DNA of 62,763 nucleotides from Psammoneis japonica. Taxonomy: Eukaryota. Positions 1 through 62,763 of this stretch are shown here, piece after piece. How positions within the stretch are numbered: position 1 is the first letter of the stretch; the number at the start of each line of letters is the position of its first letter. The position numbers were made by a program, and so were the translations under genes. The DNA lies in NCBI GenBank assembly GCA_008632985.1, contig QPGO01000008.1, positions 848,979 through 911,741 of the forward strand. The letters run 5' to 3'. The notes under the pieces were generated by a model. It had not been told where the DNA came from, did no database searches, and was given only the letters and a program-made list of their open reading frames with translations.

Positions 1-1057
1 ACAGTTTCAGCACATGTGTGTTTCATGTCCCACCACCAATCTTGCAATGCGAGTCCATGCTGTGTGCATGCCTTGGGGCAAATCAGACAGCACAATGATG
101 AAAGCCTTTGTGACAATGCTGATGGGATTTGCTCCCCACAGCAGTTCTCAAGCGGCGCTTCACTGCACCTCCTAAAGTTGCCTCCTGACCCACCGCCACA
201 CCTGGGGCCATTTTCTTTGTGGCAACTTGCCTGTGTTGCTTCAGTTTTCATCTTTTTTTTTTTCCATTGTGTTGGACCTTGAGCTCCGACAACCTCCCCT
301 CCCCTCCCGCCCCTTCTTCCCTCAAGTGTCAACATCATTTTCAACCCAATCATGTGCGATTGCTTCTGTGGCCCTGCACTGCCCTTCTCTGACACCTCCA
401 ACAGCCCCCCTCACATTTCTCCGTCCCACGACCTCGTCCCCCACGAGACTGTGCTCCCGCAAAGCCAGTCATGACACGAGCAACAGCCCCGTGTCACCAC
501 CTTTCTTCTGTGACCCCCCCTTCTGCACCTGCCACAGCCCTGCTCAATGGAGCCAATCGCGGCACCTCCAACAGCCCTTTTTTTTGCAACTTTCCCCCAA
601 GTCACAACCTCCACTGATGCCCCCCATTGCCCAAGAACCTTGGCCACCTCATCCCAAACCAGCACCCCTCCAATCATGCCCCCGAGCAGCTTCCATTGCT
701 CCACAATCACAAAAAGTTCAACTCAATGCAAGACACCAACAATGCTCTTCCTTCTCTTTCTTTCCAGTGCTCCATCATGTCTTTCCTCCAAGACAAGTCC
801 CGCTGGCTGGCCTCCTCTTCAGGACACTGCTGACAGCTCTCAAGATTCTCAGCCCCTCCTCACAACTCCTCCTGACAAGTCGAGAAGGACCTCTTTGCAG
901 CTCTGAAAAAATGCAATGTTCAGTTTTGTGCCTGCAATCCATTGGCGGGACCGACAACAATGCAAAGGACATTGGACCCAACACTCGTTTCGCACCAATG
1001 ATCGAGTCGAGTGAATCATCAGCATTGAAAGCGTGGTTGCGCGTGCTCCTGGCCACG
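1..1057. other. TpA/CpG-depleted degenerate repeat domain 1
   Basis: By eye only one TA dinucleotide (173-174) occurs in 1..1057 and TG/CA are abundant. ORFs here are Tyr-free and Cys/His-rich. Positions 1-70 are a mutated copy of 1100-1169. Confidence 0.85.
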
Positions 1058-1099
1058 TATTTTAGTCTTGAGCGCGATCAACATATTGCACATTTCTAC

Positions 1100-1169
1100 A
1101 CAGTTTCAGTACATACGTGTTTCATGTCCCGCCACCGATCTTACAACACGAATCCGTGCTGTGCGCATG
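1100..1169 (+). repeat. Less-mutated copy of the direct repeat at 1-70
   Basis: Ungapped alignment to 1-70 with 11 differences, all transitions. Confidence 0.9.
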
Positions 1170-1321
1170 CATGCCTTGCTGGGGCGACCAACCAAATAAT
1201 GCTTGTTCCCTTGAAGCACGAGTGCGTTGCAGCTCTCAACCGTCAGATTTTGTCAGAATTGCCTTTTCATCACATTATTTCAGGCCACAACTCTGTACGA
1301 CGAAGGAGTCTCTAGGAAGCA

Positions 1322-3763
1322 ATGTGGACAAACAAGTTAGCGCTTTTGATCACAATCGTTAGCGCCCTTTGGTCAGTTTGCTTTGTGTTGTATGGTGGCA
1401 CGCCGGCTGGGAAGAAGGATTTCGCCCAAGTTGCGTCGCACTTTGTCCATGATGTCAAGGGTGGCGTGCCAGTCATAATGCTTACAGTGCCGATATTGAC
1501 AGCTGGCAGTGTCTGTATGCTTTTGCTAGTACGCGAGCAGTTCAATGTTTCTCCTAGACGAGTCCTTCCGCGACAACTTCCTCCTTTGATCCAACGCCTT
1601 GTGCAGAACTATCGATCTGGACAGGGCGATTGGAACTTCAAAAGCTTTGCCATTACATTTATCCTATTGCCTTGCACCATATTCTTATTTGGAAACATAT
1701 ATCGCCATTTGCATGGAAAAGAAATGGATTTGGATGATAAGCTCATGGAAATAAGCAACTCCTTTGCAATTATGGCGCTAATTGCAATGAGTTTTTTCTT
1801 GGTACCCGTTTCTCGGCACAGTCCGATACTTAAGGTTTTGGGATGGGGTGAAGCACATGTTGTTACGTTGCATATTTGGTCGGGACGAATTGTTTTGGTT
1901 GGAATCGTTGCGCACGGAGTCATGCATATGTTTCGCTGGGTGTCCCTTGCAGGCGAATCTCTATGGGTCATGATCTTTCCTCCCACGCAGTGTTATCCAC
2001 GGAGCAGTGATTATGAACCCACCTGCGTCGACTCTGACACAGATTGTTCGTGCTATGATCTCTTACGAAACATGACAGGCTTCTTCGCCATGGTTTTCGT
2101 GCTGTTGATTGGCATAACATCTTTCAACTTTGTGAGACGAAGGTTCTACAAAGCGTTTTATACTGCTCACGTCATTGCTGGGCCGCTGCTGCTCATCATG
2201 ACTATTTTACATTGGAATCGAGCTATCCTCTACATCTCTCCAAGTCTGCTGTACTATGTGGCAAGTTCCATGCCTGTCTTTGTGGAATCTCGGAGGAAAC
2301 GGCGACGGGATGGAGGTGTAAAGATCCTCTCAGTCAGGGTTATCCCTGACGATCGCGACAGGTTGTCGGAACGACCATGTGTCAGTATCACTTTTGAAGC
2401 CTCAAAGGCCGCCATCGATAGATACAGCCCAGGTCAATATGTTCAGTTGCTTGCGCCCTCGGTATCGGCCATATCTCATCCTTTTTCTGTTAACGTGGTT
2501 CCCGGCAAGCCGAATCAGATGAGGATCATCTTTCGAGTCATGGGTCCATTTACCGCAAAGTTTGCTCAAGCTTTGATATCGGCTAGCCGAAGCAACGGCT
2601 CTGAGACAATGCCACTGGTGAACTTGGATGGATATCATGGGACGCAATTTCGGGTGGATCATATGTTTCGACATGATTCGATTGTCTTGGTGGCTGGCGG
2701 AATCGGCATCACACCGTACTTGTCCATGTTGTTCTCGCTCTACGCGATCCTCTCGGCTCACCACGAGACCGTGACAAAAGAAGTTGTACTTCATTGGCTG
2801 TGCCGTGACCAGAGTCTTGTCGAATATGTGAAGAAAGAATACTTTAACTTTCTACTCGATCAAGACGGAAATGAATCATCCAAATTTCGCATCAGAATTG
2901 TTGTGCACAAGACACGACATATGGAAGGAAGGGACGACGCGAAAGCTGCAGCTTCCTACTCGGATGTGGAGAACCCTCAAGACATAGAACATGAGATGCA
3001 AGAACCTGGACTTGGCCTAGATTCGAAGCGCTCAACTGGTCAGGAAGAAGCAATAAGTGAAGACATGAATGGTGGCGGTAAGGCCTTTGTCCCATCTCGC
3101 TTTGCGGCTGGATCAAACTCGCTTGTGTCAATGAATCTGTTACCATTTAGTGGTTTTGTTTTCATTGCGTTTTTGGGACTTGGTATGATTTGGCTGCTGT
3201 ACACGCATGTACAAGAAAAGCACGCCGTTGCTTCCAGAATATGGGCTGGTGTTGCCCTCGTCGTGGTTGGTTTTGCTGGCGCTGTGGTGGTGAATGTGCT
3301 TATGGATCGTGTAAGCAACCAAGAAGGAGGCGACGCCGAGTACACGTACGTCATGGATACAGCGGCAGTTCATGGAGCTTCCTTGTGGTGGTGGACACAA
3401 GCCGAGACAGGTGAAACGGAAAACGAGACGTCGAACAGTGATGAGCAAGGTGGCATCGAATTAGAGAATGTTTCAAAGCTCGATGAAGAAGCAGAAGAAG
3501 CAGACTTGAGATTTACGTCTTCAAAAGAGCTAACAGGTGGGAGAGCCGCTGTCACTTACGAGGAACGGTCTGGTCGACCTACTGTTCATCAGTTGCTCAA
3601 GAGTGTCGATGATTCTAGATGCCCGGGATTGTTCTCGTGCGGTCCCTCTACATTGATGCAAGAACTGCGAGACGCAGCGGATGTGCGGTGCTCTATGAGA
3701 ATTCAGCAATGCATTTGCGCAAGTCCGCATATTTCTCTCTACGAAGAAGCATTTGAAATGTAA
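1322..3763 (+). CDS. Ferric reductase / NADPH-oxidase-like transmembrane flavocytochrome
   Basis: 813-aa ORF with His-bearing TM helices (LHIWSG, AHGVMH, AHVI, LHW), FAD motif HPFS, NADPH motif VAGGIGITP, and C-terminal CGP and EEAFEM. Confidence 0.9.
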   Translation: MWTNKLALLITIVSALWSVCFVLYGGTPAGKKDFAQVASHFVHDVKGGVPVIMLTVPILTAGSVCMLLLVREQFNVSPRRVLPRQLPPLIQRLVQNYRSGQGDWNFKSFAITFILLPCTIFLFGNIYRHLHGKEMDLDDKLMEISNSFAIMALIAMSFFLVPVSRHSPILKVLGWGEAHVVTLHIWSGRIVLVGIVAHGVMHMFRWVSLAGESLWVMIFPPTQCYPRSSDYEPTCVDSDTDCSCYDLLRNMTGFFAMVFVLLIGITSFNFVRRRFYKAFYTAHVIAGPLLLIMTILHWNRAILYISPSLLYYVASSMPVFVESRRKRRRDGGVKILSVRVIPDDRDRLSERPCVSITFEASKAAIDRYSPGQYVQLLAPSVSAISHPFSVNVVPGKPNQMRIIFRVMGPFTAKFAQALISASRSNGSETMPLVNLDGYHGTQFRVDHMFRHDSIVLVAGGIGITPYLSMLFSLYAILSAHHETVTKEVVLHWLCRDQSLVEYVKKEYFNFLLDQDGNESSKFRIRIVVHKTRHMEGRDDAKAAASYSDVENPQDIEHEMQEPGLGLDSKRSTGQEEAISEDMNGGGKAFVPSRFAAGSNSLVSMNLLPFSGFVFIAFLGLGMIWLLYTHVQEKHAVASRIWAGVALVVVGFAGAVVVNVLMDRVSNQEGGDAEYTYVMDTAAVHGASLWWWTQAETGETENETSNSDEQGGIELENVSKLDEEAEEADLRFTSSKELTGGRAAVTYEERSGRPTVHQLLKSVDDSRCPGLFSCGPSTLMQELRDAADVRCSMRIQQCICASPHISLYEEAFEM

Positions 3764-3884
3764 ATGCTTCGGAAACAAGCAGCTGCTACTGAACTAGAAT
3801 TTTTTTCAAGTCAAACTAACTTCAAAATCATACTGCTACAAGCTACGTTACGCCCCCTATGAAGAACAGATATATATGCTTTTG

Positions 3885-5056
3885 TCATAGCTGATCGGCC
3901 TTTCGTTTCAGACCAGCATCAGCGGGAGTCGGTGCTAATGGATTTGGCGTCGGGGCTAGCGGGTTTGGCGGAGCAAATGCCTGATGTTGTGCTGGCCTCG
4001 GGATGGATACAGCTGCAGTCCCGAGGGTCGCTGGCGCTATGGGTGCTGTAGAAGGCGGCGTCACAAACGGTTGTTGCTGCGGCGGTACCCCGGGAACAGG
4101 TGCTGCGGCAAGCGGAGGCATGACAGTGGTAGGCGCGACCATGGTGGACGCCGCCGCTGTTGTTGGAACCACATCCATGGAGTTGGCGTCGTTGCCTTGC
4201 TTTCCTTGAGCTGAATCGGAATTTGCTGTCCACGTTTTGCGCCGTAGCTGGTTTTGTCGGCACCGCTCGTTTTGGTTTTCTTGCTTGACTTTTTGGACGG
4301 AAACGCCGGCACTGGAGCAACCATGCGTTGAGCAACTTGCGCTCCACTCACAACATCAAAGGTTCGGGCGGTCAATTGATGCGGTGCCGGCGGCAGCAGA
4401 ATTCCATTATAACACGTGGTTGGGATCGGTGGAAGGGGGACCCGATTGATTTGTTGTGCCAATTCACTTAATCGCGGCTGCAATGCTGAAAGAGACGTCA
4501 TGGTGCTATCGTTGTTGGGCCTCAATTCAAAGGCCAACAGCAAGTCAGCCCGTGAGATCTCGTGTCGGTTTGCAGCAAAAGCATAATCTTGCGCATCTGC
4601 CACCAGTTCAAGAGCGAAACGACGGGCCTGCTCCAAGAGACACGCAAAGGCCTGAGGAGTGACGTCGGTGCGCGTCATGTTTTGATTCAGCAAGGCCCGC
4701 TCCACCAACTGGACCTGATCCGCAACGATGGACGACCCTCCCGTGCTCATACCCGAGTCGCCCGATACACTCGCAATGGGATCTTCTACTCGATACCATA
4801 GAGGATCTAGTTTGAGTACCGCAGATGCAGCCTGTTGCTGAGCCAGTTCAATTTGAGCAGCATTTGCAGCGCTTCGTATGGATGCCGCAGATGCAGCCGA
4901 AGACGCGGCGGTCGAACGTGCGGTAGTCTTTTTGCGCTTGGTCTTTCGCTTCGGCTTAGACGTTGTTGATTTCGTTGACTTCTTCGTTGTCTTTGGTGCT
5001 TGGCTGGGTGCCGAAGCAGAAGCAGCGGCTGCCTTGGGTGCCGGGACGTCCGCCAT
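3885..5056 (-). CDS. TAF9: TFIID subunit 9-like histone-fold protein, with an apparent 1-nt frameshift near 4180
   Basis: LLEQARRFALELVADAQDYAFAANRHEISRADLLLA ... LAQQINRVPLPPI ... GILLPP matches the TAF9 pattern. The Pro/Ala-rich tail ending KRKADQL continues in the 3885..4178 frame. Confidence 0.8.
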
Positions 5057-5189
5057 GGTAGGTCGAGACCTGGTGCGTGTGGAAGGCCTCGCGTTCCTCG
5101 GTGTTGCTTGCTGCTTGCTGTGTTATGTTGTGGAGTTGGGTGTTGTGTCGGAGGAAAAAGCCAGTTTTTATGCGTTTTCGACAAAAAAC

Positions 5190-5320
5190 AATGTTTTTTT
5201 CTAAAAAGTATTAGACCTCTAATGTTTTTTATTGGGACCTCAGACCTCGAGGTAAAATGGTTTTTCAAAAAGCGTTGGAACTCCAATGGTTTTTGTCCAG
5301 ACCTCAGACCTCGAGGTCTG
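5190..5320 (+). repeat. Two copies of a small dispersed repeat (AGACCTCTAATG...AGACCTCAGACCTCG), also found inverted at 42668-42854
   Basis: Direct comparison with the reverse complement of 42668-42854. Confidence 0.8.
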
Positions 5321-7900
5321 ACGGAAAAGCTTACCCCGTGGCATTTGAAATGTGTGAGACCCGTCGCACTCTCTCTAGAGAGCTGGTGGCAAAGCGGGTG
5401 TAATTTTGGGGCACCCCCTGCCTCAAAAAAAAATTGCCACCAACAAATGGGCCTCCTGAGAGGCACGCATGTTTTGCTTGTAATTTTTCACACTGGTGCA
5501 AAAACAGACTCATCATCATCATCTGTGATGGCAACAATGTTGGCAGCCAACAATCAACCACGAACTTCAATCAACAAAAGATGTCAAAGCTTGTTGCTGG
5601 GAAGCTGCTGTGTGGCGCACTCAGCATGAAAGAAACAATGGCAAAAAATGGCGAGGTTGCCATCAACAGAAAACAAAACAAAGGCAAGTTCGTGTGCCAC
5701 CACAGACGAACAAGAAAAACATGCAACAAGGTCACTGAAGCCTTGCCCATGGATGCAATGGCAACACATGACATCAATCACATCATTTTGAATTGAGCAA
5801 ACTTGTCAGAACAATGGCTTGACACGCGCAAGGTTGCAGCACCACCAAACGCCATGGCATTTTGATGCAGTGTTGCAGCACCGCCAAATGCCATGGCATT
5901 TTGATGCAGTCACTTGACACTTGGCTGAGCACTCTCAACTCTCAACTTCACACGCAAATGAGTTGATTGAAGTCAGAGATGTGTGGAGTTGTCCCTGGTT
6001 GGATGTCTGCAACAAGTTTTTACATCCCCAAATTGCACTCTGAATCACACCCCAATTTCCGCAAGTGCAATGGTCCAAGTTGTTCACGGTGTCAGTTTTT
6101 GAATGCAAGGGTCGCTCACATTTTTCAGACCCGATCGCACACCAAAATGAGAACATCGTGCACCACAATTGAGGCACAACAGTGGCAGAAATCTTTGGCA
6201 TTTCTCCAAAACACAGCGGGATCTACAAACTTTTGATGTGCATCTGACCTTCAATGCACAAAGAGCATGAAACAAAATGAAAGTTTGCAGACAGACCACC
6301 TCTGTCACACAGACTTGTGGATGTTTTTCACTGAGCTGAAGTGCCATGATGAAATTCAGGAAAAATCATGCAAGTCATGAGCTGTTTGGCCAAATTTGAG
6401 CCAAAAATGCAGCAAACAATCCCCCCAGCACAGTTGTGTGAATGAGCAGGGTTCTCAAATTGCAAATGTGGAGTTCACAAACTTGCAAACATTTGTTGCC
6501 AAAGTGTGGATTTGTCATTTATGACGGACGTTTGTTGAGCCAGAATTTGTTCAGAAATTGTCTTGTTTGCAAACAGATTGTTTGCATGCTCACAGACACA
6601 AAATGTGAGCCATCATTTAAAACAGCTTGTGAAATTGCTTGGAAAGCAAAGAAACTCAGTTTTGCCAACGAAATGGAGAAGAAATGATGTCGAAGCATTT
6701 TGAGGGTGCCAACAAGTGACACAGCAGGATTTCATGTCAGCTCTTTGTGTTCAATGAAGAGCTGGAACACTGGTTCTTTGGGGTGCCCAAGGTGAGTTGA
6801 CTGTTGCAATTCCAAACTATGACAAAACATTGAAGTGTGCTTTTTTTCAATTTTCTCACTTGTGCTGCATTCTCTCTCTTGCACTGCAAAGAAGAAGCAA
6901 GAGCACTCAATTGATCTTTGCTTCTGTTGCAGCGGCAAGGTCTGACACTGACATCTGAACATGCAAGAGTGCAAGTGTGATGAATCAAGTGCCACGTTGT
7001 TGATCCACTGGTTTGTTGCTTGCTCCATTTGCCAGCTGTTGCACTGGTCAATTCTGCCTGCTGCACCAAGGAGAAAAGGTGAGAAGGCTTGTCATTTTTT
7101 GTTTCATCGCAGCACAAAGCTCTTGTGTCATTGTTGGGACAAGCAAGCAAGAATGTGAATGTTTGGTTTGCACATTTTGCTGTTGACTGAATCTTTCCTT
7201 TTCTTTGCTGCATGTTCTCGCTTTTGATTTGTTCACTCTTTGCACTCCAAAGAAAAATGGAAAGTTGGTTGGTTGTGGACATGACAAAAGGTTTGTCCTC
7301 AGTGATTGCCGCACCAATCCCACAATGCAACAAGTTGAGAGCATGGAGGAGCAAGGGGTGTGGTGTCATTTCCCAAAACCTCCACAGTGCTGTTGGAACT
7401 CCACCCCACCATTTCCACATGTTCTTTGTTGGATGAAATGCCGCTGTTGATGGCTGAGCACAGTTCCAAGAACACTTCTGCCAGGGAAGAAAAACTGCCA
7501 ACAGCAGGGATGGGTTCCTGGCCTGAACGCTTCACCACAGACAGTGGCAGATCTTGTGGAGCAGCAGGGAAAAGAGCAGAGACTTTGTTTTGTGCAACAA
7601 TTGATGCAAGAACAGAGGGCAATTTTTGTCCTCATCCTTTTCTTCTGGACATTGTGGTTGCTGCATGGCAACAACAATGTGGACAGAGCTCTTCTTCTCA
7701 TTGTGCATTTGTCCCTTCAATGGCTGCAAAAGAAGTGGGGCTGCCTGTCATTGTTGACAACTGGCTTTGATTCAAATGATTTCAGAGCCGCGGTTGCCTT
7801 GGCATGAACAGCAGCTTCTGCTGTGTTGTCATTTGTCATGTGATCCACAGAAATCAATGACCAAACTGCAACACGGTTCTTTCTTTTTGTTGTGGTTTTG
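5255..7900. other. TpA/CpG-depleted degenerate domain 2 (probable decayed TE, family not recognised)
   Basis: TA and CG are rare. Many overlapping, nearly Tyr-free ORFs. Contains a 39-bp tandem duplication at 5833-5910. Confidence 0.8.
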
Positions 7901-8256
7901 CACAGAAACGAAAGAATAAGTCGGATGCATGACTTGGTCCTGATTTGCTTTTAAGCGTGTCTGGGGCAGATCTGGAGTTGTCGGTTATCGGTCCTCTGTA
8001 GTTGGGGGTCAGGGTTCTACACTACTGTACTGTACCGTACCCAACTAAGGGCTCGAGGCTAAACGTGGCACTTCACCGTACTGGTGCCCACTTCTGTGTT
8101 TTAAGGGCACGAAGAAAGGACAGTGACGTACAGAAGCGCAAATAAAAATTGCTAAGGGAGTAGAGTTTCTATCATAGGGCGATGCTCGTGATGGTATCAG
8201 CGTTCAAATCAACAACAAAAACACAGAGATTACGAGGATGCAGTGTATGCTCAACG

Positions 8257-9939
8257 TTACCATCCACTGAAATCACCAAAAGATGTTTTCTTCGGAGGCG
8301 GTTTGAGGCGAGATGCAACTCGGATTTCTTCCGCTCCACCGAGAGTATCATTGCCATCCTGGTCGCCCTTTGTTTTGGAAGACGCTTTGGCCACGGCAAC
8401 GCTTAAATATTTTCCCACTTGGTTGCCCGAGTCTACCGCGACTGTCTTGGAAGCTGTGCCCATTGATGATGAAACCGCTTTACTTGTTCTCCTTCCTCCA
8501 AGGGCCGAACGTTTCTTCATCTCGGCCTCCTTTCGCTTCACTTCAGCCCTTTCTTTGATACGCTCACGTTCTATGTCTTGAGCTTCCTCGACGGGAGTGA
8601 CAAGAACTTCTGCCAACATTATTTTGATCTCTTCCGCAGGGCGATCTTTCTTGTCGGTAGGGATGCGTTCCATATTCTTGACAATGTCAATGCCTTGTAC
8701 AACTCTTCCAAAGACGGAATGCTTTCTATCCAAGTGCTGACAACTCTTGAATGTGATAAAGAATTGACGCTTGTTTGTATTTGCTCCGGCGTTCGCCATA
8801 GACAAAACCCCAGTACCTACGTGCTTGAGGCGATCGTCGAATTCATCGGCAAAAGCAGGACCCCATAAACTAGATTCTTCTTGCCCCTTGGGAGGTTTAC
8901 CTCCTTGTATCATAAAATTTGGGATGCTTCGATGAAACTTAGTGCCATTGTACTTTCCTGCCTCTGCCAAGCCCAAGAAATTCATGCAAGTCCGAGGAAC
9001 AATGTCACAATGTAACTCAATTCCCAAGTTCCCCAAGTTGGTTTTCAACGTGACGTAACCCTTCTTTTTGCGTTTCTTCATGGTAGCAAATAGAGAGGCG
9101 AGTATTTCTTCTTCGGTTGCTTCTCTTGCCATATTTTCATGGGTGATTTCCATCACAGTCGATGTGAGAGATCCAGAACACTTTCCTGATGTCAGTTGAC
9201 GCCCGTCCACTTCGTCTGTGTATATTTTCATCTTTTTCGCATCTGTTGCTGTAATGTCCGTGCTGCTGTCGCGTTTCTTTTTCTGCTTTTCCTTTGCAAT
9301 TGCATCCATGATTCGTCTTGAAGTGACAGTCTGACGCACATCATCGTTCCCGCTGTTGCTGTTGGCCTTGAGTTGACGAGCGTTCAACACGTGATGAAAG
9401 TTGTTTATGTCACGCAATTTGTTGTGCTCGTCGTTGTCAGGATCATTCAAGATCAGAACGTGTTTGCTCTTGTTGAATTTCAGACCTGAAGTCAAGTCTT
9501 CGTAACTCTTGGACTTGACGTTGAGTTCGTGATACGCTTCATACGAATAAACATTTGCTTCGTTTCCCGGTGGATCTTGTATAATCGCGACGATTTTGGT
9601 ATGTTCTGAGAAAGGTTTGGTTAACACGGGGCACTGCCATTCTCCTTCTTCATTCTTATCCATATTGAGTGTAATCAGATCACGAGTAGTCATTGGTTTT
9701 CCGGTGACGGGGTCAGTGCCATTCTTTAGTATAAACGGTAGGATGGCAGAGTTCTCAAAGACAATGCCGTTCCGAGTGCAGACAGGATTCTCGAACGGCA
9801 CAAGGGAAAGCGCACAGCAATTGAATGGCAGCCGTTTCTGAGTAGTAGACCCATGTCCTATACTTCCAGCTCGGAGAGCTTGGTTCGAACGATGTTCCCT
9901 CGCAGACTGATACTGTTTCTCTTTCTGTCGTTTCACCAT
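8257..9939 (-). CDS. PPIL2: U-box/RING cyclophilin-type peptidyl-prolyl isomerase (CYP60/CYP65-like)
   Basis: N-terminal RLPFNCCALSLVPFENPV and DPVTG, CPVLTKPF. Cyclophilin core FHRSIPNFMIQGG, LSMANAG, QFFITF, HLDRKHSVFGRVV. ATG at 9939 (MVKRQKEKQY). Confidence 0.9.
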   Translation of the reverse strand: MVKRQKEKQYQSAREHRSNQALRAGSIGHGSTTQKRLPFNCCALSLVPFENPVCTRNGIVFENSAILPFILKNGTDPVTGKPMTTRDLITLNMDKNEEGEWQCPVLTKPFSEHTKIVAIIQDPPGNEANVYSYEAYHELNVKSKSYEDLTSGLKFNKSKHVLILNDPDNDEHNKLRDINNFHHVLNARQLKANSNSGNDDVRQTVTSRRIMDAIAKEKQKKKRDSSTDITATDAKKMKIYTDEVDGRQLTSGKCSGSLTSTVMEITHENMAREATEEEILASLFATMKKRKKKGYVTLKTNLGNLGIELHCDIVPRTCMNFLGLAEAGKYNGTKFHRSIPNFMIQGGKPPKGQEESSLWGPAFADEFDDRLKHVGTGVLSMANAGANTNKRQFFITFKSCQHLDRKHSVFGRVVQGIDIVKNMERIPTDKKDRPAEEIKIMLAEVLVTPVEEAQDIERERIKERAEVKRKEAEMKKRSALGGRRTSKAVSSSMGTASKTVAVDSGNQVGKYLSVAVAKASSKTKGDQDGNDTLGGAEEIRVASRLKPPPKKTSFGDFSGW

Positions 9940-10743
9940 CGTCGCGTCGCTGCTCGCTGCATACCGGTAAGTTACGACCGCCACCAACCGCAGACATCTG
10001 AAATCTGAAACTGATCGATGATCGATGATCGATGCATACGGTACATGCGATGCGAAATGTTCAGTCTGTCTGGCTTGCGCGCGAAATCACCGTCGGACGC
10101 AAATAACACACGACAATGATGTGGTGACAATCGAAAAACAATTTGATGTTTCAAATGGCGGCAAGCCAAACCAGAGTGACTGTGATCATCTTGTTCATTG
10201 TCTTTGAGCCACAAGGGCTTGTTGGTGTGGCAAAAAGGTTGCTCCAGCAGCAGGGCAGGGTGCAAGTCATTGTCTTGCAGCACTCTTGCAACAAGATTGG
10301 CTCCAGTCAAATGCGGGCCTGACAGGGATTGGCCAAGTCTGTTTCTCCTTTCATCTGCCATGTTGGTTTGATGCATCAACTCACCTTGGGGGTCACTGCA
10401 AAATGACAAAAGCTGTCTTTCAGAGAAGTGCTCCAGTGTTTCCAGCGGGGGAGGCACTCTCTCTCTTCGCCGTCAGCACATCAGAGTCAGCGGGCACACT
10501 CTTGTTTTGTTTGTGTGCAAGCAGATTCACATTGGCCACTCACACAAAGCAACCAAGTGGGGGCAAGTGTGATGAGGGGGGCACTCTTTTGTCTGACAGC
10601 TGCTGATGGCACTCAAGGACAGCCTTTGTGCAAGAGGTTGTGCAGCCAGTGCTTTGTCATGCTGCGCTTTTTCATTTTCCACTCTTGCTCAATTTTCTCC
10701 ATTCTCACTGACAGCACCAAGGCTGAGTTTTTATGCTGTTCTG

Positions 10744-10768
10744 CTCTCTCTCTCTCTCTCTCTCTCTC
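10744..10768. repeat. (CT)n microsatellite
   Basis: Seen directly. Confidence 0.95.
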
Positions 10769-11060
10769 AAATGAACAACAAAATTGGTGAAGCTGATTTT
10801 CCATCAAATGTGACAAACAAAGAACAAAGAAGAGCAGCTGAGGCAGGGCTGCCAGCTCGGATGTTTGTCCAACTGTTTCGACGAATGGCAGGCACAACAA
10901 CGTTGGCCAAAGTCATGCGTGAGACTTTCATGGTGGCTCCATCAGTGGCCGGCTGTTGTTGTTTGCGTGGTTGAGGTTGTCGTGTTAAAAAGATCGAGTG
11001 GTGGGGGAGGACAGGCGAGTTGACTTGATCGAATGGTTTTTCTAAATCAATTCACTGCAC

Positions 11061-11113
<53 letters not shown>
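11061..11113. repeat. (TCTG)n(CT)n compound microsatellite
   Basis: Seen directly. It abuts the 3' end of the minus-strand RT relic. Confidence 0.95.
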
Positions 11114-12800
11114 AGTGGCCACCCTGTTTGTAATCCAGCAAGACAAAACTGGGGAGCCATTGGAGGTGTGAAGGATGCAGCATGAAAGGAGGTTGCCAAG
11201 GTTGCGTGACCGATTGCAGCAAACGATCATGCGGTCTAAGCCAATGCGCTGTCGGTTGTGATTTCGAATGTTGGCAAGTGCCTGGGAGCAGGGTCGAGAG
11301 GTCATCGTTCCTTTCCATGTCTTTTGTGGTTTGCTTGATGGTGGGTTGTTTGGATGGTGTGGGACATGTGGGAAGATGGGAGGATTGGTTGGGGGCTCGT
11401 CCGCAGTTGTTTCATTGCCAAAGAAATGGTTGCATGCCTTTTGGAAGATGGGTTGGAGCTTGCCAGGCTTGCAGCCTCGAGCAAGCAGTCAATGGCAAAG
11501 AAGTTTCATCTTTGTTTTTTGCATTGGTGGGGTCTGAGCAAAGCTTCTTGAAGTGGAAGAGCATGCCCACAATTGGGTGGGTGAGTGCTCCAGGCGGGTG
11601 AGCTGAATGTGGAGGGATGCACAGACATAAATTCATTTCTTTTTTGTAAAGAGTGGTGTGCAGGTGGGAGCCTTGGAGTGCAATGGTGAGGTCCACAAAG
11701 TTGGCTTGGTGGGCTCTTGGACTCGTGACCCAGTTGATGTTGCAGTCATTCATTCTGGAGGCAAATGCATTCCAGCAAGCGGCGTCGGAGGTTGACTCAG
11801 TGATTTGCCAAATGCCAAAGATGTCATTGACAAATTGTCTGCAGAAAACAAGGTTTGTGCCAAACTCCTCCAGGAGAGTGGCTTCATGTAAAGCACAAAC
11901 GAGCGTGGCACATGGCAGGGCCGGTGGTGTGCCCATTGCGGTGCCATTGCGTTGGAGCCATGCAGTGTCGCTGAAAGCAAAGACATTGTGTTTCATTGCA
12001 ATGCGGAGGGCTTCAACAAGGGCTTCTGCTGGCACATCTTGGAATTCATTCTCATGTTGTTGCAGGTGGGCCACAATTGCTTGAAGGGCTTTGTTCGTTG
12101 GGATGTTTGAGCAGTGGGACTCGGCATCAGAGGTGAAAAGAAGGCAGTTTGGTGGTGCCGCCATTTGGACTAATTCATTCTTGAGGTCCAACAAGCTTTT
12201 TGAGCAAGATGGTTGCTTGCGTGTGACTTTTTGCAGCTTGTTGTCTGCCCAGATGCCTGAGCCATAGAGCAGGAGGCTGCCACTTGTGGAGACGATGGGT
12301 CAGGATTTCAGCGGTGGGGGCTTGTGCACCTTTGGAGTGAGGCAGAAGACAGGGAATGGGGTTTCGTCAGTCTGAACATGATGTTTGAGATGCTTGCATT
12401 CCATCGGGGTTAGATCATCTTTGCATTTTTTGATCCAGTCAGCAAGAAGTTTTCTGATGTGGTGTTCATGCACGGCTTTGAAGGCGCTCAGGTGTTGGTG
12501 CGTGGTCACGTTGTTGAGGTGGTCATGAAACGCCATCTTGATGTGCTCAGTTTTTTCTGTGATGGCAGGGCCCAGGTTCTTGTCACATTGGGTGACAACA
12601 AAGTCATCTTGTTGGCACAGGCAGACAAGTGTGCAGTGTTGGTGAGGGAGTGGGTTGGTTCTGCCTCTGTGTTTGGCAAAGAGCTTGGCAAGTCTCTTCT
12701 TGAAAGAGGCACAAGAATGTTCTGGGTCTGCTCAATTGGCAACCACTTGGTGGCTCTCAGTTTTTTCGCTGCTGTGCTGCCTGTTGTGTGAGTGGGTTTT
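11113..12800 (-). mobile_element. Decayed Penelope-like element (PLE) reverse transcriptase
   Basis: Ordered PLE-RT motifs: CDKNLGP, LTPKVHKPPPLKS*PIVS, SDAESHCSNIP, QRNGTAMGTPPA, FCRQFVNDIFGIW, NFVDLTI, LYKKEMNLCLCIPPHSAHPPG, RMIVCCNRSRNLGNLLS. Interrupted by stops and frameshifts. Confidence 0.85.
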
Positions 12801-15473
12801 GTCAATGTTCCAGGTTGGCTCCCTTTGTGAGAGTGGTGAGCCAGGTTGCATTTTGTTTCTTTTGCAAGTGGGTGGTGAGCAGCAAGGTTCAGGGGGGCAG
12901 CAACTCTTGCCTCAAAAAGAGGCACCTTGGTGGTGCTCTCATGCCCAAGGACAGCATGCGTGCACAACATGTGCACCTGTGTTTTTCAGACAGCTGTTGA
13001 TGGCTCAGCTCGTGGAAATGTGAATTGTGCAAGCCTTGATGCTGCAGAAATTGGTGCAACAAGCTGATTTCACATTCTTCTTGGGCAGACCAAGTTGCTG
13101 CCAGCATTTTCTGCAGATGACCACCAAGTCAGGTGATCAGCGGTGGCATTCAGCCCCCAGACTTTTTGTTGCTCACACCTGCAGCTTGGAATGGGAACAC
13201 CACAGCCAGCATGTGCTTGCACTCCAACAACTCCAAAAATTGCAAACAGCCAAATCAACAAGACATGGAGCTGCACAGCAATCACAGGTCAAGTGCATGA
13301 AGGGGGCAGGACTCATGCTTGCTGCAAATGGAGGTGGGGGTTGCAGTTGTCTTGCACAGCAGGTTGTGAAATTGGATGTGAAGCCATGGACCCACTGCCA
13401 AGAAAGCATGAGCAAAGCAAAGTGCACAGCTCCAAAGTCTCTGGTCATGCAATGACATGAAAAACACACGGGCACCCTGCACATTGTGGGAGAAGCTGGC
13501 TGTGGCCAAGGAGGGTGCATCACTCCTTCTTTTGCTCAGATTGTTGTGCATGATCATCTTCCACACAAGAATGGGGGAAAAATCAATTGTTCCAGCAACA
13601 TTGCACACTGTCCAGAGAAAAAAAACAGATCTAAATTTTTGGTGCTGTTGCTCTGCAGCCAGCCAGGCTGGTGGTGCTGGCTGACCCGCACTCCCAGTGC
13701 ACTGCTTCAGCATGGCAGGAGCTTGCATGGGACCAGCCAAAGCCAGCACTGCCAGAAGGTGACACCCCACCAAAACAACTAAAAAGGAACAACTTGTGTG
13801 AGGAATTTGTTGCGTGCTTGTTGGCAACAGCCACAAAGGGCACACCACAACTGCAAAAAATAATTGCACAACTCAGATGGGTTTTTAAAAGAGTCCACAA
13901 AATGCTTTGGGACATGCTGCCAAAACTGGCACAAACTGACACTTCAAGGCCACTCAGTTTTGCACCAAGGAGAACCACAACAACGTGAGAAGTTCACCAC
14001 TCAAAGCAGCAAGCAGAAGAAAGATTGGACTTGGATGCATTGAGCTGGGAGCCTTGAAGGCAAGATGAGCAGGTCATTGGGGAAAAACATTTGTTGCACA
14101 CAGAAACAATGTTGGACCTTGTGCAGAAAAGCTGGCGAACACAGCAAATGGATGACAATCAAATGGCACAGAAGGACAACTCATGTTCATGCTTGCAAGG
14201 GCCACAACAGAGGCAGCACTTTCACTCTGAAGAGCAAAGGACTTGATCAAACAATGAAGAGAATGGTGGGTGGCATTGAAGACCAGCTGGTGTGGACAGA
14301 AGCAGCTTTGAGATGTGACAACTGGACCATCAATGGCATCACACAGAAACAACACCAGATCTTTTGCAAAAAAGCCAATGAGAGCAGCAAATTGATGACA
14401 ATCAAATGATGCTAAAGGATGACTCCCCTTCTCACTGGAAAGGGCCACAACGGAGGCAGCAGGAGTGCTTTTGCCCCAAAGAGTGAAGGACTTGACTGAA
14501 CAGCAGAGAAAAGAAGCAGCATTGAAAACTGGCTGGCAAGGGTGAAAGCAGTGCAGAGATGTGACATGCAGATCATCAGCAGTTTCTGCTGAACCACAAG
14601 GAATTTGCACTGGAACCTGTGCAGAAAATGTTTCTGACAAGAGAAAATTGTGAGAAACAACAGCCAGCACGCGAGTCGCGAGGCTTTGACACTCGTCATT
14701 TTCCACTGAAAAACATTGCGCATCATGCTGCAACAAGGTTGTGCCATTGGCAAATGTGGACAAAACAATGGGCTTGTTGGAGCCAACATGACACTGTCTG
14801 AGAAGGCAACATCAGCATGAGAAGTTGCACAGAAACCCACGCAGATGCCAAGGTGTGCAGCTGACGTCAAAAAGCCCCTTCTCTGCCCAGAGCAACAGCA
14901 GCAATGGGCCAACCCACACACCTTCAGCACACTGCACACTGCTGCAAAAAGTGTGACAACAATTGGCCTGCCTTGGTGCCACTCTGTGGTTCCCACCCAA
15001 AGTGACCAGCAATGGTCCTTGCACCCTGATTGTCTTCCACATGAGGCAGTTGAGAATCCCCTTGGCCCCATTTCTTCCCATCATCCAGGTTTCAGTGCAA
15101 TCATCTCACAACAAATCTTTTCCCCCATTGGCCTTTGCACAAAATATACAACCAAACAGGATTCTCTTTGGCACCGCAAAAAACCAAATCCGAAAGAAGA
15201 CAAACCACTCTTTGCGTCGTGAGTGCGTTCCTGGTAGCGCAGGCTAGCTAGCTCGCTGCTGCTAGAGTAGGGAGGCTACAGCAGGGCAAACGACTGGGAT
15301 CCTTTTAGTTTTCTCTGGCTTCTTCCTCATTGCAACATATGATCAGCAAAAGCATGAAGAAAGTAACTTTAATAAACCCTCGCTAAACTACCATTTTCTC
15401 CATCTGCGACACTGGCGATTCCATCATTTCGTTTCAGTCATCTGCTTCCACTTCGGAGTATCTTCCCCGCCCT

Positions 15474-16256
15474 TTAGACTTGGCCTAGAATTTCAGCTCG
15501 CTTATGATCGTATTCAGTTGAAGAGAGGTGGTGCTTCAAACTTTCTAGCTCACTAAGTCGTTCTGCGGACGTCTTGACACTACTGCCGCGACTGTCGACA
15601 GTTTCGGGCGAGTAAAAGGCTGTAGCCATCGGAATACTGCTCTCGGGTGTGACATCGGCGACATTTACTTCGATATAAGACGACATTGCATGACTTGAGT
15701 CAGAGGAATCACCGTGACTCCTGAAGATTGGTGCCTCAAGACGAACGTGGAAGCTGAGTGACGGTTTCTTGTTGGACTCTTCCTCACAGACACGTCGAAC
15801 TGAGTTGTTCACTTGAGTTGTTTTCGAATTCACATAGAACAATGCGGTAATCGTTATAGCCATAATGATAATCCATGGTGCCAAGAAGAATGTCCAATGG
15901 CGAAACACGGGACCACTACCACCGTTGTCAGAAACGACAGCAACGACGTACAAAAAGACTCCAACAAAACTCAGCAGCGTGACAACCATGCGTGCAAGAT
16001 TCACCTTCTTTACCATTACTAACGGTTCGAGCGCTTCATCGAGGCGATCACAAAAATTGATCCATTCAAGGCCACTCATGTACTCATTCAAGACAGCTGG
16101 CATTGAACGTGACACGGTGGCAGCATGGACATCGCAGACCCCCTGATGTCCTTCAAAATCGATGCGTGCCTTTGCGAAAGTCGTCATGCTCCTTCTCGTT
16201 ATTGTATTGCGTAAAATAACTTCGATTGTGACACCGTGGGGCAGGCTCTTTGGCAT
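15474..16256 (-). CDS. Two-TM membrane protein with SHOCT-like C-terminus (start may be 16187)
   Basis: 260-aa ORF with two hydrophobic helices and C-terminal AERLSELESLKHHLSSTEYDHKRAEIL. Confidence 0.7.
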   Translation of the reverse strand: MPKSLPHGVTIEVILRNTITRRSMTTFAKARIDFEGHQGVCDVHAATVSRSMPAVLNEYMSGLEWINFCDRLDEALEPLVMVKKVNLARMVVTLLSFVGVFLYVVAVVSDNGGSGPVFRHWTFFLAPWIIIMAITITALFYVNSKTTQVNNSVRRVCEEESNKKPSLSFHVRLEAPIFRSHGDSSDSSHAMSSYIEVNVADVTPESSIPMATAFYSPETVDSRGSSVKTSAERLSELESLKHHLSSTEYDHKRAEILGQV

Positions 16257-16671
16257 TCGTCCAGGTATTGCAATGTTGTTTTGACAATATTTTCAAACAA
16301 TTTTGTCTGGATTTGTCACAAGGAATGGTGAGTGGCGTTTCACGACTGAATTTCGAAACGAACGTCCCGCCTTCTTCCAGCACTCTGGCTACCTGCCACC
16401 TTGCTTCATCCACTCTTGCCAATGTCCTACTATTGAAAAGGACTGGGATTCCCAAATTATAGCGAGGCTTGGTGTGAGTTATGTCGTAGTGCGACGACCG
16501 TCCTTCCAAATGCTGAAAGGACGCAGCTGCAACGCAAACGCTGTTGGTGTAGTGTACGCGAATTCTAACCTTACGGGTACAAGATAAGCGCTTACTTCCC
16601 GGCAGACAATTTTGTGACTATCGGCGCCATAGAAAGCCACACTCGTAGGTCAAGAAGATTAGCCACAAGTT

Positions 16672-18126
16672 TTAAGCCCTGCTTCTTGCATCAACAAGTT
16701 CTTGCTCTCGAAGAAGCCAATACTTTTTCCTGATTACATCATGTTCTGTGGCAAGACTCCTGGCCAAGCTTGCAGCCTTAGAATAGAGTAAAACCACCAC
16801 ACTAAGCGTTAGATGCAGAATGCAGAACATTCAAAATCAAGAAATTGTCTTGGCATTTCACTCACGGCCTGAAGTGATTCACTATCCCCTTTCATTTCTA
16901 GCAAGTCGACACGAGCAGCAGCAAGGTTCGCACAGCCCTCAGGATTACGTCCGGCATCTTTCAGAACTTGTTTGAGCTTTATCGATTTCATGTCGTAGCC
17001 ATCCACGAGTGACGTGGTATCCCTCGATTGAGCGTTGGCGATCTGTTCTTTCATGACTGCGACAAGGTATCTCCACGGTGATTCGTTGTAAGGATCCAAT
17101 TCTGCCCCTTGAAGCGCGTAATCTGCCTCTTTTATAGCCTCCTGTAACTCCAATGGCTCTTTTGTCCCTTGATGAGAAGAGAACCACCGTTGATTCCAAG
17201 CCGAGTTGTTTCGCGGGTCGTCCAAGATTAATGAATGAGCTGTAGCGGTTCGAAACGATGATTCCGAGGGCATTTCAAATAGACGAGAAAAACAGCAATT
17301 CACGGGTGTAAACATATGTCATCTGTAGTCCATGAAAATTACAGAGCTTGAACTAACGAAGAAAGCTCACCATATTCCTTTTCGGCCTGCCAAAGTTCGT
17401 CGGTGTTGACAGTTCCGACAATCCATTGTCGATACGACCAAGCCTGCTCCACAATGAAGAAGGCACAATTAGTAAAAGGCAGAGGAAAGAACCATGTTGG
17501 TAACATCTCTTAAAGTGGAGGAAATACTACTTACATGATAGTTCTTGCCATCATTGCTCAACACACCTGCAATGTACTTCAGCTCTTGCTCAACAATTGT
17601 GTCCTTCGTCTCGGTTGGCATGGTCAAGATCAATTCCACCAATGCTCGTCGGTGGTACCAAATTTGATAGTTTTTCGGATTACTGCCTCCCAGTGCTGCT
17701 GCAAACTCCAAGTCGTTCGTTAACGGCGCGTCGTCGTTGCCGTGGTCTTGAAGTGCTTGCAGGCACTCTCTTCTGAAATGCCAGATGGTGTAGTTGGCTG
17801 GGTTCAACTTCAAGCAAAGCCCAGTCAGACGCAGCGCTCGTTCTTGTGTCAAAAAATAAAATCAATCAGAGAAAACAGTAAAGAATCCATGGATGAGCAA
17901 AAGCACAGCCAAATTAGCCTAGCAGTCAAGACGAAAGAGTAATACGAAAACAAAACATACCGCTCTTTTCGTTCGCCTTCAAGACGGCTCGCATGTAGTT
18001 ATACGCTTGCGTGAAATCGTCAGAATAGTCGATTACACATACAGGATTAGGCCCATCATCTTGAGGGATGGGAGTAAGGTCAGAAAACAGAGCAGGCAGG
18101 TCGGATACGGAGAGGAGCGACGCCAT
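16672..18126 (-). CDS. FNTA: Protein farnesyltransferase/GGTase-I alpha subunit (multi-exon)
   Basis: PIPQDDGPNPVCVIDY, NPANYTIWHFR, PKNYQIWYHRR, KNYH|AWSYRQW, DPRNNSAWNQR, PYNESPWRYL, last exon HDVIRKKYW ending TAA at 16672-16674. About 4 introns. Confidence 0.9.
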
Positions 18127-18476
18127 GGTGGGTGACGATGATGTGCGGCAGAATTCTGGAAATCCCCCGCTGCGCGAATTGCGCGCGAAGCCTCCTGCTC
18201 ATGGACGTCGGTCCATCCGTCCGATACGCTTACCGGTAGGTACAGTATGTACCGTACAGTACATACGATACGCTTCTTGGCTGACGTCAGTGCATCCGAT
18301 TGCGACGTTTTTGGTTTTCTGTGTTGTTTCTCATCACTCACTCTTCATCATCGGAATACATCGCTCTGTCAGTGTTGTTTGGTGCGTTGTGGTTGCCTTT
18401 CTGCCCTCGTCGTTGTAGCCCAACGTCGCTATACTTCTCTATCTGGTACTTCATTTCACAGCCGTATCGGACGACC

Positions 18477-19515
18477 ATGGCAATCTCTAGCTTGGACGCC
18501 TCAGCAGTGGATCTTTCGAGGCCAGCTCAAACAATTGTATCTTTTTCGAACTTTCTTGATCAATGTGGAGCCAAGACATGGAATCTACGAGTGGTGGCAA
18601 TTGTGATGGCAGTTTTCTTCTATCTCATTCGAATTACTCTTGGAAAAAAGAAGGGCGTTGACTGGTATCCTCTGGCACACGCTACCCTGACTGGAGTTGG
18701 CTCTGCTATGTGTATATATCTTGACGTCTTTTGGGCAGAAACATTAACAGGTGTGCCAGAACCGATTCGAAATGCGCAATGCGGAGCACCGTTGACAAGT
18801 CTTCACACCATTTTGCCTGCCATCACCATGGGTTATTCCTTGTTGGATTTCTTGGATGGACTTACGGTTGGGCCCGAGTATGTTGCTCACGGTGTAGCCA
18901 CATTTTCTGTCATGGCTTTCTTTTGTGAGACGGGGATTGCTCACCTCATGACACCAATGCTCCTTATGGAGGTACGTTCTCACGGCATGACGGGAATTAC
19001 TGAAATCTTCATTTGAAAGTTGTCGTCCCACAATTTACTCACGTGTTCGATCTCGCATTTAGATTTCAAGCATTTTTTTGGCACTCGTTAGAACAAAGAA
19101 CATGAGTCCAAGCATGCACTTGCTTTGTCAGGTATCATTTGTTGTAACCTTTTTCGTTTTTCGAGTGGTGGCAGTTCCCTACTTTTGGTTCGAACGCGTG
19201 CTGGCAGTCCGATCAGAAATTGGAAAGAATCCAGAATTCGCCAACTGTTTACCTCGATACTTCAATCCCGTCATTCCTGCCTTTGGACTCTTTTTCCACA
19301 CTCTCAACTTCTATTGTAAGTCATCTTCGACTTTGTGCATGTCGGAACTCGCACAGTATCTCATCGTCTATTCCCAATATGCTCCTCGTTGTAAAACCAA
19401 CCAAACAGGGTTCTCCAGAATCCTTCAAAAAATGTATCGAAAAATATCAGGTATCGAAAAGATTGACGAAAACAATGGATTCGGAGACGAGAATGATGTT
19501 CAAAAAGAGAAGTAG
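18477..19515 (+). CDS. TLC (TRAM/LAG1/CLN8) domain membrane protein, 2 introns
   Basis: GYSLLD...YVAHG...LLME|ISSIFL...FFVFRVV...HTLNFY|W pattern. Introns at about 18972-19061 and 19316-19409. Confidence 0.8.
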
Positions 19516-20033
19516 CGTGTGGCATGCCCCGTCAAGTCGCGACGTGGATGTCGCGTCGTCTTAATTTCTTTGTTGCAAGCAGTGTCGTGACGGCCATTGA
19601 CAGTCTGCTAGCCTATGATACTTCATACTAGTTGTAAGCTTAATGTTAAAGCTGCGACAACACACCATCTGACGCAATTTTGAGAGAATCATTCATTCAG
19701 AAACACGCCAGCAACCAGAGTTGAAGCTCACAGCACAATACATTCACAAGGCTCCCGCGAAGCTTCTTCTCCGTTTCTAGTAGGAAGCATCTGCTAACCA
19801 GCATTTGTCCAAAGAACTCGCTGCTGTCTCACTCACATCATTGGCCTACGCACAAAAAACTGTCGGGTTCACCCTCTCCGCAAACCATCCTCCTTCTGCA
19901 TACACACAATGCCCCATATCAATATGCTCAATTCGTCGAGACCGAGGGTACCTCTGAGAATAGTCAAAACAAGAAGAGCCAACCCATTATCCGTCGAGAG
20001 GACACCAATAATAATACTTCACACTTCACAATT

Positions 20034-21503
20034 CTATCCCGTTCCGTTGATCGCTGGCTTGGCAGTGCCAGAAACAACGCTTTTGGATTGGAGAAGAGTC
20101 GGGGTCACCGCTGAAGTCCCCATACCCACTTTGGGATTACCCTTTTTTGCCGCAGCCTTTCTCTTTCGTCCCTTGTCCTTTTCGCGCTCCCGTCTTCCCC
20201 TTCGCCTGGGCTTATTGTCCTTGGTGTCAACCTTCTTCTTTGCAGCAGACGCCGCCTTTCTGCGTTTGGCCTTTTGCGCTTCGCGTTTGGAACGCAAATG
20301 CAACACCAACGCTGCCACTGGCTGACCACTCTCATTAGAAACATCGGTACCCACAGAAATGGCACCTCCACCGGGAGCAGGTTTTGGACGATTAAGGCGG
20401 TCTTGCTCAGCCTTTTCTGCATTCGCCATGAATCGTCTGTAGTCAGCCGTCTGCTGGATGGTTCCTTCTCTCCTGTCTCGATGATTGCGCTCACGATCTT
20501 TCCATGTCTTGACGTTGAGGGACTGCTCCACAAGGCATCCCCCGTAAACTTGCCCAGCTCGTGCGTCGACTTGTGCCTTGTGTGAAATGGCATCAAGTGT
20601 GTTTAGCAGCATCAGACGTGCTTCAGCCAGGACACGAGAACGTTCCGCCTGTGTCATGATTGGTTCTGGCTCTTCATCAGGCGTCGTTATGAGCAAACTT
20701 CGCGGTGGAGTCAACACGAGGTAAGCGCATCCATTCTTCTCGCCACGACGTCGGCTCTTTTTCGGGGGGACAACGTATAGAACGCGAGCTGAAACAACAT
20801 TTGGGTTCTCGGGTTTCGCTGCTTTTTCTGAAGTGCCTGTAACGACAGCGGAAAAGGCTGGAGCAGAAGGCTTAGGATCATCTTTGATTTCCTGTACAGG
20901 TTTCAGATCTCCTTCTGCCTTGGCTTCCTCCTGCTTCGCCTCATCATCCGCTGCGGTTTCTGGTGGATCGGCATCAACCTCAGCTACAGTCTCCATCGTA
21001 TCTGACCCTTCCTTGGAGGCTTCGTGTTCTGTAGCTGCTATCGCAGCAAGTTCCTCAGCTCGAATGATTCGTTCGACCGATTCTTCGTCCAGGCTAACCG
21101 GAGTTGCTCCAGATGATGTCTCCGCGTTGACAGCATCCACCAGAGCTTGCACCATACCCAAGAGCTTTGCGGCTGTCCCATGGCGCTCCACGTCGGCGAT
21201 GTTTCGAATAGTGACTTTCAACTGAGGAAGTTGCAATGCAGAAGAAGTACCTCCACGCTTTGGGCGATTCCGACCGGCTACCGAGGCTGCATTGTTGCCT
21301 CGCCCCTTGTTACGACGCCTCTTTGAAGCATTCGTGGCAGTACCGTCAGCCAGTGGAGGAAGTTCCGAACCTTCTGTTTTCGGTGTTTCTGTGGGTGGAG
21401 CCCCTTCCTTTGGATAATCTACCTCTGGAGTAGTAGAAGCCCCAGCCACAGGCACCTCCATCTTGGGCGGCGGGGGGTCGGAGCCGTCAGGAGGGTCCGC
21501 CAT
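20034..21503 (-). CDS. UPF3: Smg-4/UPF3-like nonsense-mediated decay factor
   Basis: LKVTIRNI...LYVVPPKKSRRRG...CAYL...DRREGTIQQTADYRRFM resembles the UPF3 RRM-like domain, followed by a basic tail. Confidence 0.65.
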   Translation of the reverse strand: MADPPDGSDPPPPKMEVPVAGASTTPEVDYPKEGAPPTETPKTEGSELPPLADGTATNASKRRRNKGRGNNAASVAGRNRPKRGGTSSALQLPQLKVTIRNIADVERHGTAAKLLGMVQALVDAVNAETSSGATPVSLDEESVERIIRAEELAAIAATEHEASKEGSDTMETVAEVDADPPETAADDEAKQEEAKAEGDLKPVQEIKDDPKPSAPAFSAVVTGTSEKAAKPENPNVVSARVLYVVPPKKSRRRGEKNGCAYLVLTPPRSLLITTPDEEPEPIMTQAERSRVLAEARLMLLNTLDAISHKAQVDARAGQVYGGCLVEQSLNVKTWKDRERNHRDRREGTIQQTADYRRFMANAEKAEQDRLNRPKPAPGGGAISVGTDVSNESGQPVAALVLHLRSKREAQKAKRRKAASAAKKKVDTKDNKPRRRGRREREKDKGRKRKAAAKKGNPKVGMGTSAVTPTLLQSKSVVSGTAKPAINGTG

Positions 21504-21819
21504 GGGCACCTCGGTGTATGACTTGTCTTTGTGGCTGCAACCAGACAATGATTAGTCGAAGAAGTCAATTTGATGATTTTAATGACAATGCAATTCAACT
21601 ACAGTAATTCTAATATATATATACTAAATTTATATTTATATTCGTATTTTAATAATGGATTGATTATTAGAGGTCGAACATTTTTTTCTCATTTTCGCCG
21701 AAGAATGTCGTTCTTTTTGCGAGTTCCAAGTTGCCGACATCAACGCAAAGAGATATTCAAAGAAGAGCGAAGGGTGTCTCATTGTGAAGCGAGAGAGAGC
21801 GTCTCAATAGCATCACACC

Positions 21820-23025
21820 ATGTGCCAGCTGCTTGGGTTGAATTGCGCTGCACCGACTGACTTCTCATTCTCGTTTCGTGGTTTTTGTAAGCGTGGAGGT
21901 ACGTGTGATGTTTCTGCAATTCTGGGTGTTGAATTGCGTTGCACCGACTGACGTCAATTATTTCTGTTGGGTCCAAAATAAATAAGGTTGCACTGACATT
22001 CACTCGCATGGATGGGGACTCGCGATATACGAGGGGCGTGGTCTTCGCACTTTTTTAGACACGCTTCCTGCAGCAGAATCGCCTTTAGCAGATTTGGTTG
22101 CCAAGTACCCGATCAAAACATTGAATATGATGGCACATATACGATATGCCACGCAGGGATCAGTTAGCTTAGAGAATGTGCACCCGTTTCAACGAGAATT
22201 GGTGAGTGGAACACCACCGCGTGTCGTCGCTGCAATTGGGTTTTGGGTTCGCGTCGATAGTTAGAAGGGATAGAAGGCACGACTGCATGAAGAATCTCAT
22301 TCGTTCTTTTCTCTTTTCACCTGTCGCAGTGGGGAATTCAGTGGTGCTTTGCTCATAATGGTGAGGTACCCAAGTTTTCTGAAAAACATGTACATTTACA
22401 CCCGAAACTTGGAAAGACAACGGAAGAGAAAAGATGTTTCAATCCTGTTGGCGATACAGACTCGGAGGCGACCTTTTGTGCCATTCTTAATGCGCTTAAA
22501 GCTGAATTCGACACATTGCCCACACTTCCAGAGCTACACAAATTCTTGAAAATATTGTGCGATGAAATTATTTCTGGCCATGACAGTGATACTATTTTTA
22601 ATTTTCTTCTTGGCTGCGGACAGTACACACAATTTGCTTATTCGTGGCCAGGACGAAGAGAAGGAAGCAAGGTGTGGAACGGACTATACTACATTATCAG
22701 GCAGCCGCCTTTCTCGACCGCTAATCTGATTGACATGGACTATTCCATTGATTTCGAAAAAGTCACAACACCCGCCGATCGTGTGGCGGTGATCACAACC
22801 AAGCCTCTGACAAACGAAAAAGAATGGCGAGAAATGAGAAGAGGTGAATTGCTAATGTTTGACAAAGGGCTGCCATACTCAGCGTCGGAGTGTGAAGTGG
22901 TGGAGCGACAGGGAAGAGGGCTTTTGTCAAAATGTGTCCGCAAATCTATTTGCCTGTCCATGAACGAAGCCCCAAGTCCACACATTGACGGCGCTGCCCC
23001 TCTCTCTGGCGCTATCGGTACTTAG
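21820..23025 (+). CDS. Class II glutamine amidotransferase (YafJ/EgtC/DUG3-like), 2 introns
   Basis: N-terminal nucleophile MCQLLG, HSHGWGL, AHIRYATQG, ENVHPF, FAHNG, GDTDSE, TKPLT-NEKEW. Confidence 0.88.
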
Positions 23026-23126
23026 AGTAGTAGACACGACCGCTAGCTACCTACAATTTGAGGAAAGCTCACACTCATACCGTAACACCTCTAAATAGTG
23101 CTGCATTTTGATTACTATCGAATAGC

Positions 23127-24295
23127 TTAGTATTCATCTATGTCGTCATCGAGCTCATGAGCGGCAACGCCACGCCTTACTGCATTCGCAACTTTTGATC
23201 GGGCGGAAGCGTCTGCGTATTTGCCAATGTGCTCAAGGTATCTGTCTTTGTCAGGGAGAGTCCGTTGGACAGAATCGAGGCTCATCACGTGGTCAAACCA
23301 ACGATGGTAAGGATCGAGGCTGGAATCATCCGAGGGAATGACATAGTCTTGTCCACGATAGTGCTCAAACACATAATAGCGGAATGCCCACGGTAAGAGA
23401 GCCAAATCCACATTAGAAAGCTGGGCATCTGCTAAGAACAGCGGACCCGAAGTCTTCTTCAGCTCCTCCGAAAAGGACTTAAGACCCGACAAGAGCTTCT
23501 GAAAGTGCCTGAACGAAACGAAAAGAACGAAAAAGGGGCAATGGAAAGGTTGAGCGAGTCTTGTTTGTGACGGATGCCTATGGATCAGCCTTGCAGAAGG
23601 CTTTCCAAGATGCAGCTGCAGATCAAAAGGGCTACTCACTCCGTGCGTTCGTCATCATCCGTTCGAACCAACACTCCATAATAGGGAGAACAGCAGTCTC
23701 GATTGACTTTATCACACCAAACACGGCATCTTGCTGATTCATATGGGTCTTCTGGAACTAAACGGTCCTTTCCAGTGGCACCACTGATTTGATCGACAAA
23801 ATCGATTGTAACAAGTGATTCATAGACACTCTGATTTAAAAGCCGTTCGTAAGTTTGAAGAGTATGACATCATGGCATACAACATAAATGAGAATGAACC
23901 GTACCTTGGATTCATCAGCTTCTCCTGTGTCTCGATCAATTGGAAGAAGAGTAGGGACTAAAGCAGAAGGATTTGAACGTCGCAATTCATCAGCTTTCCA
24001 GTGATACCACCATTCTTTCCCAGTTCCGGTCACGTTGTTTTCGTCTTTCCGCTGTTCCCAGCCCAAAGCCTACACGATAATTTTGAAAAGAACCATGTTG
24101 TCAGCACGCAAGAGTACAACCCCGAAATGATTAAGTTTCAAGTAGCGTGTGTGTTCTCACTTCAACCCAATCGTATTCCACGCGATCCGCATGATGCTCA
24201 AGTGCTAGCGTCGCTCTGTGCGCAAAAGGGCAAAACCACGCCGAGAGGTATCGAAACTTTGGGATTGCCTTCGTCGCCGCTGTCGTTGATGCCAT
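23127..24295 (-). CDS. Glutathione S-transferase (omega-like), multi-exon
   Basis: Exon 1 MASTT...SAWFCPFAHRATLAL, NPSALVPTL, YESL, C-terminal LSNVDLALLPWAFR. Confidence 0.85.
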
Positions 24296-24671
24296 GGTTG
24301 ATTTTTCTTTTTGGTCGGACTTTGACCGCGGCTTTTTGAATGAGGATTCGGGGTTTACCTGAGAGAGAACGAACGAAGAAACAAAAAGCGCAGAGGCGAA
24401 CGCGTAACAGATACTTTATGAAGTTGTAGCGGATGTCGACGATCTCGCGACAACAAAAACAACCAACAACCACACGATGCGATGTAATGCAGTCCTTTTC
24501 TCTTTTTCGATTTTTCATTTTTCATTGTTCGATGACGTGGTTTTTCCGCGACCACGACTGAATTCTCGAAAAATATAATATATAAAATGAATATAAGCAT
24601 TTAACCGTTTCACATTTCTGCGAGATCGCCAAAAAAAATGTGACCATGGTTGTGATCAGTCAGATGTTATG

Positions 24672-24755
24672 TCGGCACTGACCGCTGACATTGAACGCTG
24701 TCTGTGCAGTACAGATATCGGCACTGACCGCTGACATTCAACGCTGTCTGTACAG
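24672..24755. repeat. 38-bp direct repeat (46-bp period) in the GST/trypsin divergent intergenic region
   Basis: TCGGCACTGACCGCTGACATT(G/C)AACGCTGTCTGT(G/A)CAG at 24672 and 24718. Confidence 0.9.
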
Positions 24756-24855
24756 GACTTGAGCCATATCGATTACTCATTACTGTTGACAAACATCACG
24801 ACCATTAGACTACTCAGAATTGAGCATTCGTTCTTCCTTCTGTATCGCAACGACG

Positions 24856-26721
24856 ATGGTCGCATGTGTCGTTTTCTCAACGTCAGTCGTCTTTCCCTGC
24901 ACAGTAAAAGGGCTTTCCACGCACTTAAAGAAATACGCAGCGCTCGTCCTTCTCATCGCTCAGTCAAGAACGTTCGTTGTGGGTGGGGAATATGTATCCC
25001 AAAAAATTGTCGGTGGTACGCCCGTCTCTGGTCCCGGAGTCTATCCCTTCTTTGTTGATTGGGATGGGAAATGTGGAGGTAGTCTTATTCATCCTGACAT
25101 GGTCTTGACTGCCGCTCATTGTACGCAAGTTTGGTCAAACACTGTTACCGTTGGGGCGATCGAGCCGAGAAACTCCGGCACCGTGGGAGCAGTGGCTCGG
25201 GGTGTTGCGAAGAGAATACCTCATCCCGACTATGACGATTTTGCCCTGACTGATGATGTGATGCTTCTTAAGCTTGACTCTCCTGTGACAACAATCACAC
25301 CGATAGCCATGAACAGGAACCATTCACTTCCAGAAACGAAGCAGAGTGTAAAAATTATTGGTTTGGGAAAGCTTGAGGAAGACGGGGTAAAGCCCGGAAC
25401 ACTTCAAGAGGCGATAGTCCAAACATTTTCCGATGAATACTGTGGCGCTGCATATGTGGGTATTCAGGTATATACACCAGATCTGCAATTTTGCTCTGGG
25501 GTCATAGGTGGCGGAGTAGACTCTTGGTAAGAAGTGTTTGAGTAGTTGTCTCTGACTGTGTCCTTGCCCGCATTTGAGTTTTTCTCACGCTTGATCCTCG
25601 TTTCCATCGTTGGTAGCCAGGGTGACTCAGGTGGACCAGTCTTTTCAATCAAGGCAAATGGAGCAGTTGATACTCAGGTAGGGGTTGTGTCATGGGGTTT
25701 AGGTTGTGCCAGACCTGACAAACCAGGTGTAAATGTGCAGATCAGCTCTGTTGTTGATTGGATTGATGAAATCATCTGCCTAGAGTCACAGTCAAGACCT
25801 AGTTCTTGTCCACCCGCGACTCCGTCCCCGACGTATGCACCAGCCCCCGATGGCCAAGCAGGTGTAGAAATTGGAGTAACAACAGATAGCTATCCGGCTG
25901 AAACAAGTTGGACACTGAGAGACAACGTTGACAACACCGTTGTTATGTCGGTATCACAGGGGAGTTTGACAGATCAGCGAACGCTTTACACATCAAGGGA
26001 AAACCTCGTCATTGGGAGGTCATACACCTTTGAAATCTTTGACTCATTTGATGATGGGATTTGTTGTACGTTTGGAAACGGGTCCTACTATATTGAAACC
26101 GACTCGCAGAGACTTGTGACCGGGTCAGGAGAGTTTGGGAGCTCTCAGTTAGAAACCTTTGTCGTGCCAGATTCAAAAACTTCGCCATCTAATCCAGAAC
26201 CCGATGCGTTTGAGATATATGTAAGCATCAATATCTACACGGACAATTTTCCAAGAGAAGTGGCTTGGACCCTCCGGGACAAGACTGATGGGGATCGACA
26301 AGTTGCATCGTCTCCGTTGTCCAACTACACAATCCCAAACGAGCTAGTGTCGACACTTGTAGCTCTATTTCCTGGAAATGAGTACAACTTCACCATTACA
26401 GACAAAGCTAAAGACGGGTTATGTTGCGACTACGGAGTTGGAAACTACACCATCACTGCAGGTGCCACTGTGATTGCTGGGGGATCGGAGTTTCTAGCAT
26501 CTGAAACGATCTTGTTCACGGCTCCATTTTTTGTTGACGAAGATGCTTATTGCGTCGACACAGCCGGTGTATTCTTGGTGGATACACAAGTCGGGGAACG
26601 GGGATGCTTGTGGCTACAAGAAAACACTTTGAATTATCCTTGGTTGTGTCAGTTTGTCGATGTGGCTACTGCCTGTCCGGTCACATGCGATGCATGCGAC
26701 TATCTTTCTGGATTGTCTTAA
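24856..26721 (+). CDS. Secreted trypsin-like serine protease with duplicated C-terminal beta-sandwich-like modules, 1 intron
   Basis: [27 protein letters not shown] (intron about 25527-25616), VVSWGLGCA. Two TD.[YF]P.E..WTL...DG.CC..G.G.Y modules. Start uncertain. Confidence 0.9.
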
Positions 26722-27236
26722 TAATTTGGAATGGATTGTGTGGCATTGATGAAAAGGGTAATGAAGAGGATCTTTGTAAAATTAGGTAGAAGAATGGGTG
26801 TTAATTTCAATTCTGACTAGGTGCGCTGCTGCAGTAAGTTGAACGTCTACGAGTAAAGCAGCTATACCTGCAAAGCCTGTTCAACTCCAGTAGTATCTCT
26901 GTAGCTACCGTAATAGCAGAAGGATGCGGAGAGTACATGAAAAGAGTAGAGAGTAGACAGAACCTTTCTCTATCCGAGAGGTTTCTCTATCCTAGTTCCT
27001 AGCCGTACAAGACCCTATAATTTCGAGATGTAATCCTCGATCCTACCTTTTGTCTCTAGCTAGAGCTACCGGTAGCTTCTGTCGATCAACCCGTCGTCGT
27101 CGCATCGTGCGTCCGCCAACCGCCAACACAATCAACAATCTCAAATCTCCCTCCTCCCTCCGACGGACCACAAAATCCGACGATGTCGTGTCTCGTCGGC
27201 CCCTTTACTGGGTGTTGTGTCTTTGTGTTTCTTATA

Positions 27237-29063
27237 ATGCGTCTCTCGGCCGTTTCTGCAGTTTCAAAAAGATATGGAAACCGCAGGCTTTGTTGGAGGG
27301 ATGCGCTCTCGCCGAAAATTGATGAAATGGTTGCGTACCGCTGTAGCTACTCGCCCGGATTGGCTTTCATCTCAAGAACCAGTCGCCGACACATTTCTCG
27401 GCAGGTTCATACGATATCAAAAGATAAGCGAGCATCATTTTTTCGTTGTTCCAGTGCTGTGGCTTCTCAACAAGAACGATTGTTTGCTACTTCGGTTTCG
27501 ACTGCTGCCGCAGAAGATACAGTTGATGGCGATGGTGGGTTTTTCTCAGCGACACAAACGAGCTTCGAATCCATGGGCGTTTCATCTCCAATCTTGTTGG
27601 AACGACTCGAAGAATTGGGATTGACACATCCTTCAGCAGTTCAAGCGGCTGCTTATGAATCAATTTTACAAGGTGGAGACGTGACGATTGGTGCCGAAAC
27701 GGGGAGTGGCAAGACTTTAGCCTATCTCTTGCCCATCTTGGACGATGTGTTGCAGCGGAAACAGAACAGCAAGGATGAGAATGGATACAACGGTTATGAT
27801 TATGCTCGTGCTATTATTCTAGTCCCCAATAAGGAACTCGTTCAGCAGGTGGTTCGGATGGCGGAACACCTCTGTGGCGGCAGAGCAAAGTGTCTTGTGT
27901 GGGGCAAGAAGTCCTTTGAGAACGACTCTATCGCTGGACAGGATAACGAAGAAAAAGAGGTAGACGAAGAATCAAGTATTGTTCGACTTGCCATATTGCC
28001 TGGTGGTCTCAAGGAGCCGCAGGACTTTGCTCCGTTTCGAAATTCTGTGGGCTTGGGTGGATCCGATCCACCGGTTGACATTGTCATTTCGACTCCTGCG
28101 TCGTTCGGTCCGTTCGCTCTGAAGCCCAGGCACATTGATTTATTTGCTGACATTCAGACCCTAGTGGTTGACGAAGCTGATATGTTGCTGGATGGTGGCT
28201 ATATCCGTGCGCTTGAGAATTGTCTCATGGGATTCCGTCGTGCTGACAAACTGGATACAGACCTTGGAGTTGCCAAGACACAACATGTGTTTTGCGCCGC
28301 TACTCTACCAGACATGGGCACAAAAAGTGTGGACGCTTTTTTAAAGAAAAAGTTTCCAAACGCCTCAAACGTCACAATGGCGGGTATGCACAATGCACGT
28401 CACTACGGCCTTGGTCAAAGGACGGTATGGATTGAAACCGAAGGAAAGAAAGAGCGCATGGAGGAATTAGTAAAAATGCTGAAAACACCGGCTAGTGAGG
28501 GTGGACTGAAGGGTGAGAAGGTCATGGTGTTTCTCAACACTATCGACGATGCAGATGGCGCCCATAATGCATTGCTCCGCGCTGGAGTCTCGGATGCGGT
28601 CCCCTACCACGCAAAAATTGCTTTGAACGAACGAACTGCAAATCTGGACCGCTTCCGCCAATATAATGCAGATAATCCCGAGGACAATGGCGCCGCTTCC
28701 GTCCTGGTTTGCACAGACTTGGCTAGCCGCGGATTGGATCTGCCGGGAGTGACGGCAGTGGTTCAGCTTCAATTTGCGCTTAACGTAGTGTCTCATTTAC
28801 ATCGAATGGGCCGATGCGGTCGTGCTGGTAACCGTGACGGACGTGGCATCATCTTTTACGGCTCCAAAGAGCAAGAGTTAGTTAAAGTCGTTAAGCAGGC
28901 CGAATTGGAGCAAGAACGCATGAAGCTTGCAGGAGATGTTGAAGAATTGGAGGACGAACAGGGTAAAGTGAATAGCGCCTTCAGTCGGAAACGAGGATTC
29001 ACAAAAAAGAGGAAAAAGGCGAGAAAGAAACAAGGACAGGAATCAGCGCCAGCAGAGTCGTAG
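27237..29063 (+). CDS. DEAD-box RNA helicase (probably organelle-targeted)
   Basis: Q motif, AETGSGKT, VPNKEL, DEAD, AAT, TDLASRGLD, HRMGRCGRAG. Confidence 0.93.
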   Translation: MRLSAVSAVSKRYGNRRLCWRDALSPKIDEMVAYRCSYSPGLAFISRTSRRHISRQVHTISKDKRASFFRCSSAVASQQERLFATSVSTAAAEDTVDGDGGFFSATQTSFESMGVSSPILLERLEELGLTHPSAVQAAAYESILQGGDVTIGAETGSGKTLAYLLPILDDVLQRKQNSKDENGYNGYDYARAIILVPNKELVQQVVRMAEHLCGGRAKCLVWGKKSFENDSIAGQDNEEKEVDEESSIVRLAILPGGLKEPQDFAPFRNSVGLGGSDPPVDIVISTPASFGPFALKPRHIDLFADIQTLVVDEADMLLDGGYIRALENCLMGFRRADKLDTDLGVAKTQHVFCAATLPDMGTKSVDAFLKKKFPNASNVTMAGMHNARHYGLGQRTVWIETEGKKERMEELVKMLKTPASEGGLKGEKVMVFLNTIDDADGAHNALLRAGVSDAVPYHAKIALNERTANLDRFRQYNADNPEDNGAASVLVCTDLASRGLDLPGVTAVVQLQFALNVVSHLHRMGRCGRAGNRDGRGIIFYGSKEQELVKVVKQAELEQERMKLAGDVEELEDEQGKVNSAFSRKRGFTKKRKKARKKQGQESAPAES

Positions 29064-29106
29064 TGTAGGGCTTAGTCGTAGAAGTTTGTAATAGATGCAT
29101 GTAGCT

Positions 29107-29997
29107 TTACTTTTTTGCTGCTCTTGGTGGGGCTCTACGTCTTGGTGCAGCTCGACCGCGAGGTGTTGATGGTGATGGAGGGCTTTGACTGTTTGAACTA
29201 TTCCCGTTCTTGTCTTTTTGCTGCTGTTTGCTGTTGAGTGCTGCCAAAAAGGTGAGGGCTGAAGGTGGAGGTGCGGTTGCGGTCTTGTTGTTTCCTCTGC
29301 CTCCTTGCGGTTGCTGTTGTTGTGCCGCATCAGGTGTTGGCGATAATCGTTGTCGCTTCGATGGTCCACTTCCTACAGAAGAAGAATCACTTTGCTGTCG
29401 TTGTAATGAAGTTTTCATGAGTGGCGGTTTCATGGATCCCATTTGCATTAAAGCAGTCTTTCGATGTGCAGGCATGGTCATGGTTCGTCTCGGCGCAAGC
29501 ATTGATTTCTTCCCCGATAGGGCTTGCTTGCTGAGTGGTTTTGCTTGAACACGAGATGGGTGTCCCCGAGGAGGAGGGTTCAATAGGTGTGCTCCTGGTG
29601 TTAAAGAAGAGGAACCAAACGGTGTGTTCGGTAGCTTGGGGGTCGTTGGCTGTTTGATATCGGGCATTTTCTGTATGGTCTCATTCGCACTGTGACACTT
29701 GGCGAATATTCCCAACAGTTGAGAGCGATCCGTTTGTGTCTCTTCTTTAGTATCGTTGTTGTCAGTGACTTGGCGATAGTCCTTATCCGACAGCAAAAGC
29801 AAACATGCATTGTTTAATGTCGCCGCGCTCATCACGGCAAAGGCGGCAGTACACTCTGAGGCTGATGGCGGAACTGGGCTCTCACTTTTTACTGAATCGT
29901 CCTTGGTTGTTTTTAATTTCTTGCCTCCATGTTTGTATTCGTCTTCTGATTTGGATGTGCCACCGCCGGACCCTGCCCTTCGTTGACGTTTCGCCAT
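29107..29997 (-). CDS. Hypothetical low-complexity basic protein
   Basis: 296-aa ATG-initiated ORF with normal composition, rich in Lys/Arg/Pro/Ser. Confidence 0.6.
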   Translation of the reverse strand: MAKRQRRAGSGGGTSKSEDEYKHGGKKLKTTKDDSVKSESPVPPSASECTAAFAVMSAATLNNACLLLLSDKDYRQVTDNNDTKEETQTDRSQLLGIFAKCHSANETIQKMPDIKQPTTPKLPNTPFGSSSLTPGAHLLNPPPRGHPSRVQAKPLSKQALSGKKSMLAPRRTMTMPAHRKTALMQMGSMKPPLMKTSLQRQQSDSSSVGSGPSKRQRLSPTPDAAQQQQPQGGRGNNKTATAPPPSALTFLAALNSKQQQKDKNGNSSNSQSPPSPSTPRGRAAPRRRAPPRAAKK

Positions 29998-30302
29998 GGT
30001 GGCGTTTTGATGAGCGATGAGCGGATGATGATTCGCAATTTGGAAATTCTTGTATGTTTGGTGCTCGGTCGAATGGGTCGAACGCCAGGCAGAGCGAGCG
30101 GGTCTGGTTTTTGTCCCTGTTCCACGTAGCTTTCAGTATAGATTCTACTGGAGTGAGTTTTGAAATGAGCAGACTTTGTCTGATCTACATCGTCCTACAG
30201 AACTTTCCACGAGCTCAACGGACCGTAAAGCATGGTATGACAAATCGCTCTCGCTTGCACGCATGTCCGTCGTGGCATGCGCAACGGAAACACAACCGGC
30301 GA

Positions 30303-31810
30303 ATGACCATGGCGGTCGACCGCAAACGCAACACCAACACCAACACCATGATTGAATCCAGCGGCATAAGTACAGAGCCCCTCACAGTAGAAAATGGCAG
30401 CGATTATCGCGACAAGCGAGTGGAGCTAAACAACAGAGGCAAGGGCGTGCTTCGGACGCAGAGCTTTGAAGTAACTCGGAAGCGTCGACCTGTAAGGCGA
30501 AGAAAACGAAAGCCCTTAGCCAACGACTTGGTGGATCGAACCGATCGCAGTTCCATCTTATTTTATCTCCTCTTGCTTGGACTGTTGATCTGTCTCAGTG
30601 ACGTGTTGTATGTGGTTGTCTATGTCGACAATTTGTTTCACGTGCAAAACATTGTTCACTTGGGGCAAAATACCGTGGTTGAAACTACTGAACAGCAAGT
30701 CGCTGAAGCGAACTCGGTTCAACAGAAAGAGCCTGAACAGAACAAGGATGATCCTCGTCATGACAAAGAACGCATCTTGCAAATGTTAGAAGAAGCGGGT
30801 ATGGGCAACGTCGATGATGAGACGATTCGAAAAGTAAGTCTTGTTTCGTATTCTACCAGTACGGTCACCCATTCTTCTGAAGTTCTCACCTTGTCTTTTC
30901 CTTCATAAAGTTACCCACTTGGAGCAAGGTATTGGAGTTATATGGAGATCACCCACGTATTTATGGATTGGAGCAATGCGAAGTCTTCCGAAAACGATCA
31001 GACCCTGCCGATCACTTTTTGTCTGTCGCAGGAGCCTTCAACAGCGGCACGAATCTCATGTCGGAATTGCTCATCCATAATTGTCACATGCCAGATCGAA
31101 TGAAAAAGTACGGAGCAAGGAATAGGGGAATCCGTTGGCAGGTTCCCTGGGGCAAGCACAATCCTCCGTCTGACGAAGCGTACCGACAATCGCACAAGAC
31201 GCTGAAGGATGCAGATGTGGACGCCAACAATGTCTTTCCCGCCGTCACGATCCGCGATCCTTATGTATGGATGTCGAGTATGTGTAGACATCATTACGAA
31301 GCGCATTGGCGTCACTCGGACCGTCACTGTCCTAATTTGGTTCCCGACATGATGGACAAGGCCAGTTTTCCTGGCCTTATTGGGAAAGAGTCAGTGCCAG
31401 TCGATGTCCGATACGGCGGCTTTCACACGCATCATGAGTCACTTGCACACATGTGGAATGACTGGTACAATGAGTATGTCCATGCGGACTTTCCTCGAAT
31501 AATCGTCAGAATGGAGGATCTCGTGTTTTATGCCAAGGAAGTGACTGAGACTGTCTGCCAGTGTGCTGGCGGGGCGATGGACCCGCGTGGTTTCAACTAT
31601 GTTGTTGATAGTGCTAAGAAGGGCCCTAATGCTCACGGTGCTATGGCTGATAGAACCTCGTTGGTGGATGCGATGATTCGATACGGTACGGACAAGAAAA
31701 GATTTGACGGATTCAAGAAGGAAGACCTTTTATTCGCAAACATGACGCTGAATCGAGATCTCTTGGAGTTTTTTGGTTATTCAGATCCTCCAGCACGATT
31801 GGTAGAGTAA
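30303..31810 (+). CDS. Type II membrane sulfotransferase-like protein, 1 intron
   Basis: N-terminal TM helix, intron about 30834-30909, AGAFNSGTNL (PAPS-loop-like), WQVPWGKH, IRDPYVW, VRMEDL. Start approximate. Confidence 0.7.
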
Positions 31811-31989
31811 CATCTTGAACATGACATTCGTCGCCTCTCTAGAGACTACAGTAGTAGGAGACTTGGCCTCTTGTTTCCCCACACTTTATTTTACGCATTT
31901 CTCGTCGGGGCTTCCATGCTGTAACAAGTGAGGATAGTTGGGGGTTCTGCCGCGATGAGGGAATGAAACCAACGACCAAAGTGACCTTT

Positions 31990-34900
31990 TCAGTGTTGCA
32001 ATGGTGTTTGGGCACTTTGCTATGGATGGTTGGCTTTCTTGCAGCCTGACTGGTGAGGTTCGAGGCTGAAAGTGTTGTTGCACTTTCAGAGATTGGGAAT
32101 TGAAGAAACCTCTGATTAGGTGCCTTGTGTCCATTGCATTGAACTGCAAAAAAGGAGGTGCCACACCATGAAAATCCCTCACTCAGCTGTCCCTCTGGGG
32201 AGCATCATTGTGCAGAAGTCCAAGGCTCAAAACTGTGACAGGGTTTTTCCTCCTGTGCCTGTCTCTTGAAAGAAACCATGGAGTGTGCAAGTGCAGAAAT
32301 GGCCCGTCAAGATCAAGGATTCAACAGTGGCCCGCCTGAGGTCCTTTGTTCCATTGCATGCATTTTGCATGATTTGTAAGAGGATGAATGTAAAGCCAGT
32401 GCTCACTTGAAAATCTTTTGGACTCTGGAGATCATGGGGCATTGACAGAGCCGTTTTTGCTGCATCTTAAACATTTCCAAACCCCACATGCTGCTGGTCT
32501 CCAGCCACCTTTGGAGGGACAAGTTTGGTTGCATGCCTGTGCTGGCTTGACCACACATTTCAGTGTGTGTGCCAATGTGGAGCTGGCCTGCTGCCAAACC
32601 ACCAAACATGCATCACACGGTTGATGCCCCCAGCAGGTGTGGCGGTGCACTTGTTGGAAAAAACTTTTCAGTGTCATCGTGACCCTGCACATGAACATGT
32701 GTGTGTCATGTGATCACAAGTGTGGTGCAAGCAAGCAGTGCACTCATGAAGCCTTTGAAAAGTCTCTGTCTTGCCACCATCTGAATCATCATTTGGCAGC
32801 TGTGTGCACATGCTGTTTTGTTTATCTTGCAAGACACTGACAAAATTCTTTCACCTGCTGGCAAAGCACAATGCAGAGTTGAAGTCCTGGCAAAATGCAC
32901 AACTGTCTCTAAGTTTCTCTGGCTGCTCATTGATTGTGCCCAGTGTCAAATTCTTTTCATTTGGAGCAGTTTAGAAATTGCAAAAAATGGCCACATTTGG
33001 GCTTTTCCAACGATTTGAACAGGGCTTTCTCAGCCATCTCATTCCCACAAAACCACAGCTGAGCACTGCTTTGACTGCTCTCTAACCTGGAAGCTCCTTC
33101 TTTAACTGGCTGCTTCAGCATGAGCTTTTGATGTGCATTCTCACCCATGCACTGCCTGCCATTGATTTGGAGATTTGCGTGAGACATGAAGTGCAGTGAC
33201 TGCCCCTTGTCTCTTTGTTGGCATGTTTTTGTGCTGCACATGTCAGGACAACTGCAGTGGTTGAGGGTTGTGGTTGGCAACAGAAGATTGCCACTTTGCT
33301 CTTTTTGGGTGCATTTTTGCCTCTGTCCAATTCTTCAAAAACCAAAGCCCATGCTAAAAGAACACTGCATGATCCGATGCTGGGGGACAAGAAATGTGTG
33401 CAAAAGTGCAGAGCTCTTTGCTTGTTGTGTGCATGTGTGATGTGTCCCAACAAGGCAGTGGTGGCAAGTCAGCTGGGGCTCTAGAGAGAGCTTGGACAAC
33501 ACACTGTGATGGGGCATCCAATGTCCAACCTGTGACATGTGTGCATGAAAACTGACTGTGACCAAGAACTGACCAGCAACAGAAACCACGCTGGGCAGCA
33601 AGCACATCACTCTTGCGTTCAGCTGGACCCAATCACAGAGAACAACTTTGCAGCACATTCAACTGAGGTTGGGGCAGTGTTGAAATCAGAGTCAGAATTG
33701 TGGTGTGAAGGAGCACCCCAGCTGTGCATTTTCAAAACATGATTGATGCAGCCTCTGCAATTGACAGCAACTGAGTCATCATTCTGAAGAACAACGCCCA
33801 CAGGCCATTGAACTCAGTGCAAAGTCCAAGACACTTGAAGGGAGGCAAGTTTTGTTCTCAAGCTGCCAAGTGGCCTTGCCAATGCAACCACAAACAATGA
33901 CAGCAATGTCAGTGCCATCATCAGTTGGCACATCAAGCTCAAAAACAAGTCACGTTCCTCTGTCAGATGAGCAAGTTGACAAGACTTGAAATGTTGCTCA
34001 TGAGCAAAAGTGATTTTAAAAGTCAGGATCTCATCATCAAAAACCTGACATGGAGCAAATTCTGCATCAAAAACCAAGGGCACCTGTTGTTTGTTGATGA
34101 AGATGATGCTCACACCTGCAAGCTTGTTCCACACTGCTTTAAGGGTGAAAAACAATTGAAAGCAGGGTTGCCCCTTGCAGTGTCTGAAACATGCACTTGG
34201 TCTGTCAATGTGCAAGCAGACAGGCCAACAAGACCATGGGTCCAATCCTTGGGTGGGTGCTTGATGACACATGCGACCATCTTTTCTTGGCAAAAAGATT
34301 GATGGAAGAAATGAACACAAGAACCATCATTTTACATGGCTCTGTTGGAAAAGGTGCACCTTGCTCAATTTGTTGCACAGTGCACCAAAATTCTTGACCT
34401 TGCCAGCAGCAACAGCAATCAGGGCAGATTTTTGATCTCGTGAAGGTGCAGCATTCTTTGTCCTGAGACAGTGACACATTTGCAGGGCCAAAAATGAACA
34501 AGAAGATTGGCATCAATGATTGTTGCATGGGCAGCATTCTCAACAGCAAGGTGTGTGTTGGCTCTTCAACAGGACAACACATTGACCAGACACACCAGCG
34601 TCAGAGGGACAAATGTCACAGCAACTTGTTGAAAGGGTCATGGACTTTGGGGCTCCTTGCAGATCTTGTTGCCTTGGTCCACAAGCACACATTTGTTTCA
34701 TCTAAATTGGAAGGGTGTCAAACAGAGTCATCTTGAGGGGGCCAAACACCCATCTCCACAGTGCTGTTGGACAACATCTGGGGTGCTTGGATTCACTTGA
34801 GAAGTTGCAGTCTCTTCTGCAGGTGCTGGAAGAGAGCAAAACTCATCTTGGAAAGGAGCGCACTTGCATGCAAAGAGAGACAGATTGTCACCAGGGTTGT

Positions 34901-37900
34901 TCCCGCCACAGGCAAACCCTGGCTGCCTCCAGCTTTAATGAAACACCAAATCAGGTGCACACATCATGTCCCACAAGACAAGGCTTGCTGCACAGCTGTG
35001 AGACATGCCCATGTCAGAAGACCTTGAGGTGAGAAGGTGTCTTTGCAGATCAGGAGTGGGTCATGGAGAAAAAAGCCTTGGTGCTCCATTCCATGTGATG
35101 AGTTGACAACAAACCATGATCAGCAAGCATGAGACATTCAGTGTCATTTTCAAAATGCAGGTTTCCAGAGGAGCAGTGAGTCAAGGATGAGTTTCCAAGA
35201 ATCACCTTCCCCATTTGTTGCATCAAAATGCCTTGGAGTTGCCAACTGTCTTCCAAGCATTGGTCACAGCAGCTGTCTGAAACTGCTCTGGACTTGGCAA
35301 ATGATCAGCAGCTGATGCTTTCCAAAGTCATTGGGAGTGGGAATTGCCGGATCAGATGTTGCTTGAACCATGACCTTGCAAAGATTGGCCCAGTTCTTGA
35401 GATGAGCTGGATGTCCTTGTGAAGGGCTTGCAAAGAGAGGAGCTTTCTTGACAAGCACTTCAACGGTGCAAGAGGTTGTGTCTTCCATGAGCACAGCTCT
35501 TGGCATGATGAGATCTTCAGCAATCTTGTGACAGATGGCAGCAACAGAACGTGGGGGTGCAAAACCATCCAGAACATCACCTTCAAGATCAGAGGCACTG
35601 CATTAGAACAAAGGGTGCTCAGGTGGATGTGGGCATCAGCAGAGTGATTGTCTTGCTGAGGACCACATTGTGGGGGACGTCTTTGGAAGTGAGACTGTCG
35701 AAGAAAGTTACGTAGAATTTGCACTAAAACAGTCTGTCAATCAGTGCGATTGGGGCGTTTGGGAACGCTGGACAGATCCCACGTGTTTTCTTGTGCATGC
35801 AAAATTGCACTGGAAATGCCCCCAAACACACTGGCGATCAGACCGCCTTGTCAATCTCACTTCTAAAGACGCCCCCCAATTGGTTGATGCTGTCTTGACC
35901 AAATTGACCTTAATGTGTCACGTTTTTGGCCATGTTTGGTGCACGAGAAAAAATCAATTTCTGCACAGAACTCTGGTGTGTTGGTCACTGTGACCACAAA
36001 CCAAGTTGCAGGAACAAACATGCACCACCAGTGCTGTCAATTGATGTTCAAATGTGCTTGAAATGGTGAAGAGAGACAGCACAAAATGCTGCCCCCACAA
36101 CCTTGCAGATTGGTGGTGGCAATGGTGGGACAACCTCACAATGCCCAGGACACCACAATGGTGGTGCCATGTGCCAGATGTGAGAGAAAGTGAGAAGGAA
36201 AATCATTGGATCTCTCAATCTGCCTGTGCCAATGGGTCTGTCTGCATCACATGGGTGACACAAGTGCGCGGCTGCCAATTTGCAACACCAGAAGTTTCTT
36301 GCATGGGAAGAAAAAGTGCGCATTTCAAACAAAGAATTTTTGTCTACCCAGCTGTGCATGTGCCACCAAAGAAAGGAGCAGTTCTAAAGCTTTTTAGAGC
36401 TGAAGCTTGGTTGTCCAAGAACAAAGTGAGGTGGGCCAGTTCACAAGAAAGGACTTTTGCCTTCTGCAAGAGAAAGCTGAAAGAAGAAGAAGCTGAAAAA
36501 AAAAGACAGTGTGCCACAGAAACATTGAAACCACTGAGAGACAGCTTGGGAAGAGCCAGCCAGATGTTGACAGAGAGCATCAGCTCTGTCAGAGCACACA
36601 TTCTTTGGCACGCAAAACACCACAAATCTGTGGTGTGGACTTCTCCCACACAACACCGATGAGCAAAACTTTGCTTTTGATTGGTTGCAAGACACACAAT
36701 CCAAGAAATCCCAACTTTAAAAAAAGTGGCACCAGAGCTCCTTCACAGGATCAGAGCAATTGTGAACAAGAGTTTTGGAGAAACCAGTGGCTGCTTTGGA
36801 GCCATCCCCTTTGCCACTTTGGCTTGGTTCCTCTGTTCCTCTCAATGAGCTCTTTTGGGAACACATGAAGTGCTTGCACATTGTCTTTTGTGGCAAAAAC
36901 CCCTGGATTTGTTTCTGCAAGAATGTGTGGCCATCAGCTCATCAGGCAGTTGAGAAAAGAACAACCACAGGGGCTGGCAGCACTGCAGAAATGGTGTGGT
37001 GCCTTGGAATCATGGTGTTCACCAATGTGGCAAAACACCATGGCTGTGTTGACATTTGTGTGTCTTTGTCAAGTCCAACCCCTGCATCACCCAGACATTG
37101 TTGTTGACAGAAATGCATGCCATGTCATGGCACCTTGATTGTCATCAGCAACTTCTTGTTTTCACATCTGCTGCATGAAGAGCTGCTCTCAACAAAGCCG
37201 CAACTTTGCAGGTAATCTTCGCCCTCCTTTTGCACCACAGCAGCTCCCATTTGCATGATTCCTCTGCTCTTCAGCCATCAGGACCCAATTTGTCAACACT
37301 GGAATTCATCTGTGACGGGTCTTTTTTCTTCATTGCAAGTGGGATGACTGTTTTCCAGCAATGCTCCATGACAGGATTTGAACAAGATTTTAGTTTGTCA
37401 CACACAATTGTGTGTGCTCTCAGCTCCGCGCGCGTTGCGCGATGTAGTTTGCTTTTGAGCCACAGAGCTCACAAGAACAATGACAGCAGCACCGACATCA
37501 CGACACCAGTCTTTCGGCTCCTGTGACGGTCTCTGCACGGAGACTCATCTGCTGTTTAGACAGCAGTGAGGAGTTGTTGTTTTCTTCCACCCAGTCATCT
37601 TCATTTTCTGTCACTCCAGGAGACATGCAGACAAAAGAGAAGTGCCTGATGTGGTTGACTTTGAGCACAACCCAAGCATGCTTTCCCACCAAACACTTTG
37701 ATCTCAGAATTCAAAACCTTGGCCCAAAGGGGCCACATGGCAGCTGCACTGGGGCACAACATCACAGCAACTTTGTGCGAAGCTGTCAAGGATTGCCTTT
37801 TCAAGGACTGCCCCTGATCTGCATCAGATGATGTGTTGTTTGAAAAATTTGGCAGATGATGATGAACAAAGCAATGCTGGGTCATGCAAGGGATCAGGTG

Positions 37901-40250
37901 CTGTGAAAGAGAAGGGGTTTGCCAACATGGAGGAGGTTGGCAAAAAGCTTGCAATTTCCACCATCACTTTTGAGTGTCAGCAACATGTTGTTGAGACTGC
38001 TTTGTGATGCAGGGACTCAGCATCTGAAACAGACCAATTTGGAGACCAACATGCACAGGTTCATGGCAAGGAAGAGTCCAGTCATTTTGCTCTGAACATT
38101 TTTTCAGCAAGAAGATGACGTGCTTCTTTGGCTTTCCTCATCCTCCCTCTCTTCGCACACACAGAATTTGGATTTAATCTTTCATCAGAGTCAGCTGCAT
38201 TTCTTCAACAGTTGTCAAACTGCTGTCATCCAAGGCTTTCAAAGAAACTTTGCATCACCAGCAGATCACCAATTGCCACCCCATGCTGTCAAGCCTCCTG
38301 ACTGCAGCACAGCCTGGCTCATCAAAGAAACTGTACCAGCAATTAAAAGCACTGCCAGCACAATTTGTTGGAGGGGGTGGCAGTTGAGTTTGGACATGAG
38401 GAGACATTTTGCTGTGCACTCAGAGCAAAACAGAAAGACACCCAAACTGCCTGGGCACAGACAACAAACCAGCACTGAATGTCAAGAGCTTGAAAATGTG
38501 ATGGTGGTCAAATTGTGCATTTCTTCTTGTGCGCTGAATCTGCCAATTTGGAAATGCCTCGTCTGGGTGGAGCAAGGTGTTCTGCTTTGACATGGGTTTC
38601 AAGTGCATGGCTGCCAAGTCTGGACACCCAAAGTTCCTGGTGTGGAAAGAAAAAAATGTGTGCAGAAAGAACTCATGTCTGGCTTTTCTCTTGTTCATTG
38701 CCTGGGCAGCACAAGGTGTTGTGTTTTGACATGGGTTTCAAGAGTGTGGGGTTGCCATGAAGCCCCAACACAAAAAGTGTCTGGCGTGGAAAGAAAACAT
38801 TGCTTGGGTTAATTTTTCTCTGCCCAGCCATTCATTTCCTCTGGAGGAGCTGACTTGCCCAACAAAACAAAGGTGGGGCCAGCTCAGAAGAAACATTTCT
38901 GGCATGCAGCATGAGAGCTGAAAGAAATTGTCAAAAAGAAAAAAGATGCTCCATGGAAACATCGATGCCACACTGAGAAATGGCTTTGGAGCTGACCAGA
39001 CTTTGACAGGGTGCATCAGAGTGGAAGCTCTGTCAAAAAGCATTCTTTGGCATGCAAAATGGCAGACTTCCCTGCAGTTGTGTTGGCACTGATGCACAGA
39101 GTTTGCTTTTGCTTGGCTGCAAGGTGCAACCAGAGAATCCCTGATTTTCAATGGACCACCAAGCTCTTTTGGGTTTGGCACAAGCACAAACCCCATGGCC
39201 CCCAGTTTGACCAGTCACTTTGGAGCCATGCCCTCTGCCACTTTGGTTTGGCACCTCTGCCCTTCTTGACAAAAGCTCTTTGAAAGATGCACACAAAAGA
39301 AGCACGCGGTGTCTTGGGGAGGGGGTGCACAAGTGTGTGACAGCAGCAGCACAAACAACTGCTGGGTTGGCAAGTTTTTGAATGCCGTGAAAGAAAATGC
39401 AAGCACCAGTGCCAAGCAGACCATTGCACTGTCATTTCATGACAGAGAACCCTGGATTTAGCTCTGCAAGAATGCACGGCAATCAGCTCAGCAAGAAGCA
39501 GAGAGCAACAAATTGCAAGAAAAAGAGCATGCTGCAAAAACAGTGTGAGATGAATTAGAAGCATGTGGTGTGTGCCAGTGTGGTGACAATGCCTGTGCTG
39601 ACATGTCTTGTGTCTCTTTGTCAGCCCCCACAGCACAGAAGCAAGTTTCTCAAAGAGACTCTTGCTGCAGGAGCGCAAAAGTTCTTGGCATGACAGACAA
39701 GCACATGTCTGAGCCGTGTGGAAATTGTCAACAAAAGTACACATGATTGTGGCATCTTGATTGTTGAAAGCAACCACATGAAGAATTGCTTGTGCACAAA
39801 GCTGCGACTTTGCATGGGGCAGTGGTGCCAATCTCCTTTTGCATCGTGGTGTGATCCCCACCACTGGCACATCTCATCCACTCTTGAGGTGACACCAGCA
39901 TCCAATCCTTCATTGCTGAAATTTGGCTGCATTGGGTTGTCCTTGGCTTCATCAAAGCACACAGAAATTTCTTGCACTGGTGTGAGGACCTCAAAGACCA
40001 TTCTCCAGTGACACTTGTGGATGCAAAAAAGGGCTAGAAATGCCTGTTGGCACCACAGTTGACTTTTGAGTGCAACCTGAGCATCAGACGACCTCCACCA
40101 AAGTGGCCATGGCAACTGTGCTTTCCTTGGGATGGAGCTGCCAAAGACTGCCTTCCAAGGACTGCCCCTTTGCATTGAGGATGATGAACAAAGCAATGCC
40201 AGATTGTGTGGAGGATCAGGTGCTGTGGAAGCAGGGGCTTGCCATGACGG
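31990..40250. other. TpA/CpG-depleted degenerate domain 4 (about 8.3 kb)
   Basis: TA and CG are rare throughout except for a small island near 35670-35880. Dozens of spurious, nearly Tyr-free ORFs. Confidence 0.85.
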
Positions 40251-40342
40251 AGATAAACAGAAAGCTTGGCATTTCCATCATCGCCCCTGAGTCCCAGCAA
40301 CATTATTTGTCGAGACTGCTTGCGCAAGCACTCAGCATCTAA
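36050..40342 (+). pseudogene. Tandem pair of decayed paralogous coding sequences (about 2.3-2.4 kb period)
   Basis: QWLLWSHPLCHFGLVPL (about 36790) vs QSLWSHALCHFGLAPL (about 39215). Blocks 37780-38010 and 40135-40330 are also clearly homologous. Confidence 0.65.
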
Positions 40343-40609
40343 AATAGAGCACGCAGGCAGGCAAAATACTCATTATGCTCTAAAACCTTTCTTAGCACAA
40401 TGACGAGATTCTTTTGCTCTTTCCATTTGTCCTACCCCCTTTTCGCGCGCACAGGCTTCGGATTTCGTCTTTCTGTTAAAGTTTTGCTATCCAAGGCTTT
40501 CAAAGAAGCGTTACGACACCATACGTTGAGATTGGAGCGCCTAGTTTGAGGACGAGGGCGAAGACAATTAGTAGAAACACAGCTGCTTCACGTCGTGTTG
40601 CTCCGATCT

Positions 40610-41656
40610 TCATCTGTTCGATGCCGGTCTCAGTAGGTCGTCTGAATGGTACCAGCTATTAGCATGGTCCCGAAGACAACGGCTTTTTACCACAATGCAG
40701 CGTAGTTTAGAAGTCCTGCCATAAGCACAAACGAGTTGCCTAACCAGCGCCAGCGCCTCGAGTTCTCCATCTGCCCCTGATATTCCTCCGACATCGACGT
40801 AAATGGCGTGAAACGTTTGGCTGAGCATTAAGAGCTCTGATGTATCCCATGCATTGACAACTTCAAAGCGGCAATTTTTGTATTTGGCTCTTGCTCTCTC
40901 GATGCAGAGTTTTCCGATGTCAATGCCGATCGCGACTGTTTTCGATGCTTCCGACAAAAGAGCTGTAGATTTTCCAAAATGGCATCCAATCTCAAGCACA
41001 GAGTCACCTTCTTGAACTACCAGAGGAATGGTGCTCCGGTAGTCGGTGACTCCCACTGCACATACGACTTGCACCTGATTTCCGTCACGATTGCTCCAGT
41101 CCGATTTTTGAAGTTGTGGAACAGTATGAAATGTTCTGGCATGTTTGGCCAATAGCCTTGATTTGACAACAATGGTATGGGGTTTTAAGAGACTCCCAAG
41201 GAGATTAACAAGAACGATTGAGTCGACAAAAATATCATTTCCGTGTAAATTACTGGGGTCGACACAAACAACAGCGGTGTCCTCTCCAGCGGCATCCAGA
41301 AGAGACTGAACATCCCATACGGACCCTTGAAACACACGCGGAGCTATACCAGAAGCAAGCTTAGCTCGTTCTTCCCCTCCATCTGATCCACAATGGATTA
41401 TCAAGACATTATCGTTCCTCGAAACGAATGCATCTATGCTGTTGTTGAATTCTTTGTTGGATGGAGCACAGACAACCTTGATATCTCGTTGCTTTTCTCG
41501 AAACCTGGAGCGTTTCACGCCCGCTGATCTGTACTGATAATCCCATCGTTGCTCTTTCTTTTCACGAGGCCGTAATGCATAGATCAATACTAATGCACCG
41601 ACAGCTGCGGCTGTGCATGTCCAGCGGGAAATCATCCCGTTGCCATTTCGTTTCAA
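40610..41656 (-). CDS. Class I SAM-dependent methyltransferase-like protein
   Basis: VLEIGCHFG motif I, IGIDIG, FEVVNAWD, YVDVGG. N-terminal hydrophobic anchor. Confidence 0.8.
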   Translation of the reverse strand: MKRNGNGMISRWTCTAAAVGALVLIYALRPREKKEQRWDYQYRSAGVKRSRFREKQRDIKVVCAPSNKEFNNSIDAFVSRNDNVLIIHCGSDGGEERAKLASGIAPRVFQGSVWDVQSLLDAAGEDTAVVCVDPSNLHGNDIFVDSIVLVNLLGSLLKPHTIVVKSRLLAKHARTFHTVPQLQKSDWSNRDGNQVQVVCAVGVTDYRSTIPLVVQEGDSVLEIGCHFGKSTALLSEASKTVAIGIDIGKLCIERARAKYKNCRFEVVNAWDTSELLMLSQTFHAIYVDVGGISGADGELEALALVRQLVCAYGRTSKLRCIVVKSRCLRDHANSWYHSDDLLRPASNR

Positions 41657-41774
41657 CTTCCATCACGTTGAATTTTGTTGTTAGGTTGGTACGTTACGCA
41701 CGTGCGTCGGCCGTGTCTTGCACTCCTATCTCGCACTCGTTTCCGGGTAAGGCTTGGGGTAGCTATAGTAGTAG

Positions 41775-42620
41775 CTAGCTTCTAAAGCTGTTATCACTAT
41801 CAATTAAGCACTGCCTCATGAATTTATAGAGCGTTCGACAGCCATCACGACCAAGGTCAACAGCCTGGGATGACGCTTCCGAGGAAAGTCTTCCTGCTTG
41901 ATCCCACAGCGTCACTTCTTTCCAGTTGGGCATTATGGCAAGAGTTACCACGGCGTTGGCTGCCTCCTCTTCGTCTTCGGTAGGATCTGCCAATAATTTC
42001 TGATTTGAAAAGCATGCAACTGTAGACGACACCACAAGATCACTCATTTCAACGTGGGCATTAGCTAAGGCGAGGCTAGACGCAACTACAGCTGCCGACA
42101 GAGCGCTCCCATCGTCCTGCAAAACCGTAACACAAATTTTCAAAAGACTCTTGGGCAATTTATCAAGTGGCACAGCCGCAGATAGCGCATCATAAAGATC
42201 AGAAGACATTTCAACTTCACGAGACATTGTTAGTGACCCCAATTTCCCCATGGATGTTTTCATTTGCGCATCGAGAGGCATGACGGAAGAGGCCACTTGG
42301 CGTTCAGGCCTTATTCCGATATGCGGAGCATATCGCACACTGCAGCGCATCACCCCTTCATCCATGACAGTATTTGGATCCGCCACAGGACCTTGTACCT
42401 CGCATAAAACCTTGGTATGTCCCAACTCCACCAGTGCAGAACCGCTTGCGTTCGTCACGGATATTTCCATACACAACCGACGAAGGGCGAAAGGACCACG
42501 CGTTCCGTCTCCATCGCCGCTTGATCTTGACGAGAATAATCGTTCTTGTCGCTCCTCAAGTGTTTCCTTAGCATAAGAGGATGCAACAAGAGGGACGTAG
42601 CAATTCGATAGCGTGGCCAT
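41775..42620 (-). CDS. Exosome RNase PH-like core subunit (Rrp41/Mtr3 group)
   Basis: ASGSALVELGHTKVLCEVQGP, VLQDDGS, SLALANAHV, LADPT..EE. Confidence 0.85.
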   Translation of the reverse strand: MATLSNCYVPLVASSYAKETLEERQERLFSSRSSGDGDGTRGPFALRRLCMEISVTNASGSALVELGHTKVLCEVQGPVADPNTVMDEGVMRCSVRYAPHIGIRPERQVASSVMPLDAQMKTSMGKLGSLTMSREVEMSSDLYDALSAAVPLDKLPKSLLKICVTVLQDDGSALSAAVVASSLALANAHVEMSDLVVSSTVACFSNQKLLADPTEDEEEAANAVVTLAIMPNWKEVTLWDQAGRLSSEASSQAVDLGRDGCRTLYKFMRQCLIDSDNSFRS

Positions 42621-42667
42621 GGCGCTCGTCTTCTTTCCGCAAAGAAGGTTGGGATGAGAATGTAAGT

Positions 42668-42854
42668 CGCGAGGTCTGAGGTCTAGATAAAAACCATTAG
42701 AGGTCTAATACATTTTTTGAAAAACCATTAGACCTCGCAAGACCTCGAAGCTTTTGTTCTCATCGTGGTTCGCGAGGTCTGAGGTCTAGATAAAAACCAT
42801 TAGAGGTCTTATGCTTTTTTTGAAAAAACCATTAGACCTCGCAAGACCTCGAAG
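42668..42854. repeat. Two tandem units of about 83 bp (103-bp period), each with an internal inverted repeat
   Basis: CGCGAGGTCTGAGGTCTAGATAAAAACCATTAGAGGTC...CCATTAGACCTCGCAAGACCTCGAAG at 42668 and 42771. Confidence 0.92.
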
Positions 42855-43270
42855 TTTCTGGTCGCCAAACGCCCGGGACTGCTTGGAGTCGTGTTTCAAA
42901 GCTTGCTTGCACTCTCCATCGTGAGCCGAGGGACAAAGCTCTGGCTGTTGCGTTGGTGCCATTCTGGTGTTGTTGGTTGTCTTCATTTTGCTTTTGTGCG
43001 GTGTCTCTGTCGATCCAAGAAAATTCGTGCTGTATGCATGCATGATGTGATTTTTTTCTCCTCCGTCTGTCTGTGTGTCTGTCCACTTTCGCGCCAAAAG
43101 ACGATCATTTGAAAATCAATTTCTCAGTACCGGCTCCACGAGGATTCTACGTACGTGCCAAACCGTGAGATTTGTAGTGCGACCGCCGGCTACCGGCGAC
43201 AGAAAACAAATCCGCCATCAGCCATCAGCAATACCGGTACCGGTAGATATCGATCAGATTGCGAGCAACC

Positions 43271-44716
43271 ATGGCGAAGAGCGACGAGCTTCAGACTGAC
43301 GACACGGTCCATTGTACAGGAAGTCACCAGTCGTGTGATTATCCACGCGTGAAGAATGCTCTGATTGCATCGCGGTGTTGTTTCGTTGACGACGGTCCGC
43401 CTGTAGAAAGCAGCACTCGCCGTGATGTTTACACGACCAATGACGACGACTCTACAGAGAAGAAATCAGACAAAGGTTTGACGGACCCAATCAAAGCAAT
43501 CATTCAAGGAGAGCCCGATACCGCTCTTGCCATTCTTGAGGACGTGAAGCTCGGTAGCGACACTGTCAATCCGGCAGACGTCTGTACAGACGAAGACGGC
43601 AACACAACGCTGTACTACGCGATTCTGGGAGGACATCTCGAGCTAGTCGAGTGGCTGCTGTACCACGGCGCAAACGTGAACCGACCTGTATTGCACTCGA
43701 ACACTCCGTATCAGAAGCATAACGCACAACCACTGAATGCCGCTTTCATAACTTACAAAGTCAACTACAACGAAAACAGCGACAAGAAGAAGATTCAAGA
43801 CAGCAGAGAAATCATCATAAGCCTGATCGAAGCCGGTGCAGACCTTTCCAATATCACATCAAGAGGAACGCCTTTGTTTATTCTTATTGAGCTCTTGGAC
43901 GGGAGCGACTGGAAGTTTAAGCTTGAGCTTATGGAGCTCATGCTGGCCAGAGGCGCTGCAACTACATCTTGCGAAAGCGAAGGACTGACCTTGTCGCCGC
44001 TCGCGCTCGCTTGCTGCAAGTCATACTTTGGTTCTCAACACAATCAATTGAAGGCCGTTCGATTGCTTTTAGACTACGGAGCGGATCCTGGTGATCTCGT
44101 ACACGAAAGTACGGATAAGCAAATGCCGCTGTTGCACCTCGTGGTGATGAAACGCAATTGGCGAGTTCTGAAAGTTTTGCTCGAGTCGGAAAAAGGCCAA
44201 GCTATTGTCAACGACACGGGTGTCTATGTCAGCCGTGAGCATGACAAAGGATTTTGTGCTCTCGCTATTGCGCTATTGGACAGGAAAATCGACAGCAAGA
44301 GGTGCGAAGTTCGCAAATGCGTCGCCCTGCTTTTGCAACACGGCGCTGACCTTTATCTACCTTCCAACGGTTGCTCTATCTACGACCTGCTTCTAGAAGA
44401 CACCAAGTCCCCAAAGATTCGAGCGCTCAAGCGACTGGTTGACGGGTGTCCTTCGGGAAAAGATAGTCGTGCTTATTGGACAAGCGCCGAAGTACAAGCG
44501 TGGGTCGGAGCTTCCACCCGTGAGCACGACAAGCAGTGTCCCATTTGTTTCCGTTGGGTCGACAAGGACCGTCTCTCTGGAGGCTTTGAATTCAAAAGGT
44601 GCTCACGCTGTATGAAACAGTACTACTGTAGCCGAAAATGCCAGGTGGAGGATTGGCCGAAACACAAAATTGTTTGTGAGAACAAGAACGGAGAACGCCT
44701 GGCTTCTTCGGACTAG
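43271..44716 (+). CDS. Ankyrin-repeat protein with C-terminal MYND zinc finger
   Basis: GNTTLYYAILGGHLELVEWLLYHGANVN and further ankyrin repeats. CPIC...RCSRCMKQYYCSRKCQVEDWPKHKIVC. Confidence 0.92.
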   Translation: MAKSDELQTDDTVHCTGSHQSCDYPRVKNALIASRCCFVDDGPPVESSTRRDVYTTNDDDSTEKKSDKGLTDPIKAIIQGEPDTALAILEDVKLGSDTVNPADVCTDEDGNTTLYYAILGGHLELVEWLLYHGANVNRPVLHSNTPYQKHNAQPLNAAFITYKVNYNENSDKKKIQDSREIIISLIEAGADLSNITSRGTPLFILIELLDGSDWKFKLELMELMLARGAATTSCESEGLTLSPLALACCKSYFGSQHNQLKAVRLLLDYGADPGDLVHESTDKQMPLLHLVVMKRNWRVLKVLLESEKGQAIVNDTGVYVSREHDKGFCALAIALLDRKIDSKRCEVRKCVALLLQHGADLYLPSNGCSIYDLLLEDTKSPKIRALKRLVDGCPSGKDSRAYWTSAEVQAWVGASTREHDKQCPICFRWVDKDRLSGGFEFKRCSRCMKQYYCSRKCQVEDWPKHKIVCENKNGERLASSD

Positions 44717-45970
44717 AGATCTATATTACGACCACCCTGCTTTTGAGGATGACAACGTACTCTTTTTCAAGACGATCTTTATATCTTCCAAGTGAGACTC
44801 TATGCATATGTCCAGATACTACAAGAAAATTTGTTGGAAGTTGCCGTTCGGTATTATGTTGCGATCTGGTGGACGGATCCACATTCCATCATAGCTCCCG
44901 GGCGTCAGCTTGAATTTCATAATTAGATCTATTTATTTGATAAATGTAATTTACGCTACGGGTAGAGAGGGAGAGCGAGATCTTGAGCGTAATGTTGTAG
45001 CCTTGAGGCGGATTTTATGGATTGGCTGTCCTAGAGAGTGAGGAGCGGAGGCTGATCAGTGCCACGGTGGCTCCTGCAGGAAAGCTAATTGAATAGCTAG
45101 AAGCAATATAGCTACGTGGTCATATACAAACAAACGATTTTCCGTAAGGTAATCATCTTAACTCGAGAGAGTTGCCGCTCCAGGCAATCTACCACACTTC
45201 CTTGTCAACTTTTCGATTGATCTTTACGGAGGGGCTTGGCTCCATGGCATGCCTGTCTCATGATAAACCTGCTAAAAAGAACGGTGTCATAGTTGAAAGC
45301 TACCACATCTTAGGATTTTTGTCGTTCTTACTCACAGCAAAAGTCGGAAACCGTAAGAATAGAGAATAGACTAGGGAGAACAAGCTACAGCACACATCAC
45401 CACGAGTTCAACATTCACAGTCAAAGGAGGAGCGGTCTACATCATCCTTAAACACAATGTGGGACGCGACCCGACGAACGGCACGTCAGGGCCTACGATT
45501 TGAGTTGTCGGTAAGAGAGGTGGATAAAGAACGGCGTGGCCTATGTCACAGCAACTCAAAAGAAAGTCTCACCACAAGCCCTTGTCACAAAAGGCGGATT
45601 CAATTTCCACATGCAGCAACACAACGCTTTTTCTGTCTATTTGTTTTCAATTTGTACGCTACGCCACTGAAACGAACCTCCCCTCTTTATTTCGTTGATC
45701 CGCGGCGAGTTCGACCATCTTCAATTTTTTTGAAAAAAAATGTGAATGCTCCCTCCGACAACGCAACGTCTATTCACATCAGTGCATGCAATGAAATTTT
45801 TAACCGGTATGTCCGTCGCCAACACGTCCGTCCATCGACCACGCCACCCGGACGCGCCATGACACACAAACGACGGCCGCCGTTGCCTGCGTTGAGCGAG
45901 TTGATGCACTACTTCAACTTTCTGTTGTTGCGTTGCTAGAGCTAGAGTCGACGAAAGACAAGAAAGCAAG

Positions 45971-46588
45971 ATGCCTCGATTCTTCGACGACTATTCGAAC
46001 ACTTACTTGACTCACGACAGTGCCGCGGGGCGTAAGCAGCAACGACGGGGGTGGAAATTTCGAGAGAACTTCAAGCTGCATTACGAAAAGCATCTGGAAT
46101 CGTGGAGACAAGGTCCGATGGGTTTGGCCGCGGCACAACAGGCCTACCTGAGGAACGTTGGAAGCAACGGTCCTGGAGTTACTCCATTGCCGGAGGGCTG
46201 GAAAGAAGAGGTGGACGATGCAACGAGGATAACCTTTTATATTTCCCCCCATGGGGAGCGCACTTGGGTTAGACCGAATTTCATCCCGCCTCCAACAACA
46301 TCAGTTCCGCCACCACGTTTTGCCGGTCCTCCACCAACCAGGCCACCTCCTAGATATCCACCAGGACCGCCGCCGCCCATTGGTGCAGGTCCGCCGCCCA
46401 ATTTCAGTGTACCACCGCCGAACTTTGGTGGGCCGCCACCTCCTCTCCCTCCTCCTGGTGGACAGGGTCCTCCTCCGCCGCTTGGACCAGGGCTGCCTCC
46501 GCCAAATCTGCCTCCACCCGGGCAAGGACTGCCTCCACCGGCCCTACCTCCTCCAGGACAAGGGCCTCCGCCACCTACGGGTGCATAA
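45971..46588 (+). CDS. SNRPC: U1 snRNP protein C-like, with WW domain and Pro-rich tail
   Basis: MPRFFDDYSNTYLTHDS aligns with the U1-C N-terminus (MPKFYCDYCDTYLTHDS). LPEGWKEE...FYISPHGERTWVRP is a WW domain. Confidence 0.8.
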   Translation: MPRFFDDYSNTYLTHDSAAGRKQQRRGWKFRENFKLHYEKHLESWRQGPMGLAAAQQAYLRNVGSNGPGVTPLPEGWKEEVDDATRITFYISPHGERTWVRPNFIPPPTTSVPPPRFAGPPPTRPPPRYPPGPPPPIGAGPPPNFSVPPPNFGGPPPPLPPPGGQGPPPPLGPGLPPPNLPPPGQGLPPPALPPPGQGPPPPTGA

Positions 46589-46722
46589 AACGCGCTTTGT
46601 TCCGTGTACAATAACACTGTTGAGTTCCCTAGATCAATGTAAACTAGATTCGCAAGCTCAACAAAGGCTGCTTTAATTGTAAAACATTTTAAAAGATGCT
46701 TTGTACTCGCTTTGTACGCGAT

Positions 46723-48458
46723 CTATTCCATTGTTGCGACATAGAGGTAAACACAAAACCAGTGGAACATGGATGCCACCAGCACAAAGATGTGCCAGAT
46801 GCTGTGGTCCAGGTTGTGATTTCGGACGAAAAAGGGAACTCCTGCTGTATAGCCAACGCCACCAAGGACCAAAAGGTTGACGCCATCCATGGGTAATATC
46901 CCAACGATGTCGGGTAGACACACTGCGGCTGCCCAGCCAGTCCCCAAATACATTGCTAAGGAAAATGTCAATTTGTGCTTCCATGTCGGAAACAAGGCTT
47001 CCACCAGAATGCCCATGATGGAACAGACCCAAATGAAGACTAACAGATACAATCCTGTCGGATATTGATTCATAAGAATCACACAAAAGGGCGTGTACGA
47101 GCCAGCGATCAAAATGTAAATGGCGCACTTGTCAAACACTTGAAAGATGTATCTCGTAGCCCGTAACGAAAAGAAGGAATGATACAGTGTCGAACTCGTG
47201 TATAAAACCAAGAGCGATGATGAATATATAGAACAGCTCACCACATTTCTGGTTGGCGCATCCTTTACACGACGGGAGAGGACAAAGGAACCCACAATCG
47301 CCAGCAAAATGCCCAGACCATGCGTAACGCAATTCATAACCTGCAAGTACGTGAATGCGTGCAAACTGAGATGTGAATTGCGAATCATTCCCCTCTACGC
47401 ACTAACAACTGGATATCTGCCCTTACCTCCTGGAAAATTAGATTCCCTTCCATGTCCACAGCTAGGAACTTATCAGCTTTCTCGTTACGTTTGGTGAGTT
47501 CACGCTCGATAGCTCTAGTTCCTACAAACCCAATCCGATTGGCGCTGAGATCGACTTCTTCAAGCCCGCAAACCTTGCTTCGGCACACATGTTGCGCAAA
47601 GGCAATGGCGCCACGTTCACCGGAGCGACATCCTCTCATATTGAGAACTCTCAATGTTGGGTTCGTGGATACTCCCAGATAAATAGCACAGGCACCGTAT
47701 GGTCCAATCCTGTTGCGTTGCAAAAATACCTCTTGAATGTACTGGCTAGTCTGCAACACCTTTGAGAGGGTAAAAGCTCCGTGAGACTGGAAGCCATGCT
47801 TCCCATTCTGCCCCTTGCCTTCCTTAGCTGCTATACTGAAGTCTAAGCGTTTGACGTATCGCAAAGCTCCGTTACAATGACGCAAGAGGATCTCTCCCAA
47901 GGCCAACATGTCGGCATCATGAAAGCTGCCACTCACGCGTACCGCGGGAAGTGCGAAACGAAAGGACGTAAGAACACCGGCATTAACTCGATCTTGACAG
48001 CCATAAAATTTACAAGCAGCAATGTATTCTCCAATGATTCTTTCCACCGTTCCTACATCGCTTGGCGAGTCCAGCATGGGTTTCAAAACTAAAGGAGAGA
48101 TCACAGAATCTTGGAGAACGGTGAGAACATCACCATCGGAGAAAGAAGACCCCTCTTGCGACTTTTCACTGCTGTCCTGGTTTTCGTTCTCTTCGTTGCT
48201 GGGCTGAGAGCATTCCTGGCAGCAAAGACCCGAAAGAGCTCGCATCATGTTTGAAGATAAGGCACGCGTTCTGGAACCTGCGCGACGCTTTGAAATTATC
48301 TCCCCGCTAGAGTTTCTCGGATGTGGTGATCCAACAACGTTACCATTCTCATAAGAGGATGGCATACTAGATGGGATGCTGCTCGCTACAGCGTGGGAAA
48401 GTGTAGCTTCAGTGTTTCTTTCTCGGTTCGTTCTCACTGGTCTCTTAACAGCGGGCAT
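46723..48458 (-). CDS. RNI-like LRR domain fused to a hemolysin III/PAQR membrane domain, 1 intron
   Basis: [38 protein letters not shown]...GCAG intron about 47342-47426 joins [44 protein letters not shown]. Confidence 0.85.
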
Positions 48459-48830
48459 GTCGGTCTTGTCGGTCTCGTCTGACACGGCTCTATTGAAGAT
48501 GTTTCTGACGCCTCCTCTTTAGGTGACAACTACATTAAAAGGGAGCTCAAAGCTCACTCTGTCTTACTGTCGTCGTCGTCGTCGTCGTCGATTCTTCAGG
48601 TGTTTTGACGACGCGAAAGGGCAAAGTAGAAAATTGAAAATGAGATGGTGCGTGACGGATTGATGACAAAATAGTTGAAACGTCCTACAGTACTGTTGTA
48701 CCTGTACAGTACGTACACGTTAAATACTTTCAAAACGTGGTTGCATCACACACAAAGTGACGTCATTAGTTTTTCCCGCGCTTTTTGCTCTTCAAGTAAG
48801 TTCATCGGCAGGTCGTCAAACAGTGTGGGA

Positions 48831-48961
48831 TACCGTACATAACGACAACGCTGACGTGGAAGGTCATCCTCTAAGTAATTGCGCCTTATGTACGGTACAA
48901 ATTTTATACCGTACATACATAAGGCGGAGGATGTAACAAGGTTATACCGTACATAAAGGCG
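48831..48961. repeat. Cluster of four TACCGTACATA(AGGCG) motifs, one inverted
   Basis: Copies at 48831, 48907 and 48945 (+) and 48882-48897 (-). Confidence 0.85.
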
Positions 48962-49119
48962 AATTTTTACTTACTTAACGGGGTACTTTTTTGAGTCATC
49001 ACACATTGCCCTTTGTCATTTTAATCAAGTTAGTCAAACACAGCTTTTTAAACCGCCGCATCGCAGTGCGCACGGAGAAGACGGATCTTGTGGCACAAAT
49101 GTCGCCAGTCTAACGCAGA

Positions 49120-50480
49120 AAATGTGATGGCATCCCAAGCAGAAAGAATTGCTGTTGTCAGCTGTTGCTTGCTTCCTGTCTCTCTGTTGTTGTCTCTTCT
49201 TTTGCAAGTGTTCTGAGTTGACAATGCAGGGGGCCGGCTCTCTGAGCTCTGGCAGCTCCTGGGAGCTGGCCAGCACTGCTGCTGCTCTTGGCTGGCGCCT
49301 CACAAGCAGTGGCTGTGCACAATGATGTGCACTCTTGAGCCACCACCTGGTGCCAAGACTGTGCCAAGTTGGCTTGCTTCTCTCTGTGTGGTTTCTTGAC
49401 TTTGCCCCCATGCCATCCTCATCAAAGCAAGCCTTTGTTTTCTCACCCTGCTTTTGCCGCTGCTTGTCTTGTGCTGGCACACACTGGAGATCATTTCCAG
49501 GCACCTCAGATGCTGCGTGCTTGTGAGCTTCTGCTCTTTTCATCTTTTCTTTTTGTTCTTGTTGCTCTGGCTGCTTGCTGCTCCAACACACAGCAGAGCT
49601 GCTTTTTGCTGCTGACACTGCTGCTCTTGCCCGTGACCTTGTTGGTGCCACAGCAAAGCACTGTGCTGGAAGCTCTGCACCAAACACCAAAGCTGCAAAG
49701 ACAATTGCCCAGCTCTGCAAAGAGGTCATGGAGCACATGCTTGTGCTCTCATTTGACAGAAGCAGCGCACAGCAGCAGAGAGATATCTTCAGCAAGCTCC
49801 GGTGCTTTCGCACATGCTCGGAGATTCGCTGACAAGCACTGGAGCAGTTTTTTGCAAGGCACAGCTCTCAATGACAACTGGGTTACACCCAAAAGTGGTG
49901 TTGAAAACACTTTTCAGGGAGCTGCTGCTTGGTCATGGACAACACACAGAGATTCTTGGCTGGCCTGCCGGGGCAGCAATGTGAGCTTTTGCTGGGTTGT
50001 GCTGCAAAGCATCTCACAACTGCTTGCTTTCAGCTCCCAAAACAGAGTCTCACAATTTCCCCTTTTGGCATTCTCTTCACCCCTTCCACCCAGTTCTTCA
50101 AGGCACAGCACATGCCGCTGTCCTCTGTGCAGGCTCTTGTCCCCTTTGGCGGCTTCTCTCTTCTTGCTTCCTCCTCGTGTTGCTCTGCCTCCTCTTGTGG
50201 CCTCCTCCACTGGTGCTGGTGTGGCTGGACACTTTGTTTCTGCACAAGCTCCTTGTCTGCATGTTGCATTTTGCTTCACACGTTGTCCCTTGTCCTTGAG
50301 TGCAGCTGCCTTTGATGATGGTTGCTTGTGCAGTTGTTGTCAGTTCTCCCCACTTTAACACACGGGTCACTTTTGTGACATGACGACTCTCGCTTCGCTC
50401 GAGTCGAGTTAATCAAAACCTGCTGCCCACACCAGGTGAAAAAATGCCAGTTCATCTTCCCATCTGTCTTGCTTCCCATG
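49120..50480. other. TpA/CpG-depleted degenerate domain 5
   Basis: Only a few TA in about 1.3 kb. The 329-aa and 259-aa ORFs here contain no Tyr. Confidence 0.85.
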
Positions 50481-50510
50481 CTGTAGTCTACTCTCTATTA
50501 TGTGGACAAA

Positions 50511-52785
50511 ATGAAGTTAGCGATCAATAACGATGCTCTGATATTTGGCTTCTTGCTCTGTATTGCGCCTGCTCGTCTTTGCGTAGCTGGCGCGTTTTGC
50601 TTCCATGAGACGGCACACCACAATGAGAAGTCGCCTTCACCGCGCCCATTGCCTGGATTGATGGCATACGCTGTAAACGGCTCCCCAAATGTTGACATTA
50701 ACATTGAGCAGAAACACAACACAGATAGGCACATTGTTGAAGACGAAAACGCATTTGATTTCGTTTCTGGTCTTGCATGTGCGTGTTTGTTCGAGAGCGA
50801 CCTGCGCCGTGATGCCGTGGGCAAGCCCGGAGGAACCCAGGCTTCTTCAGCAACAAACTGGATAAATGATAAACATGCGTTTGCCCTTCAAAACGCATTT
50901 GATAAGATCTCTCTCAAGGTAAATCACAGGTCTGTGGGGACAAAGTTGCACCTTCTCACACCTCACTCCTTGGGATTTTCGTCGTTTACGCGCTGAAAAG
51001 CTTGCCGAGGAAAGATCAGGACTCGATCGCGATGAAGCTTCAATGTGGATCAGGTGGATGAGATCGGTACCCACGCCACTAGTTGTCGACTTGTCACAGT
51101 GCCTACGAAGGTTGCGAATGAGACGATTACAGACGCCGCATTGGCTACAATTGACACGTCACGCTTGCAATTTCTCTCACGCCTAGGATGCCGTCTGATC
51201 TTGCTGCCTTCCGGATCTACTTTGTCGGGTCCACTTGTAGAACCACCAGCCAGCATTATTTATGGCAAACTATTGTATGGTGGCGTGACAAGATACCGTT
51301 CTTTGGTTTCAAGTAATAGCAATAGACCCCCAGGAATGCGGGTGAAAGAACAGAAGTTAAGACATCTGCAGACCAAAATGTCCAGCATGGTTGCAGTACG
51401 GAGGCCCAAACCGAATGTACGAAGCAGTTGACATGGGTGCAGCTGCGGTGATGGAAATCATGTTGCTTCCTCGTGGAAAAGAGCTGGATTTTCAGTGTGC
51501 GAATCATGACATGACTGTTACACGGATGGTTTGGAGCCCTCAGAACATGCTTGGATATTTTGACGCCAAGAACGAAAACATGGACCTTATCAAAGGACAA
51601 AAGAGAAACAGCTTTACTTCTGGAATAACTCCAATGACGCTATCGGGGTCGGAACGCAACAATGCTTTTAAATCAGATTTTCAATCCTCTGTTGGCGGGC
51701 TTGGGGACCAAATCGATTCAATCGTCCGCAGGGTCTTGGATGGTCGAGTCATCCGTCCTGCTGAAGATGATGACGAAGGGGGCATTGGCAGACCGTATGA
51801 ACAAGATGAAATGTCTGCAGAACTCAGCATAGCTAGCATGGAAGCAGAGGAATTAGCACTGCTCGGGTTGACACCCGTGAAAGGCCTTTTGTTATACGGA
51901 CCTCCCGGATGCGGTAAAACAGCCCTCGCACGAGAAATCTCGCGTGCTCTCAGGGCTCGAGCCCCAAAGATTGTGTCGGCACCTGAGCTTTTGGATCGCT
52001 GGGTGGGTGGTTCCGAAAAGTTGGTTCGTGCCCTTTTTGCTGACGCCGAAGCAGAACTTGCAGTGTGCAACGGGGACGCCACTAGGAGCGCCCTGCACGT
52101 CATTGTTATCGATGAAATCGATGCTGTTTTTCGGAAGCGAAGTACTGCTGAGGATAGTGGCGAGTCAACACGATCTTCCGTGGTGAATCAGATTCTTGCC
52201 AAGCTCGACGGAGTCAACGCAATACCGAACATCTTACTGATTGGCATGACAAACCGTAGAGAGCTCCTTGACGACGCATTGCTTCGACCTGGGCGTTTGG
52301 AGGTACAGATTGAAATCCCATTACCAGATAAAGAAGGTAGAAGAGAAATTCTCCAGATCCACTTTGATGGGTTGCGGAAAAAGGGGCGACTTAGCAAGCC
52401 ACTTTGCTGCGCAATCGATGGTGTTCTCACTGGCGGCGACGAAGAAAGCGAGTTGACTGTCGAAGACGTATCGTTTATCGATAAAACAGAAGTTAAGGGC
52501 GATGATTTTCCCCTTGAAGATATATCTGCAAGAGTTTCAGGACGCAAACGGAAGGCCATCAAGCGCACCGTGAGTCGCATTTTGAAGCCAATAACCGAGA
52601 GATCCAGCTACGATCTGGCGGCGGACTACGCTACTGGTGGTTTTTCGGGCGCCGACATCGCAGGGCTTGTTCGATGTGCCGGGTCGCTAGCACTCGCTCG
52701 AGCCAGACGAGACGGAGGTGGAGTTGACGGACTACTCATAACACTTGAAGACGCGAAGGAGGCTTTGGCTGAATTGAAGGGCTGA
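50511..52785 (+). CDS. AAA+ ATPase (NSF-like single AAA domain) with N-terminal extension; intron plus apparent frameshifts
   Basis: [50 protein letters not shown]. Intron about 50919-51000. Frame breaks near 51100 and 51330-51385. Confidence 0.8.
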
Positions 52786-53056
52786 AATTGTTCTAAGGAG
52801 GGATGCCAACATTGAAAGATGAGAGCCTAGTGACCAAAACGAAAACAACTTGTTTTGTGATCTTCGGATCATCTTCCATAGTTTCCTATGAGGACTCTCC
52901 ATACATTAGAGTAGAGACCTCAAACCAAAAAACCTTGAAACGAAACGCCGGTCGTACGCGGAGAAACATTTTTAAAAGTATTCATCCTTGTATATTATAG
53001 TATAATGCCTTCGACATCGCACATCACGCAACACGCAACCATATTACCGTTACACC

Positions 53057-53761
53057 ATGGCGTTGTTTTTCTTAAGTCTTTCAGTATGCATCACTGTAAC
53101 GCTTTCTCTGTCTCCTCCTCAGCAACGAAAAGGATTCACGGGTGTCAGGTTCTCGCTTTACCCTAATGTGTTGCACGACAGCGACGAACAGGACGAGAAA
53201 CGATCTCTTCGGCAGACGATCTCTTCTGCCGTGAAGGACTTGGACACCTTGGGTCTCGAGGTAGCGCCAGATGATGTTTCAACGTGCTTGTTGGGACCTG
53301 AGCCTGCCCTATTTGAGGCTATGAGGGTTGCTTTTGGAAGAGCTTCGGAATCGGCAACGGGAAAACCTCGACAAGTTTCAATGCAATGTACTTTCTCTGC
53401 GGGGTGTCCTGGTGAGCCGGATTCATCTCCTCTCCCTCCTCGCACTGCGGTTTCAGCTCCCGGAGATGAATTTGTAGCGGAAGCACGAAGGAAATTGCCA
53501 TCGAGGATTGCATGCCAATTTGCGATCTATCCTCTTGGAACAGAGAACCATTTGGAAACAATCTACGATGTGATTGAGAGCGCAAAGAGGTCGTCCGCTT
53601 GGAAGGAAGAGAAAACACATTTTTGTTCCATGCTGGATGGCAATGGAGATGAAGTATTTGATGTACTTCGATCGAGCTTTGACCTAGCTCGAAAAAGTGC
53701 TGGTCACGTTGTAATGACAGCTTCACTTACTGCAAACAAGAGGCAGTGGAATGACAAGTGA
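53057..53761 (+). CDS. YkoF-like (thiamine/HMP-binding fold) protein with N-terminal signal peptide
   Basis: Duplicated RFSLYP and QFAIYPLG half-domains, TFSAGCPG linker, HVVMTASL end. Hydrophobic N-terminus. Confidence 0.7.
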   Translation: MALFFLSLSVCITVTLSLSPPQQRKGFTGVRFSLYPNVLHDSDEQDEKRSLRQTISSAVKDLDTLGLEVAPDDVSTCLLGPEPALFEAMRVAFGRASESATGKPRQVSMQCTFSAGCPGEPDSSPLPPRTAVSAPGDEFVAEARRKLPSRIACQFAIYPLGTENHLETIYDVIESAKRSSAWKEEKTHFCSMLDGNGDEVFDVLRSSFDLARKSAGHVVMTASLTANKRQWNDK

Positions 53762-53977
53762 AAACCAGGATTTCATCGCGGTTCGCTTTCTGGTGGACCG
53801 GTGGACCATGCTAAACTACGTACTCTGGATATCGATACCAATAGATACGGTAGCGAGTACATTATTACCTGGCAAGGAAAATACTATGCTAGAGAATACA
53901 CAGATGCGCGTACCGGTAGTATCCCTCTTTCTCAAACTCTTCCGTGTCAATTCGTCTCCGAACCAGTTTCAATGCTC

Positions 53978-56113
53978 TCATGCATCCTCTGGTTTGATTG
54001 GTTCGAAGCCGTAGTCTGGCGAAATAAACAAACACACAAAAAGAACAAAATTGTAATCAGCCGTGCCCCATTGTACATCACGTATCACACACCTGACCAT
54101 ATGCCATTCGCATCAACTCACTGTACGTTCCTGCTTCCCTTTCCATTTCTTCTTCGGCCATTAACTGCTCCATCGCCCGCTTCCACTCATCATCTAGACC
54201 ACTTGGGTTCTGCTCGTCGTTGGCATGGTAGACAACACTCTGTGACTTTCGACGGACAATATCTTGCTGTAACTCCTCTGGCGTAGTTCCTTGCGTTTCT
54301 GGCAAAACCAGCAGCGTAAAGAAGAATGTCACAAGAAGAACCGTAGCGAATGGGCCGAAGGAGTACGGACCGAGAGCATTGTTAATCGTAGGAAAGGTAA
54401 GGCCAACGACAAAGTTGCAGGCCCAGTTGAGTTGACTGCACATGCTCATAGCTACAGCCACGTGCTTCGCCGCGAACATCTCCGCCACAATTAGCCAAGG
54501 GATTGGGCCCAAGCCAATCTCAAAGAAACTTACATAAGCATTGACTGCAATCAACGCCATGATGTTGCTGAAGTAGCCAAGAAGAGCGAGAACAATCAGG
54601 ATACAGCTGAGAAACATACCACCCGACGACCATAGAAGAAGCGTCTTTCGGCCGCATGAGTCCATGACCAACAATGCAACATATGTGGCAAGCACGTTGA
54701 CCGCACCGACAATGGTTGTACCAACAAGGGGGTTGTCGATGACACCTTGGAAAAAGGAAGTGGAGTAATAGAATACTGCATTGATACCGCAGAACTGTTG
54801 AGCCATTTGTAAAAAGAGGCAAGACATAAACATGCTACGGAGCTTGGGTCTGCGCCAGATTTCAGCCAGTACAGCACCTTGAGAGTTCTGCTCCTGCTTT
54901 TGCGAAGCGGAACCAACCAAAAAGTGCCCCACTTCCGTTTCGATCTCGTGGTCATACCGTAGTCCACGAAGCTGCTTTATAATGTAACGCGCACGGAGTG
55001 AATTTGGATCACGTCCCAACAGCCACCGAGGACTCTCCAACAAGAACGCCGAGAGCAATAGCTGGAACACGGCAACAAGGGCGGTAACTCCAAACAAGAG
55101 ACGCCATAAGGCTTCCGTTGCCAAAGGAAAGGCGCAGAGATCTGCAACAAGGATACCGGTGACCAAAGCAAACTGCGTCAGAGTACCAAGCATTCCACGC
55201 ATCGTCGGAGGAGCCAGCTCTCCGAGATAGATAGGGACCAAGACAGAGGAGAAACCACTGGCGAATCCAATGACGAAACGTGCCAGAATGATGACATACA
55301 TATTAGGTGCAAGGGACTGCATCAAACCTCCGAAGAGAAAGGTCCATGTGTCGATAAGAAGCGCCCCACGTCTTCCTCTTGAGTCGGCTAGTCTACCTCC
55401 CGCGATTGCACCAAGAGGACCGCCAATGGCAAAAGCGGCAACTGCCACACTCCAGATTGCCGTACTGTGTCCAGGAAAGACTACAGCTTCGGGAGCATTC
55501 ATTACTCCCGTGTTGTAGCCTACCAAGAACTGACAGAGCGATGCACAAACAACTGCAAATACGAGCGGGGTCGTAATAACTGCAGCCTCAAACTCTAATT
55601 CATCCAAAATAATCATACTGGCGTGAGAGCGGCGCAAGCTCATTTCGTCCTCCGACAATCCTTTCACAGCGGAGACGTCGAGATCTGCTGCAAAGTTTGC
55701 AAATGCCTGAGATATGTTGTGCTCTCTTTTTTGCAAACCCATCACGGCTTGAAATGGCAGCTCTTCGTAAAGGAACTGTCGCCCGGCTTCTGTTGGGGTC
55801 ATGCCCGGTCCGCCGACACCCGAGATACTATACGACTTGGGTAGGCCCTTAACCTTGGGAACATCGATGAACTCGATCGTACCCAAACTCGCGGATCCGC
55901 CCATGGCAGCCAGAGACACACTGCGCATTGCTTTGGTCTCCCTCATGGAACCCATGTTGGCGAATGGATCCTTTATGTAGGATAGCATTTGACATTGATA
56001 AATAGGTTGAAAGTAAACACAACAATTCGTAACAAAACAGCGGAGTATCTTTTATTGCTACTCACCTTTTTGTCATCTCTGGATAAGAGAGGCTTGTCCT
56101 CAGAGTTTGTCAT
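53978..56113 (-). CDS. MFS sugar porter (GLUT-like), 2 introns
   Basis: [54 protein letters not shown]. Short first exon ([19 protein letters not shown] at 56113) and last exon ([11 protein letters not shown]) inferred from splice sites. Confidence 0.92.
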
Positions 56114-56432
56114 AGTGATCAAGGGTTTATCAGAGCGAAACTAGAAGGAGGCGTCTCACCCTGAATCAGTTTTAGGTCTTGGTAGTTGGTATCGATGCCG
56201 CAACAACACAAGAGGAATGATGAAAGATGAAAGATGAAAGCGAATTGGAATGCGGTGCGAATGAATCCTAAAATAAATCCAAAATTGGAATCCAATCTTT
56301 TTTCTTTTTCTGAAACCACTCGGATCCATGCATAAAATCGAAAAAATGCGCCAAATGATGACGTCATGAATCAGCGCGAACACGCACAATCTGGAAGAAA
56401 TCCCGTCACTTTTTGCCAACTGGAGCACGACG

Positions 56433-57478
56433 ATGATGAAAGTATTGGGCTTGGTTGTAGCTGCGTCGGCGCTCTTGGACGCAAATGCCTATTCGATTAA
56501 CCGAGCCTTTAAGAGTAGCTCAAATAGCATAGTCGATGCGACTTCAGCGCAAACTTCGGCACTTGAGGCGCGTTTAAGCATGACTCGCCGCGAACCGATT
56601 CGCATGCCAACAAACACTCCCATGGTTCCATACAAGGTGAGCAAAAAGCAACAGATCAGAATGACATATACTTTCCTCTGTACAATGTCCATCAAAGTTA
56701 ACCCTTCTTTTGGTTGCTCGAAATGATGACACAGCCACCGGGATCGCAGTACGCCCAATTCATCGAACTCGACTCAGCAATGTATCGCGAGAGAATCGTG
56801 ATGGTCGGAAAATTCATTGATGAAGAAGTAGCCAATAATCTTATTTCCATCATTCTCTATCTTCGACAGGAGGATCCAAAGGCACCAATTGATTTGTATT
56901 TCAATGTTCCTGGGGCCATTCTTCGTCCTGGCTTGGCAGTGTACGATCTCCTCTTGCAGACTCGTGAGCAATGTGAGATCAACACGGTAAACCTCGGTTT
57001 GTGCACTGGTATGGGTGCTCTCTTATGCAGTGCTGGTACCAAGGGTCATCGAGCTGCCATGCCCAATGCTCGTTTCTTGTTGCAGCGAACCGGCCTCGAC
57101 CAACCATTTCAAGGCCAAGCTTCCGACATTGGCCTCGAGGTGAAGAATGTCAAGACTTGGAACGATCGCATGGAGGCAGAGCTGTCAACTTTGACCGGAC
57201 AACCCCTTGAGCAAATTCAAGAGGATCTCAAACGAGACTTTTACCTATCTTCTGATGAAGCTGTGCGGTACGGACTCATTGACAGTGTGCTGTTGCCAAC
57301 TCGCGCAAAGAGAGCGGCGAAGGCCAAGGAAGCTGACCTTGGTGCATTTGAGGGTGACGACGAACAGAAATATCAGAACAAAGATAATCAAGGTGGATGG
57401 GGAAGCCGTGAAACTCCTCGTAAAGAGGAGAAAAAGCAGGATGACGATGACGACGAGCCAAAGATCATGAAAGGATAA
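56433..57478 (+). CDS. Plastid-targeted ClpP-family subunit, probably non-catalytic ClpR, 1 intron
   Basis: Signal peptide. PMVPYK|PPG intron about 56636-56734. YRERIV, LYFNVPG, RDFYLSSDEAVRYGLID. Catalytic Ser/His positions read GLCTGMG and FLLQRT. Confidence 0.85.
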
Positions 57479-57909
57479 GGCACTCTCTTTCTGTCCTTTT
57501 TGCGATTCGCAACATTCTACGTTGCATTAGAAGTAGTTAGTAGTAGGATCTGAATTGCTTCACTTGGCACGTTTATGGGCTTGTTACCATTGTTAATTTT
57601 AAACCATTCTCAATCGCTATCAAGGCACTTTCCTCAAGACCTTGGAAACAGTAGTGCGTGCCGATATCGTTTGGGAAACACGCTCTCCAACGCTTGCTCC
57701 AACGGCTATCGTGGTAAGACTGCTTTGCGACAAGCATTCTCTCTACTAGAGATACTCTATCTATCTACAATAGAGGGTAGACTAGGGCCTACAGTTAAGA
57801 GTTAGGCCCCGCCCTCTCTACTCTCTGCTAGCTAAGTACGTAGATACCGTAGAGAGTCGAAATGCATAAATGACGCGACGCGCGCAGAAAACGTATCCGC
57901 GGTATGGTA

Positions 57910-57967
57910 AGTGCGGTCATAACGGCGGTATGGAAATCTGATTGGACAAACGACGTCAGCTAAGAAC
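57910..57967 (+). repeat. Left terminal inverted repeat of the MULE (minimum extent)
   Basis: Exact reverse complement of 62706-62763. Confidence 0.95.
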
Positions 57968-58106
57968 CGTGTGATAATCGATAAGTAACGATGACATCAT
58001 CCTTACCTCACCATACGTGTACATTTTCATCGGTGGATATATTATTATGAATGTTCCCAACTTACTCACAGCCAACTGCAGCGCTGCAGCGCACAATGAC
58101 ACCGGT

Positions 58107-59055
58107 CGACGGTGTCCCACTTTACGGCGAGATATCTCAATGATACTTACACCGATTTCCCCGTTTCTTTTTTCAGTATTGGGATAAATTGTACAATGCA
58201 TCCTACTAGGTTGGTGCCATTGTACATTATTGAGAATTATGGATTTCTGTTTTGTTTGAAACCTCGCAGCAATTTCAAATTTTGGAAAAGCGCGCACGAC
58301 GGTGTCCCACTTTACGGCGTGATATCTCAACGATACTTACACCGATTTCCCTGTTTCTTTTTTCAGTATTGGGATACATTGTACAATTCATCCTACTAGG
58401 TTGGTCCCATTGTGAATTATTGAGAATTATGGATTTCTGTTTTGTTTGAAACCTCGCAGCAATTTCAAATTTGGAAAAGCGCGCACGACGGTGTTCCACT
58501 TTACGGCGTGATATCTCAACGATACTTACACCGATTTCCCCGTTTCTTTTTTCAGTATTGGGATTCATTGTACAATTCATCCTACTAGGTTGGTCCCATT
58601 GTGAATTATTGAGAATTATGGATTTCTGTTTTGTGTGCAACCTCGCAGCAATTTCAAATTTGGAAAAGCGCGCACGACGGTGTTCCACTTTACGGCGTGA
58701 TATCTCAACGATACTTACACCGATTTCCCCGTTTCTTTTTTCAGTATTGGGATTCATTGTACAATTCATCCTACTAGGTTGGTCCCATTGTGAATTATTG
58801 AGAATTATGGATTTCTGTTTTGTGTGCAACCTCGCAGCAATTTCAAATTTGGAAAAGCGCGCACGACGGTGTTCCACTTTACGGCGTGATATCTCAACGA
58901 TACTTACACCGATTTCCCCGTTTCTTTTTTCAGTATTGGGATTCATTGTACAATTCATCCTACTAGGTTGGTCCCATTGTGAATTATTGAGAATTATGGA
59001 TTTCTGTTTTGTGTGCAACCTCGCAGCAATTTCAAATTTGGAAAAGCGCGCACGA
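58107..59055. repeat. Tandem array of five 189-190-bp units inside the MULE
   Basis: ACGGTG anchors at 58109, 58299, 58488, 58677 and 58866, ending at 59055. Units 3-5 are essentially identical. Confidence 0.97.
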
Positions 59056-59147
59056 AGGATGCAGGTAAGTACCATTCGATTCTCCGTGGTGCTACACCAA
59101 TATTCTTACTTCTTTGCACCATTTTAACAAGAAGTTGACAACGTCCC

Positions 59148-62100
59148 TTAATGATTAATGCTGTCATGACTTATGATGAGACGTGTCCACACCTTTCCAG
59201 TGTTGGAGCTGGCATATTTAGATATCCAGTTTCTCACCGACACGCTTTTTGCGATTCGACGCTCGAATTGAATGTTGCCAATTGCAAGCGGTACCCCGGC
59301 ACCTCCATAGCAAGATACTTCCACACCAATGTTGTCTTCATTTCCCATTGTTGTAGCCAATGGTCGTATGTTGTACAAGGCATGAAAAACCACCCACTTT
59401 GTACCCAACGGTAGTGTCTCCAACACTGGCTTTTCGGTGGAGACGAGCGTTGCCAATTTCACCTGGTCTGTAATAGCTCTTGAAAAATGCATTGAATCTG
59501 TCATGAACTTGTTGATATCTTGTTGCCTAACCCTGTGTCCAATCTTTCTTAATTCCCTGCAGGTGACAATCGTTCGGCAATTCTTGTCTCCACAAAAGCT
59601 GCAGGTAGATTTGGACTTTTCGTTTTTCTTTGCAGCTACGGTGCCACCATTTCGAGCCATCACTTGTGAAGCGATTCTCTTCTTGCGAAGTGCCCCAGCT
59701 CTGTTGGCCTCTGGACCACGTTTTGTTGGGGGGTTGCTCAAAGATGAAGCTGGTCTTTTCCTGGCAGCTTGCGCAACAACACCAACAACATCAGCGGCGT
59801 CATCTGGGCTACCCCCCTTTTTGGCAATGTCCAGCAGCTCGAGTATGGAGCCGTACAATGCCCCTCCCAGTGCTGTGCTAGAACTCACTGCATATTCTGT
59901 CAGCTTTGTGCAAGCCTTTAGCATCTGGTTTCTATTAACTTTTTTTGGCTTTCGGGAGTTTGTTTCTTTTGATGCCGTTTCTGACAGCGCCGACACCGTC
60001 GACACTGTTTCATTCGGCGCGGCTTCGGCAGACTCAAATTCCATTGATGCCATTTCCGATTCTGATGCTTCGGTTGCTGTTGATTCGGTTTGTGGAGCGA
60101 GTTGAGACAATGCAACATCGTCGTCGCTGGAATCACTGGCTCGGCCGTCTCCATCGTCACGGCAACTGTCATCCACGTCAGCTATCGGTTCCATCTTGTG
60201 AGGCTGATACAACCGTTCTGGGAACAATGCCTTGTCAAACACACGGCCGTTTCTGCAGCACTCATGGGGACACATGCTGAGCGCCTCCAATCGGCGAGTA
60301 CAGTCACATCTCCCATGCTTGGGGACGAGTCTTACGCTGTCGACGCTTGTGCCTTCTCTATGCACACGGTCAAAGTTGTCGCCTTTATCTTCCAACAACT
60401 TATAGTTGAAACTTTCATTGTACACTTCTGTCCAGTAAGTCTCGTGTGCCCACTTGGACAGAGTTCGCAACGCCTCCGCCTCTGACGCATTTTCTGATTG
60501 TACTTCTTCGGCTTTCCTTGCAGATATAAGCCGGTACTTTGCATCCTCTGTTTTGTTTTGTTGGTCACGGGTAGTCTGCCGTTCGAGTAGCCCACTGATT
60601 TGCTCCACCATGTCTTCAGTAGACCCACTCCCGAGATGAGCCTGCACACTGGAATGGTTTGACTCGGCCGGTTGGCTGCTACTCTTGCCAAGGTTGCCGG
60701 GGATTCTCTTGATGTAATATCCGGCAAATCTCTCGGGATGATCATAGTATCCTTTGATGTACTGGAGTTTGACAGGATCAGAACCCAGCTTTGCTTCAAT
60801 TCGCTCATACGCCTTGTCATATTGTTCCCTGGTGTCGCTGTGCAGCATCGCACACATGTTCTCGGATATTGCGTCATAGGTTTGTTGGCCCATCTCCAAC
60901 GGCCAAACGTTGGTTCTCAAGTGGAAGGAGTCCCATAACAGGTCTGTTCCCTCCAATGCACCAATTTGGACAGGTCGATCCAGGTCCAACATGCCCAGTA
61001 TTGAATCGTTTAGAAAGCCATCGGCAAACATCAAACGAATGCTACTGATCTTCCTTCTCGGCTCCATATCTTCCAACGACTTTACTGCAAACTCGTAGTG
61101 CTCAAGCTCTTCTTCAAAGCAAATTGTTTCATTGAGCTGCACAATCCGTTTCTCATGATCAAGAGCCACAGGACCAATGTAAGGCCAGTGGTCGCTGTTC
61201 ATCTTCGTCTTCATGAAATCCAAAAATATCATGTCCCCGTACCGAATCCACGCCTTGCGCATAGTTTGAGTCATCCACACAATGGCGCAGGGTTCTCCGT
61301 TTGCGTCTTTCTTGACACGACAGTCTAAGCCTCGACTGCTCTGCTTTATTTTCATAAGATACAACTCAGCCTTCCATGCCTCACCACGATCTTGCATCAC
61401 TTGCCGCAACAACTCCCTCACCTTGGTGCGACATAAATCAGTGTCGGGTAATTGGACAGCCTCATTTTCTGCAAGAGGCTTGAACCTCATGAGGTTCTCA
61501 GCAGCTTTAGCATCCATGGGCTTGTCTTCTAGATAGTGTTTCTTTGCCCGCATCCTCACGTTTCGAACGTCATCAGCTGTAATTACCTGCCCATCTGGAA
61601 CGCATTTTCGAAGGAGCCCACGAATGCCACGGGGGTTTGTGACGACTCCAGTCGCGATAGTTTCTGCAATGCGATCCATGTCTGCGAGATTGATGTTTCC
61701 CAACACAGCGCCAGCCGCTTTCTTTGCCAGGCGGGACGCCTCCACACCCGGGTTACAATTGTGCTCAAAGCAGTGGCCAGTGATACGCACCATTCTTCGG
61801 TGCCTTTCATCTTTGGGATTTCGTTGGTCTACAGTGGCCTTTATGACAAACGGGCAGTTTCCCTTGATGCTCTGCCGGTTTCTCTGCCTTGAAGGCGACA
61901 CCACCGACTCTTGTGCTTTCTTGTTTGCTTTCTTAAAAAAGCACTTCAAATGATAGTTGTTCACTGTCGTAAGGTGAAATCCCCAAGCATCACCAAATCG
62001 AATCGCCGCTTGTTTGAGCTGACAGAAATTCACGAAAGATCTCTTCTTCAGGATGCTTCCAAACAGCTCTTGAGCTGCCGACTCCAACTTCTCCAGTTTT

Positions 62101-62507
62101 ACCATGCCCTCCTTGTCAACATCCGTATCCAGATTTGGTCCATGTTGGTCCACCACGTCTTTCAGGGACTTGGGCAACCAATCGATGCTGTCGGCCACTT
62201 TGCTTTTTGCGTTGCTCAGAGCTCTCTTAGTCGGCTTGTCATCTGGCCCAGTGTCAGTCACCGCGACGTTGTCGACTCGCTCGAATGGATCTCCGTCCCC
62301 TTCATTCCATTCAGGCTGTTCCGGTGGGTGGTTTTCAAAGAACTTGTAAGACATGGTTTGCACACTGCGGTTGTCAATGTTGGCGCCAAGGGCCGATGGT
62401 GTTGGTGGTTTTTCAGGCGGTGTTGATTTAGAGGCGGTGTGGATGGAGCCAGAGTTGACAACGGTGTGGTTGTCGCAACGATGCTGGTGGTTGGTGCGGC
62501 ACACCAA
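59148..62507 (-). CDS. MULE transposase with FAR1/WRKY-like, DDE and SWIM-like domains
   Basis: C...SIKGNCPF...FEHNC zinc domain. YGDMIFLD, LMFADG, WDSFH, AESNHS catalytic core. CDC...CPH SWIM. Late CSFCG...C knuckle. True start may be an ATG near 62354. Confidence 0.85.
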   Translation of the reverse strand: MVCRTNHQHRCDNHTVVNSGSIHTASKSTPPEKPPTPSALGANIDNRSVQTMSYKFFENHPPEQPEWNEGDGDPFERVDNVAVTDTGPDDKPTKRALSNAKSKVADSIDWLPKSLKDVVDQHGPNLDTDVDKEGMVKLEKLESAAQELFGSILKKRSFVNFCQLKQAAIRFGDAWGFHLTTVNNYHLKCFFKKANKKAQESVVSPSRQRNRQSIKGNCPFVIKATVDQRNPKDERHRRMVRITGHCFEHNCNPGVEASRLAKKAAGAVLGNINLADMDRIAETIATGVVTNPRGIRGLLRKCVPDGQVITADDVRNVRMRAKKHYLEDKPMDAKAAENLMRFKPLAENEAVQLPDTDLCRTKVRELLRQVMQDRGEAWKAELYLMKIKQSSRGLDCRVKKDANGEPCAIVWMTQTMRKAWIRYGDMIFLDFMKTKMNSDHWPYIGPVALDHEKRIVQLNETICFEEELEHYEFAVKSLEDMEPRRKISSIRLMFADGFLNDSILGMLDLDRPVQIGALEGTDLLWDSFHLRTNVWPLEMGQQTYDAISENMCAMLHSDTREQYDKAYERIEAKLGSDPVKLQYIKGYYDHPERFAGYYIKRIPGNLGKSSSQPAESNHSSVQAHLGSGSTEDMVEQISGLLERQTTRDQQNKTEDAKYRLISARKAEEVQSENASEAEALRTLSKWAHETYWTEVYNESFNYKLLEDKGDNFDRVHREGTSVDSVRLVPKHGRCDCTRRLEALSMCPHECCRNGRVFDKALFPERLYQPHKMEPIADVDDSCRDDGDGRASDSSDDDVALSQLAPQTESTATEASESEMASMEFESAEAAPNETVSTVSALSETASKETNSRKPKKVNRNQMLKACTKLTEYAVSSSTALGGALYGSILELLDIAKKGGSPDDAADVVGVVAQAARKRPASSLSNPPTKRGPEANRAGALRKKRIASQVMARNGGTVAAKKNEKSKSTCSFCGDKNCRTIVTCRELRKIGHRVRQQDINKFMTDSMHFSRAITDQVKLATLVSTEKPVLETLPLGTKWVVFHALYNIRPLATTMGNEDNIGVEVSCYGGAGVPLAIGNIQFERRIAKSVSVRNWISKYASSNTGKVWTRLIISHDSINH

Positions 62508-62705
62508 ATTCGAAGTATTTGATCGAGTGCTGCGAGTAAGTGCAACTACCTACGTGGAGAAGTGTGTTTGTTATCGGTGTGTTGCGGCACCGGTAGCACA
62601 TGTGATTGCTGGTAGACACCGGTAATAAAGTGCGCGCGATGTTGCGTTTTTGGCAGGTGCTGGGGGGCAATGATGATGTCAACATCACTTATTGTGAACA
62701 AATAA

Positions 62706-62763
62706 GTTCTTAGCTGACGTCGTTTGTCCAATCAGATTTCCATACCGCCGTTATGACCGCACT
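62706..62763 (-). repeat. Right terminal inverted repeat of the MULE (possibly truncated by the window end)
   Basis: Exact reverse complement of 57910-57967. Confidence 0.95.

Follow-up and report, generated by a model that had tools for sequence, protein, structure and literature searches.

Depletion of TpA and CpG in bounded domains of a pennate diatom genome points to context-specific rewriting of integrated DNA

Described systems of context-specific mutation and the diatom locus

The closest described system comes from the chlorarachniophyte Bigelowiella natans, for which Mettrop et al. report, in the accessible part of their 2026 preprint, A>G/T>C mutation at TpA only, proceeding at ~6e-7 per site per generation (bioRxiv 10.64898/2026.01.13.699255). 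The targets described in that part, studied in mutation-accumulation lines, are NCLDV and virophage sequences that are integrated, silent and single-copy; clusters poor in TpA and rich in CpA and TpG are found genome-wide, with RT and DDE domains over-represented in them, and an ADAT2-like protein is proposed as the candidate agent (bioRxiv 10.64898/2026.01.13.699255). This is the one description of TpA-specific A:T>G:C hypermutation of DNA that we found in the literature. No report of TpA-directed mutation in diatoms was found, with subscription journals lying outside the coverage of the search. Thus, the TpA-directed process for which an earlier note on this DNA had left the question of precedent open is not novel as a category, having already been described in B. 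natans (bioRxiv 10.64898/2026.01.13.699255).

The locus analyzed here is a 62.8-kb stretch of the genome of a pennate diatom (hereafter the window), in which five domains are depleted of TpA and CpG. As far as the accessible text of the preprint describes the B. natans system, the two agree in several respects: A:T>G:C changes occur only at TpA, with TpG or CpA as the product according to which strand is hit; delimited regions are mutated and the remainder is ordinary (here, within the window); the footprint combines TpA depletion with CpA/TpG gain and is associated with reverse transcriptases; and polymorphism is concentrated in the affected region. The B. natans targets are foreign, silent and single-copy, and those of the diatom may be so too: domain 3 contains a reverse-transcriptase (RT) relic, and domain 4 lies at single-copy depth. 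They differ in that the host is a diatom, i.e., a stramenopile rather than a rhizarian, that the identified target is a Penelope-like relic rather than a giant virus or virophage, and that TpA depletion is near-complete (o/e 0.06) as against a Rho of 0.45 in the B. natans NCLDV region. Moreover, the diatom domains show a strong CpG>TpG/CpA arm, none being described in the accessible part of the B. natans work, and the rate was measured there but is inferred here from sequence. The matching TpA arm makes the present case a second instance, in a diatom, near-saturated and with CpG decay added; given that the accessible B. natans account has no CpG arm, the two arms seen here may be unrelated.

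Other systems share fewer of these features. RIP of ascomycete fungi, whose candidate enzyme is RID (DNMT4-type), produces C>T mostly at CpA, thereby creating TpA, and needs duplicated sequence. Diatoms encode RID-related DNMT4 enzymes, as stated in the accessible part of one paper (PMC9998398). The diatom domains resemble the products of RIP in their saturating context-specific transitions in selfish DNA, destroyed reading frames and sharp borders. Unlike in RIP, TpA is here destroyed by A:T>G:C changes and not created, and of the 15 C>T/G>A changes 13 are at CpG. At 90% likeness the domains occur in single copy, one of the borders cuts through a repeat copy, and CpG is retained in short high-copy repeats. 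Diatom transposons undergo DNMT5-type CG methylation, and the CpG>TpG/CpA changes of the domains, strand-symmetric, non-genic and patchy, look like the 5-methylcytosine (5mC) decay of such methylated elements; the removal of TpA, however, is beyond the reach of 5-methylcytosine deamination. Finally, the deaminase-type transitions directed against selfish elements recall hyper-editing by ADAR and APOBEC enzymes in animals, the former sharing a preference for a 5′ U/T. These enzymes act on RNA or single-stranded cDNA and leave strand-biased runs with a graded context, whereas here the changes fall on either strand of integrated DNA, form no runs and keep strictly to TpA.

Composition, borders and content of the domains

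The compositional observation of the earlier note, namely that bounded domains poor in TA and CG and rich in TG and CA lie amid ordinary sequence, is real. In the five domains as originally listed (18,366 nt in total, the remainder of the window being 44,397 nt), dinucleotide counts gave 70 TA (o/e 0.06) and 234 CG (o/e 0.22), versus 1,734 TA (o/e 0.58) and 2,505 CG (o/e 0.98) outside; at the outside frequency the domains would hold ~717 TA and ~1,036 CG. Conversely, CA (1,998, o/e 1.78) and TG (2,049, o/e 1.75) exceed their outside o/e of 1.19 and 1.16, with G+C alike in both compartments (48.3% in the domains versus 47.9%). By these counts the domains lost TA and CG amounting to 7.9% of dinucleotide steps and gained TG and CA amounting to 7.4%, a near-balance that supports the conversion of TpA and CpG to TpG and CpA. 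In domain 1 the o/e is 0.02 for TA and 0.44 for CG, and the count bears out the single TA that had been noticed by eye in the first 1057 nt.

A two-state HMM over the window recovered the same five domains (Table 1), agreeing with the borders first listed save that domain 5 ends ~125 nt sooner and that 5255-5401 is a transition zone (TA o/e 0.22, CG o/e 0.78). Border maps resolve the sharpness of the borders at 20 nt. Among the scanned ORFs of the window, those outside the domains are host genes only, and a scan of the borders for tRNA genes and Rfam families found none. These tests of composition and of restriction to the domains cover the 62.8-kb window alone.

Table 1. Mutated domains, neighboring ORFs and repeat copies in the window
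Feature	Position	Strand	Remarks
Mutated domain 1	1..985		HMM segment; 1 TA and 21 CG in 985 nt; continues past the left window end
Ferric-reductase ORF	1322-3763	+	Begins ~340 nt past the end of domain 1
Unmutated partner of 1-71	1100..1170	+	Keeps TA and CG where 1-71 reads TG/CA
Unmutated 62-64-nt repeat unit	5190..5253	+	Just outside domain 2; 5 TA kept
Mutated domain 2	5255..7908		HMM segment 5402-7908, with 6 TA and 32 CG; 5255-5401 transitional
Cyclophilin/U-box ORF	8257-9987	-	Domain 3 starts ~125 nt upstream of the ORF
Mutated domain 3	10112..15144		HMM segment; 16 TA and 74 CG in 5,033 nt; border map
Reverse-transcriptase relic, provisionally Penelope-like (telomerase-RT-like)	10955..12875	-	tblastn, codon analysis, family fold model
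Mutated domain 4 (largest)	31974..40247		HMM segment; 39 TA and 69 CG in 8,274 nt
Near-normal-CpG island in domain 4	35678..35944		12 CG and 5 TA in 35670-35950
Duplication copy A (diverged, direct), in domain 4	36171..38260	+	Aligns with 38633-40521
Second, normal-CpG island in domain 4	37391..37557		11 CG and 3 TA in 37385-37560
Duplication copy B	38633..40521	+	Right border of domain 4 (~40247) lies inside this copy
Mutated domain 5	49115..50355		HMM segment; 2 TA and 15 CG in 1,241 nt; border map

The 104 stop-to-stop ORFs of the domains yielded no credible Pfam match, the sole hit, Vfa1 (E 0.0029), lying below the cut-off; for domains 1, 2, 4 and 5 the content scan was limited to ORFs, which degraded protein domains may escape. 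Likewise, no period-3 coding signal was detected in the domains, domain 4 included, outside the RT relic. The duplicated coding sequence reported in the earlier note reduces to a 71-nt repeat (1-71 versus 1100-1170), the only such sequence found by self-comparison, and domains 1, 2 and 4 share only short repeats with other places. Identified content is thus present in one domain of five, and it is short repeats only that suggest a foreign origin for the other four.

Direction, context and place of the changes

The identified content is the RT relic of domain 3, by which the claim that at least one domain holds a retroelement remnant is upheld through both homologue search and codon analysis. 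A tblastn search with 109 RT homologues matched this relic and nothing else in the whole window; two CGA>TGA stops, together with further changes, interrupt the reading frame of the relic. The predicted structure of the RT family (pLDDT 86.2) finds TERT as its best Foldseek match (3du5_A, E 2.1e-10), followed by LINE-1 ORF2p and group II intron RTs, and the most distant family member matches Pfam RVT_1 above the cut-off. Two full-length members had no match in Pfam, the family profile had no significant match among PDB sequences, and the RT matches of the most distant member in NCBIfam were all sub-threshold. The relic is provisionally named a Penelope-like retroelement RT, a designation guided by the modeled fold.

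Of the 185 columns that at least 70% of the homologues share, the relic retains 144. None of the 10 conserved Tyr survives, 8 now reading Cys (TGY) and 2 His (CAY), and 5 of the 8 conserved Arg are altered (TGA twice, CAA, CAC and TGC), with the conserved Asn (8/8) and Lys (4/4) retained. Accordingly unusual proportions mark the relic ORF (Tyr 0.7%, Cys 4.1%); a Tyr content below 2.5% is found in none of the 109 homologues, none of 35 shorter homologues and none of 138 new representatives. Hence, with 0 of 282 Tyr-low, the relatives of the relic are not TA-free. The absence of Tyr-poor mutated copies among the 35 shorter homologues and 138 new representatives is weak evidence on how far the process has spread, as broken copies are seldom called as proteins.

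With ancestral codons picked by parsimony favoring TA/CG paths (the Tyr, CTA, ATA, GTA and TTA cases being unambiguous), 45 base changes can be reconstructed in the relic: 9 TA>TG, 7 TA>CA, 8 CG>CA, 5 CG>TG, 2 other transitions and 14 transversions. Every A:T>G:C change among these (16/16) is at TpA, with none elsewhere; 13 of the 15 G:C>A:T changes are at CpG, and both transitions outside CpG and TpA are C>T. On the coding strand of the relic the two strands are hit alike (TA>TG 9 versus TA>CA 7; CG>TG 5 versus CG>CA 8). Strand symmetry is also seen over the five domains, where CA (1,998) and TG (2,049) are near-equal in number. No strand-coordinated runs of changes were found, with 19 strand runs observed versus 20.3 +/- 2.9 expected. 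Thus, the 10/10 Tyr and the 16/16 A:T>G:C changes confirm the direction first proposed, in which TpA and CpG of ordinary sequence became TpG and CpA on both strands.

The changes were made in place. In a pair of tandem twins (5190-5253 and 5256-5317), all 5 TA are converted in the copy lying within the domain, to CG once, TG twice and CA twice; further unmutated copies of the unit occur on the opposite strand at 42670-42729 and 42773-42833. Similarly, 1-71 in domain 1 matches 1100-1170 at 85%, most mismatches being TA>CA/TG or CG>CA/TG changes of the domain copy. On its right side, domain 4 ends (~40247) within a repeat copy: left of ~40250, duplication copy B lacks TA and CG, and its right part keeps TA and CG where copy A reads TG or CA. 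Between copies A and B, CA/TG double mismatches are the commonest adjacent double mismatch, numbering 42 versus 13 for the next class. Such comparisons show that the process acts on integrated DNA, on both strands and site by site.

A DNA sequencing run, X1, probably derives from the same sample as the assembly and so does not represent an independent organism. Its contigs across 31200-41000 carry the same TA/CG-poor sequence at a depth (~53-77) alike in domain 4 and flanks, excluding an assembly artefact. Among the 40 differences between window and X1 listed, of 59 in all, 24 interconvert TA/CG with TG/CA, two CA-versus-TG doubles included; in domain 4 the differences affect at least 5 of the 39 remaining TA and at least 7 of the 69 CG, versus ~0.5% of all positions. 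These might be alleles of a diploid. In all 5 of the TA differences among those listed, the TA is in the window and never in X1, contrary to symmetric allelic decay.

Copy number and the islands of domain 4 bear on targeting. Domain DNA is single-copy in X1 at 90% likeness, the depth of domain 4 being read over 31200-41000. The island at 35678..35944, with summed X1 depths of 5,354 and 587 in two bins versus ~57 around it, is a short high-copy repeat, probably inserted later, and that at 37391..37557 is a very high-copy short repeat (summed depths of 9,679 and 90,274 in two bins). These high-copy inserts of ~200 nt have normal CpG and keep part of their TpA, which suggests a process that is slow, episodic or length-dependent. 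The earlier view that the mutation is targeted to repeats is thus not supported, given the single-copy state of the domain DNA and the normal CpG and partly kept TpA of the very high-copy inserts. Nor is one dual system supported, TpA loss being complete even in patches that keep CpG (o/e 0.7-1.4). An ancient duplication of the domains before their mutation may have occurred.

Explanations and their bearing on diatom genomes

We consider it likely that the domains represent old non-genic inserted DNA that was rewritten after integration by two context-specific transition processes. Foreign DNA, with at least one Penelope-like retroelement, would have been inserted into the genome of the pennate diatom, and both strands would then have been rewritten, single sites in turn. 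The TpA-directed A:T>G:C arm (TpA>TpG or CpA) would be the faster and more uniform one, now near saturation, and the CpG>TpG/CpA decay the patchier one, most simply understood as 5-methylcytosine deamination in methylated silent DNA. As adjacent genes and short intergenic spacers are untouched, targeting would depend on a property of the domain, such as foreign or silent chromatin, and not on sequence repetition. The earlier suggestion that another process, aimed at TpA (e.g., the deamination of adenine in DNA), is at work agrees with the B. natans measurements in the accessible part of the preprint (bioRxiv 10.64898/2026.01.13.699255). In the deamination chemistry we favor, an ADAT2/TadA-like enzyme or some other deaminase would turn the adenine of TpA, within DNA, into hypoxanthine, a base read as G, and the destruction of Tyr codons and reading frames would serve as defence. 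The scanned ORFs of the window revealed no deaminase gene.

Other sources of the TpA changes can be weighed against this reading. A mutagenic base modification, either TET/JBP-type oxidation of thymine to 5-hydroxymethyl- or 5-formyluracil or N6-methyladenine at TpA, followed by mispairing, is improbable in our estimate. 5-Formyluracil mispairs with G, and base J and 5hmU favor TpA, which is palindromic like CpG, as befits a symmetric DNA mark; the hits, too, are independent per strand and site. An A>G change on one strand is indistinguishable from T>C on the other in sequence data, and the conversion of TA to CG in 5256-5317 fits two independent strand hits under either model. In dinoflagellates 5hmU replaces 12-68% of thymidine, according to the accessible part of one review (PMC6313786). 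Our literature search for 5-hydroxymethyluracil returned dinoflagellate papers only, with none on diatoms. Decidedly improbable is a by-product of repair, whereby T:G mismatches from 5mC deamination recruit an error-prone polymerase (e.g., polymerase eta) that causes TA>TG nearby. Polymerase eta makes A>G errors at WA motifs in somatic hypermutation, and such a mechanism would both explain the co-occurrence of the two arms in the same domains and confine TpA loss to methylated silent DNA without a new enzyme. Yet TpA is gone from the CpG-keeping patches and from domain 1, and the WA preference predicts AA>AG, which is at odds with the intact Asn and Lys codons of the relic and the lack of any A>G outside TpA. 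Furthermore, in the accessible account of B. natans the TpA arm operates without a rise in G:C>A:T (bioRxiv 10.64898/2026.01.13.699255).

Editing might alternatively have come first: a retroelement would have been hyper-edited as RNA or cDNA by an ADAR- or APOBEC-like enzyme and only then inserted, such that the borders mark insert ends. The sharp borders and the retroelement relic in one domain would fit, as would the preference of ADAR for U before the edited A noted in the accessible part of the preprint (bioRxiv 10.64898/2026.01.13.699255). Nevertheless, RNA hyper-editing with retrotransposition would be expected to leave changes of the sense strand only, within the retrotranscribed unit, an expectation contradicted by the relic (9 TA>TG versus 7 TA>CA), in which both strands are about equally hit, and by the lack of strand runs; the context in the relic is absolutely TpA and not graded, as its retained Asn and Lys attest. 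Moreover, one border lies inside a repeat copy, a tandem twin was spared, the duplication copies diverged by CA/TG doubles after duplicating, and X1 departs from the window at these very steps, leaving only a very slim chance for this account. An intrinsic or selected composition, i.e., a foreign genome or element that avoided TA and CG by itself with no mutation here, has some appeal in that most of the domain DNA is without identified relatives. Some viruses are known to avoid CpG and UpA. Against this account, Tyr usage is normal in the 282 relatives, the relic reads Cys or His precisely where they have conserved Tyr, unmutated partners adjoin domain sequences, and CGA>TGA stops destroyed the relic frame. 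Domain 3 and the sequenced borders already contradict it, and for the whole its probability is close to nil.

Returning to post-integration rewriting, we also entertain a bolder version that we think rather unlikely, wherein a DNA-editing defence, passed down from the ancestor shared by diatoms and rhizarians (the SAR group), marks integrated foreign DNA and rewrites the two palindromic pyrimidine-purine steps, and one ADAT2-like deaminase, acting on both A and C in dsDNA, makes both arms. Were this true, diatom genomes would hold much fully edited transposon and virus debris missed by repeat annotation.

That the TpA and CpG arms are partly uncoupled limits the models of mechanism that can be considered. 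More broadly, the diatom case indicates that the process is not peculiar to one alga, widens its target range from integrated viruses to retroelements, and displays its end state: sequence in which TA is nearly absent, Tyr codons are gone and TGA is the only stop, and which the present Pfam scan could not see. As a second lineage for comparative genomics, it makes the genes common to both groups a place to look for the enzyme. Diatoms may contain more transposon sequence than is now estimated, the edited part of it being recoverable by dinucleotide scans.

Composition and setting of the domains

The earlier note had described five stretches depleted in TA and CG and rich in TG and CA; these domains are borne out by a sliding-window table and pooled counts, and all five were recovered by a two-state HMM, with borders that are sharp when mapped at 20-nt resolution. 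The borders it had listed stand in part: domain 5 ends ~125 nt before the claimed 50480, and 5255-5401, to the left of domain 2, is a transition zone.

Coordinates of the domains and of features within domain 4
Feature	Coordinates	Remarks
Domain 1	1-985	HMM segment
Domain 2	5402-7908	HMM segment
Domain 3	10112-15144	HMM segment
Domain 4	31974-40247	HMM segment
Domain 5	49115-50355	HMM segment
CpG island in domain 4	35678-35944	near-normal CpG; TpA reduced but present
CpG island in domain 4	37391-37557	near-normal CpG; TpA reduced but present
Direct duplication, diverged	copy A 36171-38260; copy B 38633-40521	within domain 4; right border of the domain inside copy B

Pooled over the domains (18,366 nt), there are only 70 TA (observed/expected ratio, o/e, 0.06) and 234 CG (0.22), against 1,998 CA (1.78) and 2,049 TG (1.75); in the remaining 44,397 nt the o/e values for TA, CG, CA and TG are 0.58, 0.98, 1.19 and 1.16. 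Base composition is equal in the two compartments. As a share of all dinucleotide steps, TA plus CG differ by -7.9% and TG plus CA by +7.4% between domains and outside, the near-balance predicted by conversion of TA and CG into TG/CA, and the smaller shifts (AT down, GC up) are due to TAC>TGC and GTA>GCA. In domains 1 and 3, TGA is the sole stop codon left, TAA and TAG having gone; this loss opens frames of 200-380 codons in several frames on both strands, which could get mis-annotated as genes.

The ORFs flanking the domains are ordinary eukaryotic genes, among others for a ferric reductase, a TFIID subunit, a cyclophilin/U-box protein, a DEAD helicase, RNase PH, a Clp protease and a sugar transporter, whose top relatives (≤73% identity) are proteins of pennate diatoms (e.g., Nitzschia, Seminavis, Fragilaria, Epithemia and Cylindrotheca), marking the host itself as a pennate diatom. 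The domains are the window's long stretches without a recognized gene, each ending within a few hundred bases of one; neither tRNA genes nor Rfam families were found in the whole window. Two adjacent ORFs on one strand, 24820-25530 and 25546-26721, match positions 1-170 and 177-220, respectively, of the trypsin-domain profile and look like parts of a single serine-protease gene, interrupted by a short intron or a frameshift or through an error of assembly.

Over 31200-41000, the contigs of X1, a DNA sequencing run probably from the same sample as the window and not an independent organism, have the same TA/CG-poor sequence, with a depth of 53-77 in 26 of 30 bins, alike in domain 4 and its flanks. 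Since they differ from the window by 59 single-letter changes and several one-base indels, they are not simply its own consensus; the composition of domain 4, recurring at even depth, is no assembly artefact. The single-base indels (31899, 33849, 35213, 36198, 36316, 36508, 39307 and 40124) could be residual assembly errors of the window or allelic differences, and X1 carries a 25-nt insertion at 40177, near the border of domain 4.

The reverse-transcriptase relic and the direction of change

An ORF in domain 3, 11415-12299(-), has 109 longer homologues of about 650 aa (best E 3e-77, 53% identity), which in tblastn match 10955-12875(-) and nowhere else in the window. A family model built from 31 members (pLDDT 86) finds telomerase RT as its nearest solved structure, followed by LINE-1 ORF2p and group II intron RTs, and the most distant member lies above the Pfam RVT_1 cut-off; together, the model, these structures and the profile match identify the family as a reverse transcriptase. 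The name Penelope-like is provisional, resting on the known closeness of Penelope-like elements to telomerase RT.

Of 185 columns that ≥70% of the homologues conserve, the relic has the conserved residue in 144. All 10 conserved Tyr are altered, eight to Cys (TGY) and two to His (CAY), as are five of eight Arg (codons TGA twice, CAA, CAC and TGC), and most other replacements are Leu>Pro (CCA), Ile>Thr (ACA), Val>Ala (GCA), Ser>Leu (TTG), Asp>Asn, Glu>Lys and Gly>Ser; Asn (8/8) and Lys (4/4) are retained throughout. Taking the shortest path for each, a choice of ancestor that favors TA/CG paths but leaves no alternative in the Tyr, CTA, ATA, GTA and TTA cases, the 45 base changes comprise 9 TA>TG, 7 TA>CA, 8 CG>CA, 5 CG>TG, 14 transversions and two transitions of other kinds, both C>T, with no A>G or T>C outside TpA. 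Comparison with relatives, the kind of test that the earlier note had called for, thus upholds the proposed direction, TpA/CpG to TpG/CpA. Nor are the relatives TA-free, so that the first of the refuting conditions set by that note does not apply: Tyr makes up 0.7% of the relic ORF and Cys 4.1%, whereas none of the relatives examined, in sets of 109, 35 and 138 proteins, falls below 2.5% Tyr.

Elsewhere in domain 3, 14097-14566 is a tandem duplication, ~225-245 nt long and diverged (74% identity over 122 nt, 69% over 230), overlapping 14251-14700, the sole stretch outside the relic with some period-3 signal; it may be a further coding remnant of the element.

Action in place and the separability of the two arms

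The first bases of domain 2 (5256-5317, 62 nt) form a tandem pair with 5190-5253, which lies immediately outside it; five TA retained by the outer unit and by two copies near 42.7 kb appear in the inner unit as one CG, two TG and two CA. The 60-64-nt unit, with two similar halves, recurs unmutated at 42670-42729 and 42773-42833 and could represent one end of a transposon family or else a small mobile element. Likewise, most differences between 1-71 and 1100-1170 are TA>CA/TG and CG>CA/TG on the domain side. Between the copies of the domain 4 duplication, CA against TG is the top adjacent double mismatch (42 cases; next class 13), as expected if they independently converted one ancestral TA or CG, and copy B is mutated left of about 40250 and rightward retains TA/CG where copy A has TG/CA. 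Of 40 listed differences between window and X1 (59 in all), 24 interconvert TA/CG with TG/CA; they take in five of the 39 TA that survive in domain 4, each with TA on the window side, seven CG of that domain and two doubles with CA facing TG. These sequences show that the changes arose in place, after integration.

CA and TG are about equal over the domains as a whole, TG and CA form no runs by copy along the duplication (19 runs versus 20.3 ± 2.9 expected), and in 100-600-nt bins their balance scatters no more widely than it does outside; each site and each strand was thus hit independently, which sets these changes apart from the tracts of a processive single-strand deaminase. The surviving TA (56 considered) are enriched in CTAA/TTAG and TTAA and absent from ATAC/GTAT; the enriched contexts are either hit less often or give rise to new TA.

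A single dual system, as first proposed, is not supported: patches such as 10850-11310, 12465-12540, 14660-14725 and 415-495 keep a CpG o/e of 0.7-1.4 with TpA at 0-0.16, and domain 1 has 0.44 for CG versus 0.02 for TA. The TpA arm is thus more uniform, more complete and independent of local CpG loss. Repeat targeting fares no better. Domain 4 has single-copy depth in X1 except for two ~200-nt stretches, its CpG islands, whose contig depths sum to roughly 600-90,000 and imply hundreds to >1,000 genome copies; with normal CpG, the most repeated sequences thus show the least mutation, perhaps because they inserted later or are too short for targeting. With TA o/e already low (0.26-0.29), the islands are candidates for miniature transposons that landed in the domain once it had been mutated. 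A tandem array at 58088-59144 (five 189-190-nt units, of which three are 98-100% identical and the two at the ends reach 69% and 78%) is unmutated, its TA and CG being ordinary or high; it lies inside overlapping ORFs 58275-59075 (-) and 58471-59127 (+) and adjoins ORF 59148-62507 (-), of 1,119 aa, which has no Pfam match. What the affected stretches share is that they are long, non-genic and presumably silent.

Candidate processes and the Bigelowiella natans precedent

The relic changes and the in-place differences support the earlier note's core inference of a second, TpA-directed process. Editing before integration is largely excluded by hits on both strands, the lack of strand runs and divergence in situ. 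Collateral repair of the polymerase-eta type would have to accommodate the absence of AA>AG changes and the loss of TpA where CpG remains, and is likewise largely excluded, as is an intrinsic composition of the domains, given conserved Tyr columns turned Cys/His and unmutated twins adjoining mutated copies. The TpA-directed process could act by adenine deamination or by modifying T or A so that the base mispairs. 5mC decay is the simplest account of the CpG arm, which might otherwise stem from a RID-like enzyme or a dual A/C deaminase. Diatom DNMT4 enzymes, kin of the fungal RIP enzyme RID, have no known function according to PMC9998398.

The only literature precedent that we found for TpA-directed hypermutation is a preprint on Bigelowiella natans (bioRxiv 10.64898/2026.01.13.699255). 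It reports that 231 of 302 nuclear mutations in mutation-accumulation lines lie within two stretches of integrated viral DNA, an NCLDV region of about 186 kb, single-copy and silent, and a virophage region of about 25 kb; A>G and T>C account for nearly all of them, every such change on TpA, with a rate near 6e-7 per site per generation and in some lines only. In that genome TpA-poor/CpA+TpG-rich windows form 124 clusters, and RT and DDE domains are over-represented among low-TpA coding sequences; as the agent, the authors put forward a DNA adenine deaminase resembling ADAT2. The preprint mentions neither diatoms nor CpG. The TpA arm of our domains has the same signature, and they differ in representing a second lineage with a retroelement target, almost complete TpA loss and an added CpG arm. 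TpA hypermutation is a category already described but barely known, to which the diatom case adds saturation, a retroelement target and the CpG arm.

Follow-up and report, generated by a model that had tools for sequence, protein, structure and literature searches.

Loss of TpA ahead of CpG in transposon-rich domains of the diatom Psammoneis japonica, read from transposon copies and from a duplicated sequence upstream of a ferric reductase gene

Results

The ferric reductase locus and its duplicated upstream sequence

The window (the whole stretch of DNA analysed, 62,763 nt) is part of a Psammoneis japonica contig (G000:C7:848979-911741); positions are counted from its first letter, and negative positions lie upstream of it. 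A two-state model detected five depleted domains with sharp borders, including the one that opens the window (Table 1). Across 48 kb of domain DNA, TA has 0.08 times and CG 0.22 times its level in 45 kb of DNA outside such domains. The domain ending at 1057 is at least 31 kb long, depleted in TA and CG and enriched in TG/CA. Between about -3600 and -127 it is a patchwork of broken FKBP (PF00254), helicase-associated-domain (PF03457) and aldo-keto reductase pieces, and a degenerate tandem array of short units (~60 bp) was found within it at G000:C7:829808-831441.

The ferric reductase has one match in the genome, with no paralog beyond it that could serve as an outgroup source of the promoter, and all of its named homologues are from diatoms. 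Elsewhere in the window, RT-like frames lie inside the third domain (11412-12731, no Pfam match), and a small repeat family with ~60-nt units and a palindromic core occurs at 5190-5321 and 42667-42863, upstream of a TAF9-like gene and between two divergent ORFs.

Table 1. Features of the window, with coordinates counted from its first letter
Feature	Position	Strand	Basis or remark
TA/CG-depleted domain, right end	1-1057		continues at least 30 kb further upstream of the window
Inner copy, 3' end	1-79	+	whole copy starts at -287 (G000:C7:848691); all TA and most CG lost
Spacer, ~790-bp piece of the 5' end of a dispersed repeat	88-872	+	start placed at 78-92, truncated at ~872; TA-purged
Outer copy, part 1: aldo-keto reductase gene fragment (PF00248)	873-993	+	alignment to genomic copies, Pfam
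Interval holding the TA-loss front	934-1058		last erased TA at 933-934, first kept TA at 1058
Outer copy, part 2	994-1187	+	sequence in these two copies alone
Ferric reductase-family gene, intact, 813 aa	1322-3763	+	Ferric_reduct, FAD_binding_8, NAD_binding_6 (Pfam)
Second TA/CG-depleted domain	5402-7916		two-state model
Further TA/CG-depleted domains	10105-15144, 31936-40253, 49112-50355		two-state model
Young element	57910-62763	-	58-nt perfect terminal inverted repeats, 1068-aa ORF without Pfam match

The sequence-only reading had noticed that 1-70, inside the domain, aligns without gaps to 1100-1169, just outside it, with 11 differences that are all transitions. Realignment agreed in every respect, including the substitution classes; the differences lie at 11, 16, 17, 32, 38, 44, 48, 49, 53, 57 and 65. 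By chance, 59/70 identical letters without a gap would turn up somewhere in the window with a probability of ~1e-14. All three TA of the outer 70-mer (1110, 1114, 1142) are lost in the inner one, where they read CA, TG and TG, and so are five of its six CG, the CG at 1149 being kept. Of the 70 positions, 18 belong to a TA or CG of the outer copy, and these hold eight of the 11 differences (Fisher p=5e-4). The distance of ~150-220 bp to the ferric reductase ATG was likewise confirmed (1100-1169 lies 153-222 bp upstream of the ATG at 1322).

The pair proved longer than that reading saw: 873 to ~1187 (~315 bp) corresponds to -287 to ~79 (G000:C7:848691-849057), the inner copy being cut by the window start and lying partly upstream of it. 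The reductase-derived DNA to which the inner copy belongs begins at about -427, and the reductase piece on this side spans -427 to -127. The inner copy carries 62 more bases than the outer one, and the unmutated reductase copies elsewhere in the genome show that these were deleted from the outer copy. Part 2 of the outer copy is probably native upstream DNA of the ferric reductase and may act as its promoter. A genome search with 1000-1250 and with the 70-mer found no third copy, giving at least two copies (counts are lower bounds).

The pair is real. Contigs of run X1 cover both copies without any differing letter; as the assembly may itself derive from X1, this is not independent support. 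No second haplotype lacking the insertion was seen in the contigs of three runs (one sample). A left copy, a piece of an element and a right copy follow one another as they do in a long target-site duplication, an order that repair with template switching would equally produce. With either origin both copies were equal at the start, so that the pair is a fair test of position.

Direction of mutation and the state of each copy

Aldo-keto reductase copies without such mutation are present in normal DNA on contigs C47, C290, C81, C91 and C99, the C99 copy having an open frame matched by PF00248. Columns in which the C47, C290 and C99 copies agree were taken as the ancestral state. In these columns the inner copy has lost all 11 TA (10 to TG, one to CT) and 14 of 16 CG, while 14 of 15 TG and 12 of 14 CA are kept (26/29 together). 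The near-identical loci on C290 and C81, like another such pair on C41 and C317, are haplotigs or recent segmental duplications, and they are unmutated.

The outer copy had been described as preserved, which holds in part only: besides the 62-nt deletion, its first 60 bp lost all three reductase TA (917, 927 and 933, now TG). It keeps all seven TA of 1058-1143 and three of the four CG in agreed reductase columns; five CG remain in 873-993 (881, 946, 952, 986, 991), of which four are lost in the inner copy. Since the outer copy lost 3/3 reductase TA and kept most CG, the TA border runs through it. In the two-state model CG depletion stops at 945 and TA depletion at 1057; the TA front lies 62-186 bp past the repeat end and ~110 bp beyond the modelled CG front; at most domain edges the TA and CG borders coincide within ~60 bp. 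An ancestral TA at 917-918 has become TG in one copy and CT in the other, most simply through two separate hits after the duplication.

In 994-1163 the outer copy has seven TA and 13 CG, and the inner copy lacks all seven of these TA and 11 of these CG. Part 2 (994-1187) has no outgroup, and the 70-mer has no third copy. The polarity of the 70-mer and of 994-1163 is accordingly that suggested by the adjoining part of the same duplicate.

The direction from TA and CG to TG/CA is almost certain, three unmutated reductase outgroups and five transposon copies (below) agreeing on it. The opposite result, an ancestral TG/CA state, which was named at the outset as what would overturn this polarity, did not appear. 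A gain of TA and CG by the outer copy is hardly credible, and so is an assembly artefact behind the pair. The lack of a third copy of the 70-mer and the CA/TG swap at 48-49, which needs two steps, speak for a gain; for 873-993 it is refuted by outgroups that have TA and CG with an open reductase frame, and it would require that one copy turned TG/CA into both TA and CG while changing little else (18 of 26 differences). Such swaps are also seen in transposon copies hit by the process, where they are expected because any new TA or CG would be quickly removed. As to an artefact, read contigs contain both copies unchanged.

TA loss runs ahead of CG loss in transposon copies

The young element at the end of the window, presumably Mutator-like, was used as the reference for four other genomic copies, with its first 1200 bases (tandem repeats) left out. 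Inside it, a 189-bp tandem array (58088-59144) follows directly on the long ORF and reads as an open frame of 266 codons. TA and CG losses in the four copies were 2/85 and 0/154 (C90), 3/85 and 0/154 (C100), 14/105 and 4/181 (C32), and 79/100 and 34/176 (C126); the difference is significant for C32 (p=5e-4) and C126 (p=2e-22). At three further sites the window's own copy is of CA/TG type where three other copies have TA. Other transitions are rare in the C126 copy (non-TA T>C 12/1598, non-CG C>T 4/1402), and C sites within CG changed in 34/352 cases against the same 4/1402 for other C sites. A helicase-associated-domain copy on C191 has likewise lost 14 of 17 TA and two of 23 CG. TA loss thus runs ahead of CG loss.

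The C126 copy sits in ~25 kb (G000:C126:209325-234324) with mostly 0-5 TA and 15-34 CG per 500 bp, within which an island of 1.5 kb (225325-226800) has normal or high TA. Another locus on the C32 contig (G000:C32:413018-418687) is TA-purged yet open, with a 1889-codon frame, 7.8 TA/kb and 74 CG/kb; it resembles a copia-type retroelement.

Context of the lost TA sites

Residual TA in the 48 kb of domain DNA, relative to the 45 kb of other DNA, is 0.011 for RTAY, 0.051 for YTAY/RTAR and 0.262 for YTAR. Among polarised asymmetric hits the changed A precedes a pyrimidine in 66 cases and a purine in 21 (3:1 for TAY, p=1e-6), in a pool of seven sets that share references and hence are not all independent. 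In a lightly hit transposon copy all eight asymmetric hits were TAY, and YTAR was hit at 0 of 16 sites. The 10 TG outcomes in the reductase fragment are explained by their TAY contexts. A strict TAY-only rule was ruled out, 21 of the 87 asymmetric hits being TAR, including the TA at 1097 of the pair. Loss of CG in the domains has little flank preference (0.17-0.24).

Adenines close to a hit are also affected. Same-strand A>G within 3 bp of a hit occurred at 10/170 sites, compared with 26/3496 far away (stratified OR 4.3, p=2e-4), and the excess persisted without the pair's own block (OR 3.5, p=0.007). On the opposite strand the count was 3/133, the same-strand value not being significantly higher (p=0.16). 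The change TTTTA>CCCCA at 1060-1063 is a local example of this bystander pattern. A processive enzyme making long same-strand runs was rejected: 41 adjacent same-strand pairs were counted among 78 hits, against 38.4 after shuffling (p=0.32). Such a pattern is what an enzyme of short footprint would leave if it acted in single events, each independent of the others.

Where the loss stops

The spacer between the copies belongs to a dispersed repeat with 32 genomic matches. Neither a Pfam search in six frames of its C89 copy nor tblastn with the window's RT-like frames against 20 loci gave a match for the family. Four of the 10 loci examined end in normal DNA, with halos of 48, 91, 85 and 74 bp (distance to the last host TA outside the element, whose start is placed to ~15 bp; joint chance ~1e-5), and these halos end 120-580 bp from open frames. 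A halo of 48-91 bp at four other repeat ends means that a short halo alone accounts for the border at 934-1058.

The sequence-only reading had attributed the preserved copy to protection by genic chromatin. In that form the idea was not borne out: it is possible but not needed, the front lying 62-186 bp past the repeat against halos of 48-91 bp, and the young C32 transposon copy has all 14 of its TA hits in the half that faces a gene's 5' end (14/58 there against 0/48 in the other half, p=1e-4), the last one ~420 bp from the neighbouring gene's ATG. A border set by the ferric reductase, whose promoter chromatin or selection against silencing would block a spreading front, is a serious possibility that falls somewhat short of an even chance. 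All eight borders measured (50355 is not among them) lie 126-654 bp from an ORF end, and the four halos of the spacer family stop at comparable distances, as given above. However, transposons inserting in the short spacers of a diatom genome end near genes anyway, and the front here is within 186 bp of the repeat end.

Synonymous TA in the nearest 300 bp of bordering genes is not depleted (62/152, against 263/799 for 10 ORFs used as controls). The mutator therefore stays out of the bordering genes, and purifying selection acting base by base is not supported as what sets the border. On C191, with no intact gene near, TA loss ran ~1.3 kb into a gene copy, while the paralog on C175, next to a domain, is untouched. 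This leaves room for genes as barriers. The halo and gene-barrier readings are compatible and would look alike at the level of sequence.

Discussion

Proposed mechanism

A ~370-bp stretch, made of a dead aldo-keto reductase fragment and DNA lying upstream of the ferric reductase, was duplicated around a ~790-bp piece of repeat. The copy enclosed by repeat DNA then had all TA and most CG converted to TG/CA, and the outer copy lost TA solely nearest the repeat. Two processes are at work, a fast TA to TG/CA change and a slower CG to TG/CA change, and both are set by position and not by copy number. As is the case in other diatoms, transposon DNA would be CG-methylated and packed in silent chromatin, and CG loss would follow from deamination of 5-methylcytosine. 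An enzyme recruited to the same chromatin may alter the A of TpA such that replication reads it as G. Deamination to hypoxanthine while the DNA is transiently unpaired is the likeliest route; TAY would be preferred, and a same-strand A up to 3 bases away would sometimes be affected too. The change would spread ~50-190 bp past the element end where a gene is near, and 934-1058 would mark the limit of spread. We give this explanation as a whole a probability of about 0.6. Its core, two processes targeted by position, is very probable, and adenine deamination as the chemistry has close to even odds.

Adenine base editors make bystander edits close to their target. Adenine deamination is favoured here because TAC is the preferred motif of ABE7.10 and of its parent TadA, according to the accessible part of the source (PMC8065034). 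The process resembles TadA-derived editors in A>G change on DNA, TAC context and bystanders, although those editors are engineered.

The genome was searched for candidate enzymes. Nine deaminase matches were found, all ordinary-looking, with classes assigned by motif reading: dCMP, TadA/ADAT2, guanine-type and riboflavin-pathway. An ADAT2-like gene is among the genes of this genome, as is, to our knowledge, expected in any eukaryote. At G000:C79:87006-90176 a zinc deaminase domain and a 2OG-Fe(II) oxygenase (DIOX_N, 2OG-FeII_Oxy) share a single open frame, which probably has a role in purine metabolism. For cytosine methylation, 27 C5-methyltransferase matches were detected on 14 contigs, several with stops; two are DNMT2-like by motif reading, one that was examined is closest to DNMT1 among solved structures, at least one match (on C301) is cysteine-rich and looks TA-purged, and no DNMT5 was identified among the 27.

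Alternative explanations

Read from the letters, A>G is indistinguishable from T>C on the paired strand, and a modified thymine would fit as well. In that case 5-hydroxymethyl- or formyl-uracil, or a TET/JBP-like hypermodified T, at TpA would pair with G or be repaired to C. Oxidised thymines do mispair, and the product would be identical, T>C at RTA being A>G at TAY. We consider this unlikely, the bystander hits and the TAC-like preference resembling TadA-type deaminases; a Pfam Tet_JBP search was also empty, which weighs little given that its control gave no match either. Much less probable is error-prone repair by a polymerase eta-like enzyme (WA>WG, the signature of polymerase eta) after T:G mismatches from 5-methylcytosine. 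It would couple both changes to one border, as the coincidence of most borders within ~60 bp allows, and TTTTA>CCCCA at 1060-1063 fits the WA rule. It is nevertheless rejected, being largely refuted by the rate at AA: A>G in the C126 copy affected 5/541 sites after A, 6/595 after C and 2/462 after G, and AA is enriched 1.11-fold in the domains. TA loss, moreover, precedes CG loss and does not follow it.

Repeat-induced point mutation (RIP) of ascomycetes is a RID/DNMT4-dependent C>T change that acts in the sexual cycle, creates TpA, is triggered by homology and hits both copies, and a close direct repeat, such as the present pair, is its best trigger. The process described here is like it in that transitions at specific dinucleotides ruin transposons and extend a little into the flanks. 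Several C5-methyltransferases are present in the genome, and diatoms have a DNMT4 related to RID, according to the accessible part of the study (PMC9998398). A mutation of duplicated DNA triggered by homology is still very improbable, because the near-identical reductase copies on C290 and C81 are untouched and the outer copy was hit only near the repeat, one copy being changed along its length and the other in the initial 60 bp. With A:T>G:C as its main change, the process runs opposite to RIP; TpA, created by RIP, is removed here to 0.08 of background. The process follows position, outer 1058-1143 keeping 7/7 TA, and in Bigelowiella natans the target is single-copy as far as the accessible part of the preprint states (bioRxiv 10.64898/2026.01.13.699255). 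Identity with RIP was rejected on the fall of TpA and the sparing of the outer copy and of the C290/C81 copies.

Comparison with known systems

The process works like the TpA hypermutation of B. natans together with ordinary CpG decay. In that alga, Mettrop et al. (bioRxiv 10.64898/2026.01.13.699255) measured TpA>TpG/CpA hypermutation in two viral inserts, the targets being virophage and NCLDV DNA integrated in the genome. As given in the accessible part of this preprint, two silent or viral regions gained 231 new mutations, of which 230 were A:T>G:C, each of them at TpA; the rate per generation was raised ~1000-fold, in some lines only, and an ADAT-like adenine deaminase was proposed but not shown. 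Within the same part of the text, the likeness covers the TpA>TpG/CpA change, its regional character, foreign or mobile DNA as target, independence of copy number and TpA-poor, CpA/TpG-rich clusters. Here, too, A:T>G:C is concentrated at TpA (79/100 TA against 12/1598 other T>C in the C126 copy, and 11/11 in the inner reductase fragment), it is confined to five domains of the window, and genes are spared, synonymous TA of bordering genes being undepleted. The accessible B. natans data have no G:C>A:T excess; in Psammoneis CG loss is 0/154, 0/154 and 4/181 in young copies and reaches 14/16 in the old domain, where the second process adds up.

Several features differ. The organism is a diatom (a stramenopile) and not a rhizarian, erasure is near-complete (TA at 0.08 of background over 48 kb), and the targets are transposons and dead pieces of host genes, with later CG loss within nearly the same borders. 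The TAY/RTAY rule, the bystander hits and a measured halo do not appear in the accessible part of the B. natans text. Our literature search, which covered little of the subscription literature, found no diatom report of TpA hypermutation, the B. natans preprint standing alone. In Phaeodactylum tricornutum, transposons are CG-methylated in a DNMT5a-dependent manner, and the RID-related DNMT4 is described in diatoms, as far as the accessible part of that work goes (Hoguin et al., PMC9998398). Decay driven by 5-methylcytosine resembles what is seen here in that CG>TG/CA occurs on both strands, above other C>T (34/352 against 4/1402 in the C126 copy), in transposon-rich DNA. It explains the CG half alone, the TA loss being faster and earlier.

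Significance

TpA-directed A:T>G:C hypermutation has been measured so far in one alga, in two viral inserts, and here it is seen near completion on the transposons and dead gene copies of a diatom. The duplicate pair itself is one more example of the process and not the discovery. The locus and its paralogs give the direction fixed by outgroups, the timing (TA before CG), the flank rule and the reach of tens of bases, which are the properties needed to single out and test an enzyme. In practice, ages of repeats from raw divergence would be too high in such domains, and TA-purged domains lose stop codons and therefore carry long false ORFs.

Tentatively, and at somewhat less than even odds, we propose a putative natural, chromatin-guided adenine editor of diatoms. 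It would load on transposons soon after their insertion, convert TpA to TpG (best at RTAY) on either strand with neighbouring adenines nicked, and spread less than 200 bp past the element end next to genes, before and apart from CG decay. Such an "inverse RIP" defence may be shared with Rhizaria and is possibly old in SAR. If true, many fields would take an interest in such an editor, since it would change DNA adenines naturally in a eukaryote.

Follow-up and report, generated by a model that had tools for sequence, protein, structure and literature searches.

In a 62,763-nt stretch of the diatom Psammoneis japonica (the window, meaning all of the DNA analysed here), a reverse transcriptase remnant sits between ordinary genes, in DNA nearly stripped of TA and poor in CG. 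What process altered this DNA, and in which direction did it run? Dinucleotide counts alone cannot give the direction of such a bias, whereas a conserved protein can. The original prediction held that the remnant is a Penelope-like reverse transcriptase, that protein conservation polarises both the changes at tyrosine and the CpG-type changes, and that these changes inactivate the element. Read through its relatives, the odd base composition of the locus becomes evidence for a directional A:T-to-G:C process that is nearly saturating, affects both strands and is confined to transposon islands.

A degraded reverse transcriptase remnant

By tblastn and profile homology, the minus strand at 11120..12731 holds the ORF2 (reverse transcriptase) remnant of a 5′-truncated, endonuclease-less Penelope-like retroelement (PLE). 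Its reading frame is −2 from 12731 to ~11510, open apart from a single in-frame TGA, and −3 from ~11509 to 11120. Among the 678 protein relatives detected, top identity to the window copy was 49-50%; six of them matched window 12728-11117 by tblastn, from their residues ~93 to near the C terminus, and homology to the ORF2 profile began at position ~99 of 638. A profile search upstream of 12731 found neither ORF1 nor the first ~98 ORF2 profile positions. The two frames meet in a 1-nt frameshift zone (11505..11522, minus strand), placed by three-frame reading and by the tblastn switch from −2 to −3; read on the element strand, 11515-11520 in this zone is an A6 run.

A (GA)n(GACA)n tail on the same strand (11055..11118) follows ORF2 immediately; the window has just one other dinucleotide microsatellite tract that reaches 16 nt. 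Next to the tail is an unrelated short high-copy repeat with a (GA)n tail of its own (10744..11054, minus strand). This repeat (10771-11054) was recognized by a depth of 1088-2722, against a unit depth of ~65, and we found no similarity between the repeat unit and the PLE 3′ end; its tail (10744-10767) reads (CT)n on the plus strand.

The predicted motifs NLCLCIPPHSAHP, SHCSNIP and KS*PIVS were all present. The catalytic box, RT motif C, was found as FCRQFVND on minus-strand codons 11846-11823 (11823..11846), within the 11821-11850 interval given beforehand, where the family has (L/F)YRRFIDD. Both Asp of the family consensus YRRFIDD are invariant, and the window copy keeps the box, reading FVND; four of its residues stand one TA- or CG-type step from the consensus Tyr (93%), Arg (98%), Ile (95%) and Asp (99%). 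The family patterns given in the prediction were close but inexact relative to NL(H/Y)LYIPPHSAHP, SMYTNIP and KTRPIVS: where NLCLC has its first Cys, the family mostly carries H, and it has M rather than L before the Tyr of SMYTNIP, and KT rather than KS before RPIVS. The in-frame TGA was confirmed at 12302-12300 (12300..12302, minus strand), on the 98%-conserved Arg of KTRPIVS and one CG-from-TG step away, and a second in-frame TGA (11489..11491, minus strand, frame −3) occupies a conserved Arg of the family's F-Y-x-R-L-x-x-R-G-Y stretch.

As read from these codons, the point changes cost the xxDD box its first catalytic Asp and turn two conserved Arg codons into in-frame TGA stops, in keeping with the proposed inactivation. 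Their part in the death of the element is more qualified: given its 5′ truncation and 1-nt frameshift, the copy was probably dead on arrival, so the point changes, although inactivating, need not have been the killing event and may not be its first cause. Reverting the substitutions alone would not give one ORF. From its sequence, the window copy is best described as dead and 5′-truncated, derived from an endonuclease-less Penelope-like retrotransposon and located in a transposon island with genes on either side.

Direction of change at conserved columns

We aligned the best 120 of the 678 relatives to the window copy and compared the 143 columns that were conserved at 90% or more. Every conserved Tyr was altered (9/9; 7 to Cys and 2 to His), against 22/134 other residues (Fisher p = 3.8e-7), and 5/7 conserved Arg had changed, to S, stop, Q, H and C; in this comparison, which was set beforehand, changes were not spread evenly across residues. 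Intact members carried Cys or His at the nine Tyr columns in only 0-2 of 109-120 sequences. A single TA-from-TG/CA or CG-from-TG/CA step would undo 23 of the 31 changes at conserved columns, comprising 12 TA-type, 10 CG-type and 1 that could be CG-type or a transversion; the remaining 8 were 1 other transition, 4 transversions and 3 changes needing at least two steps. Fifty intact relatives run through the identical script gave 114/1975 context-reversible changes, compared with 23/31 here (p = 1e-21), in totals that retain 7 poorly aligned control loci (70-98 changes at 98-125 columns). Restoring steps made up 23 of the 197 possible moves in TG/CA contexts and 1 of the 232 other transitions (p = 1e-7).

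Both classes run in one direction and in a specific context. Tyr to Cys/His, Leu to Pro, Ile to Thr and Ile to Val belong to the TA-to-TG/CA class; Arg to stop/Gln/His/Cys, Asp to Asn after C, Glu to Lys, Gly to Ser, Pro to Leu and Ser to Leu belong to the CG-to-TG/CA class. Both strands are affected, with 11 Tyr-to-Cys and 4 Tyr-to-His changes, a strand bias within the element that is not significant (p = 0.12). As had been proposed, protein conservation polarises the two classes, which at these columns read as TA and CG being ancestral and TG/CA being their products.

Five sharply bounded islands

The element lies in a TA/CG-erased island (10105..15144) that holds 16 TA in 5040 bp (o/e: TA 0.05, CG 0.25, TG 1.62, CA 1.91) and contains multi-copy repeats besides the retroelement. 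The island edges are sharp and the adjoining genes are normal; for a PPIL2-like neighbour, all matches bearing organism names were diatoms. Five such islands occur in the window, and both mutation classes are restricted to them. Inside the islands (18,143 bp), o/e was 0.06 for TA, 0.22 for CG, 1.74 for TG and 1.79 for CA; outside (44,620 bp), it was 0.57 for TA and 0.97 for CG, with equal GC content (0.481 inside, 0.480 outside). Non-island intergenic stretches of the window are normal, at 17-30 TA per 500 bp.

The element itself has a TA o/e of 0.08 and a CG o/e of 0.39; 79 related loci have a median TA o/e of 0.70 (range 0.40-0.94) and a median CG o/e of 0.91. Island DNA outside the element was hit as well: the single-copy part 12785-13650, with 1 TA (o/e 0.02), is as depleted as the element, and, with a threshold of at least 85% identity, single-copy DNA makes up ~1.5 kb of the island. 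The two classes differ in saturation. Successive blocks have a CG o/e of 0.76, 0.39 and 0.08-0.24, with a TA o/e of at most 0.10 throughout; the first of these values belongs to the high-copy repeat block, where TA stands at 0.10. TTA and TAA contexts are spared from TA loss. The islands retain almost only TGA stops, so long spurious ORFs arise in them; Pfam gave no match among the 77 long ORFs of the five islands, and mutated elements slip past Pfam-based annotation.

Candidate processes

The reading that we consider probable is in-situ, island-targeted TpA-to-TpG/CpA hypermutation of a dead PLE-like copy, together with slower CpG decay. After insertion, two transition processes, each specific to its context, would have rewritten the island DNA. 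One, a near-saturating TpA-to-TpG/CpA (A:T-to-G:C) process, would have erased ~90% of TA, so that Tyr codons of the form TAY now read TGY (Cys) or CAY (His); the other, a slower CpG-to-TpG/CpA process, would have erased ~57% of CG in the window copy. The CpG loss would most simply be deamination of 5-methylcytosine in methylated transposon DNA; a methylation pattern of transposons is known in four diatoms (PMC9998398). By analogy, we infer for the TpA process a DNA mutator that is enzymatic and guided by chromatin or by repeats, like the one observed in real time in Bigelowiella natans. Candidate routes are an adenine deaminase at TpA (A to I to G) or a thymine-modifying route giving T to C, which are inseparable because the target is palindromic. 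Repeat homology may not be the targeting signal, because ~1.5 kb of the island is single-copy, and purifying selection on genes at the island edges could sharpen boundaries that the mutator did not set. The sequence is compatible with CpG loss through methylation or through the same mutator.

A single mutator for both classes, in the form of a dual-specificity enzyme such as an ADAT2/TadA-like deaminase or a RID-like DNMT4, would fit their joint presence in all five islands. The B. natans preprint (bioRxiv 10.64898/2026.01.13.699255) cites ADAT2-type enzymes able to deaminate both A and C, and the RID-related DNMT4, listed with its function unassigned, is described as widespread in diatoms (PMC9998398). 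We nevertheless regard a single mutator as unlikely: the degrees of the two classes are uncoupled between blocks, the target base is 3′ in TpA (if adenine) but 5′ in CpG, and methylation-driven CpG decay is already a sufficient known cause of the second class.

Untargeted neutral decay, in which a genome-wide bias against TA and CG has gone to completion in old, unconstrained DNA and the island edges mark selection on genes, seems to us improbable. It would draw on a background TA o/e that is already low (0.57) and on the position of the islands in the spaces between genes, yet other intergenic stretches of the window keep their TA and non-context transitions are nearly absent (1 versus 23). 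The high-copy repeat block, which keeps CG but has lost TA, further indicates that TA loss is fast and not a sign of great age.

Hyperediting at the RNA level, with an ADAR-like enzyme converting A to I on the transcript before reverse transcription so that the copy was inserted already mutated, would suit an element that replicates via RNA, and ADAR-type enzymes are stated to prefer U before the edited A (bioRxiv 10.64898/2026.01.13.699255). We judge it very unlikely, since non-element, single-copy island DNA is equally or more TA-free, both strands are affected and a conversion of ~90% far exceeds partial editing. Moreover, other copies in the sequencing run carry the alternative product: among the 40 listed of 229 differences between this copy and the others, 24 are of the context types, and five of the listed sites are adjacent TG-versus-CA pairs.

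Equally, it is highly improbable that modified bases of silenced DNA were systematically miscalled as TG/CA during sequencing or assembly. The CG and TA changes are both near-complete and lie in regions expected to be modified, but contigs of the run (unit depth ~65), which is probably the sample behind the assembly, agree fully with 11856-12345 (490 bp) and differ once from 12358-13727 (1370 bp), other copies in the run differ at only some sites, and the copy shows the transversions, frameshift and truncation typical of real decay. Two other runs, X2 and X3, contained hardly any of the stretch. GC-biased gene conversion (not TpA-specific, with island GC equal to background), a native foreign composition (conserved catalytic residues are altered) and a variant genetic code (neighbouring genes read normally) were rejected.

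Comparison with known mutation systems

A full-text literature search returned no diatom report of such a TA-erasing process, and the only description found was a 2026 preprint on B. natans, a rhizarian alga (Mettrop et al.). Mutation-accumulation lines of B. natans are reported to show TpA-only hypermutation of integrated viral DNA; low-TpA coding sequences are enriched in reverse-transcriptase and transposase domains, and the process is read as genome defence, with an adenine deaminase proposed (bioRxiv 10.64898/2026.01.13.699255). The island-targeted hypermutation favoured here resembles that account in consisting almost only of TpA-to-TpG/CpA changes in regions of foreign origin: 12 protein-polarised TA-type steps stand against 1 non-context transition, with CG-type steps in addition, and the changes are confined to five discrete, sharply bounded islands. 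The four islands other than that of the element, and the rest of this one, would be of mobile or foreign origin as well; Pfam is silent on their long ORFs.

The two cases also differ. The targets described in B. natans are giant-virus and virophage integrations, and depletion there is only partial (NCLDV Rho TpA 0.45), whereas it approaches saturation here (o/e 0.05). CpG decay and the sparing of TTA/TAA are features of the diatom islands, while the main text of the preprint contains none of the words CpG, context, flanking or trinucleotide. That diatoms have a dedicated island-targeted TpA-to-TpG/CpA mutator sparing TTA/TAA, and that it belongs to the same pathway as in B. natans, is in our view about as likely as not. 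If true, an A:T-to-G:C ‘mirror-image RIP’ genome defence would date back to the ancestor of the SAR supergroup or occur widely within it, and the mutator would be much faster than methylation-driven CpG decay and would strip TAA and TAG stops from silenced DNA.

Fungal RIP, in Neurospora and others, likewise produces dense, region-limited transitions that wreck the coding capacity of transposons. RIP changes C to T mainly at CpA, so that TpA is gained. The outcome here is the opposite, with TpA erased and CpA/TpG created, as the o/e values of the islands show (TA 0.06, TG 1.74, CA 1.79), and a dependence on duplication is not evident, since mutation has also reached single-copy parts of this island. 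If the TpA process is enzymatic, it would represent a new kind of eukaryotic genome defence and might provide, from nature, an activity that changes A to G (or T to C) in DNA in a context-specific way.

Relation to Penelope-like lineages

The Penelope-like label was supported by an N-terminal GxKF motif and by structural matches to telomerase, with a DK(N) motif as a candidate equivalent of the PLE DKG motif. In the relatives, a pattern match places GxKF in a conserved LLGLGLKF (in A2, G36, L37, L39, K40 and F41 each reach at least 90%), a region absent from the window copy because of its 5′ truncation. CDKNLGPA occurs in both the family and the window copy, with N after DK, as judged by comparing motif letters. 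GxKF and DK-type motifs are named as PLE features, and variants of the DKG motif, which lies upstream of the RT core (DKA, DKT and DK), are reported among PLEs (PMC8557442). For an intact relative, the 11 best structural matches were telomerase catalytic subunits; this ranking comes from VIA re-alignment, Foldseek's own order having been led by viral RdRps at an rmsd of >20 Å. At the sequence level, no PDB entry was matched significantly by a profile search. RVT_1 (PF00078) was present on 13-63% of members in nearby Atlas clusters and on 2/5 longer relatives, and Pfam labels on relatives were DUF8422 and HTH_animal; a local Pfam scan matched neither the window copy, nor four relatives, nor the relatives' ORF1/ORF2.

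In layout, the family has ORF1, an ORF2 that carries the RT, and a 3′ tail of microsatellite, which 8 of the 79 related loci show as (TG)n, (GTT)n or (ATG)n. A GIY-YIG endonuclease gave no Pfam match in 4 proteins, 9 ORF1 and 4 ORF2 of relatives, no GIY...YIG pattern occurred in the three plus-strand frames of the 79 loci, and, as weak evidence, 0/5 longer relatives carry a label for it; relatives stop a few residues past a ...GPPVSSY motif. Rfam hammerheads were absent at E ≤ 1 from window 9800-15300, where the copy is heavily mutated, and at E ≤ 0.1 from 17 related loci, and the hammerheads of protist PLEs have been described as variants that depart from the canonical motif (PMC4209133). The only match to other RNA families in the searched part of the window and the related loci was a chance-level miRNA match, and neither a telomeric repeat nor a TA-mutated derivative of one was found in the window.

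Athena/Coprina elements share with this family a telomerase-like RT without an endonuclease domain; they are reported from protists, and a hammerhead variant has been described in the diatom Thalassiosira oceanica (PMC8557442, PMC4209133). They are described with reverse-complement telomeric repeats, hammerheads and a telomere location, whereas this family has microsatellite ends, the copy lies between ordinary genes, and the searches above gave no hammerhead or telomeric repeat. ORF1 is drawn as optional in PLEs and as separable from the RT by a frameshift (PMC8557442, Fig. 1). Naiad/Chlamys elements are similar in their microsatellite insertion bias ((CA)n, (C)n and (TA)n), in showing no canonical hammerheads and in their GxKF and DK-type motifs. 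They differ in having a CxC motif and, at the N terminus, a GIY-YIG endonuclease (PMC8557442), of which the relatives tested here gave no signal. Canonical endonuclease-bearing Penelope/Poseidon, Neptune and Nematis have a C-terminal GIY-YIG, absent from the relatives tested. By its motifs and layout, the family would be an endonuclease-less, microsatellite-tailed PLE-like lineage and not canonical Penelope. The family is common in aquatic metagenomes and carries DUF-type labels only.

Conserved tyrosine and arginine codons of the remnant are mostly lost through TG/CA changes

On the minus strand, 11113–12800 reads as a single long frame interrupted by TGA codons. A search with residues 24–462 of this reading returned 678 relatives, the top ones ~640 aa long and 49–50% identical. 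The Pfam labels precomputed for the best relatives are PF28514 and PF26215 (DUF8422 and HTH_animal in the Atlas), and RVT_1 is present on 13–63% of the members of some neighbouring Atlas clusters. Using six relatives, tblastn covered 12728–11117 with a change from frame -2 to -3 near 11510–11530; a three-frame reading placed a 1-nt frameshift near 11505–11522 (minus strand), adjoining an A6 run, and a second TGA at 11491–11489 (minus strand) sits at a conserved Arg of the family. A profile of 120 relatives matched the window only from position ~99 of 638, and a profile of 25 ORF1 sequences found no ORF1 upstream; the copy is thus 5′-truncated and lacks ORF1. It is probably a dead-on-arrival, endonuclease-less Penelope-like copy.

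We aligned the two window segments as separate entries, writing stops as X, to the top 120 relatives and mapped every residue to its codon and neighbouring bases. Among 143 columns at least 90% conserved, the window copy agreed at 112 and differed at 31. Every conserved Tyr had changed (9 of 9; 7 to Cys, 2 to His) compared with 22 of 134 other residues (p = 3.8e-7), as had 5 of 7 conserved Arg compared with 17 of 127 columns holding neither Tyr nor Arg (p = 0.0013). Lowering the conservation threshold to 50% gives 17 Tyr columns, of which 16 have changed (11 to Cys, 4 to His and 1 to Val), and only two Tyr codons remain in the aligned remnant as a whole. In intact family members, Cys or His is rare at these nine Tyr columns of at least 90% conservation (0–2 of 109–120 sequences).

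We then sorted the 31 changes by the single step that restores the family residue. Twelve are restored by TA from TG/CA and ten by CG from TG/CA, with one more restored either by CG from TG/CA or by a transversion; the remainder comprise one other transition, four transversions and three changes needing two or more steps. Because the codons offered 197 moves of these context types against 232 other transitions, context-type steps are ~25-fold in excess over other restoring transitions (p = 1e-7). The identical script, run on 50 related loci with an uninterrupted ORF2, found 1,975 changes, of which 51 were TA-type and 63 were CG-type steps, together 5.8% compared with 74% in the window copy (p = 1e-21).

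The original prediction of Tyr→Cys/His and CpG-type changes, polarized by protein conservation, is thereby borne out, both in the residues hit and in the 23 of 31 context-type steps. It also holds for the catalytic box, where FCRQFVND (11846–11823) lies four context-type steps from the family's YRRFIDD. The further claim that these changes inactivated the element stands in part: the first catalytic Asp is lost in this box, yet the copy is also 5′-truncated and frameshifted.

TA and CG are depleted across sharply bounded islands

The remnant lies in one of five sharply bounded stretches of the window in which TA and CG are almost gone and TG/CA are raised: 1–1000, ~5450–8000, 10105–15144 (which holds the element), ~32000–40050 and ~49000–50500. 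Inside these islands (18,143 bp), observed/expected (o/e) ratios are 0.06 for TA, 0.22 for CG, 1.74 for TG and 1.79 for CA, compared with 0.57, 0.97, 1.17 and 1.19 outside (44,620 bp), at a GC content of 0.481 and 0.480, respectively. The element's island contains 16 TA in 5,040 bp, and no more than ~20 bp separate its start from the long open frame encoding a PPIL2-like protein. All matches of this gene with an organism name are diatoms (48–55% identity), which makes the host a diatom lacking a near relative among the named matches. TA counts are normal in other intergenic DNA of the window.

Across blocks of the element's island, CG varies and TA does not. CG o/e is 0.76 in a high-copy unit (10771–11054), 0.39 in the remnant (11119–12731) and 0.0–0.24 in the other blocks, with TA o/e at 0.10, 0.08 and 0.00–0.05, respectively; TA loss is therefore faster than CG loss and uncoupled from it in degree. 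In the 79 related loci, TA o/e is 0.40–0.94 (median 0.70) and the CG o/e median is 0.91. Relative to these medians, about 88% of TA and 57% of CG is gone from the window copy.

Of the 78 TA remaining in the islands, 55% have a 3′ A and 47% a 5′ T (22% and 23%, respectively, outside), with TTAA the most frequent surrounding word (18 of 78). TG and CA contexts inside the islands do not predict this bias, so TTA/TAA sites are relatively refractory, which suggests that a preceding T or a following A makes TA a poorer target for the putative mutator. Counted on both strands, the islands hold 81 TAA, 39 TAG and 835 TGA (765, 738 and 1,635 outside). The many long, overlapping open frames there, in all frames, reflect the rarity of TAA and TAG and are not genes.

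In 500-bp bins, the TG:CA ratio reverses in blocks of ~1.5–2 kb, for example with TG exceeding CA over 11001–13000 and CA exceeding TG over 13001–15000; the orientation of elements or a strand bias in mutation may underlie such flips. Several repeats were also seen. An internal direct repeat (~225 bp, 69% identity) occupies 14097–14566, in the multi-copy right part of the element's island. At the edge of the second island, 5190–5313 shows short inverted similarity (84–89%) to 42667–42863, itself a tandem pair of ~100 bp. Outside the islands, a tandem array of ~190-bp units (58107–59058; copies 93–98% identical) overlaps long ORFs at 58275–59105 (minus strand) and 58450–59127 (plus strand).

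The changes most likely arose in situ in the DNA

In one public sequencing run of unrecorded platform, 90% of sampled words of 10000–15200 were present, and its contigs (unit depth ~65) showed zero differences from the window over 11856–12345 and one over 12358–13727. These contigs argue against a consensus artefact, as a partly independent source, given that the run may be the assembly's own sample. Read depth over the remnant is 93–868, indicating several copies at ≥85% identity, yet single-copy DNA at 10000–10695 and 12784–13479 is TA-free to an equal extent. Among the 40 listed of 229 differences from other copies, 24 are changes in TG/CA/CG context, 9 other transitions and 7 transversions; five sites are adjacent pairs with TG here and CA in other copies, or the reverse. 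On visual inspection, five sites that read TG or CA in the high-copy unit of the window are still TA in one low-depth contig end of a sister run. Together, these observations point to in situ mutation of the DNA itself, affecting both strands and crossing the borders of the element, and they do not fit RNA editing of the element.

The best reading is that the Cys/His-for-Tyr pattern records, at the level of codons, TpA→TpG/CpA hypermutation of the whole island combined with slower CpG decay. Hypermutation across the island would turn Tyr codons into Cys and His codons, with CpG decay running alongside at a lower rate. A 2026 preprint on Bigelowiella natans mutation-accumulation lines (10.64898/2026.01.13.699255) describes A:T→G:C hypermutation, restricted to TpA, in giant-virus and virophage DNA integrated into the genome, reports enrichment of reverse transcriptase and transposase domains among TpA-poor coding sequences and proposes an adenine deaminase as the cause; the terms CpG, context, flanking and trinucleotide do not appear in its main text. 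Full-text searches returned no account of a comparable process in diatoms. Transposon methylation is described for four diatoms, and diatoms widely possess RID-related DNMT4, an enzyme of unknown function (PMC9998398); this enzyme, like the stramenopile deaminase families of unknown role listed elsewhere (PMC3239186), serves as a lead only.

The remnant resembles microsatellite-tailed Penelope-like elements

The family's conserved motifs LLGLGLKF and CDKNLGPA appear to fit the GxKF/Y and DKG-type motifs given as hallmarks of Penelope-like elements (PLEs) in PMC8557442. The 79 related loci were retained from a metagenome scan. Full-length ones encode an ORF1 of ~470 aa overlapping an ORF2 of ~800 aa, and in intact relatives (L002, L003, L005, L009, L011, L013 and others) ORF1 spans ~430–590 aa and the overlap several hundred bases. 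Eight of the 79 terminate in (TG)n, (GTT)n or (ATG)n. A GIY-YIG pattern was found in none of the 79, no Pfam domain was found in the nine ORF1 and four ORF2 tested, and the Rfam hammerhead gave no hit in 17 loci tested. At its end the window copy carries a (GA)n(GACA)n tract (11118–11055, minus strand); the 62.7-kb window, which contains no telomeric repeat, has just one other dinucleotide microsatellite tract. Given the missing GIY-YIG, the microsatellite ends and the PLE-type motifs, we provisionally file the copy, on sequence features, under an endonuclease-less, microsatellite-tailed Penelope-like lineage; it has some traits in common with the EN- PLEs and some with the microsatellite-seeking Naiad/Chlamys group.

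Next to the remnant, the short repeat at 10771–11054 has a read depth of 1,088–2,722 (~65 for single-copy DNA) and is flanked on both sides by the window's only two (CT)n/(TC)n tracts (10744–11054 region). The repeat bears no relation to the PLE 3′ end and may be a non-autonomous element with a similar (GA)n tail.
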